Shown: one piece after another, positions 1-64,000 of the stretch
Position numbering within the stretch: position 1 is the first letter of the stretch
How the letters are laid out: each line of letters opens with the position of its first letter
NCBI GenBank assembly: GCA_031386685.1
Contig: JANNCQ010000085.1
Location: forward strand, 8,241-72,240
DNA: 64,000 nucleotides
Source of the DNA: Candidatus Altimarinota bacterium
GTDB lineage: Bacteria; Patescibacteriota; Gracilibacteria; BD1-5; UBA2023
Direction of reading: 5' to 3'
The notes under the pieces: model-generated
The model's input: only the letters and a program-made list of their open reading frames with translations
Databases searched by the model: none
What the model was told of the DNA's origin: nothing
Program-made: the position numbers and the translations under genes

Positions 1-715
1 GATGACAATCGAGATTTCATTTTGTCTGTACAACTGCTACTTGGCCATTCTTATGGATAGATAAGAAATGATGAGCTTGTGCTGCTGCTACTATAGCATC
101 TGTAGCGATTTTCAGATTCCCATCTGTTCCATTTTTAAATCAGAGTGGTGCTGAAATTCCAGATGCAAGTTCTCTATGTACTTGGCTTTCTGTTGTTCTT
201 GCTCAAATAGCTCACCATGATATAAGATCTCCAATATATTGAGGACTGATCATATCAAGAAATTCTGTAGCAGCAGGAATACCAGTTCTGTTAATCTCTA
301 TGAGAAGTTGTCGTGCTATACGTAGCCCTTCTTCTATTCGAAATGTTCAATCGAGATAAGGGTCATTTATCAGTCATTTCCATCCCACCGTAGTTCGAGG
401 CTTTTCAAAATAGACTCTCATAATAATCTCAAGTGTATCATTGTACTTTTTCCTTTCCTCAGCAAGAAGTCTCGCGTATTCAATTGCTGTCCCAGGATTG
501 TGTATCGAACAAGGTCATACTATAGTTACTAATCGATCATCATTACCATGAATAATATCGCTTGTGGATCTCCGAGACTTTCGTATCATTGATTCAACTG
601 GGGATCCTGTAATGGGAAAGAATCAAATTAAATCTTGGGGGGGAGGTAATGGTTTAACGCTTTGAATTCTTTCATCATCAGTAATTCATTTGCTATTAGA
701 AAGAACAGTTCCCAT
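1..715 (-). CDS. aroG: 3-deoxy-7-phosphoheptulonate (DAHP) synthase, class I AroF/G/H type; C-terminus runs off the window
   Basis: ATG at 715-713. With TGA=Gly the translation reads ...IVGPCSIHNP...[20 protein letters not shown]...[21 protein letters not shown]...LGFKNGTDG. Several in-frame TGA fall on conserved Gly. Confidence 0.85.
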
Positions 716-727
716 AAAGATATTATT

Positions 728-766
728 AAAAAAAATAAAAACTCCTCCAGTTTTCGCTGAAGGAGA
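728..766 (-). terminator. candidate rho-independent terminator downstream of the AI-2E transporter gene
   Basis: Minus strand hairpin ctccttcag-cgaaaa-ctggaggag (742-765) followed by a U-run (plus-strand A-run 728-741). Confidence 0.45.
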
Positions 767-926
767 GGTGTATGATTTCTTGGAATAGTTCTAAAACTCC
801 ATAAATCTCCCCTTCAGTAAATTCTGAAAGTAGAAATAAAAATAGAAGAATGTAGAGCTATGAATTTTTTGCATATTCGAAGATATAAGTTGATATTATA
901 TTTTCTCGAAGTTTTGTCAAAAGTTT

Positions 927-2162
927 TTATACTTTTTCTTTAATTATTCTTTTTGAAATGGGTTTTTTCGGGAGAGATTTTTCAGCGGAAGATATTTTTC
1001 GAGCCCTTGTTTTGATGGGATCTTTCCAAATCTTCTTATCTTGATATTCCGTATATATGACTTTCATGACTCATGCTATCGGTACCGCCAATATAATTCC
1101 GAGTATCCCACCGAGGCTCGCTCATGCTATCATGATGATAAATACAAAAAGAGGTGATATATCGAGAGCTTTGCTCATAACATATGGAACGAGAAAGTCA
1201 TTCTCAATACGCTGAATTATGAGATACAGGAGAGTTATCGCGAGAGCAATCTCCCATGATATACCGAGACCGATGATTGCTGCAGGTATGAGGGCTATAA
1301 GAGGTCATATATACGGTATGAATTCCATAATACCGCCTATAAGTGCGAGTGAGAATTTATTTTCGATCTGAAATGGTTCTATCTGAAGGAGATTTTGTAT
1401 GAATTGGGTATTGAGCGTGAACTCTAAAAGAGAGAGTCAGAGATACGTAACGACAAATATACTGATAGAAAGGATGAGCGTAGCTTTTATCCAAGAATTA
1501 CAGACGTTTTGCACTGATCGGTAGTGACTTTTTAGATATACATCAGCGTGAGCTGGTGCTAGGCTGAGAAGGAAACTCCCGATCTTGCGTCTTTCGAGAA
1601 CCATCAGAAATGTCATGATTGCAATAATTGCCCAATTGGCTACTACTCCACCTACTGCGCTCACTATCGAGATACTACCAGTCGTGAGAGATCATATCTG
1701 TGTGGTAACTACAGATTGTATATTTCCAGCATTTTGCTTGATGATGTCGAGAGTATGCTCTATATTTGCTTCTCAGAAGATGAGACGAATAGATTTTTCT
1801 ATATAAGGATGGAAGTGAAATCCGGATAATCCTTCACGAAGATAGACAGATTGTGCAGTGTTCACCCAGCTTGTGATAATATTGACAGTATTCGTCACAT
1901 AGTCGATGACGATCGGGATCAACGTCCCAATGACAATACTTCAAAGAAAGAATATGATAATATATACTCATAAAAGACTCATCCACGCTGGGATACCATA
2001 TTTCTCACCTTTTTCTGCAAGAGGAGTTATAAGAATAGTGATAAACCCTGCAATAATAACAATCAGAAGCAGGGATGAGAGCGTATAAACTATATAAAGA
2101 ATTCCAACAATGACCAACAGAACTCCTATTTTTTTCAGCCAAAGAGTGATTTCACTATTCAT
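927..2162 (-). CDS. AI-2E family transporter (PerM/YhhT, UPF0118) membrane protein
   Basis: Fragments 1437..1664 and 1968..2162 are in the same frame. The merged polytopic protein of about 411 aa contains ...GGIMEFIPYIGPLIA...IQRIENDFLVPYVMSKAL... Stop TAA at 927-929. Confidence 0.8.
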
Positions 2163-2221
2163 AGTAGGAATGATTATATAATTCTATTATAAGAATATTC
2201 TCCATTTTTCAATGGAGAATA

Positions 2222-2752
2222 TTAATTGAGTTCTTCTATTTTTTTATCGAGGAGATCAATCATGTGACTAAGGAACTCTTTGAGAATCAGTTTTTTTGTT
2301 TCACTCATTTTCAGTCTTCCTGTTTTCTCGAGGCGAGTTTCCAGAGACATACGTATTTTTTTATACGCTTCTTGGCGATCATTTTTGTCAGGTATAGATT
2401 TCGCAAGCTTGATACTTAAATCTTTAATGATCCTTGATCACTGAGCTTTATAAGATTCGATAATATATGTATTAATATCTTGTTTGAGTTTTTGTTCTTC
2501 TTGCACCTCCTCTGCTGTTTTTACGAATTCAGTATCGATAGAGCCACTTTTGGAATCTCATTTTTCATCATTTGTATTTTTCGTATTCTTTATCGTTTCA
2601 TCAGACTCAATTGGCGTTTGGGTAAGATTGGATCAGCTTTCATCGAGTTGCTTTCCACTTCATGATATAGCGTATGATGAATGAACTATGAAAAAAAATC
2701 CCAAAAGACTCAGGACGATCTTTCCCAAAAATATGTAAGTGTTTGAATGCAT
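2222..2752 (-). CDS. hypothetical protein with N-terminal membrane anchor/signal and a charged coiled-coil-like C-terminus
   Basis: ATG 2752, TAA 2222-2224, 177 codons open under table 25 (4 TGA). Starts MHSNTYIFLGKIVLSLLGFFFIV. No recognisable family. Confidence 0.55.
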
Positions 2753-2830
2753 TTCACTAGAAGGATATGAATAATAAATTGTATTGCAAGTTCACTATGT
2801 AGAGATTCGGTGAAGAGCTATGAAAATATA

Positions 2831-3685
2831 TTATACATCATTTCTTATTATTGTTGCTATAGCATTATCTAGTCGACAAAGCGATATATATTCCTTATCA
2901 GAATATTTCAAAAAAATGAGTGAATTATTTTTTTCGAGATTTCTTGAAGTAAGGTTCAGATTTTTTCCAAGGCGTATCTGCTCGTATTCTCTTATATCTA
3001 TTTCAAAAGTAGGAATAGTATGAAATAGGCCATTATAACTTATAGGTATAAGATTTTCTAAAGATGTAGCTTCTGATACATCGAGAATACCATATTCTGT
3101 ATATATTTTCGTACGTCGTAGGGCTGAAATGTATCATCCATTTATTCAGAAAAAGTTCCCTAATAGAGGAGCAAATGATCGCACGTACCCACCAGAAGAA
3201 AGAATAATTCTTAGAGTTATAAATAATTTTTCTAATTCAATAATTTCTACCTCATATACTTGTATATGCCTTTCTGGCAGGATAAAATCTTCTCATTTTC
3301 TTGCAAGATCATATGCACGTTCTCATTCTATATGAAGAGCACTGTATTTAGGAGGTATTTGCTTTTTCTGACACATTATAAAATCTCTAAGATCTTGTTC
3401 TGTTTTTTGTCTTATCCCATCAGTATTTATAGGAGATATGAGTGTTCCAGAATCTAGAGATTCACTTTTTCCATCAAGGCGTACCGTAAAAATATATTCT
3501 TTCTTTGCTTTTTCAACAAGTGGTAGGAGCTTAGTGCTTTTTTCTGTAGCAATAAGGAGGCATCCAGTTGCTAAAGGGTCAAGCGTGCCAGAATGTCCCA
3601 TCTTTTTTATACCAAGAGTCTTTCGGAGTAAACGAATGACATCAAAACTGGATATACCAAGCGGTTTATCTATGAGGAAAAACAT
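2831..3685 (-). CDS. truB: tRNA pseudouridine(55) synthase TruB
   Basis: MFFLIDKPLGISSFDV...MGHSGTLDPLATGCLLIA...IPPKYSALHIEGERAYDLARKGE. ORF 3323..3685 continues in frame through TGA to TAA at 2831-2833. Confidence 0.9.
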
Positions 3686-3697
3686 ATGAAAGAGCTA

Positions 3698-4513
3698 TTA
3701 TTCTCAAAGTTCTGGATACTTCGCAGATCGAGGATGGTCGAGAAAACGCGGAGGATATGTCCATGACCATTTCTTACCATCAAGTACTCAGCCAGCGCTA
3801 AATATATTATAATAACCGAGGTTTATAAGAACTCTTCCTATAATATCTTTTCTCTTGATGAAATGTGCTGTTATATTTTCGCCAATACATGTTCTAAAAC
3901 ATGATCTTGAATCTGCCGAGTTATTCCTATTATCTCCCATGACCCAATAGTAACCTTCTGGAATGAGAAATTGGTTTGTTTTTACATTTTCAGGCAGTCG
4001 AGTTTGTCCTATATTTACACTGGATAGATATGATTCGTTGATCTTTATGAATTTATCAGATCACGCTTTTTTAATCGATATTTCCCCATCTTCAAAGAGT
4101 AGGGTATCTCCAGGAAGCCCGAGGATACGTTTAATATAGTATTCCTTTTGTCTATCTACATGTGGAGTTATGACTACGACATCTCCTCGTATCGGATCAC
4201 CTATATGGAGAGGAATATTTTTGAGGAGAGTAGATGAGATAGTATTCCAACTAGTCGAAGTTGGCGATACCTCAGAAAAACTTACCGGAAGATTCAGGTA
4301 GGAAAATTTATCAACGATGATATATTCCTTATCATGATAACTCATTTCCATAGAGCTACCGTTGATCCGAAAAGGAGTCACGATAAAAGTTCGAACAATG
4401 ATAACAATAATAAATATTATCACAATATCGCGCATAAATCCTATAAATTCACGAAGAGTATTATTGGTTTCTGATATCTCTTCAGTTTTGAAAGATTCAC
4501 TTGGAGATTGCAT
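3698..4513 (-). CDS. lepB: signal peptidase I
   Basis: ...FRINGSSMEMSY...GDVVVITP...YIKRILGLPGD...YWVMGDNRNNSADSR. ATG at 4513; an upstream TTG at 4573 is also possible. Stop TAA at 3698-3700. Confidence 0.85.
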
Positions 4514-4557
4514 AAAAGGGGAATTATTAATAAAAAATGGGAATATCTGATTTTCTT

Positions 4558-7305
4558 CTATTTTCAGTGACAACTTTTATACTTCTTCCCGCTACCACAC
4601 GGACAAGAGTCATTACGCCCGATTCCTGCATAGAGATTCTTTGAAGCTTCATTTGTCTGAACGATGCGGACTCTGGGTTCCATGAGGAGAGAATCCTCGG
4701 AATAATTTGTATGATTCATATGGCTAGCTGCAATGACCGCACCAGTATCGAATCAGGCATTTGCATTTTCTGCATATTTCGAAAGAAGGGTCTCCTCGAG
4801 ATCCACTTCATCTATAGATTCACGTGGTTTTGCAGTGAGAAGTCATTTTATGACTCTGAGTCCAACGGTATTAATGAGTATGACGAATTTATCATAAGCA
4901 CGCTCTTTATAGATAATCAGAGGATTCTTCTGGGCATATCCCTCGAAGGCAACTTCTTCACGCAGGTGAGCCATACTATCAATATGATTCATCCAGAGCT
5001 CATCTATGGCTGCAAGTGTAAGTCGTCTTTCAAACTCTGCAAACTCTTCTTCTGTTCCAGTATCTCTGAGAATCTCAATTTTTCCTGATAAAAGCGATAC
5101 AACACGTACTTTCGCCGCAATATAGTCACTGACATTTGAGAGATTATCGAGTGAAATAACTGTAGATTCTGCAAATTCGTTGATTGACTCGATGATCCGA
5201 GTTTTTTCATCTGAATCAAAAAAAGCTTCATCTCATATACTCAGATCCACTATGCGCTCAACTTCTCACTTGAGCATCTCGAGGACTTCCATATGAATAT
5301 CTGCTCCAGAGAGTATTTTTGCTCGTCGTGAGTATATAGCAAGACGATGATGATTGAGGACATCATCATACTCTAGAATATGTTTTCGTATATCGAAGTT
5401 TCGACCTTCTACTTGTTTTTGGATAGTAGTTATATTTTTCATGAGCATCTTACTCTCCACAAGAGGATCTCATTCTGGATGTGACTCAAAACTCGCTAGT
5501 ATGCTAAAAAGTTTATTTCCTCAAAATATGCGCATGATATCATCTTGAGGAGAGAGCATAAACTGAGAAAGTCCAGGATCTCATTGGCGACCAGAGCGAC
5601 CACGCAGCTGATTGTCTATTCGTCGTGTTTCATGCTTTTCTGTTCAGAGAACGTAGAGTCCTCCAAGAGGATACTCTTGGATTCATGCAGTACCTTGGAG
5701 TTTTACGGTTCATGTGAGAGTCCGTACACGCTCATCAATCTTGATATCTGTACCACGTCCAGCCATATTTGTAGCTATAGTGACTGCTCAGTATTGTCAG
5801 GCTGATGCTATTATCTCTGCCTCTCGGGAGTCTTGTTTTGCATTGAGTACCTGGTGAGGGACTCACTCTTTTTCGAGAAGTGCAGAGAGATATTCACTTT
5901 TTGCGACTGATACGGTACCTACTAGGATAGGCTGACCTTTCTCATGAAGTGCTGCTATGAGACGTACGAGATAGGCGAATTTTCATTTCTCACTTCGAAA
6001 AAGGACATCCCCACGATCGATACGTTTGAGGGGTTTATTCGTGGGTATACTTATCACCTCGAGGTGATATATTTTATAGAACTCTTCTTCTTCAGTTTTT
6101 GCTGTACCGGTCATGCCGGCAAGTTTCGGGTACAGACGGAAGTAATTCTGGAATGTGATAGAGGCGAGTGTACGAGATTCTTGCTGGATAGTTACTGATT
6201 CCTTTGCCTCTATCGCTTGATGGAGTCAGTCAGAATATCTTCGGCCAGGGAGTACTCGTCCTGTATGTTCATCAATAATGAGAATTTCATCATTTCTGAC
6301 AAGATAATCTATATCTCTTTTGTATACTGCTGAAGCTTTGAGGGAGTTTTCCACATGATGAAGATCATTGAAGTGTTGACTCACATAGATATTATCGACG
6401 CCGAGATAGGATTCGAGTTTTTTGATACCTTCCTCTGTGAGGGTAGCAGCTCTCTGTTTCTCATCAATTTTATAGTCAGTATTCTCCTCGAGAGATCGTG
6501 CGAATGCGGCAAATCGCACATATTTCGTCGTCGGTTCGCTATCTGGCGCTGATATGATAAGTGGAGTCCGTGCTTCATCTATGAGGATAGAGTCGACTTC
6601 ATCGACGATAGCGAGCCATTTCTTTCCCATAGTCTGTCGCTCACTGCGTATAGCCATATTATCTCTCAGGTAGTCAAATCCAAGTTCGTTATTCGTCGCA
6701 TAGACGATATCGCAGGCATAGGCATTTTTTTTCTGTTCAAAATCCTGTCCATGAGTGATCACTCCTGTACTTAGGCCGAGAGCAGTATAGATGATACCCA
6801 TCTCAGCGGCATCTCGACGAGCAAGATAGTCATTTACGGTCACGATATGGACACTTGCGGGTACAAGAGAATTCAGGTAAGCTGCTATCGTCGCGACGAG
6901 AGTTTTTCATTCTCATGTCCGCATTTCTGCAATATTTCCTTCATGCAGTGTCATAGCTCCAATGATCTGTACATCGTAGGGTATCATAGTCCACTCCACC
7001 ATATTCCCACCTCCTATATCGAAGCTCTGTCCATATATGAGTTCACATGCACGACGATGAAGAGCAAAAGCCTCATATTTTATCGATTCGAGAATTTCCT
7101 TTGCCTTCTTCCGATCATCCACATCATCCATATTCAGTCACTCAAAAAGAGACTGGAATTGATGAGTTTTTGCTTGTACTTGATCTATTGTAGAAATTTC
7201 ATCACGAAAGTGAGATTCGATGGATTTTACTTTTTCGAGATCTTTTTGGTATGATTTGAGCTTTTTGGTGCTTGGGTCTCAGAATATAAGGGAAATAAGA
7301 TTCAT
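4558..7305 (-). CDS. secA: preprotein translocase ATPase SecA
   Basis: [15 protein letters not shown]... Walker A reads MRTGEGKTLVAT, with both Gly encoded by TGA (6913-6915, 6907-6909). C-terminal Zn finger [13 protein letters not shown]. 916 codons, fragments 5266.., 6226.., 6913.. all in one frame. Stop TAG at 4558-4560. Confidence 0.95.
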
Positions 7306-7490
7306 GGGAGAGTAGGGGGAGAATTATAGAATATAGAGCAGAGAATGAAGCGTATGTGAGAATACCCAGTGCGTGAAAATCCGCAGAATTATACAAAAAA
7401 ATCTTGTTTATTCAAATCAGTGAGGTGAAAAAGAAGTGAATAGTATTGACGAATAATTAATAATCCCTCTAACTCTAGAGGGATTATTAA

Positions 7491-8819
7491 TTATTCGAAG
7501 AACTCATCTACGATTTTACGGTATGCGAGACGATTTTTGATATCTTCGTAGTAGGTATCACCTGGGACGAGCTTCGCTCGGAGACGCTCAACGACCTCAG
7601 CACTTCCATACGTAGAAATTATTTTTTCTACTTCCGTTTTTATTTCTTCATCTGTGGGTTCAGTGCCTTTTGTTTCTCGTATTTTTCGGAGAAGCAGCTC
7701 TGCCTTCAGTCTTCGCTCTGCTTCAGGTCTTACTACTTCATCTTTGTACATTTCTACAGATTTCTTCACATGATCGAGATATTGTTTCATATCATACCCT
7801 TGTTGTTCGAGATTGCTCGCATGTTCACGGTAGACTTGCTCGACTTCATTTGCGATAAGTTCTGGTCCAACTTCGAACACTGCTACCTCCATCATCTGCT
7901 TCATAAGCATATCTTCATCTTTGGCACGAGCTTCAGACTCTTTTTTATTCTTTAATTCTTCTTCTAGAATTATTTTCAGTCCTGCTAGATCAGTACGCTT
8001 TCCACGAAGTTTCTCGATGAAGTCTTCATCGAATAATGGAGTATGAGGCTTCTCAATTTTCTCTATATTTGCGATAAAGTGCACTTTTCGTCCCTTAAAG
8101 TCGTCTGAGTGGTAATCCTTCGGGAATGTGATATCAAATGCTACTTCTTCTCCCATTTTAGCTCCAATAAGTTTTTCTTCAAAACCTGGGATAAATGAAT
8201 TCGATCCGATCACGAGAGGGTAGTTTGGCACACGAGTTTCTGATATTGCTTCACCACCCTTCTTATCGTATCCTTGTGCAGAGATAGTAGCACGGTCTCC
8301 AGACTCAATACTGAGATTCGAAGTATCTGCTCCATCATCGCTATGATGTCCTGCTTCATGGAAGTGGGTGAATCTTTTTTTGATCTCTGCGAGTTCTAAT
8401 TCTACTTCTTCTTTTGTGACGGATATCAGAGTCTTTTTTATTCGGATTGTATCCATCTTCTTTTCATCGATCACTATCTCAGGGAATACCTCGACTTCGA
8501 GCGTGAGCTCGATCGGATCAGTACTTTTGACTTCGGTGATCTGACCAGGAGATACGGGGAGGATATTTTCTTTTTTGAGAATTTTTGGATAGATCTTCCC
8601 GATGATAGCATCGAGAGCCTGTTGCTCGATCATAGCCTCTCCATATTCACGGATGATGACATGATCAGGGATGTTCGATCCTTGTTTGAATCACTTCACT
8701 TTTCCTTTGCTTCGGATTGCTTCGAGGACATGTTTCTTCGCTTTTTCGAGTTCTACTACTGATTCTTTGATTTGGATAGAGAGGGTGTAGCTATTTTTAC
8801 GAGTGACGGTACTTTGCAT
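7491..8819 (-). CDS. tig: trigger factor
   Basis: ORF 7491..8633 extends upstream through one TGA to ATG 8819 (MQSTVTRKNSYTLSIQ...GKVKGFKQGSNIPDHVI). FKBP-type and C-terminal domains are recognisable. Confidence 0.9.
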
Positions 8820-8862
8820 GAAATGATAAATTAGAATTTAGATATTTTTGTTTGATAGGGCA

Positions 8863-8888
8863 TAAAAACTCCCGAATAAAACGGGAGA
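8863..8888 (-). terminator. candidate rho-independent terminator
   Basis: Minus strand hairpin ctcccg-ttttatt-cgggag followed by uuuuu, 40 nt after the stop of the 8931..9683 gene. Confidence 0.55.
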
Positions 8889-8930
8889 ATTATATAAATA
8901 AATCGTAAGAAAGCAAATCTGTTAACTCAC

Positions 8931-9683
8931 TTAAGACGAAACATCCCTCAGGTATTCCCAATCTATAAAATCTCGTATAAATACATCCCATAACTCTCCA
9001 AGTTCTATTTGTAGTATATCTTTAAAATAAGGAGAATCTTTCTGTAAATCGGCTTTATCAAGAAAATCAGGTCAAAATGCTCAATTAAGCTTTATCGGTC
9101 GCGCTGATGTAGCAAACTCAAGAAAATGAATATAAAGTTGTACCGCCTCTCTTTTTTTATTTCTTTCTAGAAACTTTTCAGAAGCAATATCAATAATACT
9201 ATTTACTTGAAGTCCGTCCTCAACAAGTCATTTATACTCTTTTATATCTAGGTTGTCAGGAACATAATGAGATATATCCACTCCATTTCAGACCCAATTT
9301 CGTCCATCAATTACTCAATACCTATATGCACAATAAAATGCCAATAAAATAAGAAAAGACTGTTTATCTTGATCGAGTGCATCAAATGAAATTGTTCCAC
9401 TATCATCTTCAAGATAATCTGAGAATGTAAAAACAGATTTTCATATAAGCGATGCAAATGCATACAGGTTTCAACTTTCAACGATTCTACTATGGAGTTC
9501 TTTTTCAAGTAAGTAGAGCTGATCTTGTTCCTCTCTATAATCAAGGTCACTACGGGCTTCATCAAAACTTGCACTTACTCCCTTTCTTGCTTTTTCGCAT
9601 AGATCGTCAATAAATTTTTTCATATCCCCGTCAGCATTCCTACTAATAGCTTCAAGAGTAGGTGAGAGTTCCGTTACAGACAT
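8931..9683 (-). CDS. hypothetical protein
   Basis: ORF 9471..9683 continues in frame through TGA codons to TAA at 8931-8933 (251 codons). A frame scan found no TAA/TAG. AT-rich, no recognisable family. Confidence 0.6.
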
Positions 9684-9783
9684 AAATTACAAATAAGTAT
9701 TAATATATTAATTTTATATAATTTTTAAAAAAGTCAAATTTTTTTTAACCTTGCTCTTATTTAATTTTCGCTACAATTCTTTT

Positions 9784-11886
<2,103 letters not shown>

Positions 11887-11912
11887 TTTGCATTAAAATA
11901 GAGTAGATATAT

Positions 11913-12263
11913 CTATCAGAGGGATATTTTTAATCAAGTAAGTTTTAGTATGGTAGCTTTCTGTATAATATCTTTAGATTCCCTTAGAGCTTTTTCCTTA
12001 TCTTGATCTTTCTGGTATGTATTCTCTATAAGAGAGAGCGCTTTTTGACTATTTTCATCGATAAGTTTTGAAATAAGGTCAAAGTTATCAATACTAATAA
12101 GGACATTTTTTGCGTTTTCCCTAAATGAATCTGCGAGTTTCTGATTCAATGCAGGATTGGTTTCAATAATCTCAAGAACTCTCGCTAAAATTTGTTCTTG
12201 TTGTTTGCTTAGGGTTTCTTTTTTTGAGGTGGGTGTGAAGTAATTTTCGAGAGTTTCTGACAT
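11913..12263 (-). CDS. hypothetical protein
   Basis: ORF 11934..12263 reads through two TGA to TAG at 11913-11915. Small, charged, helical-looking protein. Confidence 0.5.
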
Positions 12264-12370
12264 ATATATTTTTAAAAATAATACTACCCAAATAGGATAG
12301 CATTATTGTTGGTTTTTCGCAAGGAATTTCACTTGACGAAGGTATATAGTATATTTCTTCTAAGAAATAA

Positions 12371-12706
12371 CTAGTGACATCCACTTCCGCAGTCACCACA
12401 CCCACCTGTTCCACACGATCCACCTTCATTATCATGATCATCATCACCGAGGATAGATAAGAACATTGATTTGATCTCCTCATATTCAGGAACTTCGCCT
12501 TGGAATATCATATCTTTGAATTCTATAGATTCTTCTTCTATACAGAGAGCAGGAGACTCAGTAATTCCAAGTTCCATCTTATAGGCAGGGTCATTCGATA
12601 TTTTTACCGTCACGGCATCGGAGAGAGCGAGCTCACCGAGAGCTTTATTGACGAGAACTTCGAGATCTGTAAGGCTCGTGCCCTCACCGACGAGTTGGAT
12701 GATCAT
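12371..12706 (-). CDS. thioredoxin-fold protein (Thioredoxin_3/MTH895-like) with a Cys/Gly-rich C-terminal tail
   Basis: MIIQLVGEG...ELGITESPALCIEEES...GEVPEYEEIKSMF then GGSCGTGGCGDCGSGCH, stop TAG. The usual N-terminal CxxC is absent. Start taken at ATG 12706. Confidence 0.55.
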   Translation of the reverse strand: MIIQLVGEGTSLTDLEVLVNKALGELALSDAVTVKISNDPAYKMELGITESPALCIEEESIEFKDMIFQGEVPEYEEIKSMFLSILGDDDHDNEGGSCGTGGCGDCGSGCH

Positions 12707-12763
12707 AATAGTATTTTTAAAAATAATTTTCCTTGATTGTAGTCTGCTTCTTATAAAAAGCAA

Positions 12764-12787
12764 GAAAAATCCGCCAGAAGGCGGATT
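12764..12787 (-). terminator. rho-independent terminator after rplY
   Basis: atccgcc-ttct-ggcggat followed by uuuuu on the minus strand, 7 nt after the rplY stop. Confidence 0.75.
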
Positions 12788-12793
12788 TCGGTA

Positions 12794-13414
12794 TTACGCA
12801 GCTTCTTCATCTTTCTTCTTCTCTGTAGCGACACCGACGTCTGCTACTGATACAGTATCAGTTTCTTCTTTTTGCTCTCTGACGGCGTGTACTCATACGA
12901 TCGCTACTTCTGCATGAGAAATGACTTGGTATTTTTTTGTATCGACTATAAGATCGCTCACGTGGAGAGTCTTACCAATATGATCAATGGAAGAAATATC
13001 GAGACTAAATGAGTCAATGACATCACCAGGAAGGCACTTTACATCAAGTGCATGAAGAGACTGATGTGCTTGGCCACCTGCTACTACAGCAGGAGAAATA
13101 CCAGTAAGTACTATAGGAATCTGTACATGGATAGTGGCCTTCATATCAACTGTAAGAAAATCCATATGGAGAGGAAGTCCAGTGACAGGATGTTTTTGAA
13201 GTTCATGAATCAATACTGGGTAAGAATCTTTCCCTACCTTGAGTGTAAATACATGATTCTTGCCGACTTCGCGGAATGTACGAGTAAAATCAGAGGGGCT
13301 AATCTTGACGCTGGTCGAAGGGACATCCTTGCCGTATAGGACTGCTGGGATCGATCCGCTTTCGCGAGTATCACGAGCTGTCTCCGTACGGATCTTTGCT
13401 TCGAGAGAATGCAT
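12794..13414 (-). CDS. rplY: 50S ribosomal protein L25 / general stress protein Ctc
   Basis: MHSLEAKIRTETARDTRESGSIPAVLYGK...VLIHELQKHPVTGLPLHMDF. Reads through TGA at 12893 into an acidic tail. Stop TAA at 12794-12796. Confidence 0.85.
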
Positions 13415-13497
13415 AGAAATAAAGAGAAAAAGTAAAAATCGAAAGTGAAAAACTTCTCTGCGAAGTTCTTATTTTCGCCAAGAGTATAATATAAACA

Positions 13498-13528
13498 TAA
13501 AAAAATGCAAATGAAATATTTGCATTTT
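13498..13528 (-). terminator. rho-independent terminator after the pil operon
   Basis: aatgcaaat/atttgcatt hairpin followed by a U-run on the minus strand, just after the pilC-like stop. Confidence 0.65.
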
Positions 13529-13549
13529 AACTCTTGTACTTCCCTTATT

Positions 13550-14692
13550 TTAGTTCGAAAGTGTTCCTGCAAGATTCATGATCGGCTGGAATATACCTAC
13601 CGCAATAAATCAAATCACGACAGCCATCACCGCAAGGATGAGTGGCTCAATCGCTTTTTGGACACTTTCGATAGCAATATCTACCTCTTCATCATAGAAG
13701 TCAGCAATCTTAATAATTGTCTCACCGACCTGAGCTGTTTCTTCTCAGACACGCAACATAGATACAAGTAGATCAGGGAAGAGGGCATCATCTTCGAGAG
13801 ATTCCGCCATTTTCATACCATTTTTCACATCGTTTCGGAGAAGGAGGAGTCTCTGATGGTATACTTCATTGCCTACAGCGCTCGATACGATACGTATAGC
13901 TTCGATCACAGAGACTCCACTTCCTATAAGGTTCGAGAATATTCGAGCAAAACGCGAAAGTATAACTTTACGAAGGAGGGGCCCGAATACAGGAATTCTC
14001 AACACCATTCCGGCCCAAATATATTTTCCAGATTTCGTCTTTTTCCATATGTTGAAGACGACATAAGAAACTGCCATTCAACCAATCATATAATACCATT
14101 TTTCTTGAAAGAATTCACTCGTATTAACGATCATTCTCGTAGCATCAGGAAGTTTGGATTTTTCTCAGAAAAATCCTGTGAGTACGGGTATTACTTTTAC
14201 CATGAGGACTGTCACACATATAAACATACCAGCGACGAGCAGTACGGGGTAGGTCATGGCACCTTTAATTTTACGGGTTATTGAGTCTACTTTTTCTGTT
14301 TGTTCAGCTATTTGTAAGAGTGCTTGATTCAGCTTACCAGTACGTTCACCCGCTTCTATGATCGATATTTCTGCATCTCAAAAACATCCATAGTAGTCTG
14401 CGAGTGCCTCATGCATGGTACGACCTCACTGAACACGATCAATCATAAACGTATAGAATTTTTTCATTCCAGGATCTTTTTCTTGTTTCTTGAGAGCATT
14501 GAGACTTTTTAGTACTGTAAGACTCGCATTTACCATAGTCGCCATAATTCGAAAAAATATTACTTTTTGTCGAAGATTTATAGAGCCTCATTTAAAGAGA
14601 AGATTTTTTGCGTAGGAAAAGTAGGATTCTTGTTTTGCTACTTCTTGACCTTCTTGTACATCGAGGATGACGATATCTGATGCTGTAGCCAT
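13550..14692 (-). CDS. pilC: type II secretion / type IV pilus platform protein (GspF/PilC family)
   Basis: 381 codons. ...GRTMHEALADYYGCFGDAEISIIEAGERTGKL...PLLRKVILSRFARIFSNLIGSGVSVIEA...FPDLLVSMLRVGEETAQ... Stop TAA at 13550-13552. Confidence 0.85.
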
Positions 14693-14730
14693 AGTATGGA
14701 TGATTAGTTACTAATTGAAGCGAGTATTTT

Positions 14731-15993
14731 TTATGAGTTCTCCTTAGCAGCAGCATATACTTCTTCGAGTGAAGTGCGACCATTAAGTGCCTTTATGATA
14801 CCATCCTGTTCAAGAGATATCATGCCATCTGTGATTGCTGCCTCATTAATGATGGTGGCACTGGCTCAATCAATGATGAGTTTTTTTACACTCGTGGTAA
14901 TTTCGAGAATTTCATAAATACCGACTCGACCTTTATATCCTATGTTATCGCATTCTGTACAACCGACAGATTCGTAGAAGATAGGATTTCAGAGTATCTC
15001 AGTTGGTATGCGAGAGAGAAGCTCTTCTTTAGCAGTTCGTTTTAGTGCTTTTTCTACACGTCACTTAAGGTGAGGATCAAGACTATTCATTGGTATAGCT
15101 TTCTTGCAGTGTTGGCACAGCTTACGTATAAGACGCTGTGCGATGATGGCATTAATCGAAGCAGGCAAGAGAAATGCTGGGATTCCCATATTGAGTATTC
15201 GAGTGAGTGTTTCAGCAGCAGAATTCGTATGGATGGTTGATACCACGAGGTGACCCGTAAGAGCAGCTTCAATTGCGACATTAATAGTTTCATGATCTCG
15301 GATTTCTCATACCATGATGATATCAGGATCTTGACGAAGAGCAGTACGAAGACCAAAAGCAAAGTTATATCAGATATCTGGAAACATCTGTGATTGATTG
15401 AGTCAGTCGATCTGACTTTCTACTGGATCCTCTAGGGTCATTATATTCACATCAGGCTTATTGAGATTCGAAAGACAAGAGTAGAGCGTAGTAGACTTAC
15501 CTGAACCTGTTGGTCAAGATGTCATAATAATTCCATTTGGGAGAGCAATAGCTTTTTCGAGAAGATCTTTATTATGTCATTCTATACCGAGCTCAAAAAG
15601 GTTCGGAATTTTTTTACTTTTATCAACGATACGCATCACTATCTTTTCTCAACGAACAGTTGGAAGAGTTGAGACACGAAGGTCGAGTGCTTTATTATTT
15701 ATTATTGTAGAGAGACGACCATCTTGGGGGACTCGAGCCTCATCAATTTTGAGGTTCGACATAATCTTAAATCGTGCTACGACTTGCTGATGGAGAAATG
15801 TTTGATATTCCAGTATTTCTCGTAATTCACCATCAATACGATAACGCAAACGTACAATATTCGCCAATGGTTCGATATGAATATCTGATGAACCCATTTC
15901 TACTGCTCCGATAATCATAAGATCACAGATTTGAGAAATATTTTCACCCTTATATATTTGTTCTTTGAGAAGTTCGATGGACGTATTGGGCAT
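14731..15993 (-). CDS. pilB: GspE/PilB-family type IV pilus / type II secretion ATPase (short form, no N-terminal domain)
   Basis: 421 codons. ...SDIHIEP...RLRYRIDG...; Walker [18 protein letters not shown] with the first Gly = TGA at 15514-15516; ...[23 protein letters not shown]... Stop TAA at 14731-14733. Confidence 0.9.
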
Positions 15994-16002
15994 AGATTGT
16001 AC

Positions 16003-17127
16003 TTATTTTTTTGTTTTTGGGAGTATTGATTCGAATTCTTTTTCTAGAGATTTTAATGTATTTACTGATTGAGAGAGCCCATAAATTTCATCATTTCATG
16101 AGAGGGCAATTTTTGCCATATTCGAAGAACGTTCATATTCACGATACTTTACTTGGAACAGTGAGAGTTTTTTGCTATAACTTGCACATAGTATAGAGTC
16201 ACTCCCACAGAGTTTTACATTTTCATTTATGTTTTCTAAGAGTTTTATTTGTCGGGCTTTTAAGTTTTCTTTGAGATAAGTGATATCATCTTTTGATACT
16301 CAACGAACATAGAATCTGAGAGTGGCTCTTCCAGTATTTTCTTTATTGGGATTATTTTTATCAAGTTTTTCTTGCAAAGAAAAACTTTCCATAGTTATAA
16401 GTGGATTACTGAGAACAGCAAGAGATTTATCATTGGCAGTCGTTGTTCCAGTATAAGAGAGAATATCAGGTTTTCCTGCTGTATTCACGTAATCAATAAA
16501 TTTAGCAATATTTCCATTTGTTCATTTAAAATCAAGACGAAAATCAAACATACCAAGGTTTTCGGGGATATTGCTTCCTTTTGTACCGAAAGTAATACCT
16601 TGCATTCCTATAATAACATTACTATCAAAATTAAATCTTTTGAGTATAGAGCTTTCAATAAATCGAACATACTGCCTGAGTGTAATACTATCTTCTTCTA
16701 TATTATTCGAAAGAGGGCTCATTGTAGGGATAATGCTATTGAGTTTTGCCTTTTCAAGTTTGAGAATTTCTTTTTCTTTCTCGCTACTTCCGATTTCTCA
16801 TTTAAGCCAATCGAGATAATTTTTTTCTATACCGATTGGTTTTTGAATAATTGCTTCAGCAGCTTTCGGATCGGATTGAATAACCTTAATGAGCTCAGCG
16901 CGTTCAGTTTTTCCTTGAAGAAGTTTTGCCACTTCAGCATATTCTATACCCTTTATGAGGGTAGTGTTATATGTATTAACTGAAGCCTGAGCATTAGTCC
17001 TGAGAAGACTCAAATCAGAAATCCCTGGCATGATGTATTGATATGAGAACACTCAGAGTACAGCTAGAGTAACGATTTGTCCTATCGCTGTATAGGTAAG
17101 ATGTTCTTTTTGTGAATTAGAAAGCAT
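16003..17127 (-). CDS. hypothetical bitopic membrane protein in the pilB/pilC operon (possible pilus-assembly component)
   Basis: Fragments 16300.., 16522.., 16798.. are in one frame. 375 codons, one N-terminal TM helix (LTYTAIGQIVTLAVLGVFSYQYI). Ends 10 nt before pilB. Confidence 0.65.
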
Positions 17128-17136
17128 AGAAAGAAA

Positions 17137-18030
17137 TTAGAATTTTTCAGAGTTACTAAATGGAACAAAGGTAGCTTCTATAGATATTACTGTACGACTT
17201 TCAAATCCATCGAGAGATCCTTGGTCTACCTTCTCCATAGAGAGAGAGGTAGGTGGGTTGAGAAGGATGAATTGACTCTTACTTGTATCTGCAAGATTTC
17301 CTACAAATCGAAGTGCCTCGATACGCGCTGATCCTAGCTTCCCATTTTCATCATCGTTTCCTGATGCTCCTCAATAAATAATACATTGAGTCGTAAGATT
17401 TCCATTTATTATACTTATACCATTACAGACTATATTATTATTTGTTACCGCTATGGACTTACTATTATTACGCACTGTTTCGAATTTTTCTATGATTTCA
17501 TCCATTTTTGTTTTATTTTCGTAGGTATTTATTGCAAATTTTCTCTCGGGAGAAGTAAGAAGAATATTTTTTGTAAGTTTTATAGGGATATACTCATTGA
17601 GACTATTAAGAATATTGGTTTCAATTTCCGAACGTTTCGTCGCAAAGGAAGTCTGGATGACTTGCATATTATCACAGCTATAGTCGCTTGTTATTCCAGT
17701 GATACCATAGTTAAGATATGGACAAAGGAACTTATAATTCTCTTTTATTGCTGTAGCACCACCTCATTTTTGTACATATACATGAAATGCTCATGCAATA
17801 ACACCAATAATAACTACAGGTAATATATATCAAAGAACAGTCGTAAAAACTTCAATCCCTGCTTTTTGGGCCTTTGGACCAATACTGATGTTTCCATCAC
17901 TTGTTTCCTGAAAAAAGTCATTATAGGTAGAGTCTCACCCTCATGATTCTCATTTTCCAGAAGAAATAAAAGAGGTAGTTTCAGTTGCTAGACTGTCTTT
18001 AGTAGCGATTTTTGAATCGTCTTTTGTCAT
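17137..18030 (-). CDS. hypothetical bitopic membrane protein in the pilB/pilC operon
   Basis: 298 codons, ATG 18030, TAA 17137-17139. One TM helix (VFTTVLGYILPVVIIGVIAGAFHVYV). 9 nt upstream of the next gene. Confidence 0.6.
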
Positions 18031-18136
18031 AAATAGAAAGTTATACTCCATGTAGCATATCCTATTTCTTTCTATGATGCAAATATGTGCTATATTTTTC
18101 CCTTGATGAGGAAAATATATCTTTTTTAATATTTTT

Positions 18137-20440
18137 TTAGAGAAGGTGTTCTTTCATCGATTGTCCCCAATTCATATTTTGGAGTCGCTCATCTGTGCAG
18201 AGAATCACGGTTTTTGGATTCGACCGATGGATCCTTCATATAAGTGTATTGAGTATATTTATAGCTATAGGAGAGCTATACTCTTCGAAATTATTCTTCA
18301 TTCCTATAGTACGAGCGAGGAAGTATGGATCTGTCGGAGGATCGAATGGCACTTTCGCAAGTATCACAATATCTACAAAATCCCAGATATCTCCTTCATC
18401 GATCCAAGTATCGATAATCCCGATAAGCAGAGATTTATCTTTCGCACCCTTAAAGAGTGAGAGCATTTTGCCCTTACCACCAGAAATCCCTTGGGCATAG
18501 ATATTTTTAATGCTATGTTTTCCCTTAAATTCATTTGCCAGCATGCGGGCATGCTTCATACTGGTTGTGAGTATGACGATTTTTTCTCAATCCAGAGATA
18601 GTTGTTTCTGGACGATGAGTATTTTTGGATGAGCTTGCCCTTGTATATCACCAAAGAGACCACATTCTCTCTCGAGAAAAGCTTTGCTTGCTGTGTTATT
18701 TATTCCATATCAGAGAAAAGTATTGCTCTTGCTCGACTGTGAAGATATGATTGCCTGTATACTCCTTCGTACGTCACGAGGGATGAAAGAGATTTTTGTA
18801 TCTTCAGGCATTATAGAGATGAGGATACTTATATTGGCATCTTCTATGAGTGATATTCGGGTAAGAATGTTGATATATTTCTTGAGTTTTTCCTGATTTT
18901 TTCGGTCCAGAGGATTCTGGATTTCTCTCTGTTCGAGTTGTTCTTTTGCTCATTTGAGCTTCTCGATAGCCAGTATGAGCCATGTATATCATCTATGCCA
19001 GAGATCTTTTTGTGATATGAGATAAGTCTCACCAAAATCCCCTGGAGGGAGTTCACTCTCTCATTTTGGCCTATCTGGCACAGATCGATAGATATCAGCA
19101 ATTATCGAAAATCCTGTAATGAGATCTTCTATAATATCACTCTCTTCAAGTGATTCAGAAAGAGAGAAGAGTTCTTTGAATGAAATATGATTGCTCATTT
19201 TCCTGCGAACGACATCCTCCATCCACATTACATCTCTGACGATGAGACTATGTTCTCATGGCATGAGAGATTCACTTTCGATATTTTCTAGAAAGAGATC
19301 AGCGATGAGGATATCTGCTTTTTCTGATTCTTGTCTCTGTCGATCGAAAAAATGATTCACCTCCGATATATCTGATCGAAATAATTCCATGAAAGATCGC
19401 TCATCACCATAGTATTTGAGCTCATCGAGGAGTCCTGTCTTTGTCTCGAGTACCCAGCTCGTAATCTTAATGATGAATATGGATTCCTTACGATTCCACG
19501 AATCTCGCTCTAGCCAGTGCGAAAGCATCTCGATAGAGCAAAAATTCCCTTGGTCTTTATGTATACTCGTAGTGTATCATTTTTTGCGGAGGCTATTTTC
19601 GAGGCTATTTGATTGTCTCTTATTCGGGGTGAGTATGAGTAAGGGTCGAGCTATGCTCAGGCTTGACTCTACCTGTCATATTTCTTCATCCATATCGCCA
19701 CTGAGACTGACGATCGTATAGGGATCAGAGCTCAGTTTCCTCATATATTTCAGATTGCTCGATGAAGACGCATCTCGACTAGAGGAAAATAGAAGCTCGA
19801 ATTTGCTGATATTTTCAGATTTTTCGGTGATAGAAAGAAGAGTCGAGATCATACCACTTTGATCTCTCACGCTCGCATGATGCCAGAGATTCAGGTGTAG
19901 TCATCAGAGAGCAGAAACCTCAGAGAGATATCGACAAAATAGTTCCAGAGAAAGTTTCGTATCATCGAGAGCCCTGTGCTCACTCTCCATTTCGATCTGA
20001 TACTTCTTCCCGAGAAATCCAAGATTGAGACTCTCAGCATCTTGCGAGAAAATCTCTGAGAGCTCGAAGGTATCGAGTGAGATATGATTCGAGAGATCGA
20101 TGCCGTGAGTGGCTAGCATAGCTATATCGAAGAGGACATTATGTCCGACGATAATACTATCACCGATGAATGCTTTCACTTTTTCTCGTACTTCTTCCCA
20201 CTTCTGCCTTCATATGAGCATAGCATCACTGATTCCTGTGATCATAGCGATATTCTCTTCGAGCTTCCTTCCAGGATTGATGAGCATAGTTCGCTCTTCT
20301 TGCTCTATCGCTCTGAAGGCCTGATCCTCTCGTTCTAGACGGAAACGTACTGCAGCTACTTCGATGATCGTATCCTTATGTGGATCGAGTCCAGTCGTCT
20401 CGAGATCGAGTGCGACGAATGTATAGTCATGAAGGCTCAT
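18137..20440 (-). CDS. dinG: DinG-family helicase with N-terminal DnaQ-like 3'-5' exonuclease domain
   Basis: N-terminus FVALDLETTGLDP...GHNVLFDIAML...HRALDDT (exonuclease motifs). C-terminus ...LLIGIIDTWIDEGDIWDF...VILAKVPFDPPTDP...GRIHRS. 768 codons; four track fragments are in frame. Confidence 0.85.
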
Positions 20441-20522
20441 GACATCACTCTATGAAAAATATGGAAAAAGTCGAAGAGAAGAAAAAAGGAGTGTTGACAG
20501 ATGATTTTTTTATCAAATAAAA

Positions 20523-20550
20523 TTGACTTTCTTTCTCTCTCTCTTAAAAT
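20523..20550 (+). promoter_or_regulatory. sigma70-like promoter
   Basis: TTGACT (20523-20528), 16-nt spacer, TAAAAT (20545-20550). The ATG lies 9 nt downstream. Confidence 0.5.
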
Positions 20551-20559
20551 CTAAACATT

Positions 20560-21120
20560 ATGAATAATATTACACTTACTCGAGCATTCGGTACTGATGG
20601 GTTTTGTCCATCAACCGAACCTATACCAGAGATAAATTATCGGAGATCTTCAGTATTATGTTGACCAAATACTGGTCAGATAAGAGAATATCCGGATGAT
20701 CCATTGTATGGCGTTATTACGTCAGCAAGATATAAATTCTCTTCTTTAAGTATACCTTCTCAAAATTGATGAGATCTTCCGCCTCTATTGTTGCAATCTC
20801 TCAAAGATGCCCTCTGAGAATGTTGGTTTAAAGTTCTTATAAATAGGAAAGCTTACTGACTTAAACAACTTTCATTTTCTGCACAGTTGGATATGAGTTT
20901 TTCTCCTGATGTGCAAACTCTCATACCTGTGGTTTGAAAATCGGTAAAGGATATCTTCTTAGAAGATCGATGATATAATTCTGCAGATATTTCTACTAAA
21001 GTATTTACAGGAAAAGAATCTCCAAAGATACGAGTTATATCAGATTTTGATCCGAGTAAAACTCGAAGAAGAGGAAGGACAATAAATTGAGCTTTTGTTC
21101 CAGAGCCACCAAGATATTAA
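20560..21120 (+). CDS. hypothetical protein (TGA-dense, absent from the supplied ORF track)
   Basis: 187 codons with eight in-frame TGA and no TAA/TAG, while the other two frames carry many stops. Has its own promoter. Confidence 0.6.
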
Positions 21121-21254
21121 TGTTTGACTGAGTTCTATGATTCCTGGATTGCTTCGTTCCTCGCAATGACCAAAAAATAGATATACCGATTTATTCAATG
21201 GATACAAAATAAAAGCAGCTACCTTTCTGATAACTGCTTTCTGATAATTCTTAC

Positions 21255-22511
21255 CTAATTCTTCGGCATTTTATTGCGGAGGAATGCCGGTACATCATAG
21301 TCATTCTCAGGAGGAGTCGATGGCTGTGGCATGCTTGTCTGTCCTCCACTCCGACTCTGAGAGAATCATCCTGCTTGATGTTGAGGAGCACTCTTCTGGA
21401 AGATGCTACTTGATCCAAATCCTCCACGAGACATAGATCCGAGGTGAGCATTGGTCTCTTCAGAGAATCCAGTCGCGATCACCGTGACTTTGATTTCACC
21501 CGTATACTTCTCGTCGATAGACGTACCGAAGATGATATTTGCATTTGGGTCGCACGACTCAGTGATCATACGAGCTGCTTCATCGATCTCGAACATTGAG
21601 AGATCTGTGCCTCCCGTGATCGAGAGGAGGAGTCCTTTTGCTCCATCGATCGAGAGTTCGAGGAGGGGAGACTCTATCGCACCACGAGCCGCTTCGATCG
21701 CACGGTTCTCACCACTTCAATATCCAATACCCATGAGGGCAGATCCAGCATTCTCCATGATCGATCTCACATCCGCGAAGTCCACATTGATGAGTCCTGG
21801 GTGGGTGATGAGGTCAGATACGCCTTGTACACCTTGCTTGAGAATCTCATCTGCTACATGGAATGCTTCAAGGAGTGGAGTCTTCTTATCGATGATCGAG
21901 AGGATCTTATCGTTCGGGATGGTGATGAGGGTATCGACTTTTTCTCTGAGCTTCTCGAATCCTTCGAAAGCCTGACTACTACGACGCTGCCCTTCGAATG
22001 CGAAAGGTTTCGTCACGACTCATACGACGAGCGCACCGAGTGACTTCGCGATCTCAGCGATCACTGGAGCGGCTCCTGTACCAGTACCACCTCCGAGTCC
22101 ACACGTGATGAAGACCATGTCTGCACCCGTGAGGACTTGCTTGATCTCTTCGCTTGACTCTTCTGCTGCCTTTTTGCCTGTCTCAGGATTTGCTCACGCA
22201 CCCAGACCACGAGTCGTCGCACGTCCGATATTGATACGAGTAGGAGCCTTCGATGTGAAGAGTGCCTGTGCATCAGTGTTGATCGCGATGAACTCTATCC
22301 CTTCTATACCTGATTCGATCATACGATTGACGGCATTATTTCCGCCACCTCATACACCGACGACTTTGATATTCGCGATAGGCGATATATATCCGTTTAC
22401 ATTCACTTCTACATGACTCTGTGGAGTCATAGAGGGTTGGGGAGCAGAGCTCGGCATATTCGTGCGGAGAAGTTTTTTGAGTCGATCTTCACTTGGATTG
22501 GTACTAGACAT
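21255..22511 (-). CDS. ftsZ: cell division GTPase FtsZ
   Basis: ...[17 protein letters not shown] (one Gly = TGA at 22350-22352)...[15 protein letters not shown]...[10 protein letters not shown]...; C-terminal [11 protein letters not shown]. Stop TAG at 21255-21257. Confidence 0.95.
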
Positions 22512-22550
22512 AGGGAAATGGTTAGGGAATTATAGAAAATGATACGTTTT

Positions 22551-23789
22551 CTAGGGGATGAATTTTTTGAACAGTGCTTTGAGAGAAGAGAGGCTTTTTC
22601 CAGGGGAGAAACTAAACTTAAATGGTTTTTTCGCAGTACCATACTTTTGAGCGAGCAGGAGTGTCCCTACTACGGTCGTATATATAGGATCAGCGATAGA
22701 TGTACCACTGATACCATCGACTTGCTCGGGTACTCAGATACTTGCGGGAAGTCTGAGGTAATCTCGAGCAAGATCTGCGAGTCATCGCATCTTCGCACCT
22801 CCTCATGTGAGGATAGCTCACTCAGGAAGCATACCATCTCGACCGACACTTTTGAGTTCCATAGTGATATGATGAAATATTTCTTCATATCGTGCACGGA
22901 TTATATCATTCATGAATTTTCTCGATATTGCGATCGTATCTATTCCTGAGAGTTTGGCGAGATCGATCTCTTCATCATAGTCATTGGCCATGCCATCACC
23001 GAAGTTCAGGTCTCCATATTCGAGCTTGAGTCTCTCTGCAGTATCTATGGAAATTCGAAGACCGAGAGCGAGATCACTCGTCACATGTTCTCCGCCGATA
23101 GGGATGACTGCTGCGTAGATGAGAGCTCCTTCTTCATAGACAGCCACATTGGTCGCACTCGATCCTATATCTACTGCTACGACACCGAGCTCACGCTGAC
23201 GACGAGAGAGCATAGCTTCTCCTGCTGCGAGAATATTTGGATAGGTATCCATGATCTCTACACCGACATCGTGGACTCATTTCTGGATATTGGAGAGGGT
23301 ATTGGCACTGATAGATATGATGTGACTGCGTACTTCAAGCTTCTTTCCACTCATGCCGACGGGATTCTTGATACCACTTTCGAGATCGAGAGAGAAACTC
23401 TCGGGTATTACTTTCAGTATCGTACGATTCATGAGATCGACTCCATTTTGGCTAATGTCGAGTGCGCGATTCACATCGTCTTCAGAGACATCGAGTCCTG
23501 CTACAGCGACGATACCAGATTTGCGAGTAATATCGATATGGATCCCAGACACTCCGAGACAGATATGCGAAGCCTGCTCTCCGGTCATACGCTCAGCATC
23601 ACCTAGAGCGATATCGAGGTCTGCCTTGAATTGCTCCATATCGAGTATATTCCCTTTTCGGATACCACGAGACTCTGACACTCAGATTCCGAGGACTCTG
23701 AGTTTTTTCTCATCAGTCCACTCTCCGATGACGGCTTTTATCTTTGAGCTGCCTATATCTATGGCTACGAGCTGTTCTCCAGATACCAT
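22551..23789 (-). CDS. ftsA: cell division protein FtsA
   Basis: MVSGEQLVAIDIGSSKIKAVIGE...VVAVDIGSSATNVAVY...AILTGGGAKMRGLADLA... 413 codons. Stop TAG at 22551-22553. Confidence 0.9.
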
Positions 23790-24422
23790 ATATTGTGGAA
23801 AAAATTAAGTGTATAAAATTTTTACTCGAGGAAAATCTTTTCCTGAAGCGAATATGTCTATTTGTATATGAATTTGTTAGACACATTATATGTTCGCACT
23901 CTATTTTTACAACGAGATTATTTCCTTCTACGTATACACATTTTGTACTCAGGGCTTCTCTGTAAAAATCATTTTCTCGATGCAGTAAGCTAGAAAGTAA
24001 TGTGTAAAACTCAATACCGCATTATAGACTGAGGAGATTGCCGAGGTAGTCTAGAGAAATAGTAGATGAAGAGTTTCCGTCATTTGCGAGATAGATCCAC
24101 GCATTTTCCCGGGTTAGAGCCGTCCTTCAATATACGGTAACTCGGGTACATTAGGATCAAAAACTATAAAAATCTGTTCTACTAATTACTGAGCTAGGTC
24201 TCTCTTGTATCATGAGGAGAAGGAGCTCCTAGTCTTGTATATTCTCCTAATATTGATCATCATAATCGAGATGTATCTACTCCAATTCAGGTTACTGCCA
24301 GAGAAAAACTTCATTGTACTGTAGTTCTCAAACCCTCTGCATCACTTAGTCAGGTTACTTTTTTATGGAAATTAAGTAGCTTCTGCATAAGCTGGATAGT
24401 CCCAGATGCCCATTGAGGAAGG

Positions 24423-24668
24423 TTAACTCCATGACCTTACAGCAAAGGAATCTTCATGTGCCTGCATCTGACTTAGCATTTCTTCGATGCGTACTTGTAA
24501 CGACAAGTCTGAAAATCTACGGAGCGATCTTTGTAATATCTCTCATTTATCTTGGTCTAATCACTCGATTACTCAAAGTATCTCATCTTCAGTAAGGTAA
24601 TTGCGATTTTCTCCTTGTATCTGATCTCGACTAAGGTAACTGCGACTTTCTCCATCGGGTTTGTCCAT
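24423..24668 (-). CDS. possible small hypothetical protein (81 aa) containing a 13-aa tandem repeat
   Basis: ATG 24668, TAA 24423-24425. Hydrophilic, with GESRSYLSRDQIQ/GENRNYLTEDEIL encoded by a 39-nt direct repeat. An antisense standard ORF also exists (24413..24595). Confidence 0.3.
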
Positions 24669-24885
24669 AAAAAATGAAATCAGAAAATAAATATCAATAT
24701 ATCTTAATATTTTCGATGATTTTGTCAATTTAATTTATAAAAATCACTATTGTCAAATGACTCTAAAAAATTACTTTATAGAGACTATTTATTATCTGAT
24801 GTACGATATACAAACTTGGAGGATACATTTTAAAATAAAATTCTTCTTCACTACAATAGCCAAATAATCAGTATGTGAATTTTTT

Positions 24886-25224
24886 TTAATCGATAATGAA
24901 GTCTATATTACTCAGAAAATATTTAGCTGTTCGGAGCAGTATGAAATGGAATATGTGGATGAATAGCCTGAACAAGCTCCGCTTTGAGTCTATGATCTTT
25001 TTTTCCTTCGATTCTCCTATAAATTTCTCGAATTCTCATGGATGTTCTAAAACATATACAGTAGCTTCTCCTACAAGCCACTGAGTCCTTCGAAAGGTTT
25101 GTGTACCTTCACTCTCATCTCTTGCTTCTCACTCAGCACATATTTCTCATATGACTGACATTACCCAGCCATATTGATTATAGAAATTATTTTGTTCAGT
25201 GAGTGTATGAAATAGTTGAGCCAT
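24886..25224 (-). CDS. hypothetical protein (112 aa)
   Basis: 113 codons open under table 25. ATG 25224 lies 7 nt after a -10 box. The antisense ORF 24896..25084 has an implausible composition. Confidence 0.45.
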
Positions 25225-25231
25225 TGCTCAT

Positions 25232-25259
25232 ATATTAGCAATTAATATTTATTGTCAAT
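25232..25259 (-). promoter_or_regulatory. sigma70-like promoter for the 24886..25224 gene
   Basis: Minus strand: TTGACA (25259-25254), 16-nt spacer, TAATAT (25237-25232). The ATG is 7 nt downstream. Confidence 0.45.
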
Positions 25260-25319
25260 TTTTTTGATAATATAAATTATTTTATAAATGTTTCTCAACA
25301 TCATTCTAACTGTTGACTT

Positions 25320-25361
25320 GAAAAAAATCACTTTCTCTATACAGTACGACGAGAAAGTGAT
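25320..25361 (-). terminator. rho-independent terminator
   Basis: 11-bp stem atcactttctc/gagaaagtgat (25327-25337 / 25351-25361) followed by seven U on the minus strand, 9 nt after the stop at 25370. Confidence 0.75.
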
Positions 25362-25369
25362 GTAAAAAG

Positions 25370-25801
25370 TTATTTTGATCCATAGGACACTAGTTGATCA
25401 GTAAGAGAATTATTTCTTGCTATTTCCATGGAAACTCTTGCTACTCAAAGTTTCCTCCTTTGGTTTATAGCTGCTCGTGCGGATTCATCTCTTCGATTAT
25501 TGAGACATAATATAAATTTAGCAAGAAATCATTCATTAGGTCAAATTAATTCTATAATAGAACTTATATGATTCAGGTCTCATATTGCTAGATAGGGTTG
25601 AATACATTCCCAAAGTTCGTTCACTGCTTTTCTAACTACTGGCCCATTTGAACATCATCTAACTATATAATCCACTTCTCAACTTGTCAGAGATTTTAAA
25701 CCTCATGCGTTAGCCCAATTCAATAGATCAGCCGTTGCCGGTGCAGTAGGGGGGAAATTCAGACATAATTTAAAAGTTAAGTTATATTTAATAATATACA
25801 T
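25370..25801 (-). CDS. hypothetical protein (143 aa; TGA-dense, invisible in the standard-code track)
   Basis: Frame open from 25834 to 25373 with seven TGA. ATG at 25801, TAA at 25370-25372, followed by a strong terminator. The start is uncertain: it lies only 16 nt from the divergent miaB ATG. Confidence 0.5.
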
Positions 25802-25817
25802 AAATAATATTTGTCAA

Positions 25818-27404
25818 ATGCAAATCAAAACCTTTTACATAAAAACCTTTGGCTGTCAGATGAACTATGCTGATAGTGAGAAGATCCATATGATCCTCAT
25901 GTCGGCAGGACTACGCAAGGTCATCGATCCAGTGAAGGCGGATATCGTCATCATGAATACGTGTAGTGTCCGACAGAAGGGAGAGGATCGAGTATTTGGG
26001 TTTATGAGGGAGATTAGTAGATACCATAAGGTTACCCCACTGTGAACGAGGGATAGCGATAAAAAGGGGGCTTCGGTATCTGGAAATGAGGAACAAAAAC
26101 CCTCCGTCATTTCGTGACACCTACATTGACAGGGAGGTTCAGGACCACTCTTTGGTATCACGGGTTGTATGGTGCGGAAATCAGGAGTAGCAAGACGCTA
26201 TATCGATCTCGAGCAGTATAAGCGTCATGGAACAGAGAAGATAGTTTTGCTCGAGTCACATGACTCTCTTCTTAATTATGATGATGAACTTTTCTTACGT
26301 TCTCCACTCATCGACTTCACTTTCCGTATCGAGGAAGTCGCCTATGCCACGAAGATACTCTCTCTCATATCTGGCGAAGATATCGGGAATGATGCGAAGT
26401 TCCATGAATACCTCAGTGTGAAGCAACTCCAAGAGAATCCTGCAAGTGCGAATATCATCATCCAGACAGGATGTGATAACTACTGTACTTTCTGTATCGT
26501 CCCACATACACGGGGGAGAGAAGTGAGTCGTCCACAGGATGAGATTGTGAGGGAAATTGAGAATGTTGTAGCACAATGAACCAAAGAAGTGACTCTCCTC
26601 GGGCAAAACGTGAATAGTTATGGGAAAGAAACTCGAGCAAAACTGTGGATTCCTGAAGAACTAACCTGGTCTTCCAGAGACGTCAAAACCCCATTCCGTG
26701 ATTTACTCGAACAGATTAACCAAGTTGATTGACTCGATCGTATACGCTTCACGAGCTCGAATCCCCATGATATGACGAAGGATATCCTCGATGCTCACTT
26801 CGATCTCCCGAGCCTCTGTCCGTATCTTCACTTCGCACTGCAGTCAGGAAGTGATACTCTCCTCAAACGCATGAATCGGAAGCATACTTATACTGACTTC
26901 AAATCCCAAGTCGACTATCTCCGCGCTCGTGATCCACTCTTCTCAATCTCGACTGATATCATCGTCGGATTCCCGTGAGAGACTGAGGAGGAGTTCCAGG
27001 CGACAGCCAGAGCCATGCGCGAGTGTCAGTTCGATTATGCATTCATCGCACGCTACTCTCCACGCTCAGGAACGATCGCTACGATGAAATACGAGGATGA
27101 TATATCTGCTGAAGAGAAAGCTCGTCGGTGGACGATCCTGAATGATATCCTACGCGTGACCGCGAGGGATCGAAATCTCCTCATGGTCGGTCGAGAAGAA
27201 GAGATCCTCATATCTGGCGAATGAAAAGATGAGACATGGGTGGGACGAACTCGCAACTTCAAGGAAGTGTTCATCCCGAAATCCCCCTTTGTAAAGGGGG
27301 CTGGCGATAGTCAGGGGGATTTTGCTCCGATCAAAATCGGAGACCTCGTGAAAGTACGGATCACAGCAGGGGATAAATGGGTATTGAAAGGGGAGAGAGT
27401 ATAG
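25818..27404 (+). CDS. miaB: tRNA-i6A37 methylthiotransferase MiaB (radical SAM), with apparent internal insertions
   Basis: [21 protein letters not shown]...[10 protein letters not shown]...[23 protein letters not shown]...RFTSSNPHD...[17 protein letters not shown]. Four track fragments are in one frame. Stop TAG at 27402-27404. Confidence 0.9.
26099..26138 (+). repeat. palindromic repeat fragment (S-family-like) inside miaB
   Basis: ccctccgtcatttcgtgac...tgacagggagg. It shares the ccgtcatttcg core with the S copies at 45760 and 49530, and lies in a stretch of about 35 extra residues of MiaB. Confidence 0.5.
27279..27323 (+). repeat. GC-rich nested palindrome inside the miaB TRAM region
   Basis: aaatccccc (27279-27287) pairs with gggggattt (27314-27322). 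Inner perfect palindrome ccccctttgtaaaggggg (27283-27300). 45 nt = 15 codons. Confidence 0.6.
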
Positions 27405-27461
27405 GGCGACTTGAACTTCTCAGAAATTTCTATATACTTTCGCTATATATTCTTATATTCT

Positions 27462-27728
27462 ATGAATCCACGAATCTCTGAGTTCTTTGGTATTGAGATA
27501 TTCCTCTATTGGAATGATCATAACCCACCACACTTCCATGTCAAATATGCTGATCATAATGCCTATGTATCTATCCATGATCCTCATATCATCGAGTGAA
27601 GTCTTCCTAAGAAAATAGAAAAACTGGTACTCGCTTGGGCAGATCTCTATCATGAGGCTTTGCTCGAAGATTGGGAACTCGTCCAGCTCCTCAAAACCCC
27701 AAAACGCATCGACCCTCTTACTCGCTAA
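27462..27728 (+). CDS. DUF4160 domain protein
   Basis: MNPRISEFFGIEIFLYWNDHNPPHFHVKYADHNAYVSI... Reads through TGA at 27597 to TAA at 27726-27728. Confidence 0.75.
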
Positions 27729-27737
27729 CTTGCCCAT

Positions 27738-27983
27738 ATGATACCATACGTCCAAAAAGCTGAATATGTCCATGACTATCTCCTCAGCCTCACTTTCCAG
27801 ACGGGAGAAGTGAAGCAATTCGACATGGCTCCCTATATCGAAAATGATTCACTCGTGTTTCGTCCACTCAAGCAGCCAGATATTTTCAAGATGTTCGTGG
27901 TCGATGGTGGGACAGTCTCATGGATCACTGGAGCTGATATGGCTCCAGAGAGGCTCTATAATGAGGGAGTACTCGTAAAATAA
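27738..27983 (+). CDS. DUF2442 domain protein
   Basis: ...HDYLLSLTFQTGEVKQFDM...FRPLKQPDIFKMFVVDGGTVSWITGADMAPERLY. Adjacent to DUF4160, as is typical for this pair. Confidence 0.75.
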   Translation: MIPYVQKAEYVHDYLLSLTFQTGEVKQFDMAPYIENDSLVFRPLKQPDIFKMFVVDGGTVSWITGADMAPERLYNEGVLVK

Positions 27984-28043
27984 TCTCACAGAGTGAGACA
28001 AGTGGGTTTTGAAAGAGGAGAGAGTGTAACTTATTTTTTTATC

Positions 28044-28871
28044 ATGGGAGTAAAGCATTATTTATCACAAACATACTTAAAATGATTTTCAGTTGATGAG
28101 AATCATATATTTTGTTATGATAAAATTCTCAAAGAGTTTATAACTACATATAGAATTAGTCTTGACCAAATAACATGTTCTAAGCTTGGAAATTCTCTAA
28201 GAAAACCATGAGCTATATCTAAATTATGATGTAAGCCTGATAATTTCTGGACACAAGGTATTGAAGATAAAATGACTAAAATTGAAACTAATTTTCCTAG
28301 TATTTTATTAGCTATAAATCAGAAAAATAGTGATAATGATTATAATAAACTTATTCAGTTTACATCTCTTCAATTATTAAGATCCTTAGTATCACAAGCA
28401 TCTTTTGAAACGAGGGTAAATAATGATAAAGAAAGTATGAATAAGATATGTGATATAATTGAATTTGAGGAATGAAAACTGTTATTAGAAGGATATAATT
28501 CAAAGAATAATCGTAATCTAATTTTAAAAGAATTTATTGACTGAATTGTGAATCAATCATCTAAAACTTATTCTAATCTTCGAAATCGAGTACTAAGTAT
28601 ATATAATACCAACAATGCGGAATTTATAACTTGAGACTTCCCATTTTACCATTTTTATAAAGAGGGTATTCAAGAGCCAAATATATTTTTTCCTATTTCT
28701 CAGAACATAATTATAGTTTTATGAGAAAAGAAAAGAGGCTGAGATATTATCTATGGAGCATCATCAGTATGGTCGCAACAAGCAATATCAGATATGAATA
28801 AAAAATTGATTTATGCTTCCGAACGGTATGTTTTTGGTTCAGATCCTGCGTTAATTCTGTCTTTGCTCTAA
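28044..28871 (+). CDS. DUF4238 domain protein
   Basis: N-terminal KHYLSQTYLKGF (Gly = TGA). 276 codons; ORF 28272..28475 is in frame. Very AT-rich. Confidence 0.65.
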
Positions 28872-29345
28872 TCTTTTTTGAATATATTTTAGTAAATATG
28901 TTGCTCATCAGACTTGATTAACTCACGCAGTTTCTTGGATTTTTCGAAATGTTGGGAAGTTGCTATTTTCTTTCCATAATTGGATTGCAGTAAGTGCAAG
29001 TTTTAGATGGTGATCTTCATCTACTGTTCATTTTTTTGAACAAGCTCTATTACAAGCAAAACATATTACTTCTAAGTTTTCTAGAGTATGATCTTTTGCA
29101 TTCCCATTTATATGATTAAATGATAGTCGCATCTGACTTCAGCATTTCTGGCATTTAAAATCAGAGTCTTCTAATTTCTTCCATAAATCTTGTGTCGTTG
29201 GAGCACTATTTCAAAATGTACTTAACCTAGTCCAATTCTGTCTCGTTGCTGGAGGTGGTGGAGGAGATACTAAATTCAGAATGGCTTTTATGGCATCTTT
29301 TTCTGATACATCGAGTAACTTCATTATTTCTATTAGATTTTCCAT
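28851..29345 (-). CDS. HNH endonuclease domain protein
   Basis: ...FKCQKCGSQMRLSFNHINGNAKDHTLENLEVICFACN... 165 codons. Its 3' end overlaps the convergent DUF4238 gene by 21 nt. Confidence 0.65.
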
Positions 29346-29483
29346 AGATTTTTAGATTGATAGCTAGATCATAAGCGATTTTCTCTTTTTACAAAATCCA
29401 TTTTCTCGATAGGGGAATCGAGTAGAGTTTGCGTTTTTCTGCTATGTTCTTATACTTTCTGACAATACTTCTAACTTCTTCTT

Positions 29484-31031
29484 ATGTTCGATATCACTTC
29501 TTGGATCCGAGAAACGATATTTCGTCGACCAAAGCTCACTCCGAGTATCGCAGGGGAAGAGCTCTCAGAAAAACAGACGACTAAACTCGGGTATTTCCTC
29601 CTCTTCTGTATGTTCGTCGCGATCATGTCGACGGCGCAGTGGACTCTCTCTATTATCAGTGGTATTCCAGAGAGGCCCACGCCAGTTCCATCTTGTGTCT
29701 CTGAGATGCTTCGAGCATTTGATACAGAGAGCACGAGCTACAATTATAGCTCTTATAATTATGGATATGATTATGCAGGATACAACAGCTGTACTCTCAC
29801 TTCGGTACATCCAAAGTATGACTTATCGAGTGAGTTCAAGACTCTCGAGTGACCACTGAGTCAGTTAAATGAGTATTTCACGACACTCTCTCGTCTCGAA
29901 TCTGAGAAATCACAAGCAACATATCGACAGCAAAATAATCGAGAAGACTACAATACTTCGCTTTCTGAGAGTGCCGTGCAAGAACAAAATCCGATCTATG
30001 ATGCCAATGGTATAAGACAAGATATCACGACTACGAGAAGTAATATAGCGAATGCTGATCTTCAGATAACCAATACTAAGCACGCTATAGAGTCTCTGCG
30101 AACTCAGTATGCTCCTCAGGTATCAGACCTGAAGTATGCCTATGAATGAGCAGAATCTGCATATATACGAGCAAATCTCCTGTATCGTATGTTCATCGCT
30201 CTCCTTTCCCTCGCATTTTCTGGCTTAGTTTTCGCGGTCCTCTACCGTATGTATGTGAGGAGAAAGCTCGAAAATAGTCCTCACACGATCATATTCTCGG
30301 TCGCGACCTTTGCCTATGGTCTCGTACTTCTGCAGGTGCTCCTCATGTTTCTCTGGGATATCATCCCACATACCTTCCTCGAGTGGCTCCTCGGGTGGAT
30401 ATCACTTTTTGCTCCACTTCTTTATCTCGTTCAGTTTCTCTGGCCAGTCGTCATCGTCGCGATATTCGGATTTCTCGTCTATCGTATCCAAAAGCGACTC
30501 TATTCCCCGCAAAATATCGTAAAACGCTTTGTCACAGACAAAAAATGTCCACATTGTGGAAATGCGGTCGATATGACGAAACCATTTTGTCCACTGTGTG
30601 CCCATGAGATCCATATCCACTGTCCGCACTGTCATGAACTCACGATGAAGGGGATGCCATATTGCTCGAACTGTGGTGGTACTCTCCCGAAGGATGATAC
30701 ACTCTATCATAGTGATGCTCATACTATCACTCGAGAGCTCGAGCAAAATCTCGAAAATATCTCCCTCGATGGCATCACATGAGTGACATTTTCTCTGCTT
30801 GATGGAACTTCGTTTATCTCGAAACGTGAGACGATCATCCGACTTGCTCTTTCTCTCACGAAAGACCTTGGAAAGAGTGTATTTGCACCAAAGGAATTCG
30901 CTCCATATCTCGAACGGATACTGTCACAAGTGGATAAAAAAGGGATCAGAGAAGCTGAGCTCGCACGTATACTCGGAAAGATACAAACATGGGTCGAAGT
31001 CGGGTGATCTGTAACCATCAATAAGAAATAA
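29484..31031 (+). CDS. membrane protein with coiled-coil region, 4-5 TM helices and a double zinc-ribbon; C-terminal 80-aa extension joined through a TGA
   Basis: Fragments 29484.., 30189.., 30783.. are in one frame. CPHCGNAV...CPLCAHEIHIHCPHCHEL...CSNCG. Stop TAA at 29029-31031 region (31029-31031). Confidence 0.65.
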
Positions 31032-31855
31032 TGCTTGCCATAATATTCACACTTTTTATACTTTATACCCTCCTCTTTCTCTATTCTTTGAAGATCCGAG
31101 ATAACTCGATCGTCGATGTATTTTGGGGATTTTGATTTATGATTATCGCCGTTCTTTCATTTTTCTTTGGATGAATGATGGATATACCACAAATCACAGT
31201 AACCCTCCTCATCCTTCTCTGGGGAATACGCCTCACTTCACACATAGTCTTTCGTAAACTTCGAGAGTGAAAAGAGGATCCTCGTTACGCGAAGTGGCGA
31301 GAAGAGTGGGGAAGTGGGTGGTACTTCATGGTAAGGTCATTTCTCCAGGTATATATTCTCCAGATGTTCCTCATGTTCGTCGTATCTGTACCAATACTCA
31401 TTGTGAATTTCTCAGATCATACGAGCCTATCTTATTCATTCTTTTCGATGCTGGATATATGGATGCTAGCACTGATACAAGATCCACGGGAGCTCATCTT
31501 TCTTATTCTCTGATTTCTGATTGCACTCTTTGGTCTCTCTTTCGAAACTATTGCTGATCTCCAACTTAAGACATTTCTCCAAATCAAAAAGCCAAGACAG
31601 ATATTCATGACTGGACTCTATCGCTACTCTCGTCATCCGAACTATTTCGGAGAAAGCATGTTTTGGTTATGAATATCATTCATTTCTCTTCCGTATTCGT
31701 ATATTGGGATTATCGGATGGATTGCTATTACCTGCCTTCTACTTTTCGTATCAGGCGTACCACTTCAGGAAGCTCGATATGAGGGGCGACCTGAATGGGA
31801 AGAGTACAAAAAGAAAACAAGCGTATTTGTGCCATGGTTCGTAAAGAGAAGATAA
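31031..31855 (+). CDS. DUF1295 / steroid 5-alpha-reductase-like membrane protein
   Basis: ...[32 protein letters not shown]...[21 protein letters not shown]... The start overlaps the previous stop (TAATG). Confidence 0.75.
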
Positions 31856-31914
31856 TGTATATTGCAAAATGAGATAAAGCCATATAATTGGGAAAGAGGT
31901 TTATCTATTTTTCT

Positions 31915-32799
31915 ATGAATTACCAAGACATACTTTCACAGATTCGTGATGCGTTTATCCATCAGGATCGATTTTCAGGTCACAAGAAGGTGATCGAATT
32001 TTTCGATAGAGAAAATCAGTTCCAGTGAGATATCTATAACTTCTACATCCGAGAAATCCTCCTAGATTGATCACCACAATATTATACGATCACTTCTCCC
32101 TATGATGTGACATGGAAGTGAGCTCCACAACAGGCACTCGTATTTCATTCTGAAAAACTCGTCTATAGTAGCGATTTCTCTGAGGCAGTAAAGATCAGAA
32201 CTGGATGCATGGATACGATTTTTCTCCAGTCTCTTGGTATCGAAAAACTCTCGGATACAAAGATGCTCATCGTCTGAAGTGGTGGAACTGCGAAGTATAG
32301 TTATCTATTTCTCAGAGATTCTTTCACTGATCTCGGAGTGGTTGATTATACGAATCGCTTATGACAAAACCATGAATTCGAGTCACTCGGTAGCATGAAC
32401 TATGTAGCTACTCCCGACTTGAGTCAATATGATATCATCCTCCTCCACGCACATGTCGATAGCCCATATCTGACATCAGAATACAGAAGTCAGATAAAAG
32501 ACGGAGCCATCATCGTCTCCTATGGTGGCAAGACTCCAGAGCGGGATATCAGTCCAGCGTTTTTCACCAGTGAAGACATTGTCATCGTCGACATGTATGC
32601 GAATATAGAAAATCTAAAACCACTGAAAACTGCTATCGAGTCATGAAGTATCAAGCAGGAAGAGCTCATCGATCTTGGGAAGATCCTCTCAGGTGAACAG
32701 AAAATCGAGAAAAGAAAAAATATCACTGTATGTATATCTGGAGGTACCTATATCCAGAATATCGCAATGATGAAGTATATGATGAACCATAAGTTATAA
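31915..32799 (+). CDS. hypothetical Rossmann-like protein, weakly ornithine cyclodeaminase/mu-crystallin-like
   Basis: 295 codons open under table 25 (frame scan clean). MLIVGSGGTAKYSYLF dinucleotide-binding-like motif. The family assignment is tentative. Confidence 0.5.
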
Positions 32800-33377
32800 T
32801 GACCTCTTTTTTCCCACCACATCTTCCCCACCTTGGTGAATCATATTTTCGTCGGTGAAAGAAAATCCCGAAAGGATTCTATCGTATCACAGTGAAGGCA
32901 GTAGCTATGAATCCAGAATGAGAAATCCTCCTTCTCAAAGAAGAGCGATATGGAGATAAGAAATCAGAATTCTATCGTGAAGATGGTGGTATGTATGATC
33001 TCCCTGGCGGTGGACTTTCATGGTGAGAGAATTTTCGCATATGACTCTCGAGAGAGATCATTGAAGAGATGTGAATAGATGAAGATGATTTCGAGATCGC
33101 AGACTCGCCAATCTATATCCAAATATCTGAACTCGATGACCAATATCATGATGATACTGAGAAAGATGATTTCTATCCCGTACTTATGATGTACTACCCA
33201 GTGAAGTTTCATCATCTTGATTTCCAGAGATCTCGAGAGTGTGCGAATCTCACCTGGATGGGGATAGAAAAATTCTCAGAAAAACAGATATGGTCACATA
33301 GTGTGAGGCTCGCAAATATCTTTAAAAGAGATGATTTTCCAGAATCTCTGATAACTCATCCAGAATATGGAAGATAA
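32799..33377 (+). CDS. Nudix hydrolase
   Basis: Nudix box GGGLSWGENFRIGLSREIIEEMGI (three Gly = TGA). The start overlaps the previous stop (TAATG). Confidence 0.75.
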
Positions 33378-33915
33378 AGAACCGATTCTTATCATCCTAA
33401 AACCTGAAATATTTGATCCGGATATTCGTCGGGATCATGCTGATGTGTTTCTTCCAGGAGTCGAGTTTCCTTCACCAGAGGTTTTTATCCAGGATCTTTT
33501 CGAGTGAATCATATCTGAGTATGAGTGACCATTTTCCTTCGTTTGGACCGAGCACCAGATCCGGGCTCAGTACAATCAGCCACATCATTTTCTTTTTGAA
33601 CCCTGATTTCAGAAGAATCGAGTAGATACTCTTGTCGATATCTATACTGGGAAGGTCGCTCAGTTCTATAGAGCTCATGGAATTATAGGATCTCCAGACC
33701 TTCTGAATCTTCGGAAAAAAGAAATCAGAAAAAGATACCTCAGAAATCCTAATGTCGCTTTTTATAGCCTCTATCATGTTTCTGATACTTTCGAAGATGC
33801 ACAGAGAGAGAGATTGCTATCTATGAAAAATATATACAATAAACAGGTAGAATACCTTCTAAAATATTTTTTATGAAAAAATATCTCCTTCTTATCACGG
33901 CGATCCTGACTATAG
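33367..33915 (+). CDS. nucleoside-diphosphate-kinase-like protein (tentative)
   Basis: EPILIILKPEIF... and ...IRKRYLRNPNVAFYSLYHVSDTFEDAQRE resemble the NDK N-terminus and the NxxH(G)SD active-site region. 183 codons. Overlaps both neighbouring genes. Confidence 0.4.
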
Positions 33916-34622
33916 GACTCACATCACTTCTCAGCGTCCCTAGTTCACCCTATCTGATATGAGGGATGACGCAGGCAAATATCTCGGATAAGTACCCGAC
34001 CTCTGTCACGCCTTATGGTATGACTTTTTCTATATGGTCTCTCATCTATCTCTCGTGGATCGTTGCAGGAGTATATATCGCTTTTTTTCAGAAATGAAAA
34101 AAGAAGATCGATGATACCTCTGTCGTCACTTTCTCTCTCGCTATTGGACTCACTGCAGTGTGGCTCTTCCCATGGGGCAATATCTGGATCGGGACAGCAC
34201 TCCTCGTGATGCTCTCGATCCTCGGACTTCTCGCCTATAGCTTCTCTCGTACTCGTGAGGCTCATGTATATGTCCGATCGAGTGTCGAGATTACTCTCGG
34301 GTGGATCATCATGGCTACAGCCCTCAATATCACTGTGTGGCTCCAATATCTTGGATTGCCTATCGGGGCTCCAGGAGATCTCTATTATGCGATATTCGCA
34401 CTCGGTGCTATCCTGATTATCGTTTCAGAACTCCAATGCAGATATAAGACATATATCATATCTGGAGTATTTCTTTGGACACTCTCAGGAGTATGGTTTG
34501 CTCATACGCTCTTCGAGCAGAGAGTCGCAGTCACGATCTATACTATTGTTATCTGTATCTATGTCTGGAATTCTCTTCATGGAAAGAGTACTTCGCTGAA
34601 GTCTCTGAAGTTTTGGAAATAG
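33873..34622 (+). CDS. polytopic membrane protein, TspO/MBR-related (tentative)
   Basis: MKKYLLLITAILTIGL...VTPYGMTFSIWSLIYLSWIVAG... ORF 34158..34622 is in frame. 250 codons. Confidence 0.55.
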
Positions 34623-34643
34623 AGAGAAATTTCTCGTAAAATA

Positions 34644-34671
34644 TTGCATTTTCTCCATTTTTTTCTAAGAT
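34644..34671 (+). promoter_or_regulatory. sigma70-like promoter upstream of ybaB
   Basis: TTGCAT (34644-34649), 16-nt spacer, TAAGAT (34666-34671). Confidence 0.4.
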
Positions 34672-34721
34672 AGTATCTCGTTTCAGCTCTAAAAAATATT
34701 TCTCCATTAACTTTCTCTTCC

Positions 34722-35021
34722 ATGGATTTCAAACAAGCACAAGAAATGATGAAGCTCCAGCAACAAGCTCAGAAGATCCAAGAAGAACTCAGCAATACTC
34801 ATATAGAAGCCGAGGTCGATGGTGTCGTCGTCACGATCGATGGCCAGCTGAAGGTGGTTTCTACAGTGATCGAAGATGCCTCTATCATGAAGGATCAGAA
34901 TAAGCTCGAAAAAGCTATCACAGAAGCTATCAATAAAGGGATGAAAAAAGCCCAAGAGATCGCGGCAGATCGTATGAAGGGTGTGATGAGTTCTATGTGA
35001 CTCAATATGCCTGGTATGTAA
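34722..35021 (+). CDS. ybaB: YbaB/EbfC family nucleoid-associated protein
   Basis: MDFKQAQEMMKLQQQAQKIQEEL...VVVTIDGQLKVVS...AINKGMKKAQE... Reads through TGA at 34998 to TAA at 35019-35021. Confidence 0.85.
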
Positions 35022-35060
35022 ACATATTTATACTTTTTATGACTAAAAAGTAACAAAAAG

Positions 35061-35216
35061 TCCTTCTTTTTTGTTTGTTCGTTTTGGAATCTGTTCTCAG
35101 TTTGTTTTTGAAATTGGAAAAACTCGGCTATAGCTCAGACAGTTTCCAATTCTTTGTCAAAAACTTCACTGACAGATTCGAAAAACTCACAAAAGGAAAA
35201 GAAGCAAAATCCCAAA
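35061..35216. repeat. long imperfect inverted repeat (arms of about 60 nt) in the ybaB-ppiB spacer
   Basis: The left arm tccttctttttt...ggaatctgt...gtttttga.aattggaaa matches the reverse complement of 35143-35216 at roughly 70 percent. Central loop aactcggctatagctcagacag. Confidence 0.5.
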
Positions 35217-35254
35217 CCTGAGCTACTCATATTAAATCCTAAGTTTTGACTACT

Positions 35255-35737
35255 ATGATCCCAAAGCCTAAAATCCTCCTCTCAACAAACCTTGGTGATA
35301 TCACTCTCGAGCTTTATCCTGAGTACGCACCGAAAGCCGTCGAGAACTTCGTCTGACTCACGACTAAGTGATACTATGATGGTATCATATTCCATCGTGT
35401 CATCCATGACTTCATGATCCAGTGAGGAGATCCTACGGGGACAGGATCAGGTGGTAAAAGTATCTGGATGCGTGCTTTCGAAGATGAGTTTGTGACGGAG
35501 CTCACTCATAAGAAGTGAGTCATCTCTATGGCGAATGCTGGTCGCAATACCAATGGTTCACAGTTCTTCATCGTAACGGCTGAGGATGCGAGCTTCCTCG
35601 ATCGGAAGCATACGATCTTCGGGCACGTCGTCGAAGGGATGGATGTCGTCGATCAGATCGAGTCGCTTCCTGTCGATCACAATGATCGACCCAAGGTCGA
35701 TGCGAAGATAGAGAAGGCAACGGTAGTGAGTGAATAA
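35255..35737 (+). CDS. ppiB: cyclophilin-type peptidyl-prolyl cis-trans isomerase
   Basis: ...[41 protein letters not shown]...[16 protein letters not shown]. Four Gly are encoded by TGA. Confidence 0.9.
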
Positions 35738-35799
35738 GGAAATAGTCATCAGGAAGCAGATATCAGGTATCAGATTGGAATTATTTTCACTTTTCTGTT

Positions 35800-35822
35800 A
35801 TCCGCCACCGCGGATATTTTTA
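35800..35822 (+). terminator. rho-independent terminator after ppiB
   Basis: atccgc-cacc-gcggat followed by attttt. A second hairpin attccgta-cttat-tacggaat lies at 35831-35851. Confidence 0.6.
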
Positions 35823-35862
35823 TCCATTTCATTCCGTACTTATTACGGAATCTTTATTTGCT

Positions 35863-35890
35863 TGTCATTCTGAGTGAAGCGAAGAATCTG
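35863..35890 (+). repeat. truncated S-family repeat copy
   Basis: tgtcattctgagtgaagcgaagaatctg resembles the 5' half of the S elements (ctgtcatttcgag...gcgaga.atc). Confidence 0.45.
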
Positions 35891-35961
35891 CTTTTTTTGT
35901 CTATCATCTCGTGCTAGTTAGGGAATCTTCCCCAAAAAGTACGAATCAACAAAAAATAAAT

Positions 35962-35990
35962 TTGACAAACAAGAGAGAGAGAGTTATACT
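35962..35990 (+). promoter_or_regulatory. sigma70-like promoter
   Basis: TTGACA (35962-35967), 17-nt spacer, TATACT (35985-35990). 29 nt upstream of ATG 36020. Confidence 0.55.
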
Positions 35991-36019
35991 TTGAGAGTTA
36001 TTTTTGTAACTTTCATAGT

Positions 36020-36496
36020 ATGAGTTTTTGAAAGCCTAATACAATTCCTGTAGAAAGAAGATTTTTATCCTTCAATGGGCTTAATAAAGTGCTGAGAATA
36101 GCCAAAGGTGAAGATGTAGCTGATGTTGATGTTGCTACAAAAAATTTAGTTAATGATTTAATCGCCTGAAGAACATCTAACATGGCTTTATGAGTCAGAA
36201 AAATTGTATCCAACTGATCTGCAGGAGTCCAATTTGCGCATTATACTCAGCAGCAATTTCAAGTATTATTGCAAGTTGCAGCTGGTGTTTCTTCCCATGC
36301 CGATACAGAAATTCGAGCAGTCACTCAAGCAATAGATCTGATTTTATTAAATAACCCCCAGAATCTTATACTGCTATGAGTGAGATTAGAAACGTTAGCA
36401 AGGCGAGGTGATAAGATAGTGGGAATCGCTACATCCCAGGGATCATTAACTCCTAATAATGATGATCTAAAATTCACACCTTGATGATCTGACTAA
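36020..36496 (+). CDS. hypothetical protein (158 aa)
   Basis: 159 codons open under table 25 (seven TGA), bracketed by a good promoter and a terminator. The antisense ORF 36013..36213 is shorter. Confidence 0.5.
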
Positions 36497-36544
36497 AGTC
36501 TTGAATGACAAATTAATGAGATATCAAGTATTGAAAATAATCTC

Positions 36545-36568
36545 ATCCCGACTCGTTCGGGATTTTTC
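36545..36568 (+). terminator. rho-independent terminator
   Basis: atcccga-ctcgt-tcgggat followed by ttttt. Confidence 0.7.
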
Positions 36569-36603
36569 TTGCCTTCATCCCGATTCTCTCTATCATACGA
36601 CTC

Positions 36604-36780
36604 ATGAAAGTCCTCGATCGTGGTCAGTATCGTGAGTCGAAGGTCTGCCTCGTATGCGGTCGACCTTTTTCTATGAGGAAAAAGTGGAAAAAAGACTGGG
36701 AATCTGTACTCTATTGCTCAGAAAAATGCAAGAAAAACAAAAAATCATCCTCATCTGGTACAAGCGGGATCTCCGTATAA
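36604..36780 (+). CDS. DUF2256 domain protein (small zinc-ribbon protein often linked to photolyase genes)
   Basis: MKVLDRGQYRESKVCLVCGRPFSMRKKWKKDWESVLYCSEKCKK... 59 codons, stop TAA. Confidence 0.7.
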   Translation: MKVLDRGQYRESKVCLVCGRPFSMRKKWKKDWESVLYCSEKCKKNKKSSSSGTSGISV

Positions 36781-38266
36781 GTGATCACCGTCCTTTGGCC
36801 GATGCTCTCGCTCGATGAAAGAGTCAGCATATCCCAGTGATCGCTTTCTATAGCTTCGAGCCTCGTGTGACGACTGCTCCTGATTTCTCAGATTTCCATA
36901 GACAGTTCATAGAAGATTCACTTCATGATCTTTCTCATCACTCAAGGATATATGAGTCCAGCTTCTTATCTTCGAGCGGAATATATCTGATGTGATGAAG
37001 TATATCCTCGAATACTATGATATCGAGCATATTTTCTCTCATGAAGAGACGGGAAATGCTCTCACCTATGATCGCGATATCATGATGGGGAAGTATTTAA
37101 AGTCCAAAAATATCCCCTGGACAGAGCATCCCACAAACTGAGTCGTCCGACGTCTCAAGTCTCGTGATGACTGGTCGAAGATATGGAATAGTCGTATGAT
37201 AACCCCGATACTTCCTCCCCCAGAGTGACAGAAGTATTTTTCATCATGACTCGTCTCTGATTCCTGGAAGAGCGAGGGCAGGAATCCTCATATCCAAATG
37301 TGAGGAGAAGTAGAGTGACAGAAGACTCTTGCTTCATTTCTTATCTCACGTGGGAAGCGATATATGGGTGGGATGAGCCGACCGATCGAAGGACAGGAAG
37401 CGAGCTCGCGTATATCTGCCTATCTCGCGTATGGATGTATCTCCCTGAAGCAAGTCGTCCAGATGACGTGGATTCGTATGTCAGACCTGAAAGAAAAGTG
37501 AGATCAGAGATTTCTCCGGTCACTTCAGGCATTCCACTCCAGGCTTCACTGGCAGTCACACTTCATCCAGAAGCTTGAAGATGAGCCGAGACTCGAATAT
37601 ATGAATGCCATGAAGCTCTATGATATGATCCGTACGAAGTATGATGAAGATATCATCTCTTCAGTGGAATATGCACGTACGTGAGTACCATTTATCGATG
37701 GGATCGTGAGGCAGCTCAAAGCGACTGGGTGGATCAATTTTCGTGCTCGTGCGACTCTGGTATCTTTTGTCAGTTGTACCTGTATGCAGCCCTGGCAGGG
37801 GAGATTTGCTCACTGGCTTGCGAGACTATTCACTGACTATGAGCCAGGGATCCACTATATGCAACTCCAGATGCAGTCTGGGACTATGGGGATCAATACG
37901 ATCCGGATATATAATCCTATGAAGCAGCTTCATGATAAGGATAGTGATGGACTCTTCGTCGATGCATATCTACCAGAGCTCGCCAAGCTCCCGAAGCATC
38001 TTCAGGCTGAGCCATGGAAGATATCAGGCATGGAATCTATAGAGTATGACTTCATCCTTGGGCGTGACTATCCTCATCCTGTCATCGATGTCGAAGAGGC
38101 GAACAAACAAGCTAGGGAGATTCTCTATGATATGAAGTCGCAGATCGATCCTCGAGTAAAAGAGTCTATCGTCCGAAAGCATGCGAGTCGCAAATCACCC
38201 CTGCGTAAGAAAGCAAAGAAGAAAGAAAAAGAAAATCTAGATACCAATCTTTCACTTTTTGACTAG
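36726..38266 (+). CDS. cryptochrome/photolyase-family protein whose frame is interrupted by a -1 shift near 36941 (pseudogene, sequence error or recoding)
   Basis: The N-terminus MQEKQKIILIWYKRDLRISDHRPL...SLHDLSHH is in frame 0 (stops at 37098). The rest, LKDIGVQLLIF...HEETGNALTYDRD...GVVRRLKSRDDW...RLHWQSHFIQKLEDEP...TGWINFRARA...IRIYNP..., is in frame 2 (open only from 36902). The start lies inside the 3' end of DUF2256. Confidence 0.7.
37222..37324 (+). repeat. 90-nt in-frame segment bounded by 13-nt direct repeats inside the photolyase-family gene
   Basis: agagtgacagaag occurs at 37222-37234 and 37312-37324, exactly 90 nt apart. Internal hairpin gattcctg-gaagagcgaggg-caggaatc. Encodes ...EGQK[YFSSGLVSDSWKSEGRNPHIQMGGEVEGQK]T... 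Confidence 0.6.
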
Positions 38267-38275
38267 AATATTTCT

Positions 38276-39997
38276 ATGAAAAAAGAAATCTCTCAAAAAC
38301 AAGAAATTCGAGGAAGTGAAGATTTTTCGCAATGAATTTACTGATCTGTAAATGAGTGAGAAAAATCTAATACTGCCGAAGAAGCTCGCGGTTTTTCAGT
38401 GATTTCTAAAGCTCAGTGGATTCTCTATGATCAGTGTAATATACAGTATATCGAAGAATGAGTGACCGATATTTTTTTCATACTCTTCACGGGAGTTCGC
38501 ATAGTATCTCCAGTAGGAGATCTCAGCTTCAATATCCGCAGTAAGATCGCCGAATACGCTATCGCAAAAGGGTTTCTCACTGAGTGTGAGAATCTAGGAT
38601 TTCGTACTCATTGGATAGAAGCTCAGAGTTACAAAGATGGTATACTAGAATTCGTAATAAAAACAGGAATCACTGATATCATATTGATGCGATCGAGTGA
38701 AGAGTATCTCGTAAAAAAGATCGAGAAATATATACTCCCATGAGTATCATTTCGAGTATTTCCGAATCGACAGTTTCTCATAGATCCTGAGGAGTTCCGA
38801 GAGAGATTCGAGAAGCCTCCGATCATGGAGACATTTTACCGGTATATGCGAAAAAGTCGTGACATCCTCATGGAAGATGATGGGAAGCCCGTATGAGGAA
38901 AGTGGAACTATGATAGTGAGAATCGGTCGTTCGATAAGACTCATACTCCAAGTTGGAACTGGAAGGTGAGAGATACTCAGTATATCGATGAAGCCAAAAG
39001 ATACTATGGTGCTCAGGATATCGAATTCTCACTTCCTGTGACGCGGAGTGATTCTCTGTCGCTCCTTCAGTACTTCCTCGAATATCACTATCACGACTTC
39101 GGACGCCTCGAAGATGCGATGTATCAGGATGATATGCGAGTCCACCACTCGATGATTTCGACAGCGATGAATTTCTGACTCATTACTCCTCTCGAAGTCA
39201 TCCAGTCCGCACTTGGGTATCATGCACCCCTTTCGAGTGTCGAGGGGTTCATCCGGCAGATCCTCGGCTGGCGTGAGTATATGAGGCAGTACTATCTCTT
39301 CTACTATGATGATATCTATATGCAGAATGCACTCGATCATCACGATAAGCTTCCGAAGGAGTGGTGGAGCTATGATGGATGATGAGGAAAAGCCCAAAAA
39401 TCACAAGAGTGAGTGATTTCTCAAAAACAAGAAATTCGAGAAAGTGAAGATTTTTCGAAGAGAGTTTACGACCATCTAAATGAGCAAGAAAAATCTGATA
39501 ATGACGATGAAGTTCGTAGCTTTTCAAAAATCACAATGATGAATTGTGTGGATACTGTACTGGGTAGAGTACAATCCGAGAATTATTCGCATCATATCGA
39601 ACGACTCATGATCATCGGGAACTATACACTCCTTAGAGGATATCATCCACATGAGGTGAATCGGTGGTTCTGGGAGATGTATAGTGATGCATTCGAGTGG
39701 GTCGTATCTCCGAATGTCCTCGCTATGAGTCAGTATAGTGACGGAGGGAGACTCGCGACGAAGCCATATATCTCAGGCGGGACCTATATCGAGAAGATGA
39801 GTGACTACTGTAAGGTATGTCAGTATAGTGTGAAGGAGAAGACTTGCCCTATGACCCATCTCTACTGGGATTTTGTCGATCGTAATCAGTCACTCTTCGA
39901 GAAATGACGGACTCCCTATGTCCTCTCTACCCTTGCGAAAGTCGATATCGAGAAGATCCGACTTGCGAAAGAAATATTCATCCATAAAACCCTCTAA
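38276..39997 (+). CDS. FeS-BCP-type cryptochrome/(6-4) photolyase-like protein (COG3046 family)
   Basis: ...PIMETFYRYMRK...GKWNYDSENR...EGFIRQILGWREYMR...YSHHIERLMIIGNY...WFWEMYSDAFEWVVSPNVLAMSQYSDGGRLATKPYISGGTYIEKMSDYCKVCQY...CPMTHLYWDF (four Cys for an Fe-S cluster). Four fragments are in one frame. The true start may lie downstream of the R1 repeat, around 38400. Confidence 0.85.
38285..38406 (+). mobile_element. R-family MITE-like repeat, copy R1
   Basis: About 75 percent identical to 39413..39534. Terminal inverted repeats agaaatctctcaaaaac / gtttttcagtgatttct. Confidence 0.65.
39413..39534 (+). mobile_element. R-family MITE-like repeat, copy R2, in frame inside the FeS-BCP gene
   Basis: gtgatttctcaaaaacaagaaattcgagaaagtgaagatttttcg...cttttcaaaaatcac. 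Encodes VISQKQEIRESEDFSKRVYDHLNEQEKSDNDDEVRSFSKI. An 11-nt direct repeat caaaaatcaca occurs at 39395 and 39525. Confidence 0.65.
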
Positions 39998-39999
39998 AT

Positions 40000-40503
40000 A
40001 TGCGTAAACCCTGGAATCTCCCATCCTATCCCGTCTACTCACTTCTCACGGAGGATACTCTTACGAGCAATTCTCAAATAGAGATATTCGATGAGCCGAG
40101 ATACAATATGAATATTATGACGTACGTGATCCCTGTGAGTATGCAACCGAAGCACTATATCATCGCTCTTTATCGTGATACTCAGTCTCTCGCGAACTGG
40201 CAAGTGACGCATAGAGGTATCCTCCAGATCCTCGCTCCCGGACACTCTTCGCTCGTACGAGTCCTCGGGAAGAAGTCAGGGAAGTCCTATGATAAGATGG
40301 CATATCTGAAGAAAAAATGACTCCTCACACTAGAGAATCATCTTTCATGAATTGCTGGATATATAGAACTCGAAGAGATCGAGAGACTTCCTGATGGTGG
40401 ATGAGACCACGAGCTCTATCTCTGTCGAGTCATATCATCGAAGACGTATCATGAAGATGTATTAACTACGGGGGTATTGGTGGAAGAAGGAGTGATACTC
40501 TAG
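40000..40503 (+). CDS. flavin reductase-like (FMN-binding split-barrel) protein
   Basis: ...NMNIMTYVIPVSMQPKHYIIALYRDTQSLANW...LAPGHSSLVRVLGKKSGKSYDK... Reads through TGA to TAG at 40501-40503. Confidence 0.7.
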
Positions 40504-40562
40504 AAAGATTTTGCTTTCAAAGGTATATAGTGATATATTTCTTATAGATTTATCATATTCTC

Positions 40563-41300
40563 ATGAGCATACTCAAACTTGATCCACATAATCCACTTTC
40601 GATAGATATATATGGCCCGTATGGTTTTCATCCAATAGTAGATGATACTCGTGATCATGCGCGATGGATCCTCGAGGAGTCTTTGCCGTGGGTCGATGCA
40701 AAAATAATAAAAGATATAGAAATCGAACTAATGTATGCTACTTCCGATAATATCTCATGAGTCCCTCAGTATCCTATAGGTATGAAGGCCGTACTCAGAA
40801 AAGAGGTTACTCTCATGCTGAGAGAGTCGCAAAATTATCTAAAGAGGAAGATGTGACCAGAATATTCTCTTCGTATCCTAGATGCTGGAAGGCCTGATTT
40901 TGTGCAGAAGATTATGTTTGATTGGTGCCAAGCACAAGAAGACAAGAGTATGCATACACTTTTTGCAGATCCTGAGCGTGGTTCTATGCATACTTACGGT
41001 TGTGCGGTAGATGTCACGATTACGAAGAATGGAGTACCACTAGAAATGGGTACAAAGTTCGATGATCCGAGTAAAATGGCAATGCCAAAATACGAATTAC
41101 TGCTCCTTGCAAGTGGAGAGCTAACTATTGAAGTCATAGAAAATAGAGAGCTACTTCGTGATGTTATGGAATATTGATGACTTTCGAATATTGATAATGA
41201 ATGGTGGCATTTCGAGACGCCAGATGATGAAGATGATCTCGGAAGACGAAAAAAAATACGAGATGGTTCACTACCGAGATTAAATAAGTGTTTTTTTTAA
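40563..41300 (+). CDS. VanX/DdpX-like D-Ala-D-Ala dipeptidase (peptidase M15D)
   Basis: ...IELMYATSDNISG...ILDAGRP...SMHTYGCAVDVTI...DNEWWHFE. 246 codons. Confidence 0.75.
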
Positions 41301-41434
41301 AAAATCTCTAGTTTTCATGTGAGTGACTTTTCTGAAATGAATACTAACCAGCCAATATGAAAAGTATTTTTTTTATATGAGTAAGAATGCTGATTTTCTA
41401 AATAGTTTTCACTCTATTTTTCCTCTATATAGAG

Positions 41435-41462
41435 TTGGCAATCTTCATATTTTCTCTATAAT
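41435..41462 (+). promoter_or_regulatory. sigma70-like promoter giving a near-leaderless transcript
   Basis: TTGGCA (41435-41440), 16-nt spacer, TATAAT (41457-41462). ATG at 41469. Confidence 0.6.
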
Positions 41463-41468
41463 CTGACT

Positions 41469-41804
41469 ATGCCCAAAGTGAAACTCGAACATATCGATGC
41501 CCTCTCCAGGTGAAAAAAATCAGGAATCAGACTCGGGAGTCGAGCCGTGCCACACCATCTCTATGTCTATGAGCGTGAGGAGTATGAACGAGCCCTGAAG
41601 CGAGGATATCTCATAGTCGATAAGACCGATCGAGTAAATACCCAAAATCTCTGGATGCTCGTCTGCGAATCTCGCATGTCCGAATGCCTCATCCTCCATA
41701 AGATTGATGAGAGATGAGTCGTGACGTCGGGTGCAGGGACGATATTCGTCGGACTCCTCTCGGAAGCCAAGACGTATCTGAAAAATATGAAACTCACAAA
41801 ATAA
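41469..41804 (+). CDS. hypothetical protein (111 aa)
   Basis: 112 codons, two TGA, stop TAA at 41802-41804, strong promoter. The antisense ORF 41567..41797 was rejected. Confidence 0.5.
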
Positions 41805-41831
41805 TCAAATCATATTACTCCTGAAATAATC

Positions 41832-42959
41832 ATGAAAATCCCTCACTATACATTCCCGACAGACCGAGCAAGTATCGAGGCACGTATCGACTCTATTGAT
41901 CCCATAGCTTATGGTAAAGATCGCAACTATCTCACCGGGAATGTGACGATGCTCTCCCCGTATATATCGAGAGGATTCATCACTATTCGTGAGATACGTG
42001 ATCGAGTCCTTGCTCGGGGATTTCGTGCACATCAGATCGAGCAATTCCTGAAGGAGCTTGCTTGGCGAGAATATTTCCTCCGAGTATGGGAATGACTTGG
42101 GACCGATCGTATGATGGTCGATATCCGCTTCGATCAGGAGGATGTCCTCACGCATGATATGCCACGAGTATTCTCGGATGCGAGTACAGGGATTGAAGCC
42201 CTCGATAGGTGAATAGAAGCTCTCTACGAGACAGGCTATATGCATAATCATCTGCGTATGTATATCGCAGGGATCGCATGTAACATGAGTGGAGCTCACT
42301 GGAGGACTCCGAGTCATTGGATGTACTATCATCTCCTTGACGGAGATCTCGCGTCCAATACGTGTAGCTGGCAGTGGAATGCCTGAGCTTTCTCTTCGAA
42401 GAAATATATCACGATCCAGACTAATATCAATCAGTATACCGGATCGACTCAGAGAAAGACTTTTCTCGATCGAAGTTATGAAGATATCTGGACGACGAAA
42501 GTCCCTGATCATATGCGAGAATATATACCAATTCAGTTCTCGACCCCACTTCCTGAGAGTGACGTATTTACCCTTGATCCAAGTCTGCCACTCTGCATCT
42601 ATACCAATTACTCTATCAATCCAAGTTGGAAGCAAGATATCCAATCTCATCGTATCCTCGTACTTTCGCCTTCACATTTTGCACGATTCCCTGTGTCAGA
42701 GAAAGTCATAGACTTCATCGTCCGTCTCGCGAAGGATAATATCTCGGGAATGCAAGTATTCGTATGAGAGATCGAGGATCTCAGAGATGTGTATCGAAAA
42801 ATCTCACAAAAAGAGATATACCTCGTCGATCATATCCTCTACTCGGGCATCACAGGAGTCGCGAAGACAGCTTATCCCTATATGATTCCTGAAGTGAGTG
42901 CGTATTGTACCTCATTTTTTGCTTATTGGAAGCAGGTTGAGAGGTATATGATGAGATAA
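41832..42959 (+). CDS. photolyase-family protein starting directly with the FAD-binding domain, followed by an alpha/beta-like domain (apparent permuted order)
   Basis: ...LSPYISRGFITIREI...FLKELAWREYFLRVWEG...TGYMHNHLRMYIAGIACN...LLDGDLASNTCSWQWNAG..., then ...LCIYTNYSINPSW...ILVLSPSHF...VIDFIVRLAKDNISGMQVFVGE. 376 codons; frame scan clean. Confidence 0.75.
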
Positions 42960-42968
42960 TTTGATTCC

Positions 42969-44423
42969 ATGTATTTTTCCTATATACTCGCTTCCATGCT
43001 GAAGAAGATCCTCATCACCCTTGCTCTCCTTATTTGTATAGGTACTTTTGCAGTCTTCGGTTTTGCTATTTATACTGAGCGTCAAGAGTTCATAGAGCAT
43101 ATCTCACTGCTCTCATCGCAAGATCTTATCCATCAGACTGAGCTCACCACGCTGAAAGAGAAGGTCACTCTCCTCGAATCACAGTACGCCCAAGATGAGA
43201 AATATCTCACCTATTCAGGGACACTTCACTATATCCCTCTCGACTGACTCCTCGATACTACCGCTTCAGGATTTCTGATGGCAGATGCCTATGATGCTGT
43301 CAGGTTTCACAATACTTCGACAGAGCGTATCACTCTGGATATATACGATACACAAGATATAAGCACCTCTCCACTTTTCAGTCTTCAGATAGAGAGTGGT
43401 GCAATCAATTTTTTCTCACTGAAGAAGTCGGGGATGTATGCATATAAAACAGGCGCACAAAAATGAGTGATCATCATCGGGAAAGAATACTTAGATAAGT
43501 ACAATCTTGATTCCTTCCTAAAGAAAGAGATATTCCCGCTTTTTGATCCGAAGGATCAATCGTCTATCAAAAAAGCACTCCTTCACTTTAAGGAGATCAC
43601 GATGAATAATGTTCTCATCTCGAAAAACTGCCATAACCTTGCTCATGATATCGGACATGAGTCGTTCCAGAAATACGGGTTCTCTGTCGCGATCACGTGA
43701 TGACAAGATGATGTCTGTGCCTGATGATATACGCACTGAGTACTCGAATCGTATTTCGAGTCCGAGCCCAAGCTCGTAGAAAATCCAGAGTCTGCCTGTT
43801 CGACTATTGAAGGAAAGAAAAAAGGATCATGTTTTCACTGAGTCGGTCATGGACTTATGTTCATATCTGCTAATGATATCGCGGCTTCTCTCGAAGGCTG
43901 TCGTAAACTTTCTACTCCTGTTTGGAAGAATCGATGTGCTGAGTGAGTATTTATGGAGCTCTACTCCTGAGATCCGAAGCATGCATTTTGACAAATCAAA
44001 TACTCCACGGGAGACCTCTTTGTTCCTTGTATCACTTATGGAAGTGGAAGTGAGTGATATGTCTGTGGTTTCTATGCTGGACTCGGGTATATGAGATATG
44101 CAAGTGAAGACTATATAGGAGCACTCATCGCATGTGAAAAATGATGAGTATATACTCCTATGTGTATACGATGAGTCGGTCGTGAAATCGCTAAGAGATA
44201 CATCGGAGATGCTCTCAAGCTCGAAAGTATCTGCTCGAATCTTTCAGATCAAGTTGCAAAAATAAACTGTATAAATTGAGGGGTCAGCTATACGAAACTT
44301 CAGTTCGAAGATGAAGCACATCTCATAGAAGGTTATTGTCGTGGATTCCAGTCATTTTCGGAGCTTTGTACCGGAAAAAAGATAGACGAAACGACTCTAG
44401 AATCATCAGGATCATTACTCTAA
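42969..44423 (+). CDS. membrane-anchored hypothetical protein with repeated Cys-x-x-Gly/His motifs
   Basis: Fragments 42969.., 43278.., 43467.. are in one frame and continue to TAA at 44421-44423 (485 codons). N-terminal TM helix. Repeats CHNLAHDIGHE, CFHGVGHGLM, CAEGVFME, CGFYAGLGY, CIRGVGREI, CINGGVSY. Confidence 0.6.
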
Positions 44424-44430
44424 AACACTT

Positions 44431-45756
44431 ATGGCAAAACTCCAAAATCGTAGCCTCTTCATCTTCCGTCAGGATCTTCGTACTCATGATAATACTGCGC
44501 TCATCGAAGCGATGAGAAATTCTAAAGAAGTATTTCCAATTTTTATCCATGATACTCGTGCGATAGAGGACTTCGGTATGGATGATCCTCGATTTGGCTT
44601 CATCCGAGAAGCACTTGAGTCGATCGATACTGAGCTTCAGAAAGTATGATGAAGACTGACCGTATACCGAGGAAATCCAGATGATATCGTATGAGAGATT
44701 ATAGAAAAATATCAGATTAATGCGATCTATCTGAATCGGTCATATTCTCCAAGAGGGAAGGAGCGAGATGAGGGTATTATGAATCTTTGTGACTCGAGTT
44801 GAGTCAGTTTTCATTCATTTCAAGACTTTCTCATGGTAGAGCCAGAGGAGTGTGAACAACGTAAGGTATTCACCCCATATTCGATGCTCTGGAAGAAATT
44901 TATCATAGCGCATCCTGAGAGAATTGAGATTCATGCATTCGATGGAACTCTCGCAAAATGGTATATTCCAAATGATCGACGAGAAATCGGAGATACCATC
45001 ACAGTACCACATCATCCACTCTGGACGATGCAGTTCGGTCATGAGCGCTTAGAGAGAGACTTTTCTCACTATGTTGATCTTCGCAATCTTCCAGCTATCG
45101 ATGGTTCTACACGACTCTCTCCGTATATCCGATTTGGGATATTCTCGGTACGTGAGATATATGAGAAAGTGAGAGAAAATCCGACACTCCTCTCTGAGAT
45201 TATTTGGCGAGAGTTTTGGTATCAGATAGCGTATTATTTTCCATTCACCTACTCTCTCGAATTCCAGGAACGTCGTCGGACGATCGAGTGGGATAGAGAT
45301 GAGTCGAGCTATGAGTGGGAGATGTTCCAAAAATGAAAAACGTGATATCCTCTCGTCGATGCTGCAATACGTCAACTTATACAGACCAATTGGATGCACA
45401 ATCGACTCCGTATGGTGGTAGCCTCATTCCTCACGAAGAACCTCGGGGTCGACTGGCGAATGGGAGAGAAATGGTTCCGGAAATATCTCATCGACTATGA
45501 TGAAGCAGTGAACTTCGGGAACTGGCAGTGGAGTGCAAGTGTGGGGGCTGATCCGAAGCCTGTGAGAATCTTCAATCCGCTCCTCCAATCAGAAAGATTC
45601 GATACAGAATGTAAATTCATCAAAAAATACCTTCCAGAACTAGAAGGTATTGATCCAAAAAGAATTCATACTCTTGATCTGAAGGGAGTCTATAACGCTC
45701 CAGTGGTCGATCAGAAAGAGAGTGCTGCGAAGGCGAGAGAGAGATATAGGGGATAG
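44431..45756 (+). CDS. phr: deoxyribodipyrimidine photolyase (class I CPD / DASH-like)
   Basis: LFIFRQDLRTHDNTAL...STRLSPYIRFGIFSVREI...WREFWYQ...[36 protein letters not shown]...NFGNWQWSAS...RIFNP. Three fragments in one frame. Stop TAG at 45754-45756. Confidence 0.9.
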
Positions 45757-45759
45757 TCT

Positions 45760-45837
45760 CTGTCATTTCGAGCTTGCGAGAAATCATGCCCATTTCGGGT
45801 CCATCAGAGTAGGATGTCTCCTTCGTCGACATGACGG
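45760..45837. mobile_element. S-family palindromic (MITE-like) element, intergenic copy
   Basis: ctgtcatttcgag...aggatgtctccttcgtcgacatgacgg. The termini are imperfect inverted repeats. Sits between the convergent phr and tfoX stops. Confidence 0.65.
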
Positions 45838-45848
45838 GGAGGGTGTGA

Positions 45849-46178
45849 TTAATACTTTCTCTTCTTCGTTTTCGATGGAGTCTTCTTTTCTATCGTCTCT
45901 CTCGCAACTCGCAGAAGCATATCTCGATCACCTTCGAGCCATTCAGGATTTACGGCTGCTGTATTCTTGCTTCAAGGGTAAGCCCTAGTTTCTCTATCTT
46001 CGAAATATTCGATCGTCTCAGGGAAAGTCTTGAAAAACAGCGTATTATCGCAGACGAGGGCAAACATTCGATCTCCCGAGTATATCCCATATTCTCCAAA
46101 CATCGCTTTTGTATGAAGATATTGTATTCATTCAAGGCATTCGAGGAAGTACATGAGAGTATCTTTAGAGGTTGCCAT
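45849..46178 (-). CDS. TfoX N-terminal domain protein
   Basis: MATSKDTLMYFLECLEG...KAMFGEYGIYSGDRMFALVCDNTLFFK...AYPGSKN... 110 codons. Confidence 0.7.
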
Positions 46179-46587
46179 GATTTTTCTGATTATAGTGTTT
46201 GAGGAATTCTTGAATATTTGGATATGTTTTTAACTTTTTTGCTTCTTCAAGAGTAAAAAATCCTATCTCCATACATTCTTCAGAAGAAGTAAATTCGAAA
46301 TCATTTACTCTTGTTTCATAGAGCACATTTGCGATATTCCATCACTTCAGATTCGTACTTGTATAAAAATAACTTGGTACTTGAGAGATAGAAACGACTT
46401 CAAGTCACATTTCTTCCTTGATTTCACGTTTGAGACATTCTTGAAGATTTTCACCATAGTCCACTCATCCTCCAGGAAGTTCCCAGAGTTCATTCTCTTC
46501 TTTCACCAAGAGAAAGCTTCACTCATCATTATGAATAAGTGCTTTTACAGAGAGCCGATAGAAACAAGGTGGGATAGTATACTCCAT
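46165..46587 (-). CDS. Nudix hydrolase
   Basis: Nudix box GGGVDYGENLQECLKREIKEEMGLEV. 141 codons. The stop overlaps the tfoX start. Confidence 0.75.
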
Positions 46588-46599
46588 ATAAAAGAATTT

Positions 46600-46971
46600 C
46601 TATATGATCTTGCATGGTATGATGGCATCTTCATCGAATTGGTAGACGGCACAGAGTCTATGATATCCGTCAGCAATGACGACTTTCCCATTCACTTTAT
46701 CTCGTACGAGGAGAATTGGATCGAGTGGAGTACCTTTTTTGATTTTTTCTTTATCTCGTTTTATATGTCAGTTGCTTACTCAGAGAAGCGAGAGTCCTGA
46801 AGAGCGAAATATATCTTTCGCTTTATATTCTGTTTTTGGTACTTCACGGAGGTTCTTCACCATCTCATTTACTACTTTTTCCTCATATATTAGGGAAAGA
46901 TATGACCATGCTGCAGGATAGTCATGATCTGCAGGAAGTTCATTCCAGAGGATTTTCGTTTCTTTTTTCAT
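46600..46971 (-). CDS. ParB-like nuclease (ParB/sulfiredoxin fold) domain protein
   Basis: ...TPLDPILLVRDKVNGKVVIADGYHRLCAVY... ORF 46780..46971 reads through TGA to TAG at 46600-46602. Confidence 0.55.
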
Positions 46972-46993
46972 ATAACTATAAGATTACTATTTC

Positions 46994-48790
46994 TTAGTAT
47001 AGTATATTTTCTGTATTATCAAGATCTTTTTCTTCTACATCCTCTTCGATAAATCCGTCATGTTGGAGTTCGATGAGGTGACGGTATTTCTCACTCGACT
47101 GTATGAGCTCACTATGAGATCCACTCGCGATAACTTCACCACCCTCAAGCATATATATACGGTCGACATGCTGGATCGTCGAGAGACGATGAGCGATGAT
47201 GATGCTCGTACGACCTTCCATGAGCTTCTCGAGTGAGTCTTGGATGAGTCTCTCCGTCTCGGTATCGAGTGCACTCGTCGCTTCATCGAGGATGAGGATC
47301 TCAGGATCTGCGAGGATTGCTCGAGCTATAGCGATACGCTGTTTCTCTCCTCCAGAGAGCTTCAGTCCACGTTCACCGACCTCAGTATCCCAGCCACTTG
47401 GAAGTGAATCGATAAATTCGAGGATATTTGCGTCTTTAGCAGCTTTTCGTAGCTCTTTCTCGGTAATGCCATCTCTCACATATTCGAGATTATGTCTGAT
47501 CGATTCATTAAATAGTGTGGTATCCTGGAAGACACTGGCGAATCTCTGCCTATAACTTTCGAGAGTGAGACTTTCGATATTTTTTCCATCGATTTTTATA
47601 CTTCCATGAGTATATTCATAGAATCGCATAAGGAGTTGCACGATGGTCGATTTACCACTCCCTGTATGTCCGATCAGTGCTATCTTTTCTCATTTTTTCA
47701 CTTCGATATTCACTCATTTGAGTACTTCGCGAGTCGTCGATGGATAGATGAATCATACATTCTCGAATGTGAGAGATTTTTTGATTCCCTTGAATTCATC
47801 TGTTCCATTATCTGATTCCGGTTTCATCCTATAAAGAGCTTGAATTTTTTCATATCCAGCAATATGAACCATCATTTCTTGAGTGCCTCGAAATATTTCG
47901 AATATAGGTCAGTATATTTTTTCAGTAAAACTAATAAAAAAGAAGAGAGTACCTATATTGATCGTATCTTGAAGTAACAGGAATAATCCTCAAGTTATTG
48001 TTATTGCTTGAGATAAACTTATAATAAATCAGTCTACCCCATGAAAAATTACCCAGAGTTTTCGAATGTTATACTGTGCATCTTGAGCTTTTTTGAATCT
48101 TCATTCCAGTACCTTAGCTTCGTGGCTTTCTCTAGAAAATATCCGAACCACCTTCAAATTACTAAAGGAGTCACCTATCCTATTCCATAGACTATCCCAA
48201 TAATTATTTGCCACTCTTTGGTTCGTATACGCACTATTCCCAATTTTATATATTATGAGAAATGCAAAGGGAAGTAGTCAAAGTGAAATAAGAGTCATTT
48301 CCACATTTATGAATAAGCCTGAAATGATTAGTATAATAGCAACAGCAAATCTTGGTATAATCCATAACAGTACCTTATCTCCTATATCCCAAACGGCTTC
48401 TCAAGCTCGATCGAGAATCTTTTGTTTTTCGCCATGTTGAAGACTTATATGATAATCTATTGGAAGACGCATCATCATTCACATTGATTTGATGATAAAA
48501 TTAAACCAGTCTCTTTGCGTTCTTTCGAGAAGGTACATTCCATATATGTAACGTACTCATACTGTTGCTGAAATCATCAAAAACCATAAAAAAACTACGA
48601 GTATCAATCCATTATCTATTCCTCATACACTAGCTTTATTCTCTAGTGAGTCTACTAGGTACTTATAAAAGTATGGACTAGAAGCAAGAAGTCCTATATA
48701 AGTTATCATAAGAATACTTATTCAAATCCAGGCTCTTTTAACAAGGATAAGGTTTGAAACTATATTTTTTAGAGTTGAAAATCTTGTCAT
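46994..48790 (-). CDS. ABC transporter, fused permease/ATP-binding (MsbA-like exporter)
   Basis: Six-TM N-terminal half. Walker A GHTGSGKST, signature LSGGEKQRIAIARA, Walker B ILILDEATSALD. 599 codons. Stop TAA at 46994-46996. Confidence 0.9.
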
Positions 48791-49920
48791 AGTTTTTTGA
48801 TTATTTCAGGGAGTTGTTTGAGGTTTTTTTGTTCGAGGAGGATATCTCCATTTTTTTCATATTCTTTCGCATTCCAGAATTGGTGATTGTGGGCAGAGTA
48901 GGGAAGAGGGATGATGATTTTTCTTATGCTAAATGTATCGATCTCAGCAAGAGTCGTAGCACTTCCTCTTGTGATAGCGATATCTGTAGTTCTTAGTAGT
49001 GATACGATATCTTCTTGAGAGATCCAAGCGAGAGCTTGGACATTATCTATTTCTTTAAAATCATATTTCATTGATTCATTGAGCTTCCCAAGAGAGATAA
49101 TCCACTCATATTCACTATTTCAGTGGAACTCTTGGATGATTACTTCGAAAACCGATTTTGCTCACTGACTTCCACATATTACGAGGATATGGGGTTTATT
49201 GGTGCTCCATGTTACTCATCATTTTTCACCCTTATTACGAGTTATTGGAGAGAGCATTTTTCCGTCAAATACTCTTGAGAGTATCTGTCATACTACTTCG
49301 CACTTTTTTGGATTGAAATATTTTTTTGCACCTTCAAACCCGAGAAATATGATTCGAGCAAATTTAGAGAGGATTCTATTGGATCTTCCAGGAATAGTAT
49401 CGGACTCATGAATATAGAGAGGGATTCCGAGAGACCATCCTGCTATACCGACAGCGACGGATCAAGGTCATCACTTCGAGAAGATACACACTTCACCCCG
49501 ACCCTCTCCTCAAGGAGAGTGCGATTGTTTCTGTCATTTCGAGTGGAGCGAGATAGCTAGTACACCACTTGTGGGTGAATCTTGCTTAGTACTTTTAAGC
49601 AGGATGTCTCCTCTCGTCGACATGACGGAATAGAGAATTCTCCTTGCTTCGAATATTCATGCTATGAGCACAAGCGGATAGAGAAATATTTCTGGAGAAT
49701 TCGTTGTCCTCAGTTTCAGTGTAGGAATTGACTTAAACGGGATATTCTTTTTTTTTGCTTCAAATTCCTCATTGGAGTCCTTTCCTCATATCCAGAGAAG
49801 TTCCTTATCTCGGAGATCTTCTGTGAGTGAAAGAATCGGCTGTATGTGGCCGCCAGTACCTCATCCGACGAGGATGATTTTCTTATATTTCGAGAGTGTT
49901 TCAGTGAGTTTAGGATGCAT
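48769..49920 (-). CDS. murG: UDP-N-acetylglucosamine:LPS/lipid-I N-acetylglucosamine transferase MurG, carrying an in-frame repeat insertion
   Basis: MHPKLTETLSKYKKIILVGGGTGGHIQPILS...GGPGSVAVGIAGWSLGIPLYIHESDTIPGRSNR...ICGSQGAKS...ITRGSATTLAEI... 384 codons. Reads through TGA at 48787 to TAA at 48769-48771. Confidence 0.85.
49530..49627. mobile_element. S-family palindromic (MITE-like) element, in frame inside murG
   Basis: ctgtcatttcgagtggagcgaga...aggatgtctcctctcgtcgacatgacgg. Same termini as 45760..45837. Adjacent hairpin ctctcc-tcaa-ggagag at 49503-49518. Confidence 0.65.
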
Positions 49921-50477
49921 TAGAGAAGATATTTTTGAGATTTGATTATTGCGATGACACTGGCTCAGTGAGAGATTTTGGAATCCAGAGCAAGTTTTAG
50001 GGCTTCATCGTATGGGAGAGTTCATATATTGAGTATTTCTCACTCATCGGGTTTTGCTAGAGTTGTCTGCAGTCCTCTAGCTAGGAATATATAGTTCCTT
50101 GATTTTATAACGGAAGTGAATGGATCTATATATCAGAGATCGATCCACTCTTTTGCTCTATATCCTGTTTCTTCCTCGAGTTCTCTTTTTGCACAATCCA
50201 GAGGATTCTCGCCATCATCCATGCCGCCACTTACTACTTCGAGCGAATAATCATCAATAGCATAGGCAAATTCATTGGTAGTGATGATATTATTTTCTTT
50301 ATCTACAGCTATGACAGTCACACCATCTTTCATATCAATGATACCGAAAATTCCCTCTTTCCCTCCAGGTCGAATCACAGAATCTTCACGGACTGATATC
50401 CATGGATTTTCGTAGACTTTTTTTGTCGATATGAGTGTGAAGGGATTGATCATATAGAGGAAATAATATTCCTGCAT
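49920..50477 (-). CDS. Nudix hydrolase (ADP-ribose pyrophosphatase-like)
   Basis: ...VVSGGMDDGENPLDCAKRELEEETGY... Reads through TGA at 50133. The stop TAA overlaps the murG ATG (TAATG). Confidence 0.8.
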
Positions 50478-50498
50478 ACGCAGAAATGATGAGCCACA

Positions 50499-50975
50499 CT
50501 ATTCTTCGACTTCATCTTCACCGACGATTTTCTCGAGCATGTCGATGATGAAGTCATAGGTCTCGATATTGGGCTTCATGGAGAGGATATCATCGACTTC
50601 GAACCATCTGTAGTCATGGATCTCTTCTTTTTGAATCGTTTTTATCATATCTGACGTTTCCATAAGGAATACATATTCCGTACGGGATTTATCATGTCCT
50701 TCTTTATCGGTATAAGTGAGATCATAGATAGCGATAGGAAGGGGATGATGGATGAGCTTCTTCCCTCTATGGTGGAGGATTTCTTCACGATCGATCTCGA
50801 AAAACTTCGCCTGAAGTCCGAATTCTTCTCCTATCTCACGTATCATCGCATCGTGGAGTGATTCTCCAGATTCTACATGACCACCTGGGAGTACCCAGGA
50901 AGTATCGGGCTTATGCTGGGTGAGGAGGATCTGACCTTCAGGATTGAAGAGGAATGCGCGAACAACTTGTTTCAT
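50499..50975 (-). CDS. Nudix hydrolase
   Basis: ...WVLPGGHVESGESLHDAMIREIGEEFGL... Intact in the standard code. Stop TAG. Confidence 0.85.
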   Translation of the reverse strand: MKQVVRAFLFNPEGQILLTQHKPDTSWVLPGGHVESGESLHDAMIREIGEEFGLQAKFFEIDREEILHHRGKKLIHHPLPIAIYDLTYTDKEGHDKSRTEYVFLMETSDMIKTIQKEEIHDYRWFEVDDILSMKPNIETYDFIIDMLEKIVGEDEVEE

Positions 50976-51165
50976 AAAAATGGGAGGCTAGAAAGTATAC
51001 TTTATAATACACATATTTTTCTGAGTTCAAAATTAGAGAGTATTCACTCTATGAAAAATCTCTAGAGTGAGCCATTCTTCTATCTTTTTTGAGAAGCTTT
51101 ATAGCAGATTCTCGAGGGTTTATTGTTTTTTTTGATGGACTCAGGTGTATAGTCCCATAAAAAAA

Positions 51166-52266
51166 CTATACTATCTGATACCTCCCCATCTCATCCATCG
51201 TCACATATCCCTCTATTTCGAGCATCGCTATACTAGTGAGAAGATCGGTCATTTCTATGTTGGTTGCTTGGAGTAGGGAATCTACAGTATTACCTCATGC
51301 CTCTATTGCTTCATAGATGACTTTTTCTGATTCATTCGAGAATATTGGAGGCGTATTCACTATAGGCGTCATACCAGCACCGATGCTTGATATGTCGAAA
51401 TACTCTTCGAGTATATCTCAAGCAGATCGTACACATTTCGCCTGACCAGTAGCGATGAGCATATTTGTACCTTCGCTCGTCACCCGATCTATATCACCAG
51501 GTACCGCGAATACATCTCGGCCATGTTCGAGCGCGAGCTGAGCAGTGATGAGTGTGCCACTCGATAGTGCCGCCTCTGCTATGAGTATCCCACTCGATAG
51601 TGCTGCGACGATCTCATTGCGAATAGGAAAATTATAGAGCTCAGGTCCTATGCCGAGAGGAAAGTGCGATATGAGAGCTCATCCAGATGCGAGTATAGAT
51701 TCAAATAGCTTCTTATTCGCGGCAGGATAGCATCTATCTATCCCTGTCCCGAATACTGCTATCGTATATCCTCTGTTTTCGAGAGTGATCTCATGTCAGA
51801 GTGTATCGACTCCAGTAGCTCCACCACTGATGATTCCTACTCATGCGAGGATAATATCAGGAAGTATTTTTGCGAGGATCTTTCCTGCATAGGGGGTACT
51901 CTTCCTCGATCCGACGACCCCTATGAGAGGGATATCAGAACGTAGAGTTCATCGTATATAGAGAAATGCTGGAGCATGACCTATGGATTTGAGTCTTTCA
52001 GGATAGCCTCTATCCACGATAGATATGATTTGTATATCTTGTTCTTCGAGATATTTTTGTATTTTTATTTCATCGACTTTCTTATATTTCTCTTGTATTC
52101 TCGATTTCCTCTCATCTGGTATCTCCAGAGAGACATTATCCTCCTTTGTCTCTTTCCAGAGAGCTTCTGGTGAGAGAGTTCAGGCAAGAAGCATGTTCTT
52201 CAGCTCGAGATGAGTATATCATGATTCGAGGAGATAGGCAAGATGGAGATGAGTACTATCGAGCAT
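51166..52266 (-). CDS. dprA: DNA-processing protein DprA (Smf)
   Basis: ...LIGVVGSRKSTPYAGKI...IISGGATGVDTLGHE...GTGIDRCYPAANKKLFE...FPIRNEIVAALSSGILIAEAALSSGTLITAQLALEHGRDVFAVPGDI... 367 codons. Stop TAG at 51166-51168. Confidence 0.9.
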
Positions 52267-52975
52267 AGCGATTTTTGAAAAAATGATTGAGAAGATGTAC
52301 AGGATTATCTGTAGAAATCCCTGACACATATGCGATATTATTTTTTGAGAGGTACTCTTTTATCGTTCTTTGAGCTTGATTGAGAGATTCACTATATGAG
52401 ACTTCGTCGACGATACGAGATTCGCAGAGAGTATCGCTATATTTATCGGGATATGATTCATAGGGATGGAGCAAGTGGAGGAGTACTATATCATTGTGTT
52501 TTGCAAGTCAGGAGAGTCCTCTATAGTGGAGTATTTCGAGATCAGATGTGACTACTATAATAAGCTCCCTCATTATCTGATTTTCTCTGATTCTTTCAGA
52601 AGCTCATAATATACCCATATGAGTATATGTATTTTCGTTATAAGAATATCTATAATAATTGCTCGTATCTCGACAAGCAGTATTGAGCATATGGTAAAAA
52701 TTTATCTTCTTATCTCCATAGTTAAGAGAAAAATCCCAGCTTTCATCGTAAATTCCGACCAATCGAATCGAGATATTTATCATATCTTCTCGAGATTTAG
52801 TATAGAGGGATTCACTTTTTGCAGATTGTTTCCATGCTATATCCCGAGCATCATCGTAGGGAGTTGCAGGGTGGAGGGTATCATATTCACTTCATCGTGC
52901 TCTCATTTTCTTCTGAGATCCTATTCAGTTCTGTTTTTGATATTGCTTCGATCGGAAATGTATGATATGTGGCAT
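52256..52975 (-). CDS. DUF58 domain protein
   Basis: ...RGSEYDTLHPATPYDDARDIAWKQSAKSESLY...LIIVVTSDLE...HNDIVLLHLLHPYE... 240 codons. Its 3' end overlaps the dprA start by 11 nt. Confidence 0.65.
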
Positions 52976-52978
52976 ATA

Positions 52979-55627
52979 TTATGGAAGCTGATAGAATCCT
53001 CATCGGGAATACACGGTTCCAAGGTCCCTTGAGAGTATAGCCGGAAAAAGTATATCACACTCTTTTATAAGTGCTCAAAATGATATCTTATTTGCACAAG
53101 GACATTGTTCGCATATAGGTGTTGCTATTATGAGTCATTGAGTTTTTGCTTTTTCGAGTATACAGGCATTATTTTCGAGCCTTCCGAGAATTCCTATAAT
53201 CGTAGGACATCCATTGTCTTTTATTGTGCCTGATACAGTAGGACAAAGATCGTTCGCATCAGCTATCCCATCGCCGTCAGTATCTTTTGTCGCGATCCTC
53301 ACCGTCATACTTGACTCTGCTTTCTGTCCTTTGGCATCAGTCACAGATACTACTACAGTATATGTCCCTGGAGTATTAAATATATGAGAAGGAGATGATC
53401 CCCCTATGCTTGTAGGTGTTCCATCTCAGAAGTTCCAGCTATACGAGAGTGGTCACACTCAGAGAGCATAGCTCGAAAAATCTATACTTCCTCCTGCTCC
53501 TATGCTCAGAGTACTTGCTCCTATAGTTACTGAAGGAGGAAGAGTCCCTCCTATACCAATACCTCATCATCCACCTCCACCTGCTCCACCTCCACCACTA
53601 CTTCCACCTCCACCACTACTTCCTCCTCAACCAGATACTCATCCGCCATTTCCACCACCAGAACTCCCACCCCCTCCACCTGTTCCTCCCCCACCACTAC
53701 TTCCTCCTCCTGTACCTCATCCACTTCCATTCCCATTTCCTCCGACAGGAGGATTCCCCGCAAGAGTACTTCCATCTCAGATAGAGATCGTCGTAGAAGG
53801 ATGACTGAGGATAGTTCCACTTACTCGGTCTCGTATGAGAAGATCGACATTCCAGTTTCCTACTCCGAGGCTTCCTGATGGAAGTGTCCCCCCATTTCCA
53901 CTTATGACCCTTCCAGTCACGCTATCTACTGCAGTCCATGTATAAGTATAGTCTCCGGGATCTGAAGTACGAGGAGTGAGATTAAAACTCTGTCCACTAC
54001 TAAAACTACTTCATGGGAGTACTTTTCAGTCGGAACCTATGACTTGTATAGTACTTCAGAGAGTAGCAGTATTTCATCCAGTATTACCAGTATTTCCTCA
54101 TCAGATTATTCCAGGAAGTCCAGGATTTGTATTTATTCCAGGTTCGATTCATTTTGTATAATTATTGATATTGATTACTGGACATCACTTATTAGTCGAA
54201 GATCCAGAAATATTGGGACAGAGGTCATCTTTGTCCGTGACGCCATCGCCATCACTATCCTTATCTCCTGTCACTTCGATGATCACTTTTGTTTGTACGG
54301 TTTGACCATCTTTGTCTATGAGAGTCACACTTACTGTATATATCCCTGGAGTAGTATAGGAGTGACTTTTATCAGTTATATCTTTCGTATTGTTTCATGT
54401 AAGGACAGATGACTGTCTGATCCCATCTCAAAAATCCCACATATACGTCAGAGGTCATGACCCGAGAGCAAAACTCGAAAAGTCTATCGACCCACCTACA
54501 CCGACACTAAGCTTATTGACAGAAAGCATGATGGATGGATAGATTTTTCCATCGATAGAGCTATTTTTTTTATCACCACCATTACCTATAGGATCTATAC
54601 TTCATCATAGGAGTGACTTTCCATCAGTGATCAATATTGTCGTCGTCGGGGAGCTCACTCATCGATTGGTCGCTCTGTCAATGATATCGAGTTCTATACT
54701 CCAATCTCATGCTCAAAGTGTGCTCGATAATAGGCTCGGATCTGTCCCAGTGACGACTCGATTCGTCGCTCTATCTATAGCTGTCCACTCATATCGATAG
54801 TTACTTATTTCTGCGTCCATGAGCGGTACAATTCGAAATTTTTCTCCTAAAGCGAATACGCTCTTATTTATACGGTTTCCACTTTCTCAGAGAATGACGA
54901 GAGAGCTTGCGAGAGTATTTTCTATACCAGCTTTGGCACACTGATTATAATCAAACATTTTTGCCGCCATGATCACAAATTCTCCCCTCGTGATAGACTC
55001 ATCCGGGGCTATTGTATTATTTGCTTTCAATATGAGAATCCCTGCATTTATACCCTTTACAGCATATCCATACCAATAATCAGAGATATCATTTATAGTG
55101 ATGGTTTTTTTGAGTGTCTTATTGAGATCTTCATTCCAGAGATTTGCTTGACGAAGGAGCATCGCTGCTGCCTCCATACGTGTAGTCTTATTGTTTTGAC
55201 AGAAGGGAGTACTCTGGAATCTTCCTCCATCCTGACACGATACATTCCCGGTAGTATCGAGGGTATATCACTGCACGATCTTCTTATCGGCAGCATAGGC
55301 GATACAATAGTATACTGGATGAGTTTTACTCAGATCGACAAAAGGAGATATCGCATATGAAGCAATATCTCATGGAGTGGGAGTGATACATCGCCTACAG
55401 GATACACTTACAGAGAGTCCTACGAAGTCACCACGATCAATCGTATCTTCAGGTCGAAAAAGATGAGATCCGTCATCATAGAGTATATAGTTTTTATAGA
55501 GGGTTTCTATAGAAGAATAATATGGACTCGTCGTAGTGATATCAGTATAGGGGAGTGCTCCTGCAGAGACACTTCATCGTCCCAAAATAGAGAAAAAAAG
55601 AACGATGAAAAGGAGAAACTTTTTCAT
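52979..55627 (-). CDS. large secreted surface protein: signal peptide, two SLH-like repeats, PKD domains, thrombospondin-type-3-like Ca-binding repeats, Gly/Ser-rich linker
   Basis: An 883-codon frame was scanned codon by codon with no TAA/TAG. MKKFLLFIVLFFSILG...; ITRGEFVIMAAKMF; DKDSDGDGVTDKDDLCP and DTDGDGIADANDLCP; YSWNFGDGT (Gly = TGA at 53426-53428)...GTYTVVVSVTD. Confidence 0.8.
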
Positions 55628-55717
55628 AGTCCTGATTATAGCAAGATAGAGCGACTTTTCAAGAAAAAAAAATCCTAAATTACCTTATAACTTTACAAAT
55701 ATATATTTATACTTTTT

Positions 55718-57514
55718 CTACATCTCGCTTGGCATCTGTATGCCGAGAAGATCGAGTGATTTTTCGAGAGTCTTTGCAGTTTTTTCTACGAGTGCGAGGC
55801 GAAATGCTTTGAGATTTTGATCTACTTCTTCGAGGATCTTGGGTGTATGTACATAAAAGCTATTGAATTCTCAGGCAAGATCATAGGCATAGAGTGCGAG
55901 ATGATGGGGCTTATAGGTATGAGCGGTCACATCGAGAGCTTCCTCAAAATGTGAGAGTACTTGCACGAGAGTTTTATCATAAGATGTAAGGATCAGACCT
56001 TCATCATTACGAGTTATATCTGTTCATCCAGCAGTGCTGATCTTTCTCGCTCTTACAAATGCATATTGTATGTATGGTCATGAGTGTCATTCGAAGTTTA
56101 GTGCTTTATCCCAATCGAATACCACATCTTTCTCACGATCTTGTGTCAGATAAGAGTATTTGATAGCACCTATGGTGATTGCTTTTATATCAGCTTCCGA
56201 AAGACTCATTTCTCATATTCTTCACTTCTCTTCGAGAAGCTTTTTCGTACGCTCGAATCCTTCTTCGAGAAGTGTTTCGAGGAATATCACGGTTCCATGG
56301 CGTGTCGACATTGCTCCTTCTTTGAGCTTGATGAAGCCATTATAAGCATGGAATATCTCGACTTCGTGAGTGAGCTCTGGCCATGCTGCTTTCGCAATCC
56401 AGAAAGCCTGTTTCAGATGAAGTTGCTGACGCACATCGACTGAGTAGATGATCTTCGATGGATGCCATCCATTCGTGAGGCGATACTTGATCGCTGCGAG
56501 ATCACTCGTGAGATAGAGTCCTGTACCGTCTTTTTTCTGGAGGATACATGAGGGGAGCTTCGACTCTTCCGGAAATACTACCCCGACACTCATATCTTCA
56601 CCATTCGAGGCGATAGAGTTATCGGTGGCTATCCCTTTCTCTATGAGTTCTTTCACGATATCTTTCATAGTATACTCGAGATCTGGGTAGTCTTCATCAT
56701 TCGGGCGAGGAAGTCAGATGCCTTCATAGAAACTCTCACCGATGTTATATGTCGCATGAACATTGAGGATATCGAGCTTCTTTTCTATTTCTGTTATGGA
56801 AATACTGGTAATCTTTTTCCAGAGTTCACCACTTTCCTTTTCTCCTAGAGAGAGTTGCTTGAATTCTTCACGACATTGATTATCAAAAACATCTTTTCAT
56901 TCTGACTTTTCTGTCTCAATTTGCTTTGTTGCTTTTTGATAGAGGGAAAGAAGATATTCAACTCATTTTTGATCAATCTGATTTATGAAGGATTCGATAT
57001 TATTATTGTTTGAGAGCTTTCCTGCAGCAATAATTCTTCAGAAAATTCCTCCCCAATCACCAAAATGGGAATCTCCGATCACGCGATACCCAAGATGACG
57101 ATATACATTACAGATGACTTGCCCGATTGATGGAGTACATATGTGTGCTATATGAAGGGGTTTGCCGGCATTTGCCCCAATATAGTCCACTATGATACTC
57201 GTATCTTGGCTTTGGCGTATCTGTGGCTCTTCGAGTTCTGAGAAAAGTCAGATCCAGACGATATCAGTGAGGAAGAAATTCACATATCCACCCGTCGCAC
57301 TCGTACTTCGAAATATCTCACTATACTTCGCGAGTTCAGTACTAATAGACTCCGCGATGACGGTAGGCACGATCTTCGCATCTTTCGCGAGAGGGAAGAC
57401 ATTGATACAGTATTCTCCGAGTTCTGGTTTTGGTGCAGGAGTGATCTCAGGTATGAATTCGCTCGAATAGAGAGAGCTTATCACTTCTTGGATAATGGTT
57501 TGGATATTTTGCAT
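55718..57514 (-). CDS. argS: arginine--tRNA ligase
   Basis: N-terminus MQNIQTIIQEV... Catalytic and anticodon-binding regions ...VDVRQQLHLKQAFWIAKA...GTVIFLETLLEE...YIQYAFVRARKI...; ends ...PSEM. 599 codons. Confidence 0.9.
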
Positions 57515-57558
57515 GGATTTGAGTATAGGAAAAAGTCGAAAAAAAGAAATACTGCGAT

Positions 57559-58086
57559 TTATTTTGTGAGCTCAGTGAGTATTATTTTGGTGATCTCCTC
57601 TGTACTCTCTCTAGAAGTATCAAATATAAGGGAATTATCAGGAAAGAAGAAAGGTTTTTTCATATTTTCTCGAAAAAGATATTCATCAGTCACACTTATC
57701 CGAGTGCTTCACTCAGCTTTTGCTTGTATCACTCGTTCTCTGAATCTCTCGATACGGATCTCTTCAGGGCACTGGAGTTCTATCGTGATTATTTTATACC
57801 CATTGGTTATAGCTTTTTGGCAGAGGTCAGTATACTGCGCCTCTTCACGGAAGAAGCTATCAGTGATACAGGGGATATTTTTCTCGAAGAGGACTCATAA
57901 GAATCAAGACAGGATATCTCGAACTGTCTCGATATCTTTATCTCTATGATATCCAGAGAGATTCCATTTGATACTATCGAAGCCGATATGATAGTATCCT
58001 GGGAGATACTTCTGGAGTTCTTTTCGGAGAGTCGACTTCCCAGAACAGGAGTGACCTGTGATGATAATTATATAGGGATGATCCAT
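57559..58086 (-). CDS. P-loop NTPase / AAA-family kinase-like protein
   Basis: MDHPYIIIITGHSCSGKSTLRKEL (Walker A). 176 codons through two TGA. Confidence 0.6.
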
Positions 58087-58098
58087 AAGTATGAAAAG

Positions 58099-59607
58099 TT
58101 ATACTTTTTCTACTCGCCACTTTCCGCCTGCTTCATCGATCATCTTCCATCATCGGCCCTGGAGATCGTCACGTATCCTATCTGCCTCTTCCCAATTCTT
58201 CGCTATTTTTGCATCGAGTCGGTCGAGTGCAAGCTTCGTGATATCTTCTGGGATGATTTCACTATTTTCGAGAAGGGAAAAATCAAATATTGCGACGACT
58301 TCATTCCAGCTTTTCAAGAGGTCTACGAGTGATTTCGCTTCTTCGAAGGAGAATATCTCTTCATCGATCCCACTATTGACATAGCTCTGGAATTCGAATA
58401 TGATCGTCATCGCAGAGTTCGTATCGAAGTCATCTTCGAGGTATTCGATGAAGTCCTGCATGAATGCTTGTTGATTGTCGCGGAATTCACGAGAGATATC
58501 ATGGAACTTCATCTTTCCGCGAGCATTTCTCTCACTGCTCGATTCTGGAAGACTCACGATATATCGACCGAGTCGCTTCATCATCTCATCGAGTCAGATA
58601 ATAGTATTGATTGCTCCATCGAGACGACTATAAGTGAAATTGAAATTTTCAGCGTATTTATTCTGAAGGGCCATGAGTCGGAATCATCTACAAATATTTT
58701 TTTCGTTTATAGACTTTCAGTGTTTGATGATATCGCGGAGTGTATAGAAGTTGTTTGCACTTTTTGCCATCTTCTTATTATCCACGAGCAAATGACCTCC
58801 ATGAAGCCAGTATTTCGCAAAAGTTTTCCCTGTATAGGCTTCTGTTTGAGCAATCTCGTTCTGGTGGTGGGGGAATATGAGATCCACTCCTCCCATATGG
58901 ATATCGATCTGATCACCGAAAAAATGACGATTACAGGCACTACATTCGATGTGCCACCCTGGTCTTCATTCGATGCTCTTTTTTTCACCATTGAGATTTA
59001 TACTAATACTCCACTTATTCTCCCCGTCAGTTTCTTTATCGTATGCCTTCCAGAGAGCGAAGTCGGCGACTTGATCTTTATCATATTCATCATTATCGAT
59101 GCGGACACTCGATATCATCCCCTTGAAGTCGAGATGTGCGAGATTGCCATACTTTTTGAACTTCGCTACACTATAGTATATAGATCCATCTTCTGCAAGG
59201 TAGGCGTATCATTTCTTTATGAGTCCATCGATGATCTCACCCATGTCCTCTATGAGCTCGGAGATAGGCTTAATATTATCAGCAGGGATGATACAAAGCT
59301 TACTACAGTCCTCGAGGAATGCTTCTGTATAAAATACGGTGAATTCTTTGAGACTCTTTCCTGACTTTTGACTATCTCTTATGGTTTTATCATCGATATC
59401 GGTTATACACATGGTACTTTTTGCCTTATATCCGAGAAATCGCATACTCCGTACCACGAAATCATCCATAAGGTAATTACGAAGATTACCTATGTGTGCG
59501 TAATTATATGGCGTTGGCCCACAATAGTATATTTTGACTTCGTCTTGTTTGAGGGGCTTGAAGGGCTCGAGTTCGCGAGTGAGGGTATTAAATAGGTGAA
59601 GGGACAT
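58099..59607 (-). CDS. cysS: cysteine--tRNA ligase
   Basis: [16 protein letters not shown]...[17 protein letters not shown]...GWHIECSA...KMAKSANNF. Fragments 58150.. and 59209.. are in one frame. Start at ATG 59607. Confidence 0.9.
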
Positions 59608-59736
59608 AGAAATTGATAGGATAATATAACCCACTATATATAAAAAAAATCAAAAATCGACAAATTACCAAAAATATAATTGACTATATATATATGCATG
59701 TATAATGATAATCCTTCAACAAATCTATTGAAAACC

Positions 59737-59889
59737 ATGGATAATTTCTGGAAAATTTTTGAGGTACTTTTTGTCCTCGTTGTGGTAGTGGGATGCTGGA
59801 AAGCATATCCACTACTCAAAGAATCTTGGAATGCACCAGATTCAGATGACGACCCACCATGATTACCTTATTCATGGAGGGCGACATAA
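59737..59889 (+). CDS. possible small membrane protein (50 aa)
   Basis: MDNFWKIFEVLFVLVVVVGCWKAY... Followed by hairpin acaagtcctc-gaaatt-gagggcttgt at 59919-59944. Confidence 0.3.
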
Positions 59890-60008
59890 ATCCCATCACA
59901 AAATAAGGTGGGAAAACAACAAGTCCTCGAAATTGAGGGCTTGTTTGACGTTTCCTATTATAAATTAAGATCCAATATTTGACATTTATATATTTTATAA
60001 AATAAGTA

Positions 60009-60037
60009 TTGACGTATGAAGATATATATGCTATAAT
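60009..60037 (+). promoter_or_regulatory. consensus sigma70-like promoter
   Basis: TTGACG (60009-60014), 17-nt spacer, TATAAT (60032-60037). Confidence 0.65.
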
Positions 60038-60061
60038 TATTTTGCTCTTTTTGTAAAGCTT

Positions 60062-60541
60062 ATGAAACATCTCGTTCCAAGACAAAGTCAGAATGGAAAG
60101 CAAGAATGGCTCAGCGCACTTTTCACGCTTCTCGTCCTCACTGGTATATACAGCTCGATGGATAATTTCTCTTCTTTTGCAAAGTCAGATTCATCTGATC
60201 CGCCGAAGACTGCCTCATGAGAAATATCCTCAGTCGCACCGCCCTACTGGAATAGTACTATGGGCTATGGATTTCGATCAGTCAAATGAGACACCTATAC
60301 ATCTTCTGGAAATCAGGAAATGGATATGGTGCAAGTACGACCTTCTGGACGGACGAGCATAGATCGTAAAGATGTACAAGTATCCTATTATAAGAATACT
60401 CCTATAGATCAGATCGATCAATCTCTTGTTCCAGGAAGTCCGCGAGCCTACTCACGACTTCCACATGGTATAGCGGTGATACAGTGAGATCTCGACTCGC
60501 CGAGTGCAAAGACGATATTCTCTACCCTTCATTCTGATTAA
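60062..60541 (+). CDS. hypothetical protein with one N-terminal TM helix (159 aa)
   Basis: 160 codons open under table 25, bracketed by a consensus promoter and a strong terminator. Confidence 0.5.
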
Positions 60542-60561
60542 GTCACCTTCATCTCGTGTTT

Positions 60562-60597
60562 CTCTCCCGATTATTGGTATATCGGGAGAGTTTTTGT
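60562..60597 (+). terminator. rho-independent terminator
   Basis: ctctcccgat-tattggtat-atcgggagag followed by ttttt. Confidence 0.75.
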
Positions 60598-60600
60598 TTG

Positions 60601-60716
60601 AAAAATCTGAAAATGACGAATTTCATTGTCAGAAAAAAGTTCTCTCGATCAATTGTCTCTATCTAAGCGTACTTCGAGTCATTTTTTCTTCCTCGAACTA
60701 CTTGTTTTTGAGATTC
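60601..60716 (-). mobile_element. R-family MITE-like repeat, copy R3 (intergenic)
   Basis: Minus strand gaatctcaaaaacaagtagttcgaggaag...cattttcagattt matches the 5' 40 nt and the termini of R1/R2. The middle is divergent. Confidence 0.55.
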
Positions 60717-60804
60717 TTCTATTCTCATGTGAAAAATCCGTGAACCTATTTGGAGAAATCACTATTTTTCATATACTCTATAAGCATTTATAATTGAACA
60801 TCTT

Positions 60805-61252
60805 GGGGATGATATAGGATTCGATAAGGAGAATCGTATGGTCTCTCGTGCTGTCTCGGGGCAGTCAGCCTCGTCATCAAATGACAAACAATAGATGCAA
60901 ATCTTAAAACACTTCGAGTTTCAGCTCTTACTGCACTTAAAAATGCAATGAGTGTTCGTACTCCTTCACTTATTGCTGCCTAATCGCTCAATAAGGTAGC
61001 CTTGTCCTAGACATGAGTGCCATATGGCCTGCTACAACCTTTATTTCCCAAAACTGATAGGGAAATGTCGTATTATCAGTCTCATTCTGTAGCTTTCTCG
61101 ATAAGGTAAAGAATCTGAGTATACGAAATCGGCTCTTCTACTTTTTGTCATTTTTCATGTCCTAGAAAGAGTATCTAAAAATGAATCATAGACAGGAATA
61201 CACGAAGATAATACCTCTTTACACGCGGGGGCGGTGCCCGCCATCTCCACCA
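60805..61252 (+). ncRNA. ssrA: tmRNA (SsrA)
   Basis: 5' GGGGAUGAUAUAGGAUUCGAU pairs with the 3' ...CAUCUCC-ACCA (7-bp acceptor stem with G3:U). T-arm GCGGG/CCCGC. Tag frame GCA AAU ... AUU GCU GCC UAA at 60897-60983. TATAAT at 60789-60794. Confidence 0.8.
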
Positions 61253-61397
61253 TATATCATATAAATGCCGAAATACTCTCCAGCAATTGAGGGTATTTTT
61301 TTATTATTTTTGAGGAATGAGTATTTTTCAAAGCAAATTTGTCTTCTTTACCTTTTTTCATACAATAATTGCATTATACGAGTATATTTTTATTATT

Positions 61398-61994
61398 ATG
61401 GCTTTCGCTATCGATCGTGTCGAGGCAGCACGGCGCCTCTCTGTATCTACTCGCACCATAGATCGTCATATATCGGCTGGTCGTATCCATACGAAGCGTA
61501 TAGGCAAGAAAATGTTCCTCAATGAAGATGATGTCGAGCTTATCCGCACGACGGATTCCGATAGGACAGATGAAGAGTATATCGTCATCGATGACTCATC
61601 GAAAGAAGAGCATGAAATCATCTCACGTGAGAAGATTCGAGAAGTATCATCTGCAACTTATACAGAGTGACCGAACTATGTGGCACTCTATGAGACAGCT
61701 CAGAGAACTATAGGTAAGAAAGATGAGATCATCCAAGATCTTGCTTACAGACTCGGAAAGACTGAGACGGAACTTCGGAACTCGATCCCACTCAGTGAAT
61801 ATAAAAAAACGACATTTCTCCTCGAAAGTGCCAAAGCAAAAACCGATTCTGATGCTATCTCCCTCACTGAGAAAATCGACACCCTCGAAAAAGATATCGT
61901 GAAGAGAAACTCTGCTATCCTTGGCCTTGCTATCCTTTTTGTTCTCGTACTCGCCTTTTCTGTAGTATTTTTCCTCTATACCCAATTCGTCTAA
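61398..61994 (+). CDS. excisionase/MerR-like HTH domain protein with coiled-coil region and C-terminal TM helix
   Basis: MAFAIDRVEAARRLSVSTRTIDRHISAGRIHTKRIGKKMF... Reads through TGA at 61668. C-terminal helix ILGLAILFVLVLAFSVVFFLY. Confidence 0.6.
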
Positions 61995-61999
61995 AAAAT

Positions 62000-62722
62000 A
62001 TGCAAAAATATCATACACCCAAACGTATCCTTTTGAAGCTTTCCTGAGAAGCTCTCCAATGAGAGCAATGATATGGTATTGATCCGAAATTTCTCTCTTT
62101 TCTTGCAAAGAAAATAGTACACCTGGTCAAAGTCGAGAAACTCGAAATAGTCATTGTTGTGTGAGGAGGCAATATTTTCCGAGGCATAGAGCTCGAGCAG
62201 TGAGGATTCGATCGAGTGACAGGCGACTATATGGGAATGATGGGGACGATCATCAATGGTCTTGCTGTATGAGAAGCAATAGAAGATGAGTGAGTCGATG
62301 TCCGAGTGACGAGTGCCATACCAACTCAGCGAGTAGCAGAAGAATTCATCCGCCGAAGAGCCCTCAGGCACATCGAGAAGGGAAGAGTCGTGATATGTGT
62401 GGGAGGCACAGGGAATCCTTATTTCTCTACTGATTCTTGTGCTGTACTGAGGGCCCTCGAACTCGACTGTGATGTCGTCGTGAAAGCGACGAAAGTCGAT
62501 GGGATCTATGATAAAGATCCGAAGAAGCATACTGATGCCGTAAGGCATGACTCTCTGTATCTCCACGAAGTCATCCAGAGAGATATCCGAGTCATGGATC
62601 AGGCAGCTATAGCTCTTGCTCATGATGAGGGTATGCCGATATATGTCTGTAAGATCGAAGATATTGATCAGATATGCGGAGAAGATATCATCGGGACATT
62701 TGTCCATGCAAAGAAGCTCTAA
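62000..62722 (+). CDS. pyrH: UMP kinase
   Basis: ...RILLKLSGEAL...IVIVVGGGNIFRG...DYMGMMGTIINGLA...VVICVGGTGNPYFSTD...KATKVDGIYDKDP. 241 codons, several Gly = TGA. Confidence 0.9.
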
Positions 62723-62726
62723 TAAT

Positions 62727-62758
62727 AAAAAAGACTCAAATATAGTTGAGTCTTTTTT
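62727..62758. terminator. bidirectional rho-independent terminator between convergent pyrH and the PKD-protein gene
   Basis: agactcaa-atatag-ttgagtct flanked by an A-run upstream and a T-run downstream. Confidence 0.7.
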
Positions 62759-62769
62759 ATGGGATAATT

Positions 62770-64000
62770 TTAGAGGGTTTTTGCCACTTCGTAATTTTTT
62801 TTCTTACGTTGTTCTGTGCCATCACTATAGATGATGGTAAGTTCTATACTATAGATTCCAGGTTTTTCGTATGTATGAGATGTCGCATATCCTCGAGATA
62901 CCGGAGTATTGTCTCAGAAGTTCCATATATACTCTTCTACTTGTCCGGTGGTTCCATTTGCTTCGAAGTCTATAGGATTTCCGATGATTCATGGCTGAAT
63001 ACTGGGTGCGAAATCTATCGTTTTTACTTGATCCTTAAGAACGATAGTTTTTTTGAGTGAAGTTTTCTCACCGTTTTCTGCTACGATCGTGAGAGTGATA
63101 GTCTTCTCTCATGCAGTATTATAGGTATACTGCTGTATTGAGTCTCACTCTGCTGGAGTACGTTTTTCTCCGAAATCAAAAATAAATTTCTTGATCTCGC
63201 CCTCTTCTGACTCTGAGAGGGAAGCATCGATGGTTGCTAGAGTCGGTACATAGTCAGAAGTGGTCTTTATCGTCATACGGGGCATAAGACTCCTTCTTTC
63301 TATATCGACGATGACTGTTTCTTTGAGGGTTTCTTCGATATCTTTCTCGCCAGGGACACTTTTATTAAATGTATATATTGCTTCTATCGTATATCGAAGA
63401 GGTTGATTAAATTCTATTGATATTTTTTCTCCACGACGTTCTTCTGGAGTTTTTCCATTCGATATTTTCCAGAGGACATCTTTGAGTAAGTATCCTGGAT
63501 TTCCAGAGACAATATCTCGAGCATCAAATGTGAGGCTTTCGGGAGGTATAATAGCATTTTTGAGAATATATGCCTTAAGGCTGTTATCATAGGTTGAGTC
63601 ATCATTCATGAGGGTTCAGGCATCATTGAGGACTTTTATAGATTTGATAATTGTGAGAGGTTCATTCGATACGACATCGGTCTCAAATGAATACTTCTCC
63701 CCATTTGCCATTTCTATAGTTGCTTTGAGGTTCTTCCGGCCATAGCTTGTAAAACTATAATTACACGTATCGGAGTTCCCTCTACATATAATATTTTGAT
63801 TATCGAGGAGCCATTCTATATTGACTATGCCATTCTGGTTGAGAGTCACTCAAGAGAGGGAGAAACGAAAAGTTTTTTTATCACTTGCATCCTGTATTGC
63901 AGTGATTGATCATTCCACTGATTTACTATTTTTTACTTCTAAAAGAAAGAGTCGATCACAGCCGGTTCCGTCAAATATTTTGAGACAGAGTCACTGAGGT
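62770..64000 (-). CDS. PKD-domain surface protein, C-terminal part (N-terminus beyond the window)
   Basis: Fragments 63145.. and 63616.. are in one frame, which stays open to position 64000. ...EEYIWNFGDNTPVSRGYATSHTYEKPGIYSIELTI... Stop TAA at 62770-62772. Confidence 0.75.

Follow-up and report, generated by a model that had tools for sequence, protein, structure and literature searches.

The analysed DNA, referred to below as the window (positions 1..64000, 64,000 nucleotides), is a chromosome segment of a Gracilibacteria-type bacterium in whose genes TGA codons stand in frame. Complete genes, 53 in number, were picked by codon-usage score; a greedy longest-ORF set was dropped in favour of this one, as several antisense ORFs had been picked. 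The 53 genes contain 318 in-frame TGA codons among 17,480 codons, or approximately 18 per 1000 codons, and end in TAA (37 genes) or TAG (16 genes). The genes considered below are listed in Table 1. A PKD domain was also found in the paralogue adjoining the 882-aa surface protein. A spurious ORF of 549 aa (57946-59595) lies antisense to cysS.

Table 1. Genes of the window with in-frame TGA codons. Motif comparisons give the window first, with TGA as X, and E. coli second.
Gene or product	Coordinates	Strand	In-frame TGA	TGA at glycine positions
DAHP synthase, truncated by the window edge	2..715	-	9	6 of 8 aligned TGA on Gly of E. coli AroG: IV-G-PCSIH (IVXPCSIH / VIGPCSIH), GWK-G-LINDP (GWKXLINDP / GWKGLINDP), SW-G-AI-G-AR, P-x-G-FKNG, T-x-G-N
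secA, 915 codons	4558..7305	-	20	6913-6915 and 6907-6909, the two Walker A glycines of MRT-G-E-G-KT (MRTXEXKT / MRTGEGKT)
ligA (NAD-dependent DNA ligase)	9784..11886	+	8	10189-10191, G of the adenylation motif KxDG (KYDX / KLDG)
pilB/hofB-type secretion ATPase	14731..15993	-	9	15514-15516, first G of Walker A G-PTGSGKS (SXPTGSG / TGPTGSG)
ftsZ	21255..22511	-	5	22350-22352, within GV-G-GGGNNAV (GVXGGGNN / GVGGGGGN); another TGA within GLGA-G-ANPE
ftsA	22551..23789	-	6	5 on E. coli Gly
Nudix hydrolase	46165..46587	-		Nudix-box G, ...REIKEEM-(TGA)-L
PKD and Gly-rich surface protein, 882 aa	52979..55627	-	32	53426-53428, G of the PKD motif WNF-G-DG; second PKD copy WDF-(TGA)-DG
argS	55718..57514	-	11	
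cysS	58099..59634	-	6	
pyrH (UMP kinase)	62000..62722	+	7	5 on E. coli Gly

With TAA, TAG and TGA all taken as stops, the window holds two ORFs of at least 300 aa (longest 399), and ORFs of at least 150 aa cover 26% of it. With TAA and TAG as the only stops, the number rises to 38 (longest 921) and the coverage to 92%; releasing TAG or TAA gives 4 and 3 ORFs of at least 300 aa, respectively. In the standard code nearly every gene is broken at TGA into pieces that lie in one frame, just as the initial annotation, made from the letters of the window, had described for the conserved genes. Glycine makes up 5.4% of the 53-gene set when TGA is left out and 7.25% when it is counted, and UGA accounts for approximately 25% of all glycine codons. 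For tryptophan, TGG by itself gives 1.05%; counting TGA as tryptophan too would raise this to 2.9%.

Proteins of the window were compared with those of E. coli in local alignments in which TGA was masked as X, so that the protein searches were unbiased. TGA falls on an E. coli glycine at 65 of 124 residue-aligned positions (background Gly 7.4%, binomial p = 7e-40), and on tryptophan at none of the 124. When six more codons were masked, glycine was found at 59 of 119 TGA positions, gap-aligned ones included. TGG falls on E. coli tryptophan at 33 of 69 positions (17 of 48 with TGG masked) and GGN on glycine at 257 of 445. Approximately 48% of the residue-aligned TGA codons face a residue other than glycine in E. 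coli, versus 39% of the GGN codons (Fisher p = 0.10); as the two mismatch rates resemble each other, that of TGA is taken as ordinary divergence. In the SecA of B. subtilis (PDB 1tf2), 11 of the 15 aligned TGA positions are glycine.

TGA is present at motif glycines of SecA, LigA, PilB, FtsZ, AroG and PyrH. The six coordinates of single triplets in Table 1 had been named in the initial annotation, and each proved to be an in-frame TGA of the gene strand at an invariant glycine; its two examples from DAHP synthase (IV-G-PCSIH and GWK-G-LINDP) are likewise borne out. The tabulation of residues facing TGA that it had proposed was run against E. coli and gave the counts above, and its statement that TGG is still tryptophan and GGN still glycine agrees with the alignments to E. 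coli and to the relatives. The consensus of the Nudix box is GX5EX7REUXEEXGU. TGA on the glycine of this box, also claimed at the outset, was seen in the hydrolase listed in Table 1, where the paralogue at 50499-50975 reads REIGEEFGL.

A SecA search of the GTDB species set returned, as the best 80 loci, Candidatus Gracilibacteria or Patescibacteria MAGs throughout, some of them labelled Peribacteria, with identities of 53-90%. The top match, with 90% identity at most, is a Candidatus Gracilibacteria MAG. In nearly all of these 80 loci in-frame TGA codons stand on glycine columns. Codon-level alignments were made for 23 gene families with up to 78 Gracilibacteria relatives. At the TGA columns of the window the relatives have GGN in 56.6%, TGA in 20.1%, and TGG and TGY in 0.0% each; conversely, TGA makes up 11.8% of the relatives' codons at GGN columns of the window and 0.1% at TGG columns. 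UGA is read through in essentially every gene of the window, at glycine positions; among orthologues of the clade UGA and GGN replace each other freely, which UGA and UGG never do. In secA, TGA represents 33% of the glycine codons in the window versus a median of 11-13% in relatives of similar GC, a share that could conceivably point to a lineage-specific expansion of the reassigned codon. In the alignments to E. coli, B. subtilis and the relatives, TGA behaves as a codon for glycine and not for tryptophan, cysteine or selenocysteine.

The remaining 61 codons have their standard meaning by majority in the tables from E. coli and the relatives. An anomaly of AGC in the small E. coli table was rejected, AGC being serine by majority in the relatives. 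In the extended code of Absconditabacteria, CGA and CGG are tryptophan in addition to UGA being glycine; if that code were used here, table 25 would mistranslate the window. CGG has indeed been predicted by Codetta to be tryptophan in some Gracilibacteria (PMC8629427). In the window, however, masked CGA falls on E. coli arginine at 38 of 85 positions and masked CGG at 10 of 26, with tryptophan absent from the residues listed for either codon, and in the relatives the two align to arginine in 75% and 66%, respectively. Both codons are also common here (120 and 30 per 10,000 codons), whereas they are rare in reassigned lineages. Since CGA and CGG stay arginine, the extra reassignment is absent, and an extended code in this DNA is extremely improbable.

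A reading of UGA as tryptophan, the table 4 code found in Mycoplasmatales and in a number of insect endosymbionts, has in its favour that ORF lengths cannot separate tables 4 and 25, TGA being a sense codon in both, and that gene callers often pick table 4 for such contigs (PMC3812714). It is refuted by the alignments, in which UGA never falls on tryptophan: if TGA behaved like TGG, a count of 0 out of 124 against 33 out of 69 would arise with a chance of approximately 1e-39. The exchange of TGA with TGG among the relatives (0.0-0.1%) and the implausible tryptophan content that table 4 implies point the same way, and hardly any credence is left for this reading. Recoding to selenocysteine predicts sparse UGA codons at Cys/Sec positions and was rejected, with TGA at the density given above and TGY at 0.0% in the relatives. 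That the TGA codons are real stops, in pseudogenes or through assembly errors, is favoured by the look of the standard-code translation and by nothing more. One stop codon of the three is affected and the pieces are always in frame; TGA stands on conserved glycines of essential genes (secA, ftsZ, ligA and aminoacyl-tRNA synthetases); dozens of relatives, each assembled independently, have TGA or GGN in the same columns; and an independent Logan assembly is identical across 46.6-52.3 kb. These observations refute the reading of the TGA codons as real stops, whose probability is practically nil.

An ambiguous UGA, mainly glycine and at some sites also stop or mistranslated, would find some backing in proteomics of BD1-5, in which the highest stringency left 40 glycine peptides at UGA versus single ones with Trp, Ala, Asp or Lys (PMC4032931). 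The distribution of TGA in the window speaks against it. A 3'-terminal excess of TGA was sought along the genes and none was found: the codons are evenly spread, and 8 genes have a TGA within the last 16 codons versus approximately 13.5 expected. In secA, codon 914 is a TGA at a conserved glycine (CH-G-K; E. coli CHGR), one codon ahead of the TAG stop. Together with the reported absence of prfB from all BD1-5 genomes examined (PMC6851277), this makes an ambiguous codon very unlikely. The ending of all merged genes in TAA or TAG, another point of the initial annotation, was confirmed, although it follows by construction from taking TGA as sense; the lack of a terminal excess is the independent check. 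UAA and UAG keep their role as stops, and UGA is without stop function. The observation of in-frame TGA codons was confirmed and its interpretation as glycine supported, all testable parts of the claim having held.

ARAGORN found no tRNA gene in the 64-kb window; in 81 related secA loci (1.38 Mb) it found 9 tRNAs in all, none of them with anticodon UCA. When RF1 and RF2 of E. coli were compared by BLAST with every ORF of the window and of the relatives' loci (1.38 Mb), neither factor was found. The decoder expected with table 25 is a tRNA-Gly(UCA) with G1:C72, C2:G71, G3:C70 and U73. A pattern scan of metagenomes for tRNA(UCA), in which the Gly-type 3' end CGCT was required, returned mostly tRNA-Glu(UUC), because TTCAA fits its anticodon loop as well, plus a dozen or so genes for tRNA(UCA). 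A number of these are located on TGA-recoded contigs, some of which are phage-like, with terminase and portal neighbours. The tRNA(UCA) contigs have no gene in common with the window or its relatives, and so show the mechanism in nature, free of any tie to the source genome. Published work detected prfB in none of the BD1-5 genomes, with prfA present (PMC6851277); the expected decoder of UGA is tRNA-Gly(UCA), and RF2 occurs in those Gracilibacteria that are without this tRNA (PMC8629427, PMC3812714). Going by this work on the clade rather than by the window, a dedicated tRNA-Gly with anticodon UCA would decode UGA, and RF2 (prfB) would have been lost, leaving RF1 alone to terminate at UAA and UAG. 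There is a slim chance that the lineage decodes UGA off this textbook mechanism, by a non-canonical tRNA or with RF2 kept and a context-dependent choice between glycine and stop.

The consequences for annotation are direct. Pipelines that use table 11 split nearly every gene of the window, and table 4 would place tryptophan at approximately 2% of the residues, catalytic glycines included. A single public copy turned up, the identical 7-kb Logan contig SRR20217212_11264426, and there the genes are annotated in fragments with code 11, MurG as a 94-aa piece and an ABC transporter as one of 211 aa; the warning in the initial annotation that a standard-code annotation of this DNA is wrong applies to it. 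An exact look-up in a collection of 15 billion proteins gave no match for the full-length PyrH in its glycine and tryptophan translations or for the full-length FtsZ in its glycine translation. With two stop codons only, long spurious antisense ORFs arise (up to 695 aa in the window), examples being 41373-43460 on the minus strand and 57946-59595 on the plus strand, so that gene calling needs a coding-potential model besides the right table. The biological gain is small, since UGA as glycine is known in the clade, tabled and backed by proteomics; the practical weight lies in annotation.

Reading UGA as glycine is a trait of Gracilibacteria and SR1 known since 2012-2013; it has an official number, table 25. 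This code of SR1 and Gracilibacteria was reportedly described by Wrighton in 2012, Campbell and Rinke in 2013, and Hanke in 2014. It was predicted for the clade and then confirmed by proteomics in 2014, in which 97 peptides were unique to the glycine translation, 3 to the tryptophan translation and 0 to the reading as stop (PMC4032931). The reading of UGA in the window is thus an already known phenomenon. Table 4 of Mycoplasma/Spiroplasma and insect endosymbionts shares with the window the sense reading of UGA, the stops UAA and UAG and the look of the ORF lengths, but its lineages typically read UGA by tRNA-Trp(UCA) and not by an extra tRNA-Gly (PMC3812714), and in the window UGA is never on tryptophan. 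The code of Absconditabacteria (SR1) according to Codetta (Shulgina and Eddy 2021, PMC8629427) shares UGA as glycine; it differs in CGA and CGG as tryptophan, which are frequent in the window and stand on arginine. Against table 25 itself, the Candidate Division SR1 and Gracilibacteria code, no difference was found: conserved genes have in-frame UGA, which stands where glycine is expected, the stops are UAA and UAG, UGG is tryptophan and the other codons are standard. No feature of the window contradicts this code. The SecA loci place the source within Gracilibacteria/Absconditabacteria, as first proposed, and the same matches, together with CGA and CGG as arginine, narrow it to Gracilibacteria, whose MAGs are the nearest relatives. 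It is therefore close to certain that the window is chromosomal DNA of Candidatus Gracilibacteria (BD1-5/GN02) that follows NCBI table 25, with UGA as a fifth glycine codon, UAA and UAG as the sole stops and UGG as tryptophan.

The window comprises 64,000 bases with a G+C content of 40% and no N. Under the three standard stops it contains two ORFs of at least 300 aa (longest 399 aa) and with TGA as sense 38 (longest 921 aa), compared with four when TAG and three when TAA is dropped from the stop set. ORFs of at least 150 aa cover 26% of the window in the standard code versus 92% with TGA as sense. Only the release of TGA lengthens the ORFs, and the fragmentation is therefore TGA-specific and window-wide. 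The 17,480 codons of the 53 complete genes include 318 in-frame TGA, and the genes terminate with TAA (37) or TAG (16), as the initial annotation had stated for its merged genes. TGA positions are evenly distributed across gene deciles. A TGA within the last 16 codons was observed in eight genes, with about 13.5 expected from density; this lack of a 3' excess thus gives no sign of ORFs overrunning a genuine TGA stop. In secA, a TGA lies one codon ahead of the TAG stop, opposite the Gly of E. coli ...CHGR.

Circularity was avoided by rendering every TGA as X ahead of each comparison. A tblastn search of all window proteins against 14 orthologue-bearing segments of the E. coli K-12 chromosome gave matches for 20 of them. 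The 139 covered TGA positions were opposite Gly (65), gaps (15), Ala (13), Pro (7), Glu (6) and scattered other residues, and none was opposite Trp. Thus 65 of the 124 residue-aligned TGA fall on Gly, against a Gly background of 7.4% in the aligned E. coli sequence (p = 7e-40). GGN and TGG retain their usual meanings, being opposite Gly in 257/445 and opposite Trp in 33/69 cases, respectively; the Gly-match rates of TGA and GGN do not differ significantly (Fisher p = 0.10). The six TGA positions singled out earlier are all in frame and opposite the expected invariant glycines (Table). Against B. subtilis SecA (PDB 1tf2), 11 of 15 aligned TGA correspond to Gly. The amino acid composition points the same way: Gly content rises from 5.4% to a typical 7.25% with TGA counted as Gly, and Trp content from 1.05% to 2.9% if it is counted as Trp.

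A SecA protein scan with one genome per GTDB species returned 80 loci, all from Candidatus Gracilibacteria or Patescibacteria MAGs (some labeled Peribacteria) at 53-90% identity, which bears out the proposed Gracilibacteria-type source. With a best identity of 90%, the source species is therefore not among the GTDB species representatives. For 23 window genes, orthologues from these loci were aligned at the protein level, TGA being kept as X, and the codons were then assigned to the aligned columns. In window TGA columns the relatives use TGA in 20.1%, GGN in 56.6%, and TGG and TGY in 0.0% each; in GGN columns the values are 11.8%, 68.2%, 0.0% and 0.3%, and in TGG columns 0.1%, 0.7%, 74.5% and 0.1%. 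TGA thus behaves, in these 23 families, as a synonym of GGN across the clade. Among 79 secA genes (78 relatives and the window), TGA use declines with rising G+C (Spearman -0.66). The TGA share of secA Gly codons is 73% below 30% G+C and 2% above 45%, ranging from 0 to about 87% among relatives; those at 55% G+C retain one internal TGA, on a Gly column. The window secA, at 33%, lies above the 11-13% median of relatives of similar G+C.

Other readings of the in-frame TGA were weighed against these data. Tryptophan (table 4) is rejected, with no Trp opposite TGA in E. coli and TGG at 0.0% in the relatives' TGA columns, and selenocysteine was likewise tested and rejected, TGY being at 0.0% there. 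Pseudogenes or assembly errors were also tested and rejected as the source. CGA and CGG are reported to be read as Trp in Absconditabacteria and perhaps some Gracilibacteria (PMC8629427), and were therefore masked and tested as well. Both are common in the window and align with Arg (CGA 38/85, CGG 10/26), and the residues listed opposite them do not include Trp; this extended code is rejected. No further reassignment emerged from the 64-codon tables for E. coli or for the relatives. Judged from these alignments, plain table 25 is the correct one for the window.

The read-through of UGA and its meaning of glycine are the steps that the window itself demonstrates. Its decoding by a dedicated tRNA-Gly(UCA), with prfB absent, would follow the literature: such a tRNA is described for SR1 and Gracilibacteria (PMC3812714, PMC8629427), prfB was undetected in any BD1-5 genome while prfA is present (PMC6851277), and proteomics confirms Gly at UGA, with 97 unique peptides for the Gly translation, 3 for Trp and 0 for stop (PMC4032931). 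The 64-kb window contains no tRNA genes, and none of the nine tRNAs in the relatives' loci has the anticodon UCA. No class-I release factor was found in the window or the relatives' secA loci, a result that carries no information on RF2 loss. A pattern scan found tRNA(UCA) genes on strongly TGA-recoded metagenome contigs (e.g., L172 and L180), with a GCG...CGCU acceptor end that the search pattern imposed; no link of these contigs to the window's lineage was established. Several are phage-like. In contigs L180, L192 and L187 the tRNA(UCA), with its Gly-type acceptor end, adjoins terminase- and portal-like ORFs or lies inside tRNA arrays; such contigs probably represent phages that infect recoded hosts and bring their own UGA decoder.

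A tmRNA gene was identified with Rfam and missed by ARAGORN under every genetic-code option. Its T-arm reads CGCGGG-GGCGGTG-CCCGC in place of the TTCRANY loop, and the CCA end is encoded. The putative tag begins with the GCA at 60897 and, at ANLKTLRVSALTALKNAMSVRTPSLIAA before the TAA, is unusually long.

Selection by length gave a first gene set with oddly composed long ORFs. Scored by a codon-usage log-likelihood, for which 17 genes of obvious identity served as the training set, these proved to lie antisense to real genes; the longest-ORF caller had chosen them, and the score chose the true strand. Such ORFs arise because only TAA and TAG act as stops. The refined set holds 53 complete genes and two truncated at the window edges. 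Pfam and E. coli comparisons identified DAHP synthase, AI-2E transporter, TruB, signal peptidase I, SecA, trigger factor, LigA, L25, PilC, PilB, DinG-like exonuclease/helicase, FtsZ, FtsA, MiaB, cyclophilin, YbaB, four photolyase/cryptochrome-family proteins, D-Ala-D-Ala dipeptidase, ABC exporter, MurG, DprA, ArgRS, CysRS, PyrH, several Nudix hydrolases and PKD-domain surface proteins.

The four photolyase-family genes lie within 9 kb (36992-45756), which for a CPR bacterium with a small genome is a large commitment to light-dependent repair or sensing. An island of low coding score and atypical composition (27411-29345) may be mobile or defence-related; as it uses TGA as sense, any transfer would therefore have originated within the recoded clade. 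The two large PKD-domain proteins are probably located at the cell surface. At least three Nudix hydrolase genes are present.

Table. Features of the window and TGA-containing motifs (X, masked TGA; motifs as window / E. coli)
Feature	Position	Strand	Remarks
SecA motif	6907-6909, 6913-6915		MRTXEXKT / MRTGEGKT
LigA motif	10189-10191		KYDX / KLDG
PilB motif	15514-15516		SXPTGSG / TGPTGSG
FtsZ motif	22350-22352		GVXGGGNN / GVGGGGGN
PKD motif	53426-53428
DAHP synthase motifs			IVXPCSIH / VIGPCSIH; GWKXLINDP / GWKGLINDP
DUF4160/DUF2442 pair	27411-27983		island
DUF4238 protein	27993-28871		island; 8 TGA
HNH endonuclease	28851-29345		island; 6 TGA
Nudix hydrolase	32799-33377	+
Nudix hydrolase	46165-46587	-
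Nudix hydrolase	50499-50975	-
Photolyase/cryptochrome family	36992-38266	+	FAD_binding_7
Photolyase/cryptochrome family	38276-39997	+	DPRP, PF04244
Flavin-reductase-like	40000-40503	+	within photolyase cluster
Photolyase/cryptochrome family	41832-42959	+	FAD_binding_7
Photolyase/cryptochrome family	44431-45756	+	33% identity to E. coli Phr
PKD-domain protein	52979-55627	-	long Gly/Ser/Asn low-complexity linker; duplicated internal modules; GGN 110, TGA 32
PKD-domain protein	62770-63999	-
tmRNA	60805-61252	+	RF00023, 59.7 bits (gathering score 47)
Antisense ORF, 396 aa	34559-35749	-	opposite block of small genes
Antisense ORF, 695 aa	41373-43460	-	opposite two photolyase-family genes
Antisense ORF, 549 aa	57946-59595	+	opposite cysS

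One public copy was found, a 7-kb Logan contig (L013, SRR20217212) identical to the window at about 46.6-52.3 kb. Its genes are called as code 11 fragments (e.g., MurG 94 aa, ABC exporter 211 aa), in line with the warning that standard-code annotation of this DNA is wrong; on it, one more ORF with a Nudix domain is called in the interval from the Nudix gene at 50499-50975 to murG. Full-length PyrH (Gly and Trp translations) and FtsZ (Gly translation) are absent from a 15-billion-protein collection, in which, by these two look-ups, no full-length proteins of the source organism were found. In practice, annotation should use table 25, and the antisense ORFs arising from a two-stop code should be removed.

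The observation that UGA stands for Gly is confirmed, and the interpretation given to it in the initial annotation is supported. The phenomenon is already known in this clade; the sole novelty appears to be a species without a correctly translated public record. The window shows every defining feature of NCBI table 25 that was open to testing, and belongs to the clade for which that table was defined.

Follow-up and report, generated by a model that had tools for sequence, protein, structure and literature searches.

Positions 36604–45756 of the window (the whole 64-kb stretch of DNA analysed here) most probably encode a conserved, modular photoreactivation cluster, dedicated to the light-driven reversal of UV damage in a Gracilibacteria genome read with genetic code 25; judging from sequence, we put the probability of this reading at about 80%. 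The cluster would comprise three modules: module A, uniting DUF2256, a NewCRY-type protein, an FeS-BCP (6-4) photolyase and a flavin-reductase-like protein; module B, pairing a 111-residue protein (unk111) with a NewPHL-type photolyase; and module C, a class I-type CPD photolyase. The four cryptochrome/photolyase family (CPF) members fall into four described subfamilies—NewCRY/'DASH-like', FeS-BCP, NewPHL/SPL and class I-type CPD photolyase—and other bacteria are already known to carry enzymes of these classes in clusters.

Genetic code and gene content

Under translation table 11 this region dissolves into a mass of short ORFs. Reading TGA as sense restores the ORFs of every gene other than CPF1 at the positions given in Table 1, and the nine plus-strand genes of the preliminary description hold once UGA is translated as glycine. 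In-frame UGA codons occur 2–16 times per gene, except in the 58-aa DUF2256 protein. In distant homologues these positions are overwhelmingly occupied by glycine and almost never by tryptophan (glycine in 91/91 at CPF1 residue 320, 88/91 at CPF1 residue 139 and 83/89 at CPF3 residue 312), and we therefore assign the cluster to code 25. Four of the closest loci are titled 'Candidatus Gracilibacteria bacterium', which, like code 25 in the window, is in keeping with the CPR-type genome proposed earlier. Genes are separated by 2–27 nt, with the exception of gaps of 59 nt before the VanX-like gene and 168 nt before unk111, and the 3′ end of DUF2256 overlaps the start of CPF1 by 55 nt.

Table 1: Features of the cluster, in window coordinates.
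Feature	Position	Strand	Details
DUF2256, small Cys-rich protein, 58 aa	36604..36780	+	PF10013 3.9e-17
CPF1, NewCRY/'DASH-like' (prokaryote-specific) CPF member	36726..38266	+	PF00875 and PF03441 on repaired 513-aa sequence
CPF1 frameshift site	36930..36945 (near 36936)	+	Net 1-nt deficit versus orthologues; context CTTTCTCATCACTCAAGG
CPF2, FeS-BCP/CryPro-type prokaryotic (6-4) photolyase, 573 aa	38276..39997	+	Pfam DPRP 1.4e-27
Palindromic repeat element, copy 1 (encodes the 45 aa added at the CPF2 N-terminus)	38278..38408	+	Direct repeat D1
Palindromic repeat element, copy 2 (44-aa in-frame CPF2 insertion, just upstream of first Fe-S cysteine)	39407..39536	+	
Flavin-reductase-like split-barrel protein, 167 aa	40000..40503	+	PF01613 (Flavin_Reduct) 1.4e-08, 35.4 bits versus cutoff 27
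VanX-like, M15 D-Ala-D-Ala dipeptidase-like protein, 245 aa	40563..41300	+	PF01427 (Peptidase_M15) 1.7e-22
Promoter-like site TTGGCA-16-TATAAT	41435..41462	+	11/12 consensus match, 7 nt upstream of unk111
unk111, candidate NewPHL partner, 111 aa	41469..41804	+	Synteny and fusions
CPF3, NewPHL/SPL photolyase, 375 aa	41832..42959	+	FAD_binding_7 1.6e-19, residues 72–202 only
Cys/His-repeat protein, 484 aa	42969..44423	+	Hydrophobic N-terminus; 16 in-frame UGA codons
CPF4, class I-type CPD photolyase, 441 aa	44431..45756	+	PF00875 3.7e-36; PF03441 (FAD_binding_7) 3.2e-65

Synteny and provenance

Comparison with related bins, which the preliminary description had proposed as a check, revealed that the order DUF2256, CPF1, CPF2, flavin reductase, unk111, CPF3, (CPF4) is kept in six Gracilibacteria loci. 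The VanX-like and Cys/His-repeat genes, originally counted as members of the island, are instead lineage-specific inserts: a VanX-like orthologue is absent from this slot in all six related loci (in L001 a helicase takes its place), and among the same six L007 alone has a Cys/His-repeat orthologue (62% identity), likewise upstream of CPF4. The VanX-like protein scores 100.7 bits against NCBIfam DdpX, below the cutoff of 176, while the Cys/His-repeat protein had no match in Pfam, NCBIfam or PDB searches; both genes are probably unrelated to photoreactivation.

Similar neighbourhoods occur in Bacteroidota. NewPHL, NewCRY, DUF2256 and FeS-BCP genes are adjacent in Crocinitomicaceae and Flavobacteriales MAGs (freshwater Bacteroidota), as are NewPHL, flavin reductase, DUF2256 and FeS-BCP in a Cyclobacteriaceae MAG; an SPL/FeS-BCP operon has been published for Cyclobacterium marinum (Xu et al., 2021; PMC8476157), and marine Flavobacteriia carry multiple CPF genes (PMC3595038). 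The Gracilibacteria loci share this adjacency but differ in gene order, in the addition of a class I photolyase and unk111, and in being recoded with UGA as glycine.

This resemblance, together with best homologues outside Gracilibacteria that are also from Bacteroidota (44–55% identity for NewPHL, 44% for the flavin-reductase-like protein) and a GC content of 0.434 against 0.41 in the flanks, might suggest that a fragment of Bacteroidota DNA was wrongly binned or assembled into a chimera, or that the island was acquired horizontally so recently that it has no part yet in the biology of the host. We find either barely credible: genes rich in in-frame UGA could not have come from a standard-code donor, and six MAGs share the same insertion site and flanks at 68–85% protein identity. 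Because the density of TGA matches that of the flanks (18.4 versus 18.1 per 1000 codons) and the housekeeping flanks (YbaB, cyclophilin, NUDIX, ABC transporter, MurG) are common to the window and its Gracilibacteria relatives, we regard the cluster as native. An ancient transfer of the island is compatible with a native photoreactivation cluster.

The four CPF proteins

The window contains just four CPF loci, and Pfam, NCBIfam and PDB searches confirmed all four as genuine family members. The earlier term 'paralogues' is apt insofar as all are CPF proteins; however, they represent deep subfamilies with 23–31% pairwise identity, not recent duplicates.

CPF4 matches class I (and III) CPD photolyases from S. 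tokodaii (2e0i, 4.3e-76), S. elongatus (1tez, 1.8e-70) and E. coli (1dnp, 4.6e-59). Like them it has the two domains, the Trp triad and every lesion-binding residue, with motifs that include LIDYD and GNWQW, although its scores fall below the NCBIfam equivalog cutoffs (265 versus 506 and 280 versus 884.6).

CPF3 had been described as lacking the usual N-terminal domain, and it does: the catalytic FAD domain is N-terminal and is followed by a C-terminal alpha/beta 'Z' domain of about 170 aa, an architecture common to more than 5000 homologues. This is the layout of NewPHL (Emmerich et al., 2020; PMC7736829), which is one class with the short photolyase-like SPL (PMC8476157). CPF3 shares with it the absence of an antenna domain, the full set of EcCPDI substrate and FAD residues, the missing W306, and the company of class I and FeS-BCP enzymes without DASH. 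Invariant CPF3 residues include E75, W78, N139, M143, W157, D170, D172, N176, W180, W182 and F362, with S361, F363 and W366 near-invariant. CPF3 differs from the published accounts in its Z-domain motif (SFFxxW, not GFF), and its sequence lacks the four Fe-S cysteines, a trait it has in common with the Bacteroidetes and A subgroups. PDB similarity is confined to residues 27–203, and a Foldseek search with the AF2 model (pLDDT 95.1, pTM 0.93) matched the helical domain alone.

CPF2 had been called an FeS-BCP/(6-4)-photolyase-like protein with four cysteines, and these indeed align with C350, C438, C441 and C454 of PhrB. It shares the DPRP domain and the HH motif (SHHIERLMI) with FeS-BCP/CryPro proteins and resembles them over its full length (E 1e-64 to 1e-74 across PhrB 4dja, CryB 3zxs and the V. 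cholerae protein 7ykn; 1.9e-74 for PhrB and 2.6e-73 for CryB). It departs from them in a divergent N-terminal domain (the Pfam match begins at residue 98), a 45-aa N-terminal extension and a 44-aa, palindromic-repeat-derived insertion between PhrB positions 343 and 346.

CPF1 is likewise a CPF protein (FAD_binding_7 3.6e-49, DNA_photolyase 1.8e-17), but the ORF starting at 36726 ends at 37100, and the RLHWQSHFIQKLEDEP motif that had been ascribed to it lies in another frame (ORF 36992–38266). Three-frame translation, the DNA sequence and alignments to L005, L007, L002, L006 and L001, where the gene is uninterrupted in a single frame (512–548 aa, 73–83% identity), located a frameshift that leaves the N-terminal 72 codons in one frame and the remainder in the −1 frame. 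Inspection of the local sequence found no homopolymer or slippery heptamer at this site. The protein carries E274→R, N341→F, M345→A, N378→H, W384→M and W382→L replacements; across 115 family members the F, A, H and M are (near-)invariant and position 382 is a variable hydrophobic residue (L/I/V/F/C). Its top NCBIfam match, crypto_DASH, is far below cutoff, and it reaches no equivalog or subfamily cutoff.

The two-domain layout with E274 replaced by R and N341 by F characterises NewCRY in PMC7736829, and replacement of E274 and N341 also marks the 'DASH-like, prokaryote-specific group' of PMC8476157; CPF1 here differs in being frameshifted. V. cholerae Cry2 exemplifies this family, to which CPF1 is likened through the family description. 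Lacking lesion-binding residues, NewCRY is therefore not a canonical photolyase; it may be a sensor, a regulator or something else, and PMC7736829 considers only a signalling role feasible.

One might accordingly ask whether the cluster serves mainly light sensing, its cryptochrome-type proteins acting on behaviour or on gene expression instead of repairing DNA: the NewCRY family, to which CPF1 belongs, lacks E274, N341 and, from the triad, the proximal Trp, and FeS-BCP members were first named cryptochromes (CryB). We consider this very improbable. Three of the four CPF proteins have complete catalytic and lesion-binding residue sets, the sole cryptochrome-like member is frameshifted, and Pfam and NCBIfam detected no transcription factor or signalling domain in the cluster. 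The light-sensing role floated in the preliminary description, for which NewCRY is the one candidate, thus fared poorly.

Palindromic elements and integrity

Both CPF2 additions derive from a palindromic element of ~120 nt. Among the CPF2 orthologues compared, L005 alone has copy 1 (nhmmer 1.9e-36, hairpin z-score −3.3, CM 133.5 bits) in the corresponding position; copy 2 (nhmmer 1.1e-33, CM 125.5 bits), 80–82% identical to it, is absent from all six and thus specific to the window. Such elements have also entered the flavin-reductase gene of L001 and L002.

Lying in-frame within coding genes, the element behaves in the manner of Rickettsia palindromic elements (RPE), reportedly described by Ogata et al. 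in 2000. These too are imperfect palindromes of ~120 nt in multiple copies that enter genes in-frame without breaking the ORF, with intergenic copies as well; the element here differs in host phylum and genetic code, and only a handful of copies has been seen so far.

These selfish insertions, the CPF1 frameshift and a CPF1 orthologue in L004 that is broken too, though elsewhere, would fit a cluster decaying under relaxed selection, the relic of a sunlit ancestor. This seems unlikely, however: CPF1 is conserved to the same degree as the unbroken genes (against L005, 84% identity, compared with 85% for CPF3 and 84% for CPF4), the reading frame stays open across the insertions, the accessory genes are intact, as are CPF2, CPF3 and CPF4, and the frameshift could come from one error in the assembly. 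Photoreactivation remains our preferred reading, with the proviso that module A may be partly non-functional in this strain, because CPF1 is frameshifted and CPF2 carries its 44-aa insertion next to an Fe-S ligand.

Candidate accessory genes

DUF2256 adjoins CPF genes in 6/6 Gracilibacteria loci, in Bacteroidota L009–L015 and L021, and in L024. The flavin-reductase-like gene is a repeated partner of photolyase clusters: it lies 3′ of FeS-BCP in 6/6 Gracilibacteria loci, a 44%-identical homologue sits between NewPHL and DUF2256/FeS-BCP in Cyclobacteriaceae L009, and in L026 a 36%-identical gene comes right after an unk111::NewPHL fusion. unk111, an undescribed family with no Pfam match, immediately precedes NewPHL in each of the six relatives, lies upstream of a class I photolyase in L024, and forms the N-terminal part of fusions with NewPHL-type sequence (P0297, P0336 and P0315) in other organisms; the accessible text of PMC7736829 and PMC8476157 does not mention it. 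Gene neighbourhood and fusion suggest that all three are accessory partners travelling with CPF genes across phyla. A second transcription unit may begin at the promoter-like site before unk111; this is only suggestive, as such sites are no more numerous in the region than shuffled expectation.

Habitat and biological role

GTDB species representatives with a close CPF3 are four MAGs: GL51_DN, GL52_DN, GFS_7187 and OTE_70. OTE denotes the Otemma proglacial floodplain, and alpine streams are described as exposed to UV (PMC12993515); from their names, GL and GFS appear to be glacier-fed streams, whose water is sometimes turbid, attenuating light (PMC12684718). The strongly illuminated niche proposed earlier is thus plausible, but the argument that four CPF genes are an unusual 'investment' fails: according to PMC8476157, 94% of NewPHL/SPL carriers also have class I/III, 85% FeS-BCP and 36% DASH-like proteins, making this their usual complement, and freshwater Bacteroidota have the same neighbourhood.

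By analogy with characterised family members, the three repair enzymes would be non-redundant and complementary in substrate, class I acting on cyclobutane dimers in duplex DNA, NewPHL on cyclobutane dimers in single-stranded DNA and FeS-BCP on (6-4) photoproducts, with FADH−, excited by blue/UV-A light, injecting an electron into the lesion. We infer that life in sunlit glacier-stream biofilms would be the ecological driver of this repertoire.

Results

Gene content and genetic code of the photolyase island

The island is a run of plus-strand genes at window positions 36604–45756, whose identities were assigned by sequence searches of Pfam, NCBIfam and the PDB (see the table of features). Four cryptochrome/photolyase family (CPF) members had been proposed here in the preliminary description, and profile (HMM) and PDB searches upheld the membership of all four, which we call CPF1 to CPF4 in gene order; no further CPF gene was found elsewhere in the 64-kb window. 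Recent gene duplication as the source of the four is ruled out, as their pairwise identity is only 23–31%.

Under the standard bacterial code, only short open reading frames (ORFs) are found across 34–48.5 kb of the window. Treating TGA as a sense codon increases the ORF-covered length more than threefold and yields genes that match the coordinates first described exactly. In alignments with distant homologues, the TGA positions correspond to glycine and hardly ever to tryptophan (glycine in 91/91 cases at CPF1 residue 320, 88/91 at CPF1 residue 139 and 83/89 at CPF3 residue 312), while both TGA codons of the CPF4 photolyase motif FQKxKTxYPLVDAA fall on conserved glycines. The organism therefore uses code 25, in which UGA is read as glycine, and code 4 (UGA as tryptophan) is ruled out by the same alignments. 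UGA density is ~18 per 1,000 codons over the whole window and is about the same in the island (18.4) as in the flanks (18.1), so that these genes are native or long-resident rather than contamination. Reading UGA as sense also yields long spurious antisense ORFs, such as one at window 41373–43460 on the minus strand.

As standard-code gene callers fragment genes in which UGA encodes glycine, photolyase orthologues in public metagenome-assembled genomes (MAGs) have been called as pieces of 136 or 229 aa, and the cluster is invisible to gene calling under the standard code. Stored translations, for example of protein P0001, put tryptophan at UGA.

Coordinates of features in the window and in related loci (L numbers denote loci of other genomes)
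Feature	Sequence	Position	Strand	Evidence or remark
YbaB	Window	34722–35021		Upstream flank
Cyclophilin	Window	35246–35737		Upstream flank
DUF2256	Window	36604–36780	+	PF10013, 62.5 bits vs gathering score 25
CPF1, two-domain CPF	Window	36726–38266	+	Pfam, NCBIfam, PDB searches
CPF2, DPRP/FeS-BCP protein	Window	38276–39997	+	PF04244 1.4e-27; PhrB 4dja 1.9e-74; CryB 3zxs 2.6e-73
Palindromic element copy	Window	38278–38408	+	CPF2 N-terminal extension
Palindromic element copy	Window	39407–39536	+	CPF2 in-frame 44-aa insertion
Flavin_Reduct-domain protein	Window	40000–40503	+	PF01613
Variable slot	Window	40503–41469		Flavin-reductase-like gene to unk111
M15 D-Ala-D-Ala dipeptidase-like (VanX-like) protein	Window	40563–41300	+	Profile searches
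Promoter-like site	Window	41435–41462		11/12 consensus match
unk111, 111 aa	Window	41469–41804	+	No annotation
CPF3	Window	41832–42959	+	FAD-binding domain and unannotated C-terminal half
Cys/His-rich protein, 484 aa	Window	42969–44423	+	No annotation
CPF4, class I-type CPD photolyase	Window	44431–45756	+	S. tokodaii 2e0i 4.3e-76, full-length alignment
MurG-like glycosyltransferase	Window	48769–50025	-	Glyco_transf_28 N-terminal domain matched in two stretches
Palindromic element copy	Window	60601–60721	-	Stop codon in frame
Palindromic element copy	L005	7518–7648		5′ end of CPF2
Palindromic element copy	L002/L003/L008	6833–6963		In-frame in flavin-reductase gene
Palindromic element copy	L001	4920–5050		In-frame in flavin-reductase gene
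Palindromic element, weak match	L025	14960–15082		Suf-operon intergenic site
Variable slot	L001	5440–9979		Superfamily-1 helicase and DUF4011 protein, opposite strand
Variable slot	L007	7801–9625		~1.8 kb without match to island genes
Cys/His-rich protein	L007	11765–13189		Upstream of class I photolyase
CPF1 orthologue, frame split	L004	~6684–6700
Flavin-reductase-like gene	L009	11943–12416		Cyclobacteriaceae
unk111	L024	13197–13526		Upstream of class I photolyase
unk111::NewPHL fusion	L026	6001–7383		Standard-code organism
Flavin-reductase-like gene	L026	7380–7880		36% identity

Class assignment of the four CPF proteins

CPF4 carries both photolyase domains (PF00875, 3.7e-36, residues 9–156; PF03441, 3.2e-65, residues 254–440) and motifs including GNWQW and TIEWDRD. 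By comparison with the residue list for the reference CPD photolyase EcCPDI in PMC8476157, whose numbering is used here, it keeps the lesion-binding residues E274, W277, N341, M345 and W384, together with all three tryptophans of the triad (W306/W359/W382). Its scores lie below the NCBIfam equivalog cutoffs for the E. coli-type (PRK10674, 265 vs 506 bits) and 8-HDF-type (TIGR03556, 280.4 vs 884.6 bits) enzymes; CPF4 is a class I-like member and an equivalog of neither.

In CPF3, similarity to Pfam and PDB entries is limited to residues 27–203, and the N-terminal position is occupied by the catalytic FAD domain instead of the antenna domain. More than 5,000 homologues share its length and architecture, those from Bacteroidota being ~50% identical. 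An AF2 model (pLDDT 95.1, pTM 0.93), built from the tryptophan-translated version P0001, which differs from the glycine translation at four residues, has helices at residues 12–203, and this helical catalytic domain is followed by a confident alpha/beta domain (residues ~205–375); in Foldseek searches only the helical domain aligns to solved photolyases, over about 205–245 columns of their catalytic domains. Ten residues are invariant (E75, W78, N139, M143, W157, D170, D172, N176, W180 and W182), equivalent to EcCPDI E274, W277, N341, M345, W359, D372, D374, N378, W382 and W384, respectively. In PMC8476157, the NewPHL/SPL proteins are defined by keeping the EcCPDI substrate and FAD residues and lacking W306 of the triad, and CPF3 agrees with the substrate and FAD part of this definition at all ten mapped residues. 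Its C-terminal region agrees with a Z-domain, which is defined as ~150 aa long with a conserved tryptophan and a GFF motif: F362 is invariant and S361, F363 and W366 are at least 90% conserved, although this subfamily has SFFxxW in place of GFF. CPF3 is a NewPHL protein in the sense of Emmerich et al. (PMC7736829), who describe this class as having inverted topology and a Z-domain; Xu et al. equate their SPL class with it (PMC8476157).

CPF2 is an FeS-BCP, with a DPRP-type N-terminal region and overall similarity to PhrB and CryB. The four cysteines remarked on at the outset all align (HMMER) with the [4Fe-4S] ligands C350, C438, C441 and C454 of PhrB and are kept in six orthologues. At 573 aa, CPF2 is longer than most orthologues (~485–490 aa); it has a 45-aa N-terminal extension, otherwise present in L005 only, and a 44-aa element-derived insertion directly before the first Fe-S cysteine that is absent from six orthologues. 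The catalytic domain is thus interrupted; the ORF is nevertheless open.

CPF1 belongs to a family with invariant phenylalanine at N341 (115/115 members), alanine at M345, histidine at N378 and methionine at W384, and without W382 and W306; in CPF1 the E274 position is arginine (FHSRLHW vs LSEIIW in the Pfam register). These features match the NewCRY subfamily, which lacks E274 and N341 (PMC7736829), and the ‘DASH-like, prokaryote-specific’ group (PMC8476157), an assignment made from sequence.

After codon 72, CPF1 continues in another frame, with a frameshift at ~36936; the window has a net 1-nt deficit at ~36930–36945 relative to orthologue DNA, and no homopolymer lies there. As the remaining long genes of the window are intact, the shift is either a one-off error of assembly or a mutation that arose very recently. 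Programmed frameshifting is ruled out, since a slippery heptamer is lacking, the frame is continuous in five orthologues and the L004 orthologue, also split, is broken at a different place. Repeated inactivation of NewCRY or faulty assembly could account for the frameshifts in the window and L004; CPF1 is 84% identical to its L005 counterpart, as well conserved as CPF3 and CPF4.

Synteny in Gracilibacteria and other bacteria

Among the species-representative genomes, the closest loci belong to four MAGs titled Candidatus Gracilibacteria bacterium. A synteny comparison, suggested in the preliminary description, found the series DUF2256, CPF1, CPF2, flavin-reductase-like gene, variable slot, unk111 and CPF3 in six independent Gracilibacteria loci (L001, L002, which is on the same contig as L008, L004, L005, L006 and L007), with CPF4 next in four of the six. 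The relatives share the same flanks, namely YbaB and cyclophilin genes upstream and NUDIX, ABC transporter and MurG genes downstream. In L024, from a Gracilibacterium less closely related, a stretch of 9 kb holds FeS-BCP, NewCRY and an unk111/class I/DUF2256 group, and NewCRY adjoins NewPHL on the L025 contig.

Similar neighbourhoods occur in freshwater Bacteroidota MAGs, where L011, L013, L014 and L015 combine NewPHL, NewCRY, DUF2256 and FeS-BCP, and L009 has NewPHL, the flavin-reductase-like gene, DUF2256 and FeS-BCP. In PMC8476157, class I/III photolyases are reported in 94%, FeS-BCP in 85% and DASH-like proteins in 36% of SPL carriers, and SPL and FeS-BCP can sit in one operon; according to PMC7736829, NewPHL is nearly always accompanied by a class I or (6-4) photolyase and seldom by DASH. 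Published co-occurrence and the Bacteroidota neighbourhoods therefore mark the CPF complement of the island as standard among bacteria that carry NewPHL; the novelty is its presence in Gracilibacteria. In the literature searched, we found no paper linking photolyases with Gracilibacteria or Absconditabacteria.

Accessory and inserted genes

About 29 close relatives of unk111 were found, all without annotation and one labelled Gracilibacteria, and a profile search reached 92 clusters. Weak matches also appear in algae (Bigelowiella, Triparma). The gene lies directly upstream of NewPHL in all seven Gracilibacteria loci (the window and six relatives), and the domain also occurs as an N-terminal fusion partner of NewPHL-type proteins, in clusters P0297 (460 aa), P0336 (445 aa) and P0315 (338 aa). 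In L026, from an unrelated standard-code organism, such a fusion is immediately followed by a gene whose product is a 36%-identical homologue of the flavin-reductase-like protein of the island, with a NewCRY-like gene nearby. The unk111 model is of moderate confidence (pLDDT 76), with the invariant basic segment GKKSGIRLGSR predicted to be disordered; Foldseek returned no significant structural relatives, the best being the C-terminal half of UvrC (E 0.16).

The flavin-reductase-like protein scores 35.4 bits against PF01613 (gathering score 27), has no NCBIfam match and reaches only E 0.13 with its best PDB match. It represents a distinct subfamily with a conserved N-terminal RKPWNLPxYPVYSL motif, which recurs within the photolyase clusters of Gracilibacteria, Cyclobacteriaceae and the L026 organism, three lineages unrelated to one another.

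Taken in the manner of Rosetta-stone evidence, these fusions and neighbourhoods argue for a joint function of NewPHL with unk111 and with the flavin-reductase-like protein. Given the seven-locus adjacency of unk111 and NewPHL, at least three fusion clusters, and the L026 fusion with its flavin-reductase-like gene, we tentatively suggest, at somewhat under even odds, that the island encodes unrecognised accessory machinery for the NewPHL photolyases, themselves little understood, in which unk111 is an obligate partner and the flavin-reductase-like protein loads or reduces FAD. On this model, unk111, which carries an invariant basic loop (GKKSGIxxGSR), would be a DNA-targeting or regulatory subunit, and FAD loading or reduction would keep the photolyases active in a flavin-auxotrophic, ultra-small cell.

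DUF2256, which overlaps the NewCRY start by 55 nt, has a NewCRY, FeS-BCP or class I photolyase gene as its neighbour in loci of Gracilibacteria and Bacteroidota; no paper treating DUF2256 together with photolyase was found in the literature searched. The VanX-like gene occurs in the window only, among the compared Gracilibacteria loci, and occupies a variable slot that is filled differently in L001 and L007 and is empty in L002, L005 and L006. The Cys/His-rich protein is common only to the window and L007, preceding the class I photolyase in both. It has a hydrophobic N-terminus, 16 in-frame UGA codons and about seven spaced Cys-x2-Gly-x2-(His/aromatic)-Gly-like repeats (for example, CHNLAHDIGHE, CAGGYTHGVLE, CFHGVGHGLM and CAEGVFME), and no relatives were found in Pfam, NCBIfam or the PDB.

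The island genes are tightly spaced, and the promoter-like site before unk111 points to a separate transcription unit extending from there to CPF4. Counts of consensus promoters and terminators are not clearly above shuffled expectation (terminator-like sites are ~2 SD above), so these operon boundaries are tentative.

An in-frame palindromic element

Both the extension and the insertion of CPF2 derive from one ~120-nt repeat, their two copies being 80–82% identical. Six non-identical copies were recovered (nhmmer 1e-14 to 1e-36), including those behind insertions of 36–40 aa in the L001 and L002 flavin-reductase genes; the minus-strand copy in the window has an in-frame stop and so is probably non-coding. 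Insertions always use one reading frame, giving the peptide ...SQKQEIRxSEDFS...EKS...RSFS. The whole element folds as a single imperfect hairpin, with z-scores of -2.2 to -4.5 in four of the six copies, and of the 41 pairs in the consensus hairpin, 15 show compensatory changes. No known RNA was found by Rfam in window 35500–47000. The element behaves like the Rickettsia palindromic elements (RPE), which are repeated palindromes of ~100–150 nt sitting in-frame within ORFs.

Between its two Glyco_transf_28 stretches, the MurG-like glycosyltransferase has a low-complexity segment (…KSTKQDSPTSGVLAISLHSKGQKQSHSPGGEGRGE…), which may be another in-frame insertion.

Discussion

Family membership, catalytic residues and synteny were observed directly, and the best-supported reading of the island is as a modular photoreactivation toolkit with complementary specificities. 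By analogy with characterised homologues, the class I enzyme (CPF4) would repair CPDs in duplex DNA, NewPHL (CPF3) CPDs in single-stranded DNA and FeS-BCP (CPF2) (6-4) photoproducts, while NewCRY (CPF1) possibly has a regulatory role. Single-strand-specific CPD repair is described in PMC7736829 for two characterised NewPHL enzymes only, from D. shibae and M. mesophilicum.

The MAGs of the four species-level relatives bear the names GL51_DN, GL52_DN, GFS_7187 and OTE_70, GFS being the usual abbreviation of glacier-fed stream. We infer that the GL and GFS names are tied to the Vanishing Glaciers project, whose MAGs are public (PMC12684718). OTE denotes the Otemma proglacial floodplain, and the binning of Otemma MAGs with MetaBAT2 fits the isolate name (PMC12993515). 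Alpine streams are described as UV-exposed (PMC12993515), but glacier-fed water can be turbid (PMC12684718). The strongly illuminated niche first proposed for this organism is therefore plausible rather than proven. Overall, the original observation of a photolyase island is confirmed and its interpretation partly supported.

Among the leads, the accessory genes and the in-frame palindromic element are the more novel: a new small candidate NewPHL partner or fusion domain, a photolyase-linked flavin-reductase-like subfamily, the DUF2256 association, and an RPE-like selfish element colonising coding sequences in the phylum of Gracilibacteria. Gracilibacteria, which are CPR bacteria using code 25, presumably live as epibionts. 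Although their genomes are severely reduced, some of them retain a complete photoreactivation set for three substrates, which accords with a life in stream biofilms exposed to the sun.

Follow-up and report, generated by a model that had tools for sequence, protein, structure and literature searches.

A segment of the FeS-BCP photolyase-like gene in the window (the whole 64,000-nucleotide stretch of DNA analysed here) is most probably, at a likelihood that can be put near three in four, one of three window copies of a hairpin repeat of about 120 nt, which resembles the palindromic elements of Rickettsia, belongs to a family in Gracilibacteria-type genomes using genetic code 25, and is tolerated in frame by its host. 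The segment in question is copy W2. The gene and the three copies are placed as follows:

38276..39997, plus strand: FeS-BCP / PhrB-type (6-4) photolyase-like gene, 573 codons in code 25
38284..38407, plus strand: copy W1, a 124-nt hairpin with three in-frame TGA codons (nhmmer E 2.2e-29)
39413..39534, plus strand: copy W2, a 122-nt unit in frame with zero TGA codons, peptide VISQKQEIRESEDFSKRVYDHLNEQEKSDNDDEVRSFSKI(T) (nhmmer E 2.5e-26)
60600..60714, minus strand: copy W3, diverged but full-length (nhmmer E 4.9e-17)

The host protein combines an N-terminal DPRP domain (Pfam PF04244, E 1.4e-27) with a photolyase-like helical domain, as FeS-BCP proteins do, and comparison with the PDB returned PhrB (4DJA) and CryB (3ZXS) at E values of about 1e-74, with both halves covered; its orthologues are 65-77% identical. 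Four cysteines of the cluster type, C424, C512, C515 and C524, are almost invariant across the homologue alignment, and the last is presumably the counterpart of PhrB C454, which we take to be the fourth cluster ligand of that protein. In the 4DJA alignment the other three fall on PhrB C350, C438 and C441, which are ligands of the [4Fe-4S] cluster (PMC4619345). The reading frame contains 11 in-frame TGA codons and is unbroken only with TGA read as glycine; its PV[TGA]GKWN segment aligns to PVGGRWN of PhrB, which puts a TGA at a conserved glycine. TGA is the commonest stop-like triplet of the window, which is translated with code 25 (TGA = Gly), and other host genes of the repeat contain 5-14 in-frame TGAs each. 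An earlier note on this DNA had overlooked both this code and the second in-frame copy, W1. The start of the gene at ATG 38276 is taken from the orthologues, and a start at GTG 38399 instead would place W1 in the leader.

Both W1 and W2 are in-frame insertions in this one gene, and they are read in the same element phase. The W1 block (38285-38410, 126 nt or 42 codons) lies at the N-terminus after codon 3, between native Met-Lys-Lys and Ala-Gln-Trp; orthologues begin MKKAQWILYDQ, their empty sites read ATGAAAAAGGCTCAA and ATGCAAAAAGCACAA, and the duplication at the junctions is at most 4 nt (AAAG). W2 lies between the equivalent of PhrB Trp342, an electron-transfer residue near the surface (PMC4619345), and the first Fe-S cysteine, in the following surroundings:

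39365..39367, plus strand: codon of Trp364, which aligns with PhrB Trp342 (4DJA), just upstream of the W2 insertion
39380..39412, plus strand: eleven codons of the loop before W2 (GGGKAQKSQEG), where orthologues have 6-8 residues in total
39395-39405, plus strand: upstream copy of the 11-nt direct repeat caaaaatcaca, within these loop codons
39525..39535, plus strand: downstream copy of the repeat, overlapping the 3' stem half of W2 (AAATCAC) and native ATC ACA (Ile-Thr)
39545..39547, plus strand: codon of Cys424, counterpart of the first [4Fe-4S] ligand (Cys350) in the PhrB alignment, 4 residues past the W2 insertion

Alignment to PhrB/CryB-type proteins delimits the W2 insertion between PhrB residues 343 and 346, where 54 residues stand in place of 2, and this alignment puts it in a probable surface-loop position beside Trp342 and Cys350. 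Compared with the closest orthologues the region is 44 codons longer, and these two figures refine an initial estimate of about 50 extra residues. The inserted stretch is open and encodes VISQKQ...FSKIT, in agreement with the claim of a peptide without stops. Just 5' of it are in-frame TGAs at 39380, 39383 and 39410, and the AAATCAC of the upstream loop could pair with GTGATTT at the 5' end of W2. PhrB and CryB thus differ from the window protein by its 54-for-2 loop and its 42-residue N-terminal insert. Neither W1 nor W2 occurs in any of the 120 best homologues. The orthologues at two other loci, L031 and L032, have neither copy (the empty W2 site of L032 reads GGAGAAATCACAGGTATGAAT), and L032 instead carries one in the adjacent flavin-reductase gene.

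The similarity of W2 to the sequence at 38285-38406 was confirmed, with the identity raised from some 75 percent to 80-82% over 111-112 nt (W2 39416-39526 against W1 38288-38398; BLASTN E 5e-23). A third copy at 60601-60716, proposed from matching ends, also exists, and proved to be the full-length, diverged, minus-strand W3; the ends had matched because the unit is palindromic. W3 is intergenic, 68 nt upstream of the co-oriented minus-strand ORF 59684-60532, and its coding phase is interrupted by a stop. The spread of these copies bears on whether W2 could have arisen by local duplication, or by a native expansion of the FeS-BCP loop in this lineage, with no mobile or repeat-family character. 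The two best copies do lie 1.1 kb apart in one gene, and the loop between WW and MNC is variable among homologues, at 7 to 14 residues; however, the explanation is refuted to the point of a negligible likelihood by occurrence of the unit at 60.6 kb and, in over 20 other assemblies, in unrelated genes and intergenic DNA; the bases specific to the W1/W2 subfamily also recur in the copy that a related genome (L018) has in its MiaA-like gene.

Beyond the window, the family comprises about 40 further loci of the unit (115-128 nt) in more than 20 Gracilibacteria-type assemblies, so that the dispersal suggested by the earlier note is borne out. A search with a 20-base pattern hit 30 loci in genomes; 26 belong to Gracilibacteria, 'Peribacteria' or Patescibacteria assemblies, with several contigs per assembly, and metagenomes gave 10 more. 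The pattern was exact, so that the segment it covers looks more conserved than it is and copies that have diverged are undercounted. nhmmer E values across the copies were 1e-17 to 1e-39. Viral contigs were searched for the family with no match, no Rfam family matches the window copies or near-consensus copies, and no description of the repeat was found in the literature on Gracilibacteria, in which a closed-genome paper describes another repeat, PTD.

Roughly one in three of the copies seen lies within a gene, in frame. The hosts belong to at least nine different housekeeping gene families, all copies being in sense phase 0: Mfd (three genomes, same site), QueA (two genomes) and FeS-BCP (twice), together with LysA-like, Lgt-like, MiaA-like, helicase-like, Fic-like and flavin reductase genes. 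Candidate antisense copies within genes were dismissed, their ORFs looking like artefacts of the opposite strand. All 10 in-gene copies analysed have a length that is a multiple of three and are stop-free in the one phase. Under code 25 they are open in 10/10 cases, against 10/24 for non-genic copies, and under the standard code in only 2/10; their in-frame TGAs average 1.8 per copy. The family consensus itself has one stop-free sense frame, hydrophilic (GRAVY -0.72) and with 2 TGA, which gives a peptide of roughly 41 residues, ISQKQEVRGRKIFSKGAYGyVSDGEINFSNEEIRSFSEI. A profile of this peptide run against 5.8 billion proteins gave only 15 candidates and 5 short fragments, which was of no use for counting the family, although the QueA loci and the third Mfd locus were reached through the fragments. 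The gene calls P0122-P0125 end exactly at a TGA of the element.

A mechanism can be proposed in which a copy landing in a gene would survive only in one orientation and phase; the surviving phase would be free of TAA and TAG and would be read, with TGA as glycine, as the hydrophilic peptide. W1 would then be tolerated at the extreme N-terminus and W2 in the variable surface loop before the first Fe-S cysteine. That the insert is translated is suggested by its frame and openness. The alternative that it goes untranslated, being cut out of the mRNA or skipped over by the ribosome (compare the T4 gene 60 gap and mitochondrial 'byp') with the hairpin as the signal, would account for a stable hairpin within ORFs and for orthologous copies that are conserved at the nucleotide level and not at that of the peptide. 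It is nevertheless very improbable. The stop-free, single-phase filter seen in every in-gene copy, against stops in 14/24 non-genic ones, would be expected only of an insert that is read; W2 moreover keeps its frame despite having lost its hairpin, and no matching take-off or landing codons were noted.

The whole unit forms one long imperfect hairpin of 35 pairs, in which 96% of cells are paired, compared with 34-55% when the partners are slid. Double changes occur in 16 pairs, and 0/500 shuffles attain the values observed. The strands are asymmetric, with 48 G.U against 13 A.C, and sense-strand RNA is the more stable in 25/29 copies; this suggests that the form selected or propagated is a single-stranded sense-strand hairpin, of RNA or ssDNA. 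Copies within genes fold as well as intergenic copies. W1 folds at -37.6 kcal/mol (z -4.3), whereas W2, with z -0.25 / -1.3, has a mostly decayed hairpin and folds least well of the 29 copies.

Orthologous in-gene copies are 3-5 times less diverged than the 4-fold sites flanking them, evenly over codon positions: 0.076 against 0.29 for QueA, and 0.19 against 0.60 and 0.097 against 0.53 for Mfd. The junction residue is common to the Mfd copies, with only 51% identity between the host proteins. Concerted evolution was considered as the source of this conservation and rejected, since the identity between copies of one genome (0.757) matches that between copies of different genomes (0.745), which argues against gene conversion and shows no homogenisation. 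Conservation at orthologous sites without homogenisation fits a function at the nucleotide level better than inert selfish DNA, and, with divergence so far below that of neutral sites, the copies may have such a role. The FeS-BCP copies themselves give another picture: W1 and W2 differ at 11/9/10 sites by codon position and by 3 synonymous versus 17 non-synonymous codon changes, so that no sign of selection attaches to their peptide. With the W2 hairpin decayed as well, the insert is probably a tolerated surface loop and no functional module of the enzyme; "tolerated" seems the defensible word, and the proposal that the element had been domesticated is not sustained.

The evidence on structure and divergence might also be read to mean that the hairpin has a function in cis as a nucleic-acid element which selection keeps both inside and between genes, the peptide being a mere price paid inside ORFs. 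Such an element could act as mRNA structure (in stability, RNase processing or translation pausing) or as a DNA or ssDNA site bound by protein. The low divergence of orthologous copies, the shared Mfd junction, the equal identity within and between genomes, the strong covariation with its sense-strand G.U excess, and the equal folding of in-gene and intergenic copies all favour this, and it is the foremost of the alternatives, though an unlikely one. Against it, W2 has lost the hairpin and neither W1 nor W2 is specially conserved; presence and absence among related genomes shows no obvious pattern, Rfam offers no match, and no consistent placement relative to genes was seen. The orthologous pairs were, in addition, found by similarity, which makes decayed copies invisible, and old copies may have been re-inserted independently or "refreshed". 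A little more tentative still is the idea that the repeat is a structured RNA or ssDNA module under purifying selection with a dual use in coding sequence, as hairpin and as readable peptide, a module whose spread into genes had to await the reassignment of TGA to glycine.

A classical MITE, that is, a non-autonomous element left by deletion from a DDE or HUH insertion sequence and moved in trans, with the 11-nt repeat as its target-site duplication (TSD), is a more doubtful explanation again, even though the unit is small, multicopy, polymorphic for presence and bounded by inverted termini. The terminal inverted repeats gtgatttctcaaaa / ttttcaaaaatcac were verified, those of W2 taking the form GTGATTTCTCAAAAAC...GCTTTTCAAAAATCAC and the family core the form TCTCAAAAAC...GTTTTTCAGA, and TA or CTA often adjoins the stem ends. 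Beyond the conserved core, however, the termini vary in sequence while keeping their complementarity, unlike a transposase-binding inverted repeat. (A copying of the outer variable stem from the target, suggested by an AAATCAC native in L032 at the W2 site, was rejected as a general rule, both stem halves of W1 lying within the inserted block.) The repeat caaaaatcaca is present twice at W2 and does not bracket it, the downstream copy lying inside the 3' end of the element. With a spacing of 130 nt (no multiple of 3), overlap with the element end and native codons, and no family-wide flanking repeat, it makes no convincing TSD. Across 38 copies the longest flanking direct repeats were 3-7 nt, no better than in shuffles, so that a TSD of fixed length is lacking, as the short W1 duplication would also indicate. 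The window and about 340 kb of loci contained neither a transposase-flanked longer version nor an autonomous insertion sequence sharing the termini, and a divergence of about 25% between paralogous copies implies that there was no recent burst. The label "MITE-like" is thus not upheld beyond the inverted ends, and in the preferred reading, that of a tolerated palindromic repeat, "mobile" rests on presence and absence at orthologous sites together with dispersal. A promoter or start codon carried by the repeat was likewise considered and set aside; the conserved 5' flank motif TCTATRAA..., about 14 nt before the stem, is inconsistent in phase and absent at W1 and W2.

Among known systems the closest analogue would be the Rickettsia palindromic elements, which are described as deteriorating. 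According to passages of PMC10969869, these elements (Ogata et al. 2000, 2002) occur in frame in many unrelated housekeeping genes as well as in intergenic DNA, are compatible with the fold and function of the host protein, and have a mobility mechanism that is unexplained. Both are multicopy palindromes of about 100-150 bp that fold into one long hairpin, and both lie in frame in unrelated genes with a constant element frame and a conserved peptide. The family described here is found in another phylum, in CPR/Gracilibacteria, and the likeness is one of features; it is accordingly not filed as a member of RPE-1 to RPE-10. It differs also in that its open phase needs TGA as glycine, that its hairpin has extensive covariation, and that orthologous copies are well below the neutral rate. 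Correia/NEMIS and ERIC/IRU elements are about 100-155 bp, often co-transcribed with genes, and their transcripts fold into long hairpins; Correia elements, with their 26-bp terminal inverted repeats and TA duplication, lie in the great majority between genes, in contrast to the present family, with no consistent TSD and its substantial in-gene fraction. Both groups, of Neisseria and enterobacteria respectively, are multicopy imperfect palindromes, with ERIC copies occasionally within genes (PMC10969869). Prokaryotic MITEs can also fuse in frame, as in QMITE1 of Coxiella (PMC5896051, PMC10969869), and resemble the present repeat as small, non-coding-looking units with inverted ends that extend or interrupt ORFs in frame; they are defined by terminal inverted repeats, TSD and descent from an insertion sequence, and neither TSD nor parent was found here.

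In summary, protein-coding palindromic repeats have so far been treated as a peculiarity of Rickettsia, and an independent family in CPR bacteria would show that they recur. The sole open hydrophilic phase is tied to TGA as glycine, so that the fate of the repeat is linked to a change of the genetic code; if the tentative dual-use reading is true, that change would have let a structured nucleic-acid element into protein-coding space. Compensatory changes maintain the hairpin, the strand bias points to a single-stranded form, and conservation at the orthologous sites in Mfd and QueA makes the question of junk or function a testable one. In practical terms, the inserts would add 40-residue loops to enzymes, as in the FeS-BCP beside its electron-transfer Trp and Fe-S cluster, and together with recoded TGA they fragment gene calls in public databases.

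Under standard translation, TGA codons break up the photolyase-like gene of the window; with TGA as a sense codon it becomes a single frame of 573 codons, from ATG 38276 (a start inferred from orthologues) to TAA 39997, with 11 in-frame TGAs. That the gene is open solely in this way, and that TGA aligns with glycine (PV[TGA]GKWN against PVGGRWN of PhrB), shows that the source organism uses code 25, and the closest homologues as well as all related loci belong to Gracilibacteria-type assemblies. The protein is an FeS-BCP: it has the Pfam domain DPRP and matches PhrB (4DJA) and CryB (3ZXS) with E values near 1e-74. The gene is one of four of the cryptochrome/photolyase family within 9 kb (36604-45756) of this small-genome CPR bacterium, with a flavin-reductase-like gene and a D-Ala-D-Ala dipeptidase interspersed:

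Photolyase-family genes of the window
36650-38266 (+), upstream photolyase, frame-split
38276-39997 (+), FeS-BCP, DPRP
41832-42959, FAD_binding_7-only gene
44431-45756, full DNA_photolyase + FAD_binding_7 gene

The first of these, directly upstream of FeS-BCP and overlapped at its start by a small zinc-ribbon-like ORF (36604-36780), lies in two reading frames that break near 36,930-36,940; residues 6-104 of the orthologue at the syntenic locus L031 match frame +3, and its residues 93-548 match frame +2. Loss of 1 nt within a CTTTCTC context would fit the break, which may reflect a pseudogene, an error in sequencing or programmed frameshifting.

Comparison with 17 orthologues (65-77% identity), which start MKKAQWILYDQ and in which 6-8 residues separate WWxYxG from ITxMNC, revealed two insertions in the FeS-BCP gene. 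The window N-terminus reads MKK-[EISQKQ...GFSVIS]-KAQWILYDQ, W1 being a 42-codon insertion immediately after codon 3, with empty sites in two syntenic orthologous loci (ATGAAAAAGGCTCAA and ATGCAAAAAGCACAA) and a junction duplication of AAAG at most. W2 adds 44 codons relative to the orthologues, and the HMMER alignment to PhrB breaks exactly there (query 156-365 with PhrB 121-343, query 420-547 with PhrB 346-478), which places W2 between the equivalents of Trp342 (Trp364) and of Cys350, the first cluster cysteine (Cys424). In PhrB, electrons are transmitted by Trp342, "located close to the surface", and C350, C438 and C441 are Fe-S ligands (PMC4619345). The element's peptide motif occurs in none of the 120 best homologues, in which the corresponding loop has 7-14 residues.

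BLASTN of the window aligned W2 39416-39526 with W1 38288-38398 (80-82% identity over 111-112 nt, E 5e-23), a match far stronger than any other repeat in the 64 kb, and a profile built from family members recovered three copies:

Copies found in the window by the family profile
38287-38407 (+), W1, E 2.2e-29
39413-39533 (+), W2, E 2.5e-26
60600-60714 (-), W3, E 4.9e-17

The repeat pair and third copy first noticed from the sequence are therefore real, the third on the opposite strand, and direct reading of the region confirmed the inverted termini. The 11-nt direct repeat said to bracket W2 is also present (39395-39405 and 39525-39535), but is not credible as a target-site duplication, because its two copies are 130 nt apart, the downstream one consists of the 3' half of the element's stem joined to Ile-Thr codons native to the gene (the empty W2 site in the syntenic locus L032 reads GAAATCACA), and no family member examined has flanking direct repeats beyond chance. 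Unrelated to the family are two near-perfect self-complementary palindromes at 7450-7497 (48 nt, 92%) and 62725-62760 (36 nt, 94%), which may be intergenic terminators. Tandem 15-18-nt CCACCN-rich repeats (53547-53745) encode a Gly-rich low-complexity segment of a 901-codon minus-strand ORF (52979-55684).

A search with 20 bases of the conserved 5' arm matched 30 loci in the genome collection (26 of them in Gracilibacteria, 'Peribacteria' or Patescibacteria assemblies, on up to four contigs per assembly) and 10 true copies in metagenomes, but no viral contig; the repeat is a dispersed family and not a local duplication. Further copies were found beside the orthologous FeS-BCP gene in L032 and by way of truncated database proteins. 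Every host gene checked has 5-14 in-frame TGAs. No Rfam family matches the element, and the searchable literature yielded no description of it. In four database proteins (P0122-P0125), standard-code gene calls stop exactly at the element's in-frame TGA (…KGAYGPVSD|TGA); element and code together thus yield truncated 'hypothetical proteins'. Many copies scored intergenic (L006, L013, L021, L009, L002, L029, L041, L014, L005) lie within 0-10 nt of a neighbouring stop codon, often in antisense and frequently with a 3' flank beginning CTA or TA; it may be common for the element to provide or shift the ends of genes, or it may prefer TA-containing targets. Many genic and non-genic copies (e.g., L030, L019, L017, W1) have in their 5' flank a loose motif, TCTATRAA / TTGCAAAA, some 12-20 nt before the stem. 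This motif may reflect a preferred target, resemble a -10 box or extend the element at its 5' end.

Copies within genes share one orientation and phase:

Genes with in-frame copies
Mfd (three genomes, identical residue junction)
LysA-like decarboxylase
Lgt
MiaA
QueA (two genomes)
Helicase-like protein
Fic-like protein
Flavin reductase
Window FeS-BCP (two copies)

Apparent ORFs around antisense in-gene copies were rejected as opposite-strand artefacts. Neither TAA nor TAG interrupts the coding phase in any of the 10 in-gene copies scored, and the same holds for 10 of 24 non-genic copies; under the standard code just 2 of the 10 are open, owing to a mean of 1.8 in-frame TGAs per copy. Of the sense frames of the family consensus, a single one is both stop-free and hydrophilic, ISQKQEVRGRKIFSKGAYGYVSDGEINFSNEEIRSFSEI (GRAVY -0.72, two TGAs). 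The one open antisense frame, with a GRAVY of about 0, is much less hydrophilic and has many Phe, Ile and Leu residues. Such a filter on phase and openness would be expected if the inserts are translated, and counts against splicing or bypass. Related genomes differ in the sites they have occupied. The window carries both W1 and W2 in FeS-BCP and no intact copy in the flavin-reductase gene next to it; L032 shows the reverse, with a flavin-reductase copy (4560-4673, downstream of FeS-BCP) and none in FeS-BCP, and L031 has neither. The corresponding site in the window (40055-40110) and in L031 holds a shorter variable segment (e.g., AATTCTCAAATAGAGATATTCGATGAG), which, from a faint likeness to the 5' arm, may be a deleted element remnant.

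The Mfd copies (L007 5263-5384, L024 7182-7305, L046 2606-2770) share the junction …P(R/K)|I(I/V)ITHGQM in proteins down to 51% identical (L007/L024), and the outer stem of L007 is unlike those of L024 and L046; either a very old insertion has been conserved at this site, or site-specific insertion has recurred there. The L046 copy and a MiaA-like copy (L018 160-330) carry, at a common point in the 3' arm, an extra nested in-frame hairpin of about 51 nt (...GAAATTC|CGAGATTATC...GATAAGATCGTATGCAARGCTCG|CAGTTTTTCAG), with apical sequences that differ yet are complementary; the closely related L024 copy is without it.

The whole unit folds as one long hairpin, with 35 pairs predicted (RNAalifold, 24 copies). 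Standard pairs fill 96% of cells against 34-55% with slid partners, 16 pairs show both-side changes against 4-8 in slid controls, and none of 500 shuffles matched any observed measure; the outermost stem differs among copies (GG/CC, GAA/TTC, GT/AC, GGGGG/CCCC...) with complementarity kept. G.U exceeds A.C by 48 to 13 (31 to 13 without one G.U-dominant pair) and in 25 of 29 copies the sense-strand RNA folds more stably than the antisense, an asymmetry whose p-values are indicative only because cells are not independent; it suggests a form in which the sense strand is single-stranded (RNA or ssDNA) and not a symmetric duplex or cruciform.

Whether such a hairpin is selfish or serves its host was judged from W1 and W2 and from orthologous in-gene copies. 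The "domesticated" loop of the earlier note finds no sign in the FeS-BCP gene: W1 and W2 differ to an equal degree at the three codon positions (11/9/10), with 17 non-synonymous and 3 synonymous codon changes, and W2, with a hairpin weaker than that of any other copy (z -0.25 to -1.3, against -3.5 to -4.3 for the strong hairpin of W1), has lost both hairpin and TGAs. W2 is best accounted for as a tolerated selfish palindrome. In orthologous in-gene copies, however, divergence is far below that of the flanking four-fold sites and is spread equally among codon positions:

Divergence of orthologous copies, element against flanking four-fold sites
QueA, L047/L048: 0.076 against 0.29
Mfd, L007/L024 (Mfd only 51% identical): 0.19 against 0.60
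Mfd, L024/L046: 0.097 against 0.53

Within-genome gene conversion fails to explain this conservation, since paralogous copies, about 75% identical, are as similar within a genome (0.757) as between genomes (0.745). What remains is purifying selection at the nucleotide level, recurring replacement of older copies, or ascertainment bias, the last because only still-recognisable copies are visible and most were located with an exact pattern. A functional cis-acting hairpin accordingly keeps substantial weight, though it is judged less likely than the tolerated selfish palindrome.

The family is not classed with the Rickettsia palindromic elements, its closest known analogue, which belong to a different taxon. 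As a MITE it fails on target-site duplications, and no parent IS appeared in the window plus about 340 kb of loci. What is new is the phylum, an open phase that depends on the TGA = Gly code, and how strongly the hairpin covaries while copies at orthologous sites diverge slowly.

Follow-up and report, generated by a model that had tools for sequence, protein, structure and literature searches.

The 64-kb stretch of DNA that was analysed (64,000 nt, ~40% G+C; hereafter the window) makes sense in genetic code 25 only, since long ORFs appear only if TGA is a sense codon: those of at least 100 aa total 57,101 aa with table 25 versus 16,503 aa with table 11. Homologues and syntenic contigs carry the label Candidatus Gracilibacteria. 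Among the genes of the window is murG, whose ORF extends over positions 48769-50076 of the minus strand, the likely start codon being the ATG at 49920 (Table 1). Both GT28 domains (Pfam PF03033 and PF04101) were found on homologues of this MurG. The window protein keeps all the invariant MurG motifs, including the glycine-rich loop, and its frame is intact outside an insert, around which the translation reads ...ARRILYS-VMSTRGDILLKSTKQDSPTSGVLAISLHSKGQKQSHSPGGEGRGE-VCIFSKGG.... About 45 extra residues had been described there in the initial annotation. The insert and the quoted translation were confirmed, but the segment holds 50 residues in the window versus 9-10 in relatives with an empty site (for example QKQGDGFCV, RKYSKEDTCI and KKNRKNSCI), so the net gain is ~40 residues, not 45. 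The translation also bears out that the insert keeps the frame and lacks TAA and TAG. It does contain TGA twice in frame, at 49536 and 49512, once in each of the two inserted pieces described below (the frame runs ..TCG AAA TGA CAG.. through the REP end and CCT TGA GGA through the GC-rich hairpin); both would be stops under the standard code.

The initial annotation had also suggested mapping the insert onto a predicted structure. An AlphaFold (AF2) model was built with 42 homologues for P0001, a version of this protein in which W stands at the TGA positions (mean pLDDT 87, pTM 0.84). Outside the insert, the model was confident and MurG-like, its best PDB matches being the MurG entries 7d1i, 1nlm, 1f0k and 3s2u. 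Residues 107-114 and 118-135 had a pLDDT below 50 and lay between helix 76-105 and strand 144-149. The model thus places the insert in the N-domain of MurG, as a low-confidence loop that joins a helix to a strand. The insertion site aligns to the segment ..AIMKAYKPDVV.. of E. coli MurG (residues about 92-98), just after R86-R89. Ha and colleagues are said to have proposed, in 2000, a membrane-association patch in E. coli MurG, and the helix that precedes the insert is presumably the one that carries it.

Table 1. Position of murG, its inserts and the other repeat units in the window
Feature	Position	Strand	Description
In-frame insert in a MiaB-like radical-SAM gene	26067-26150	+	Specific to the window; short palindrome CCGTCATTTCG...CATTGACAGG
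REP-like hairpin with degenerate tag	35829-35853		
Single REP hairpin	35863-35898	+	TGTC / ATTCTGAG / TGAAG / CGAAGAAT / CTG, then a T-run; intergenic, downstream of a PPIase gene
Canonical REP heterodimer, intergenic	45760-45837	+	Between a convergent photolyase gene and a putative TfoX-like gene; TGTC / ATTTCGAG / CTTG / CGAGAAAT / CAT ... AGG / ATGTCTCC / TTC / GTCGACAT / GACG
murG	48769-49920, including the stop codon	minus	GT28 glycosyltransferase; 383 aa in code 25
GC-rich hairpin repeat	49492-49527 (boundaries approximate)	-	Second insertion, ~33 nt; without counterpart in the murG of L001 and L002
REP heterodimer within murG	49531-49628	+ (antisense to murG)	Encodes S-VMSTRGD...SLHSKGQ
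REP-a* arm	49532-49556	+	Tag TGTC, 49532-49535; stem half ATTTCGAG, 49536-49543; loop TGGAG; inner half CGAGATAG, 49549-49556
Spacer with small hairpins	49557-49600	+	Between REP-a* and REP-b
REP-b arm	49601-49627	-	CGTC, 49627-49624; ATGTCGAC, 49623-49616; loop GAGA; GGAGACAT, 49611-49604; tail CCT

Repeat units in murG and in the rest of the window

A 98-nt palindromic unit had been placed at 49530-49627, with a GC-rich hairpin next to it at 49503-49518. Both are real, although each lies one base further on, at 49531-49628 and 49504-49519. The 98-nt unit consists of two REP hairpins with CGTC/TGTC tags in inverted orientation, members of the superfamily reported by Di Nocera, De Gregorio and Rocco (2013, BMC Genomics 14:522; PMC3733652). 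That paper gives these REPs an unpaired terminal CGTC tag (TGTC and CCTC being allowed), stems of 8-9 bp starting with complementary A, T, loops of 4-5 nt and a 3-nt unpaired tail with the consensus CCA. According to the same authors, they occur in many dispersed copies per genome, mostly as inverted dimers with 20-100-bp spacers (homodimers or, often, heterodimers), and have no dedicated transposase and no target duplication. They lie downstream of genes, and intragenic copies, in frame in housekeeping genes, are frequent.

In the window, all the dimer tags point outward (TGTC at 49532 and 45761, CGTC at 49627 and 45836). The stems have eight positions, A-T and then T-A coming first and G.A/A.G occupying positions 6-7, with 6/8 Watson-Crick pairs. 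The loops are of 3-5 nt (GAGA, GAA, CTTG, TGGAG and TGAAG) and the 3-nt tails are CCT, CAT or CTG, versus the published CCA. The dimer spacers measure ~26 and 44 nt, and the arms are of two types (ATTTCGAG and ATGTCGAC). A generic REP finder, defined by a tag, stem, loop, stem architecture, gave 4 matches in the window versus 0.5 in shuffles, and both arms passed it. In the murG copy, the REP-b arm is intact and one indel apart from that of the intergenic copy. The inner half of REP-a* has two mismatches to the stem and pairs poorly, so that this arm is not a clean hairpin. Its GAGATAG core is common to the window and the relative L129 in the alignment, and a 45-nt block, GAGATAGCTAGTACACCACTTGTGGGTGAATCTTGCTTAGTACTT (49550-49594), is 84% identical to the L129 copy (38/45, counted by hand).

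That a unit with the same termini lies between genes at 45760-45837 was corroborated both by the shared ends and by an nhmmer profile, with which the two window copies scored E = 6e-22 and 2e-17. The sequence CTGTCATTTCGAG is exactly common to the two, which also share AGGATGTCTCC(T/TC)TCGTCGACATGACGG; the 28-nt end pattern of the units had an expectation of 0.00 in shuffles. The intergenic unit begins 3 nt past the photolyase stop codon, and its flanking genes are convergent by ORF reading. A single long hairpin was rejected as a description of the unit: the 78-nt copy folds no better than shuffles (z = -0.5, with z = -3.3 for the 98-nt copy), and these scores fit two separate hairpins. No meaningful Rfam match with E up to 5 was obtained for positions 44000-51000 of the window or for nine loci from other phyla. 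A self-splicing intron, an intein and a known RNA family were rejected for lack of a curated RNA family match, the intein also because a 45-residue insert is too short.

The GC-rich hairpin has the stem CTCTCC-TCAA-GGAGAG, followed in the gene sense by GGTCGGGGTGAAG, and encodes ..SHSPGGEGRGE... At this hairpin the window murG is ~33 nt longer than the murG of the relatives L001 and L002, which have a REP pair at the site without the GC-rich hairpin; the insert therefore comprises two events. The GC-rich hairpin is a second repeat insertion, independent of and unrelated to the REP pair. Relatives of it with a GGGGTGA(A/G)G tail were found in another loop of the L129 MurG and, as assigned by position, in the ArgRS gene of L002. 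Perfect GC-rich hairpins as a large family within the window were rejected (4 found versus 0.9 expected). The REP content of the window amounts to two dimers and one or two single hairpins. The MiaB-like gene carries two hairpin inserts specific to the window, and the palindrome of the one in Table 1 may, with some uncertainty, be a collapsed REP pair.

The repeat family in other genomes

A scan of one genome per species with the pattern GTCATTTCGAG-N(50-80)-TCGACATGAC found at least 116 loci versus ~8 by chance (a rough estimate). Among the matches listed were loci from Verrucomicrobiota, Chloroflexota, Bacteroidota, Clostridia, Desulfobacterota, Nitrospirales and others, together with one Gracilibacteria contig; a handful, such as the Rhizobium loci, were chance matches within genes. 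The consensus of the listed matches was GTCATTTCGAG-CGnAG(T)-CGAGAAATCTC ... GAGATGTCTCG-ACTnCG-CTCGACATGAC, of which the intergenic copy of the window is a canonical member. The base preceding GTC was mostly T or C in the 121 elements listed from other phyla, where the loop mode, among the matches listed, was 5-6 nt, with some longer loops (nested inserts). The two arms differ at one position, T versus G, ATTTC pairing with GAAAT and ATGTC with GACAT. This difference was compensated within the arm in 86 of the 121 elements listed and between the arms in 7 of them, which indicates that each arm is a hairpin of its own. The two-hairpin design is not specific to CPR bacteria and occurs in many phyla. 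Perfect 8-bp stems, ATTCCTGC/GCAGGAAT with a GNAG loop, are present in L001, L002, L120 and L129. A metagenome scan with the window-specific REP-b pattern returned five loci, none of them Gracilibacteria-like, and a search of the literature for the element strings as literal text returned primers only.

Related units also lie in frame in other genes: a DUF1295 gene of L001, a UvrD/PcrA-like helicase of L032 and the CysRS gene of L002, which holds a textbook pair with CCA tails. A protein search with the concatenated insert peptides, of low sensitivity, gave 4 matches; these included the ABC ATPases P0122-P0124, which carry, in frame, nearly the same peptide as the L002 MurG. In phyla that use the standard code, at most 13/120 elements lay in a long ORF, several of these being chance matches (among the matches listed). 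The proportion of genic copies was 3/8 in an unbiased sample from Gracilibacteria versus at most 13/120 in the other phyla (p = 0.06), an excess that is not significant and only suggestive.

The murG site in relatives and the origin of the insert

The length of 120 MurG homologues varies from 329 to 466 aa, and much of this variation falls in the loop that follows ARKIL and in at least four other loops. Alignment with orthologues, as had been proposed, defined the indel: in relatives, the loop is either empty (9-10 residues) or repeat-bearing, and no close relative holds the same residues as conserved sequence without a repeat signature. With a second copy in the window and others in related genomes, the view that murG accommodates a dispersed palindromic repeat, in frame, as an additional loop is supported. 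The relatives with an empty site, L120-L122, are the closest kin of the window for both MurG and the neighbouring genes: the window MurG is 67-71% identical to the empty-site proteins P0002-P0005, P0010 and P0014 versus 61-63% to the filled P0007, P0008 and P0012, and the neighbouring genes are 72-89% identical to those of L120-L122 versus 50-65% to those of L001 and L002. On the MurG tree, the filled sites are patchy and the window groups with the empty-site proteins. An apparent split of murG at the insert in P0110-P0116 was rejected, since P0112 is an intact gene for which the caller set the start too late and the others are short contigs or late starts.

Among the filled sites, those of L001 and L002 hold the unit at the murG junction used in the window (E = 1e-23 to 1e-24 with the nhmmer profile), with an extra 22-nt hairpin that the window REP-b lacks; a spacer hairpin, CTTGCT...AGCAAG, is common to the murG copies of all three. 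L129 has the REP subfamily of the window at the identical ..IL-Y-S/V.. junction (the slash marks the insertion point), inverted relative to murG. This orientation requires either an independent insertion or a flip in place, and it excludes simple vertical inheritance of a static loop. The REP subtypes at the site differ by lineage (SVMSTE.., SVIA[NKTR].., SVISTEARY.. and SVIVKHE..), the 3' ends of the inserts are in different frames (..SKGQ versus ..LEMT), and in L128 an unrelated long palindrome fills the same loop. No direct repeat that would represent a target-site duplication was found beside the inserts when filled and empty sites of six genomes were compared. Occupation of one loop over and over in many lineages could also mean that an insert is useful at this place.

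The MurG loop appears to be a hot spot that tolerates insertion, and not the site of one insertion passed on by descent, because several REP subtypes, in either orientation, and palindromic repeats of other kinds have colonised it repeatedly in Gracilibacteria. The extra loop of the window protein is probably the result of two small selfish-DNA insertions that were kept in frame. The larger is an outward-pointing inverted pair of REPs of different types with a structured spacer, and the smaller the unrelated GC-rich hairpin repeat. REP units would presumably spread without target duplication, and most insertions into an essential gene would be lethal and lost. This one may have survived because it fell in a surface loop, between an N-domain helix and the next strand and away from the catalytic cleft, because its length keeps the reading frame, and because only TAA and TAG are stops, the TGA at the REP end being read as glycine. 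The ~40 encoded residues, presumably translated and neutral, most likely form a disordered loop, a passenger that lacks a function of its own.

One ancient insertion, inherited vertically and lost in some lineages, would account for the 5' junction (IL-x-S/V) being the same in all lineages and for the shared spacer hairpin. Such a history is unlikely, since it is at odds with the patchy tree and the position of the window among empty-site proteins, with the different REP subtypes, with the inverted L129 element and with the differing frames at the 3' ends. In addition, the REP-b of the window matches its own intergenic copy and is devoid of the 22-nt hairpin of L001 and L002.

It is less probable still that the insert has been domesticated, the loop or the mRNA hairpins being recruited for MurG membrane association, translation pausing or mRNA stabilisation. 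Three observations would fit this: the same loop is filled in many Gracilibacteria lineages; the loop leaves the end of the putative membrane-patch helix, just after the position of E. coli R86-R89; and the third codon positions of the insert are more conserved between L001 and L002 than those of the rest of the gene (29/41 versus 167/322 identical, p = 0.03), which speaks against pure drift and for either a later origin or a constraint acting on the DNA or RNA. Yet the closest relatives manage with an empty loop, the peptides are wholly different between lineages, orientations and repeat families, the model gives the insert no structure, and the same units are found in unrelated proteins and between genes.

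The term 'MITE-like', used in the initial annotation, suits the small size and inverted ends of the unit but not its make-up as a REP hairpin pair; it fits only loosely because the arms are self-folding and a target-site duplication is not seen. A classical MITE, i.e. a deleted IS with terminal inverted repeats, mobilised by a transposase acting in trans and generating target-site duplications, would agree with the 13-nt imperfect inverted repeats at the termini, the small size and the dispersed copies. This origin was rejected as very improbable: no copy is flanked by a direct repeat, the arms are self-folding tagged hairpins with the within-arm compensation noted above for the listed elements, single arms occur alone, reading the window ORF translations by eye revealed no obvious transposase, and the published account of CGTC REPs describes a family without a dedicated one (PMC3733652). 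Finally, a misassembled repeat or a dead murG is hardly credible, for although repeats can misassemble and this genome is represented here by a single contig, an insert of this kind is present at the site in independent assemblies as well, and the rest of the gene keeps its invariant motifs and frame.

Genetic code, significance and known systems

Stop-free frames through the Gracilibacteria copies numbered 27/36 in code 25 versus 13/36 in code 11 (p = 0.002), and 495/726 versus 251/726 for the elements of other phyla among the matches listed (p = 6e-38). Code 25 thus roughly doubles the open frames through REP units. Most REP-type inserts at the murG site of other homologues end in ..S[KR]WQ, where the W presumably stands for TGA under table-4 calls. 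It is plausible that the code change helps in-frame REP inserts to survive. A wider proposal can be offered tentatively, as a possibility that we do not favour: reading TGA as glycine might make Gracilibacteria proteins unusually tolerant of an ancient REP family, spread throughout bacteria, in which the ends give rise to TGA in one frame, so that loops would accumulate, turn over and flip at a few hot spots in essential proteins, and the strict conservation of the ATTTCGAG/ATGTCGAG hairpin pair across more than eight phyla might imply a hitherto undescribed and widely conserved machinery by which the pair is recognised.

In-frame insertions of REPs and RPEs (Rickettsia palindromic elements) are already known (PMC3733652; Ogata et al. 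via PMC10969869). The literature searched yielded no description of in-frame REP inserts in Gracilibacteria or other code-25 bacteria. What is added is that one loop is used recurrently and in both directions, and that the code change plausibly plays an enabling role. The murG case adds recoded CPR bacteria to the hosts of protein-coding palindromes, until now Rickettsia and a few proteobacteria, and offers a concrete instance of stop-codon reassignment widening the range of selfish DNA that a proteome can absorb. It also has a practical side: repeats vary the housekeeping proteins of Gracilibacteria by tens of residues, which affects alignments, phylogenies and gene calls. The cross-phylum hairpin pair provides a way to ask how CGTC REPs, which have no known transposase, are mobilised.

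Like bacterial MITEs (Correia, ERIC, Nezha), the window unit is small, non-coding, dispersed and bounded by inverted ends, and can lie inside genes; unlike them, it has no target-site duplication and no parent IS was seen, and its arms are autonomous, occurring also singly. The BIMEs of E. coli are likewise made of two REP hairpins of different types, inverted and with a spacer, and typically lie after genes. They differ from the window units in that their REPs have a GTAG-type tag, RAYT transposases and an extragenic position.

The closest match is with the CGTC REPs as described in PMC3733652. The window units share with them the tag, the 8-position stem starting with A,T, the short loop, the 3-nt tail and the inverted pairing, as well as the outward tags, the heterodimer arms, the spacer length, positions both after genes and, in frame, within a housekeeping gene, and the absence of target duplication and of a known dedicated transposase. 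They differ in the tandem G.A/A.G of their stems and in the tails, which are CTC, CCT or CAT in place of CCA. The pair ATTTCGAG/ATGTCGAG occurs in Verrucomicrobiota, Chloroflexota, Clostridia, Nitrospirales and Gracilibacteria, which goes beyond the five phyla of that paper, where four families are distinguished.

The likeness to Rickettsia palindromic elements that had been pointed out turned out to be more literal than stated: in PMC3733652, RPE-4 is assigned to CGTC-4 and RPE-6 to CGTC-1, i.e. to the same REP superfamily, and the R. conorii genes that host intragenic CGTC REPs include those for MurB, PBP1C and AmpG. The comparison with RPEs (Ogata et al. 2000, Science 290:347; 2002, Genome Res 12:808; both via PMC10969869 and PMC3733652) rests on that assignment and on published descriptions. 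Both are palindromes that lie in frame in unrelated essential genes, cell-wall genes included, and both would add extra peptide segments that are presumably compatible with the fold. Elements of the RPE-1 type are longer, and the peptide that they encode is conserved, unlike that of the window unit. The host here is a free-living or epibiotic code-25 CPR bacterium and not, as for the RPEs of these sources, an intracellular alphaproteobacterium. Also unlike RPEs as described there, the frame in murG passes through TGA, and one loop has been colonised repeatedly in both orientations. The murG case is a new example of Rickettsia-style selfish DNA in proteins, not a new kind of element.

The MurG loop in relatives

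At L129 (6949-7079), a locus from outside the window, a member of the REP subfamily found in the window murG occupied the identical codon junction, its orientation relative to the gene being reversed. In the MurG encoded at another such locus, L128 (8670-9833; protein P0006), the same loop was filled by a long imperfect palindrome unrelated to the window unit, with a predicted RNA folding energy of about -52 kcal/mol. This palindrome encoded the peptide ..NGGSGVETVGVGG..SFSTPETFDTFGHKS.., and similar peptides were present in the homologous proteins P0044, P0046, P0080, P0092 and P0098. An alignment of MurG homologues (A1) revealed lineage-specific inserts with repeat-like peptides in at least four other loops of the Gracilibacteria MurG, for example ..SFAKEVPEGRRI..ISPTPLYKEG.. 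and ..TPIPLLPLSQGG... At locus L119 (9707-10774), the public gene call (P0112) placed the murG start at an internal Met; read in code 25, the full gene is intact.

Inserts in other host genes

Three ABC ATPases (P0122, P0123 and P0124) carried in frame the peptide SVMSTESS.PVTTTRHLA...QDFSL.S..LEMTE, which is nearly the same as that inserted in the MurG of L002, a syntenic Gracilibacteria locus. Within the window, the MiaB-like radical-SAM gene (25818-27404) contained two in-frame inserts, both missing from its orthologue in syntenic L001; one included CCGTCATTTCG...CATTGACAGG and the other the hairpin CCCCCTTTGTAAAGGGGG.

Repeats and hairpins in the window and in L124

Inserts and repeat features of the window
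Feature	Coordinates	Context
Insert in MiaB-like gene	26067-26150	Comparison with L001 orthologue
Insert in MiaB-like gene	27285-27323	Comparison with L001 orthologue
Terminator-like hairpin	35799-35816	3' of PPIase gene
REP-like hairpin, degenerate tag	35829-35853	3' of PPIase gene
TGTC-tagged REP, then T7	35863-35898	3' of PPIase gene
111-nt direct repeat, 80% identity	38288-38398 and 39416-39526	ORF 38276-39997
Partial inverted copies of the 111-nt repeat	60672-60728	Near 60.7 kb
Perfect palindrome, 22+22 nt, 4-nt loop	7450-7497	Overlaps stop codon
Tandem repeats of 15/18 nt	53552-53745	Surface protein gene

The 111-nt repeat encoded ..ISQKQEIR(G/E)SEDFS... The 15/18-nt repeats encoded Gly/Ser-rich segments of a surface protein; SLH and PKD domains are present in its orthologues. 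The perfect palindrome, lying just beyond the 3' end of an apparent trigger-factor ORF, may be a terminator. In L124 (JGI contig Ga0182009_10019849), REP heterodimers of the CGTC/TGTC superfamily were repeated in tandem about every 116 nt (2217-2475). The REPs downstream of the window PPIase gene may have a double role as terminators.
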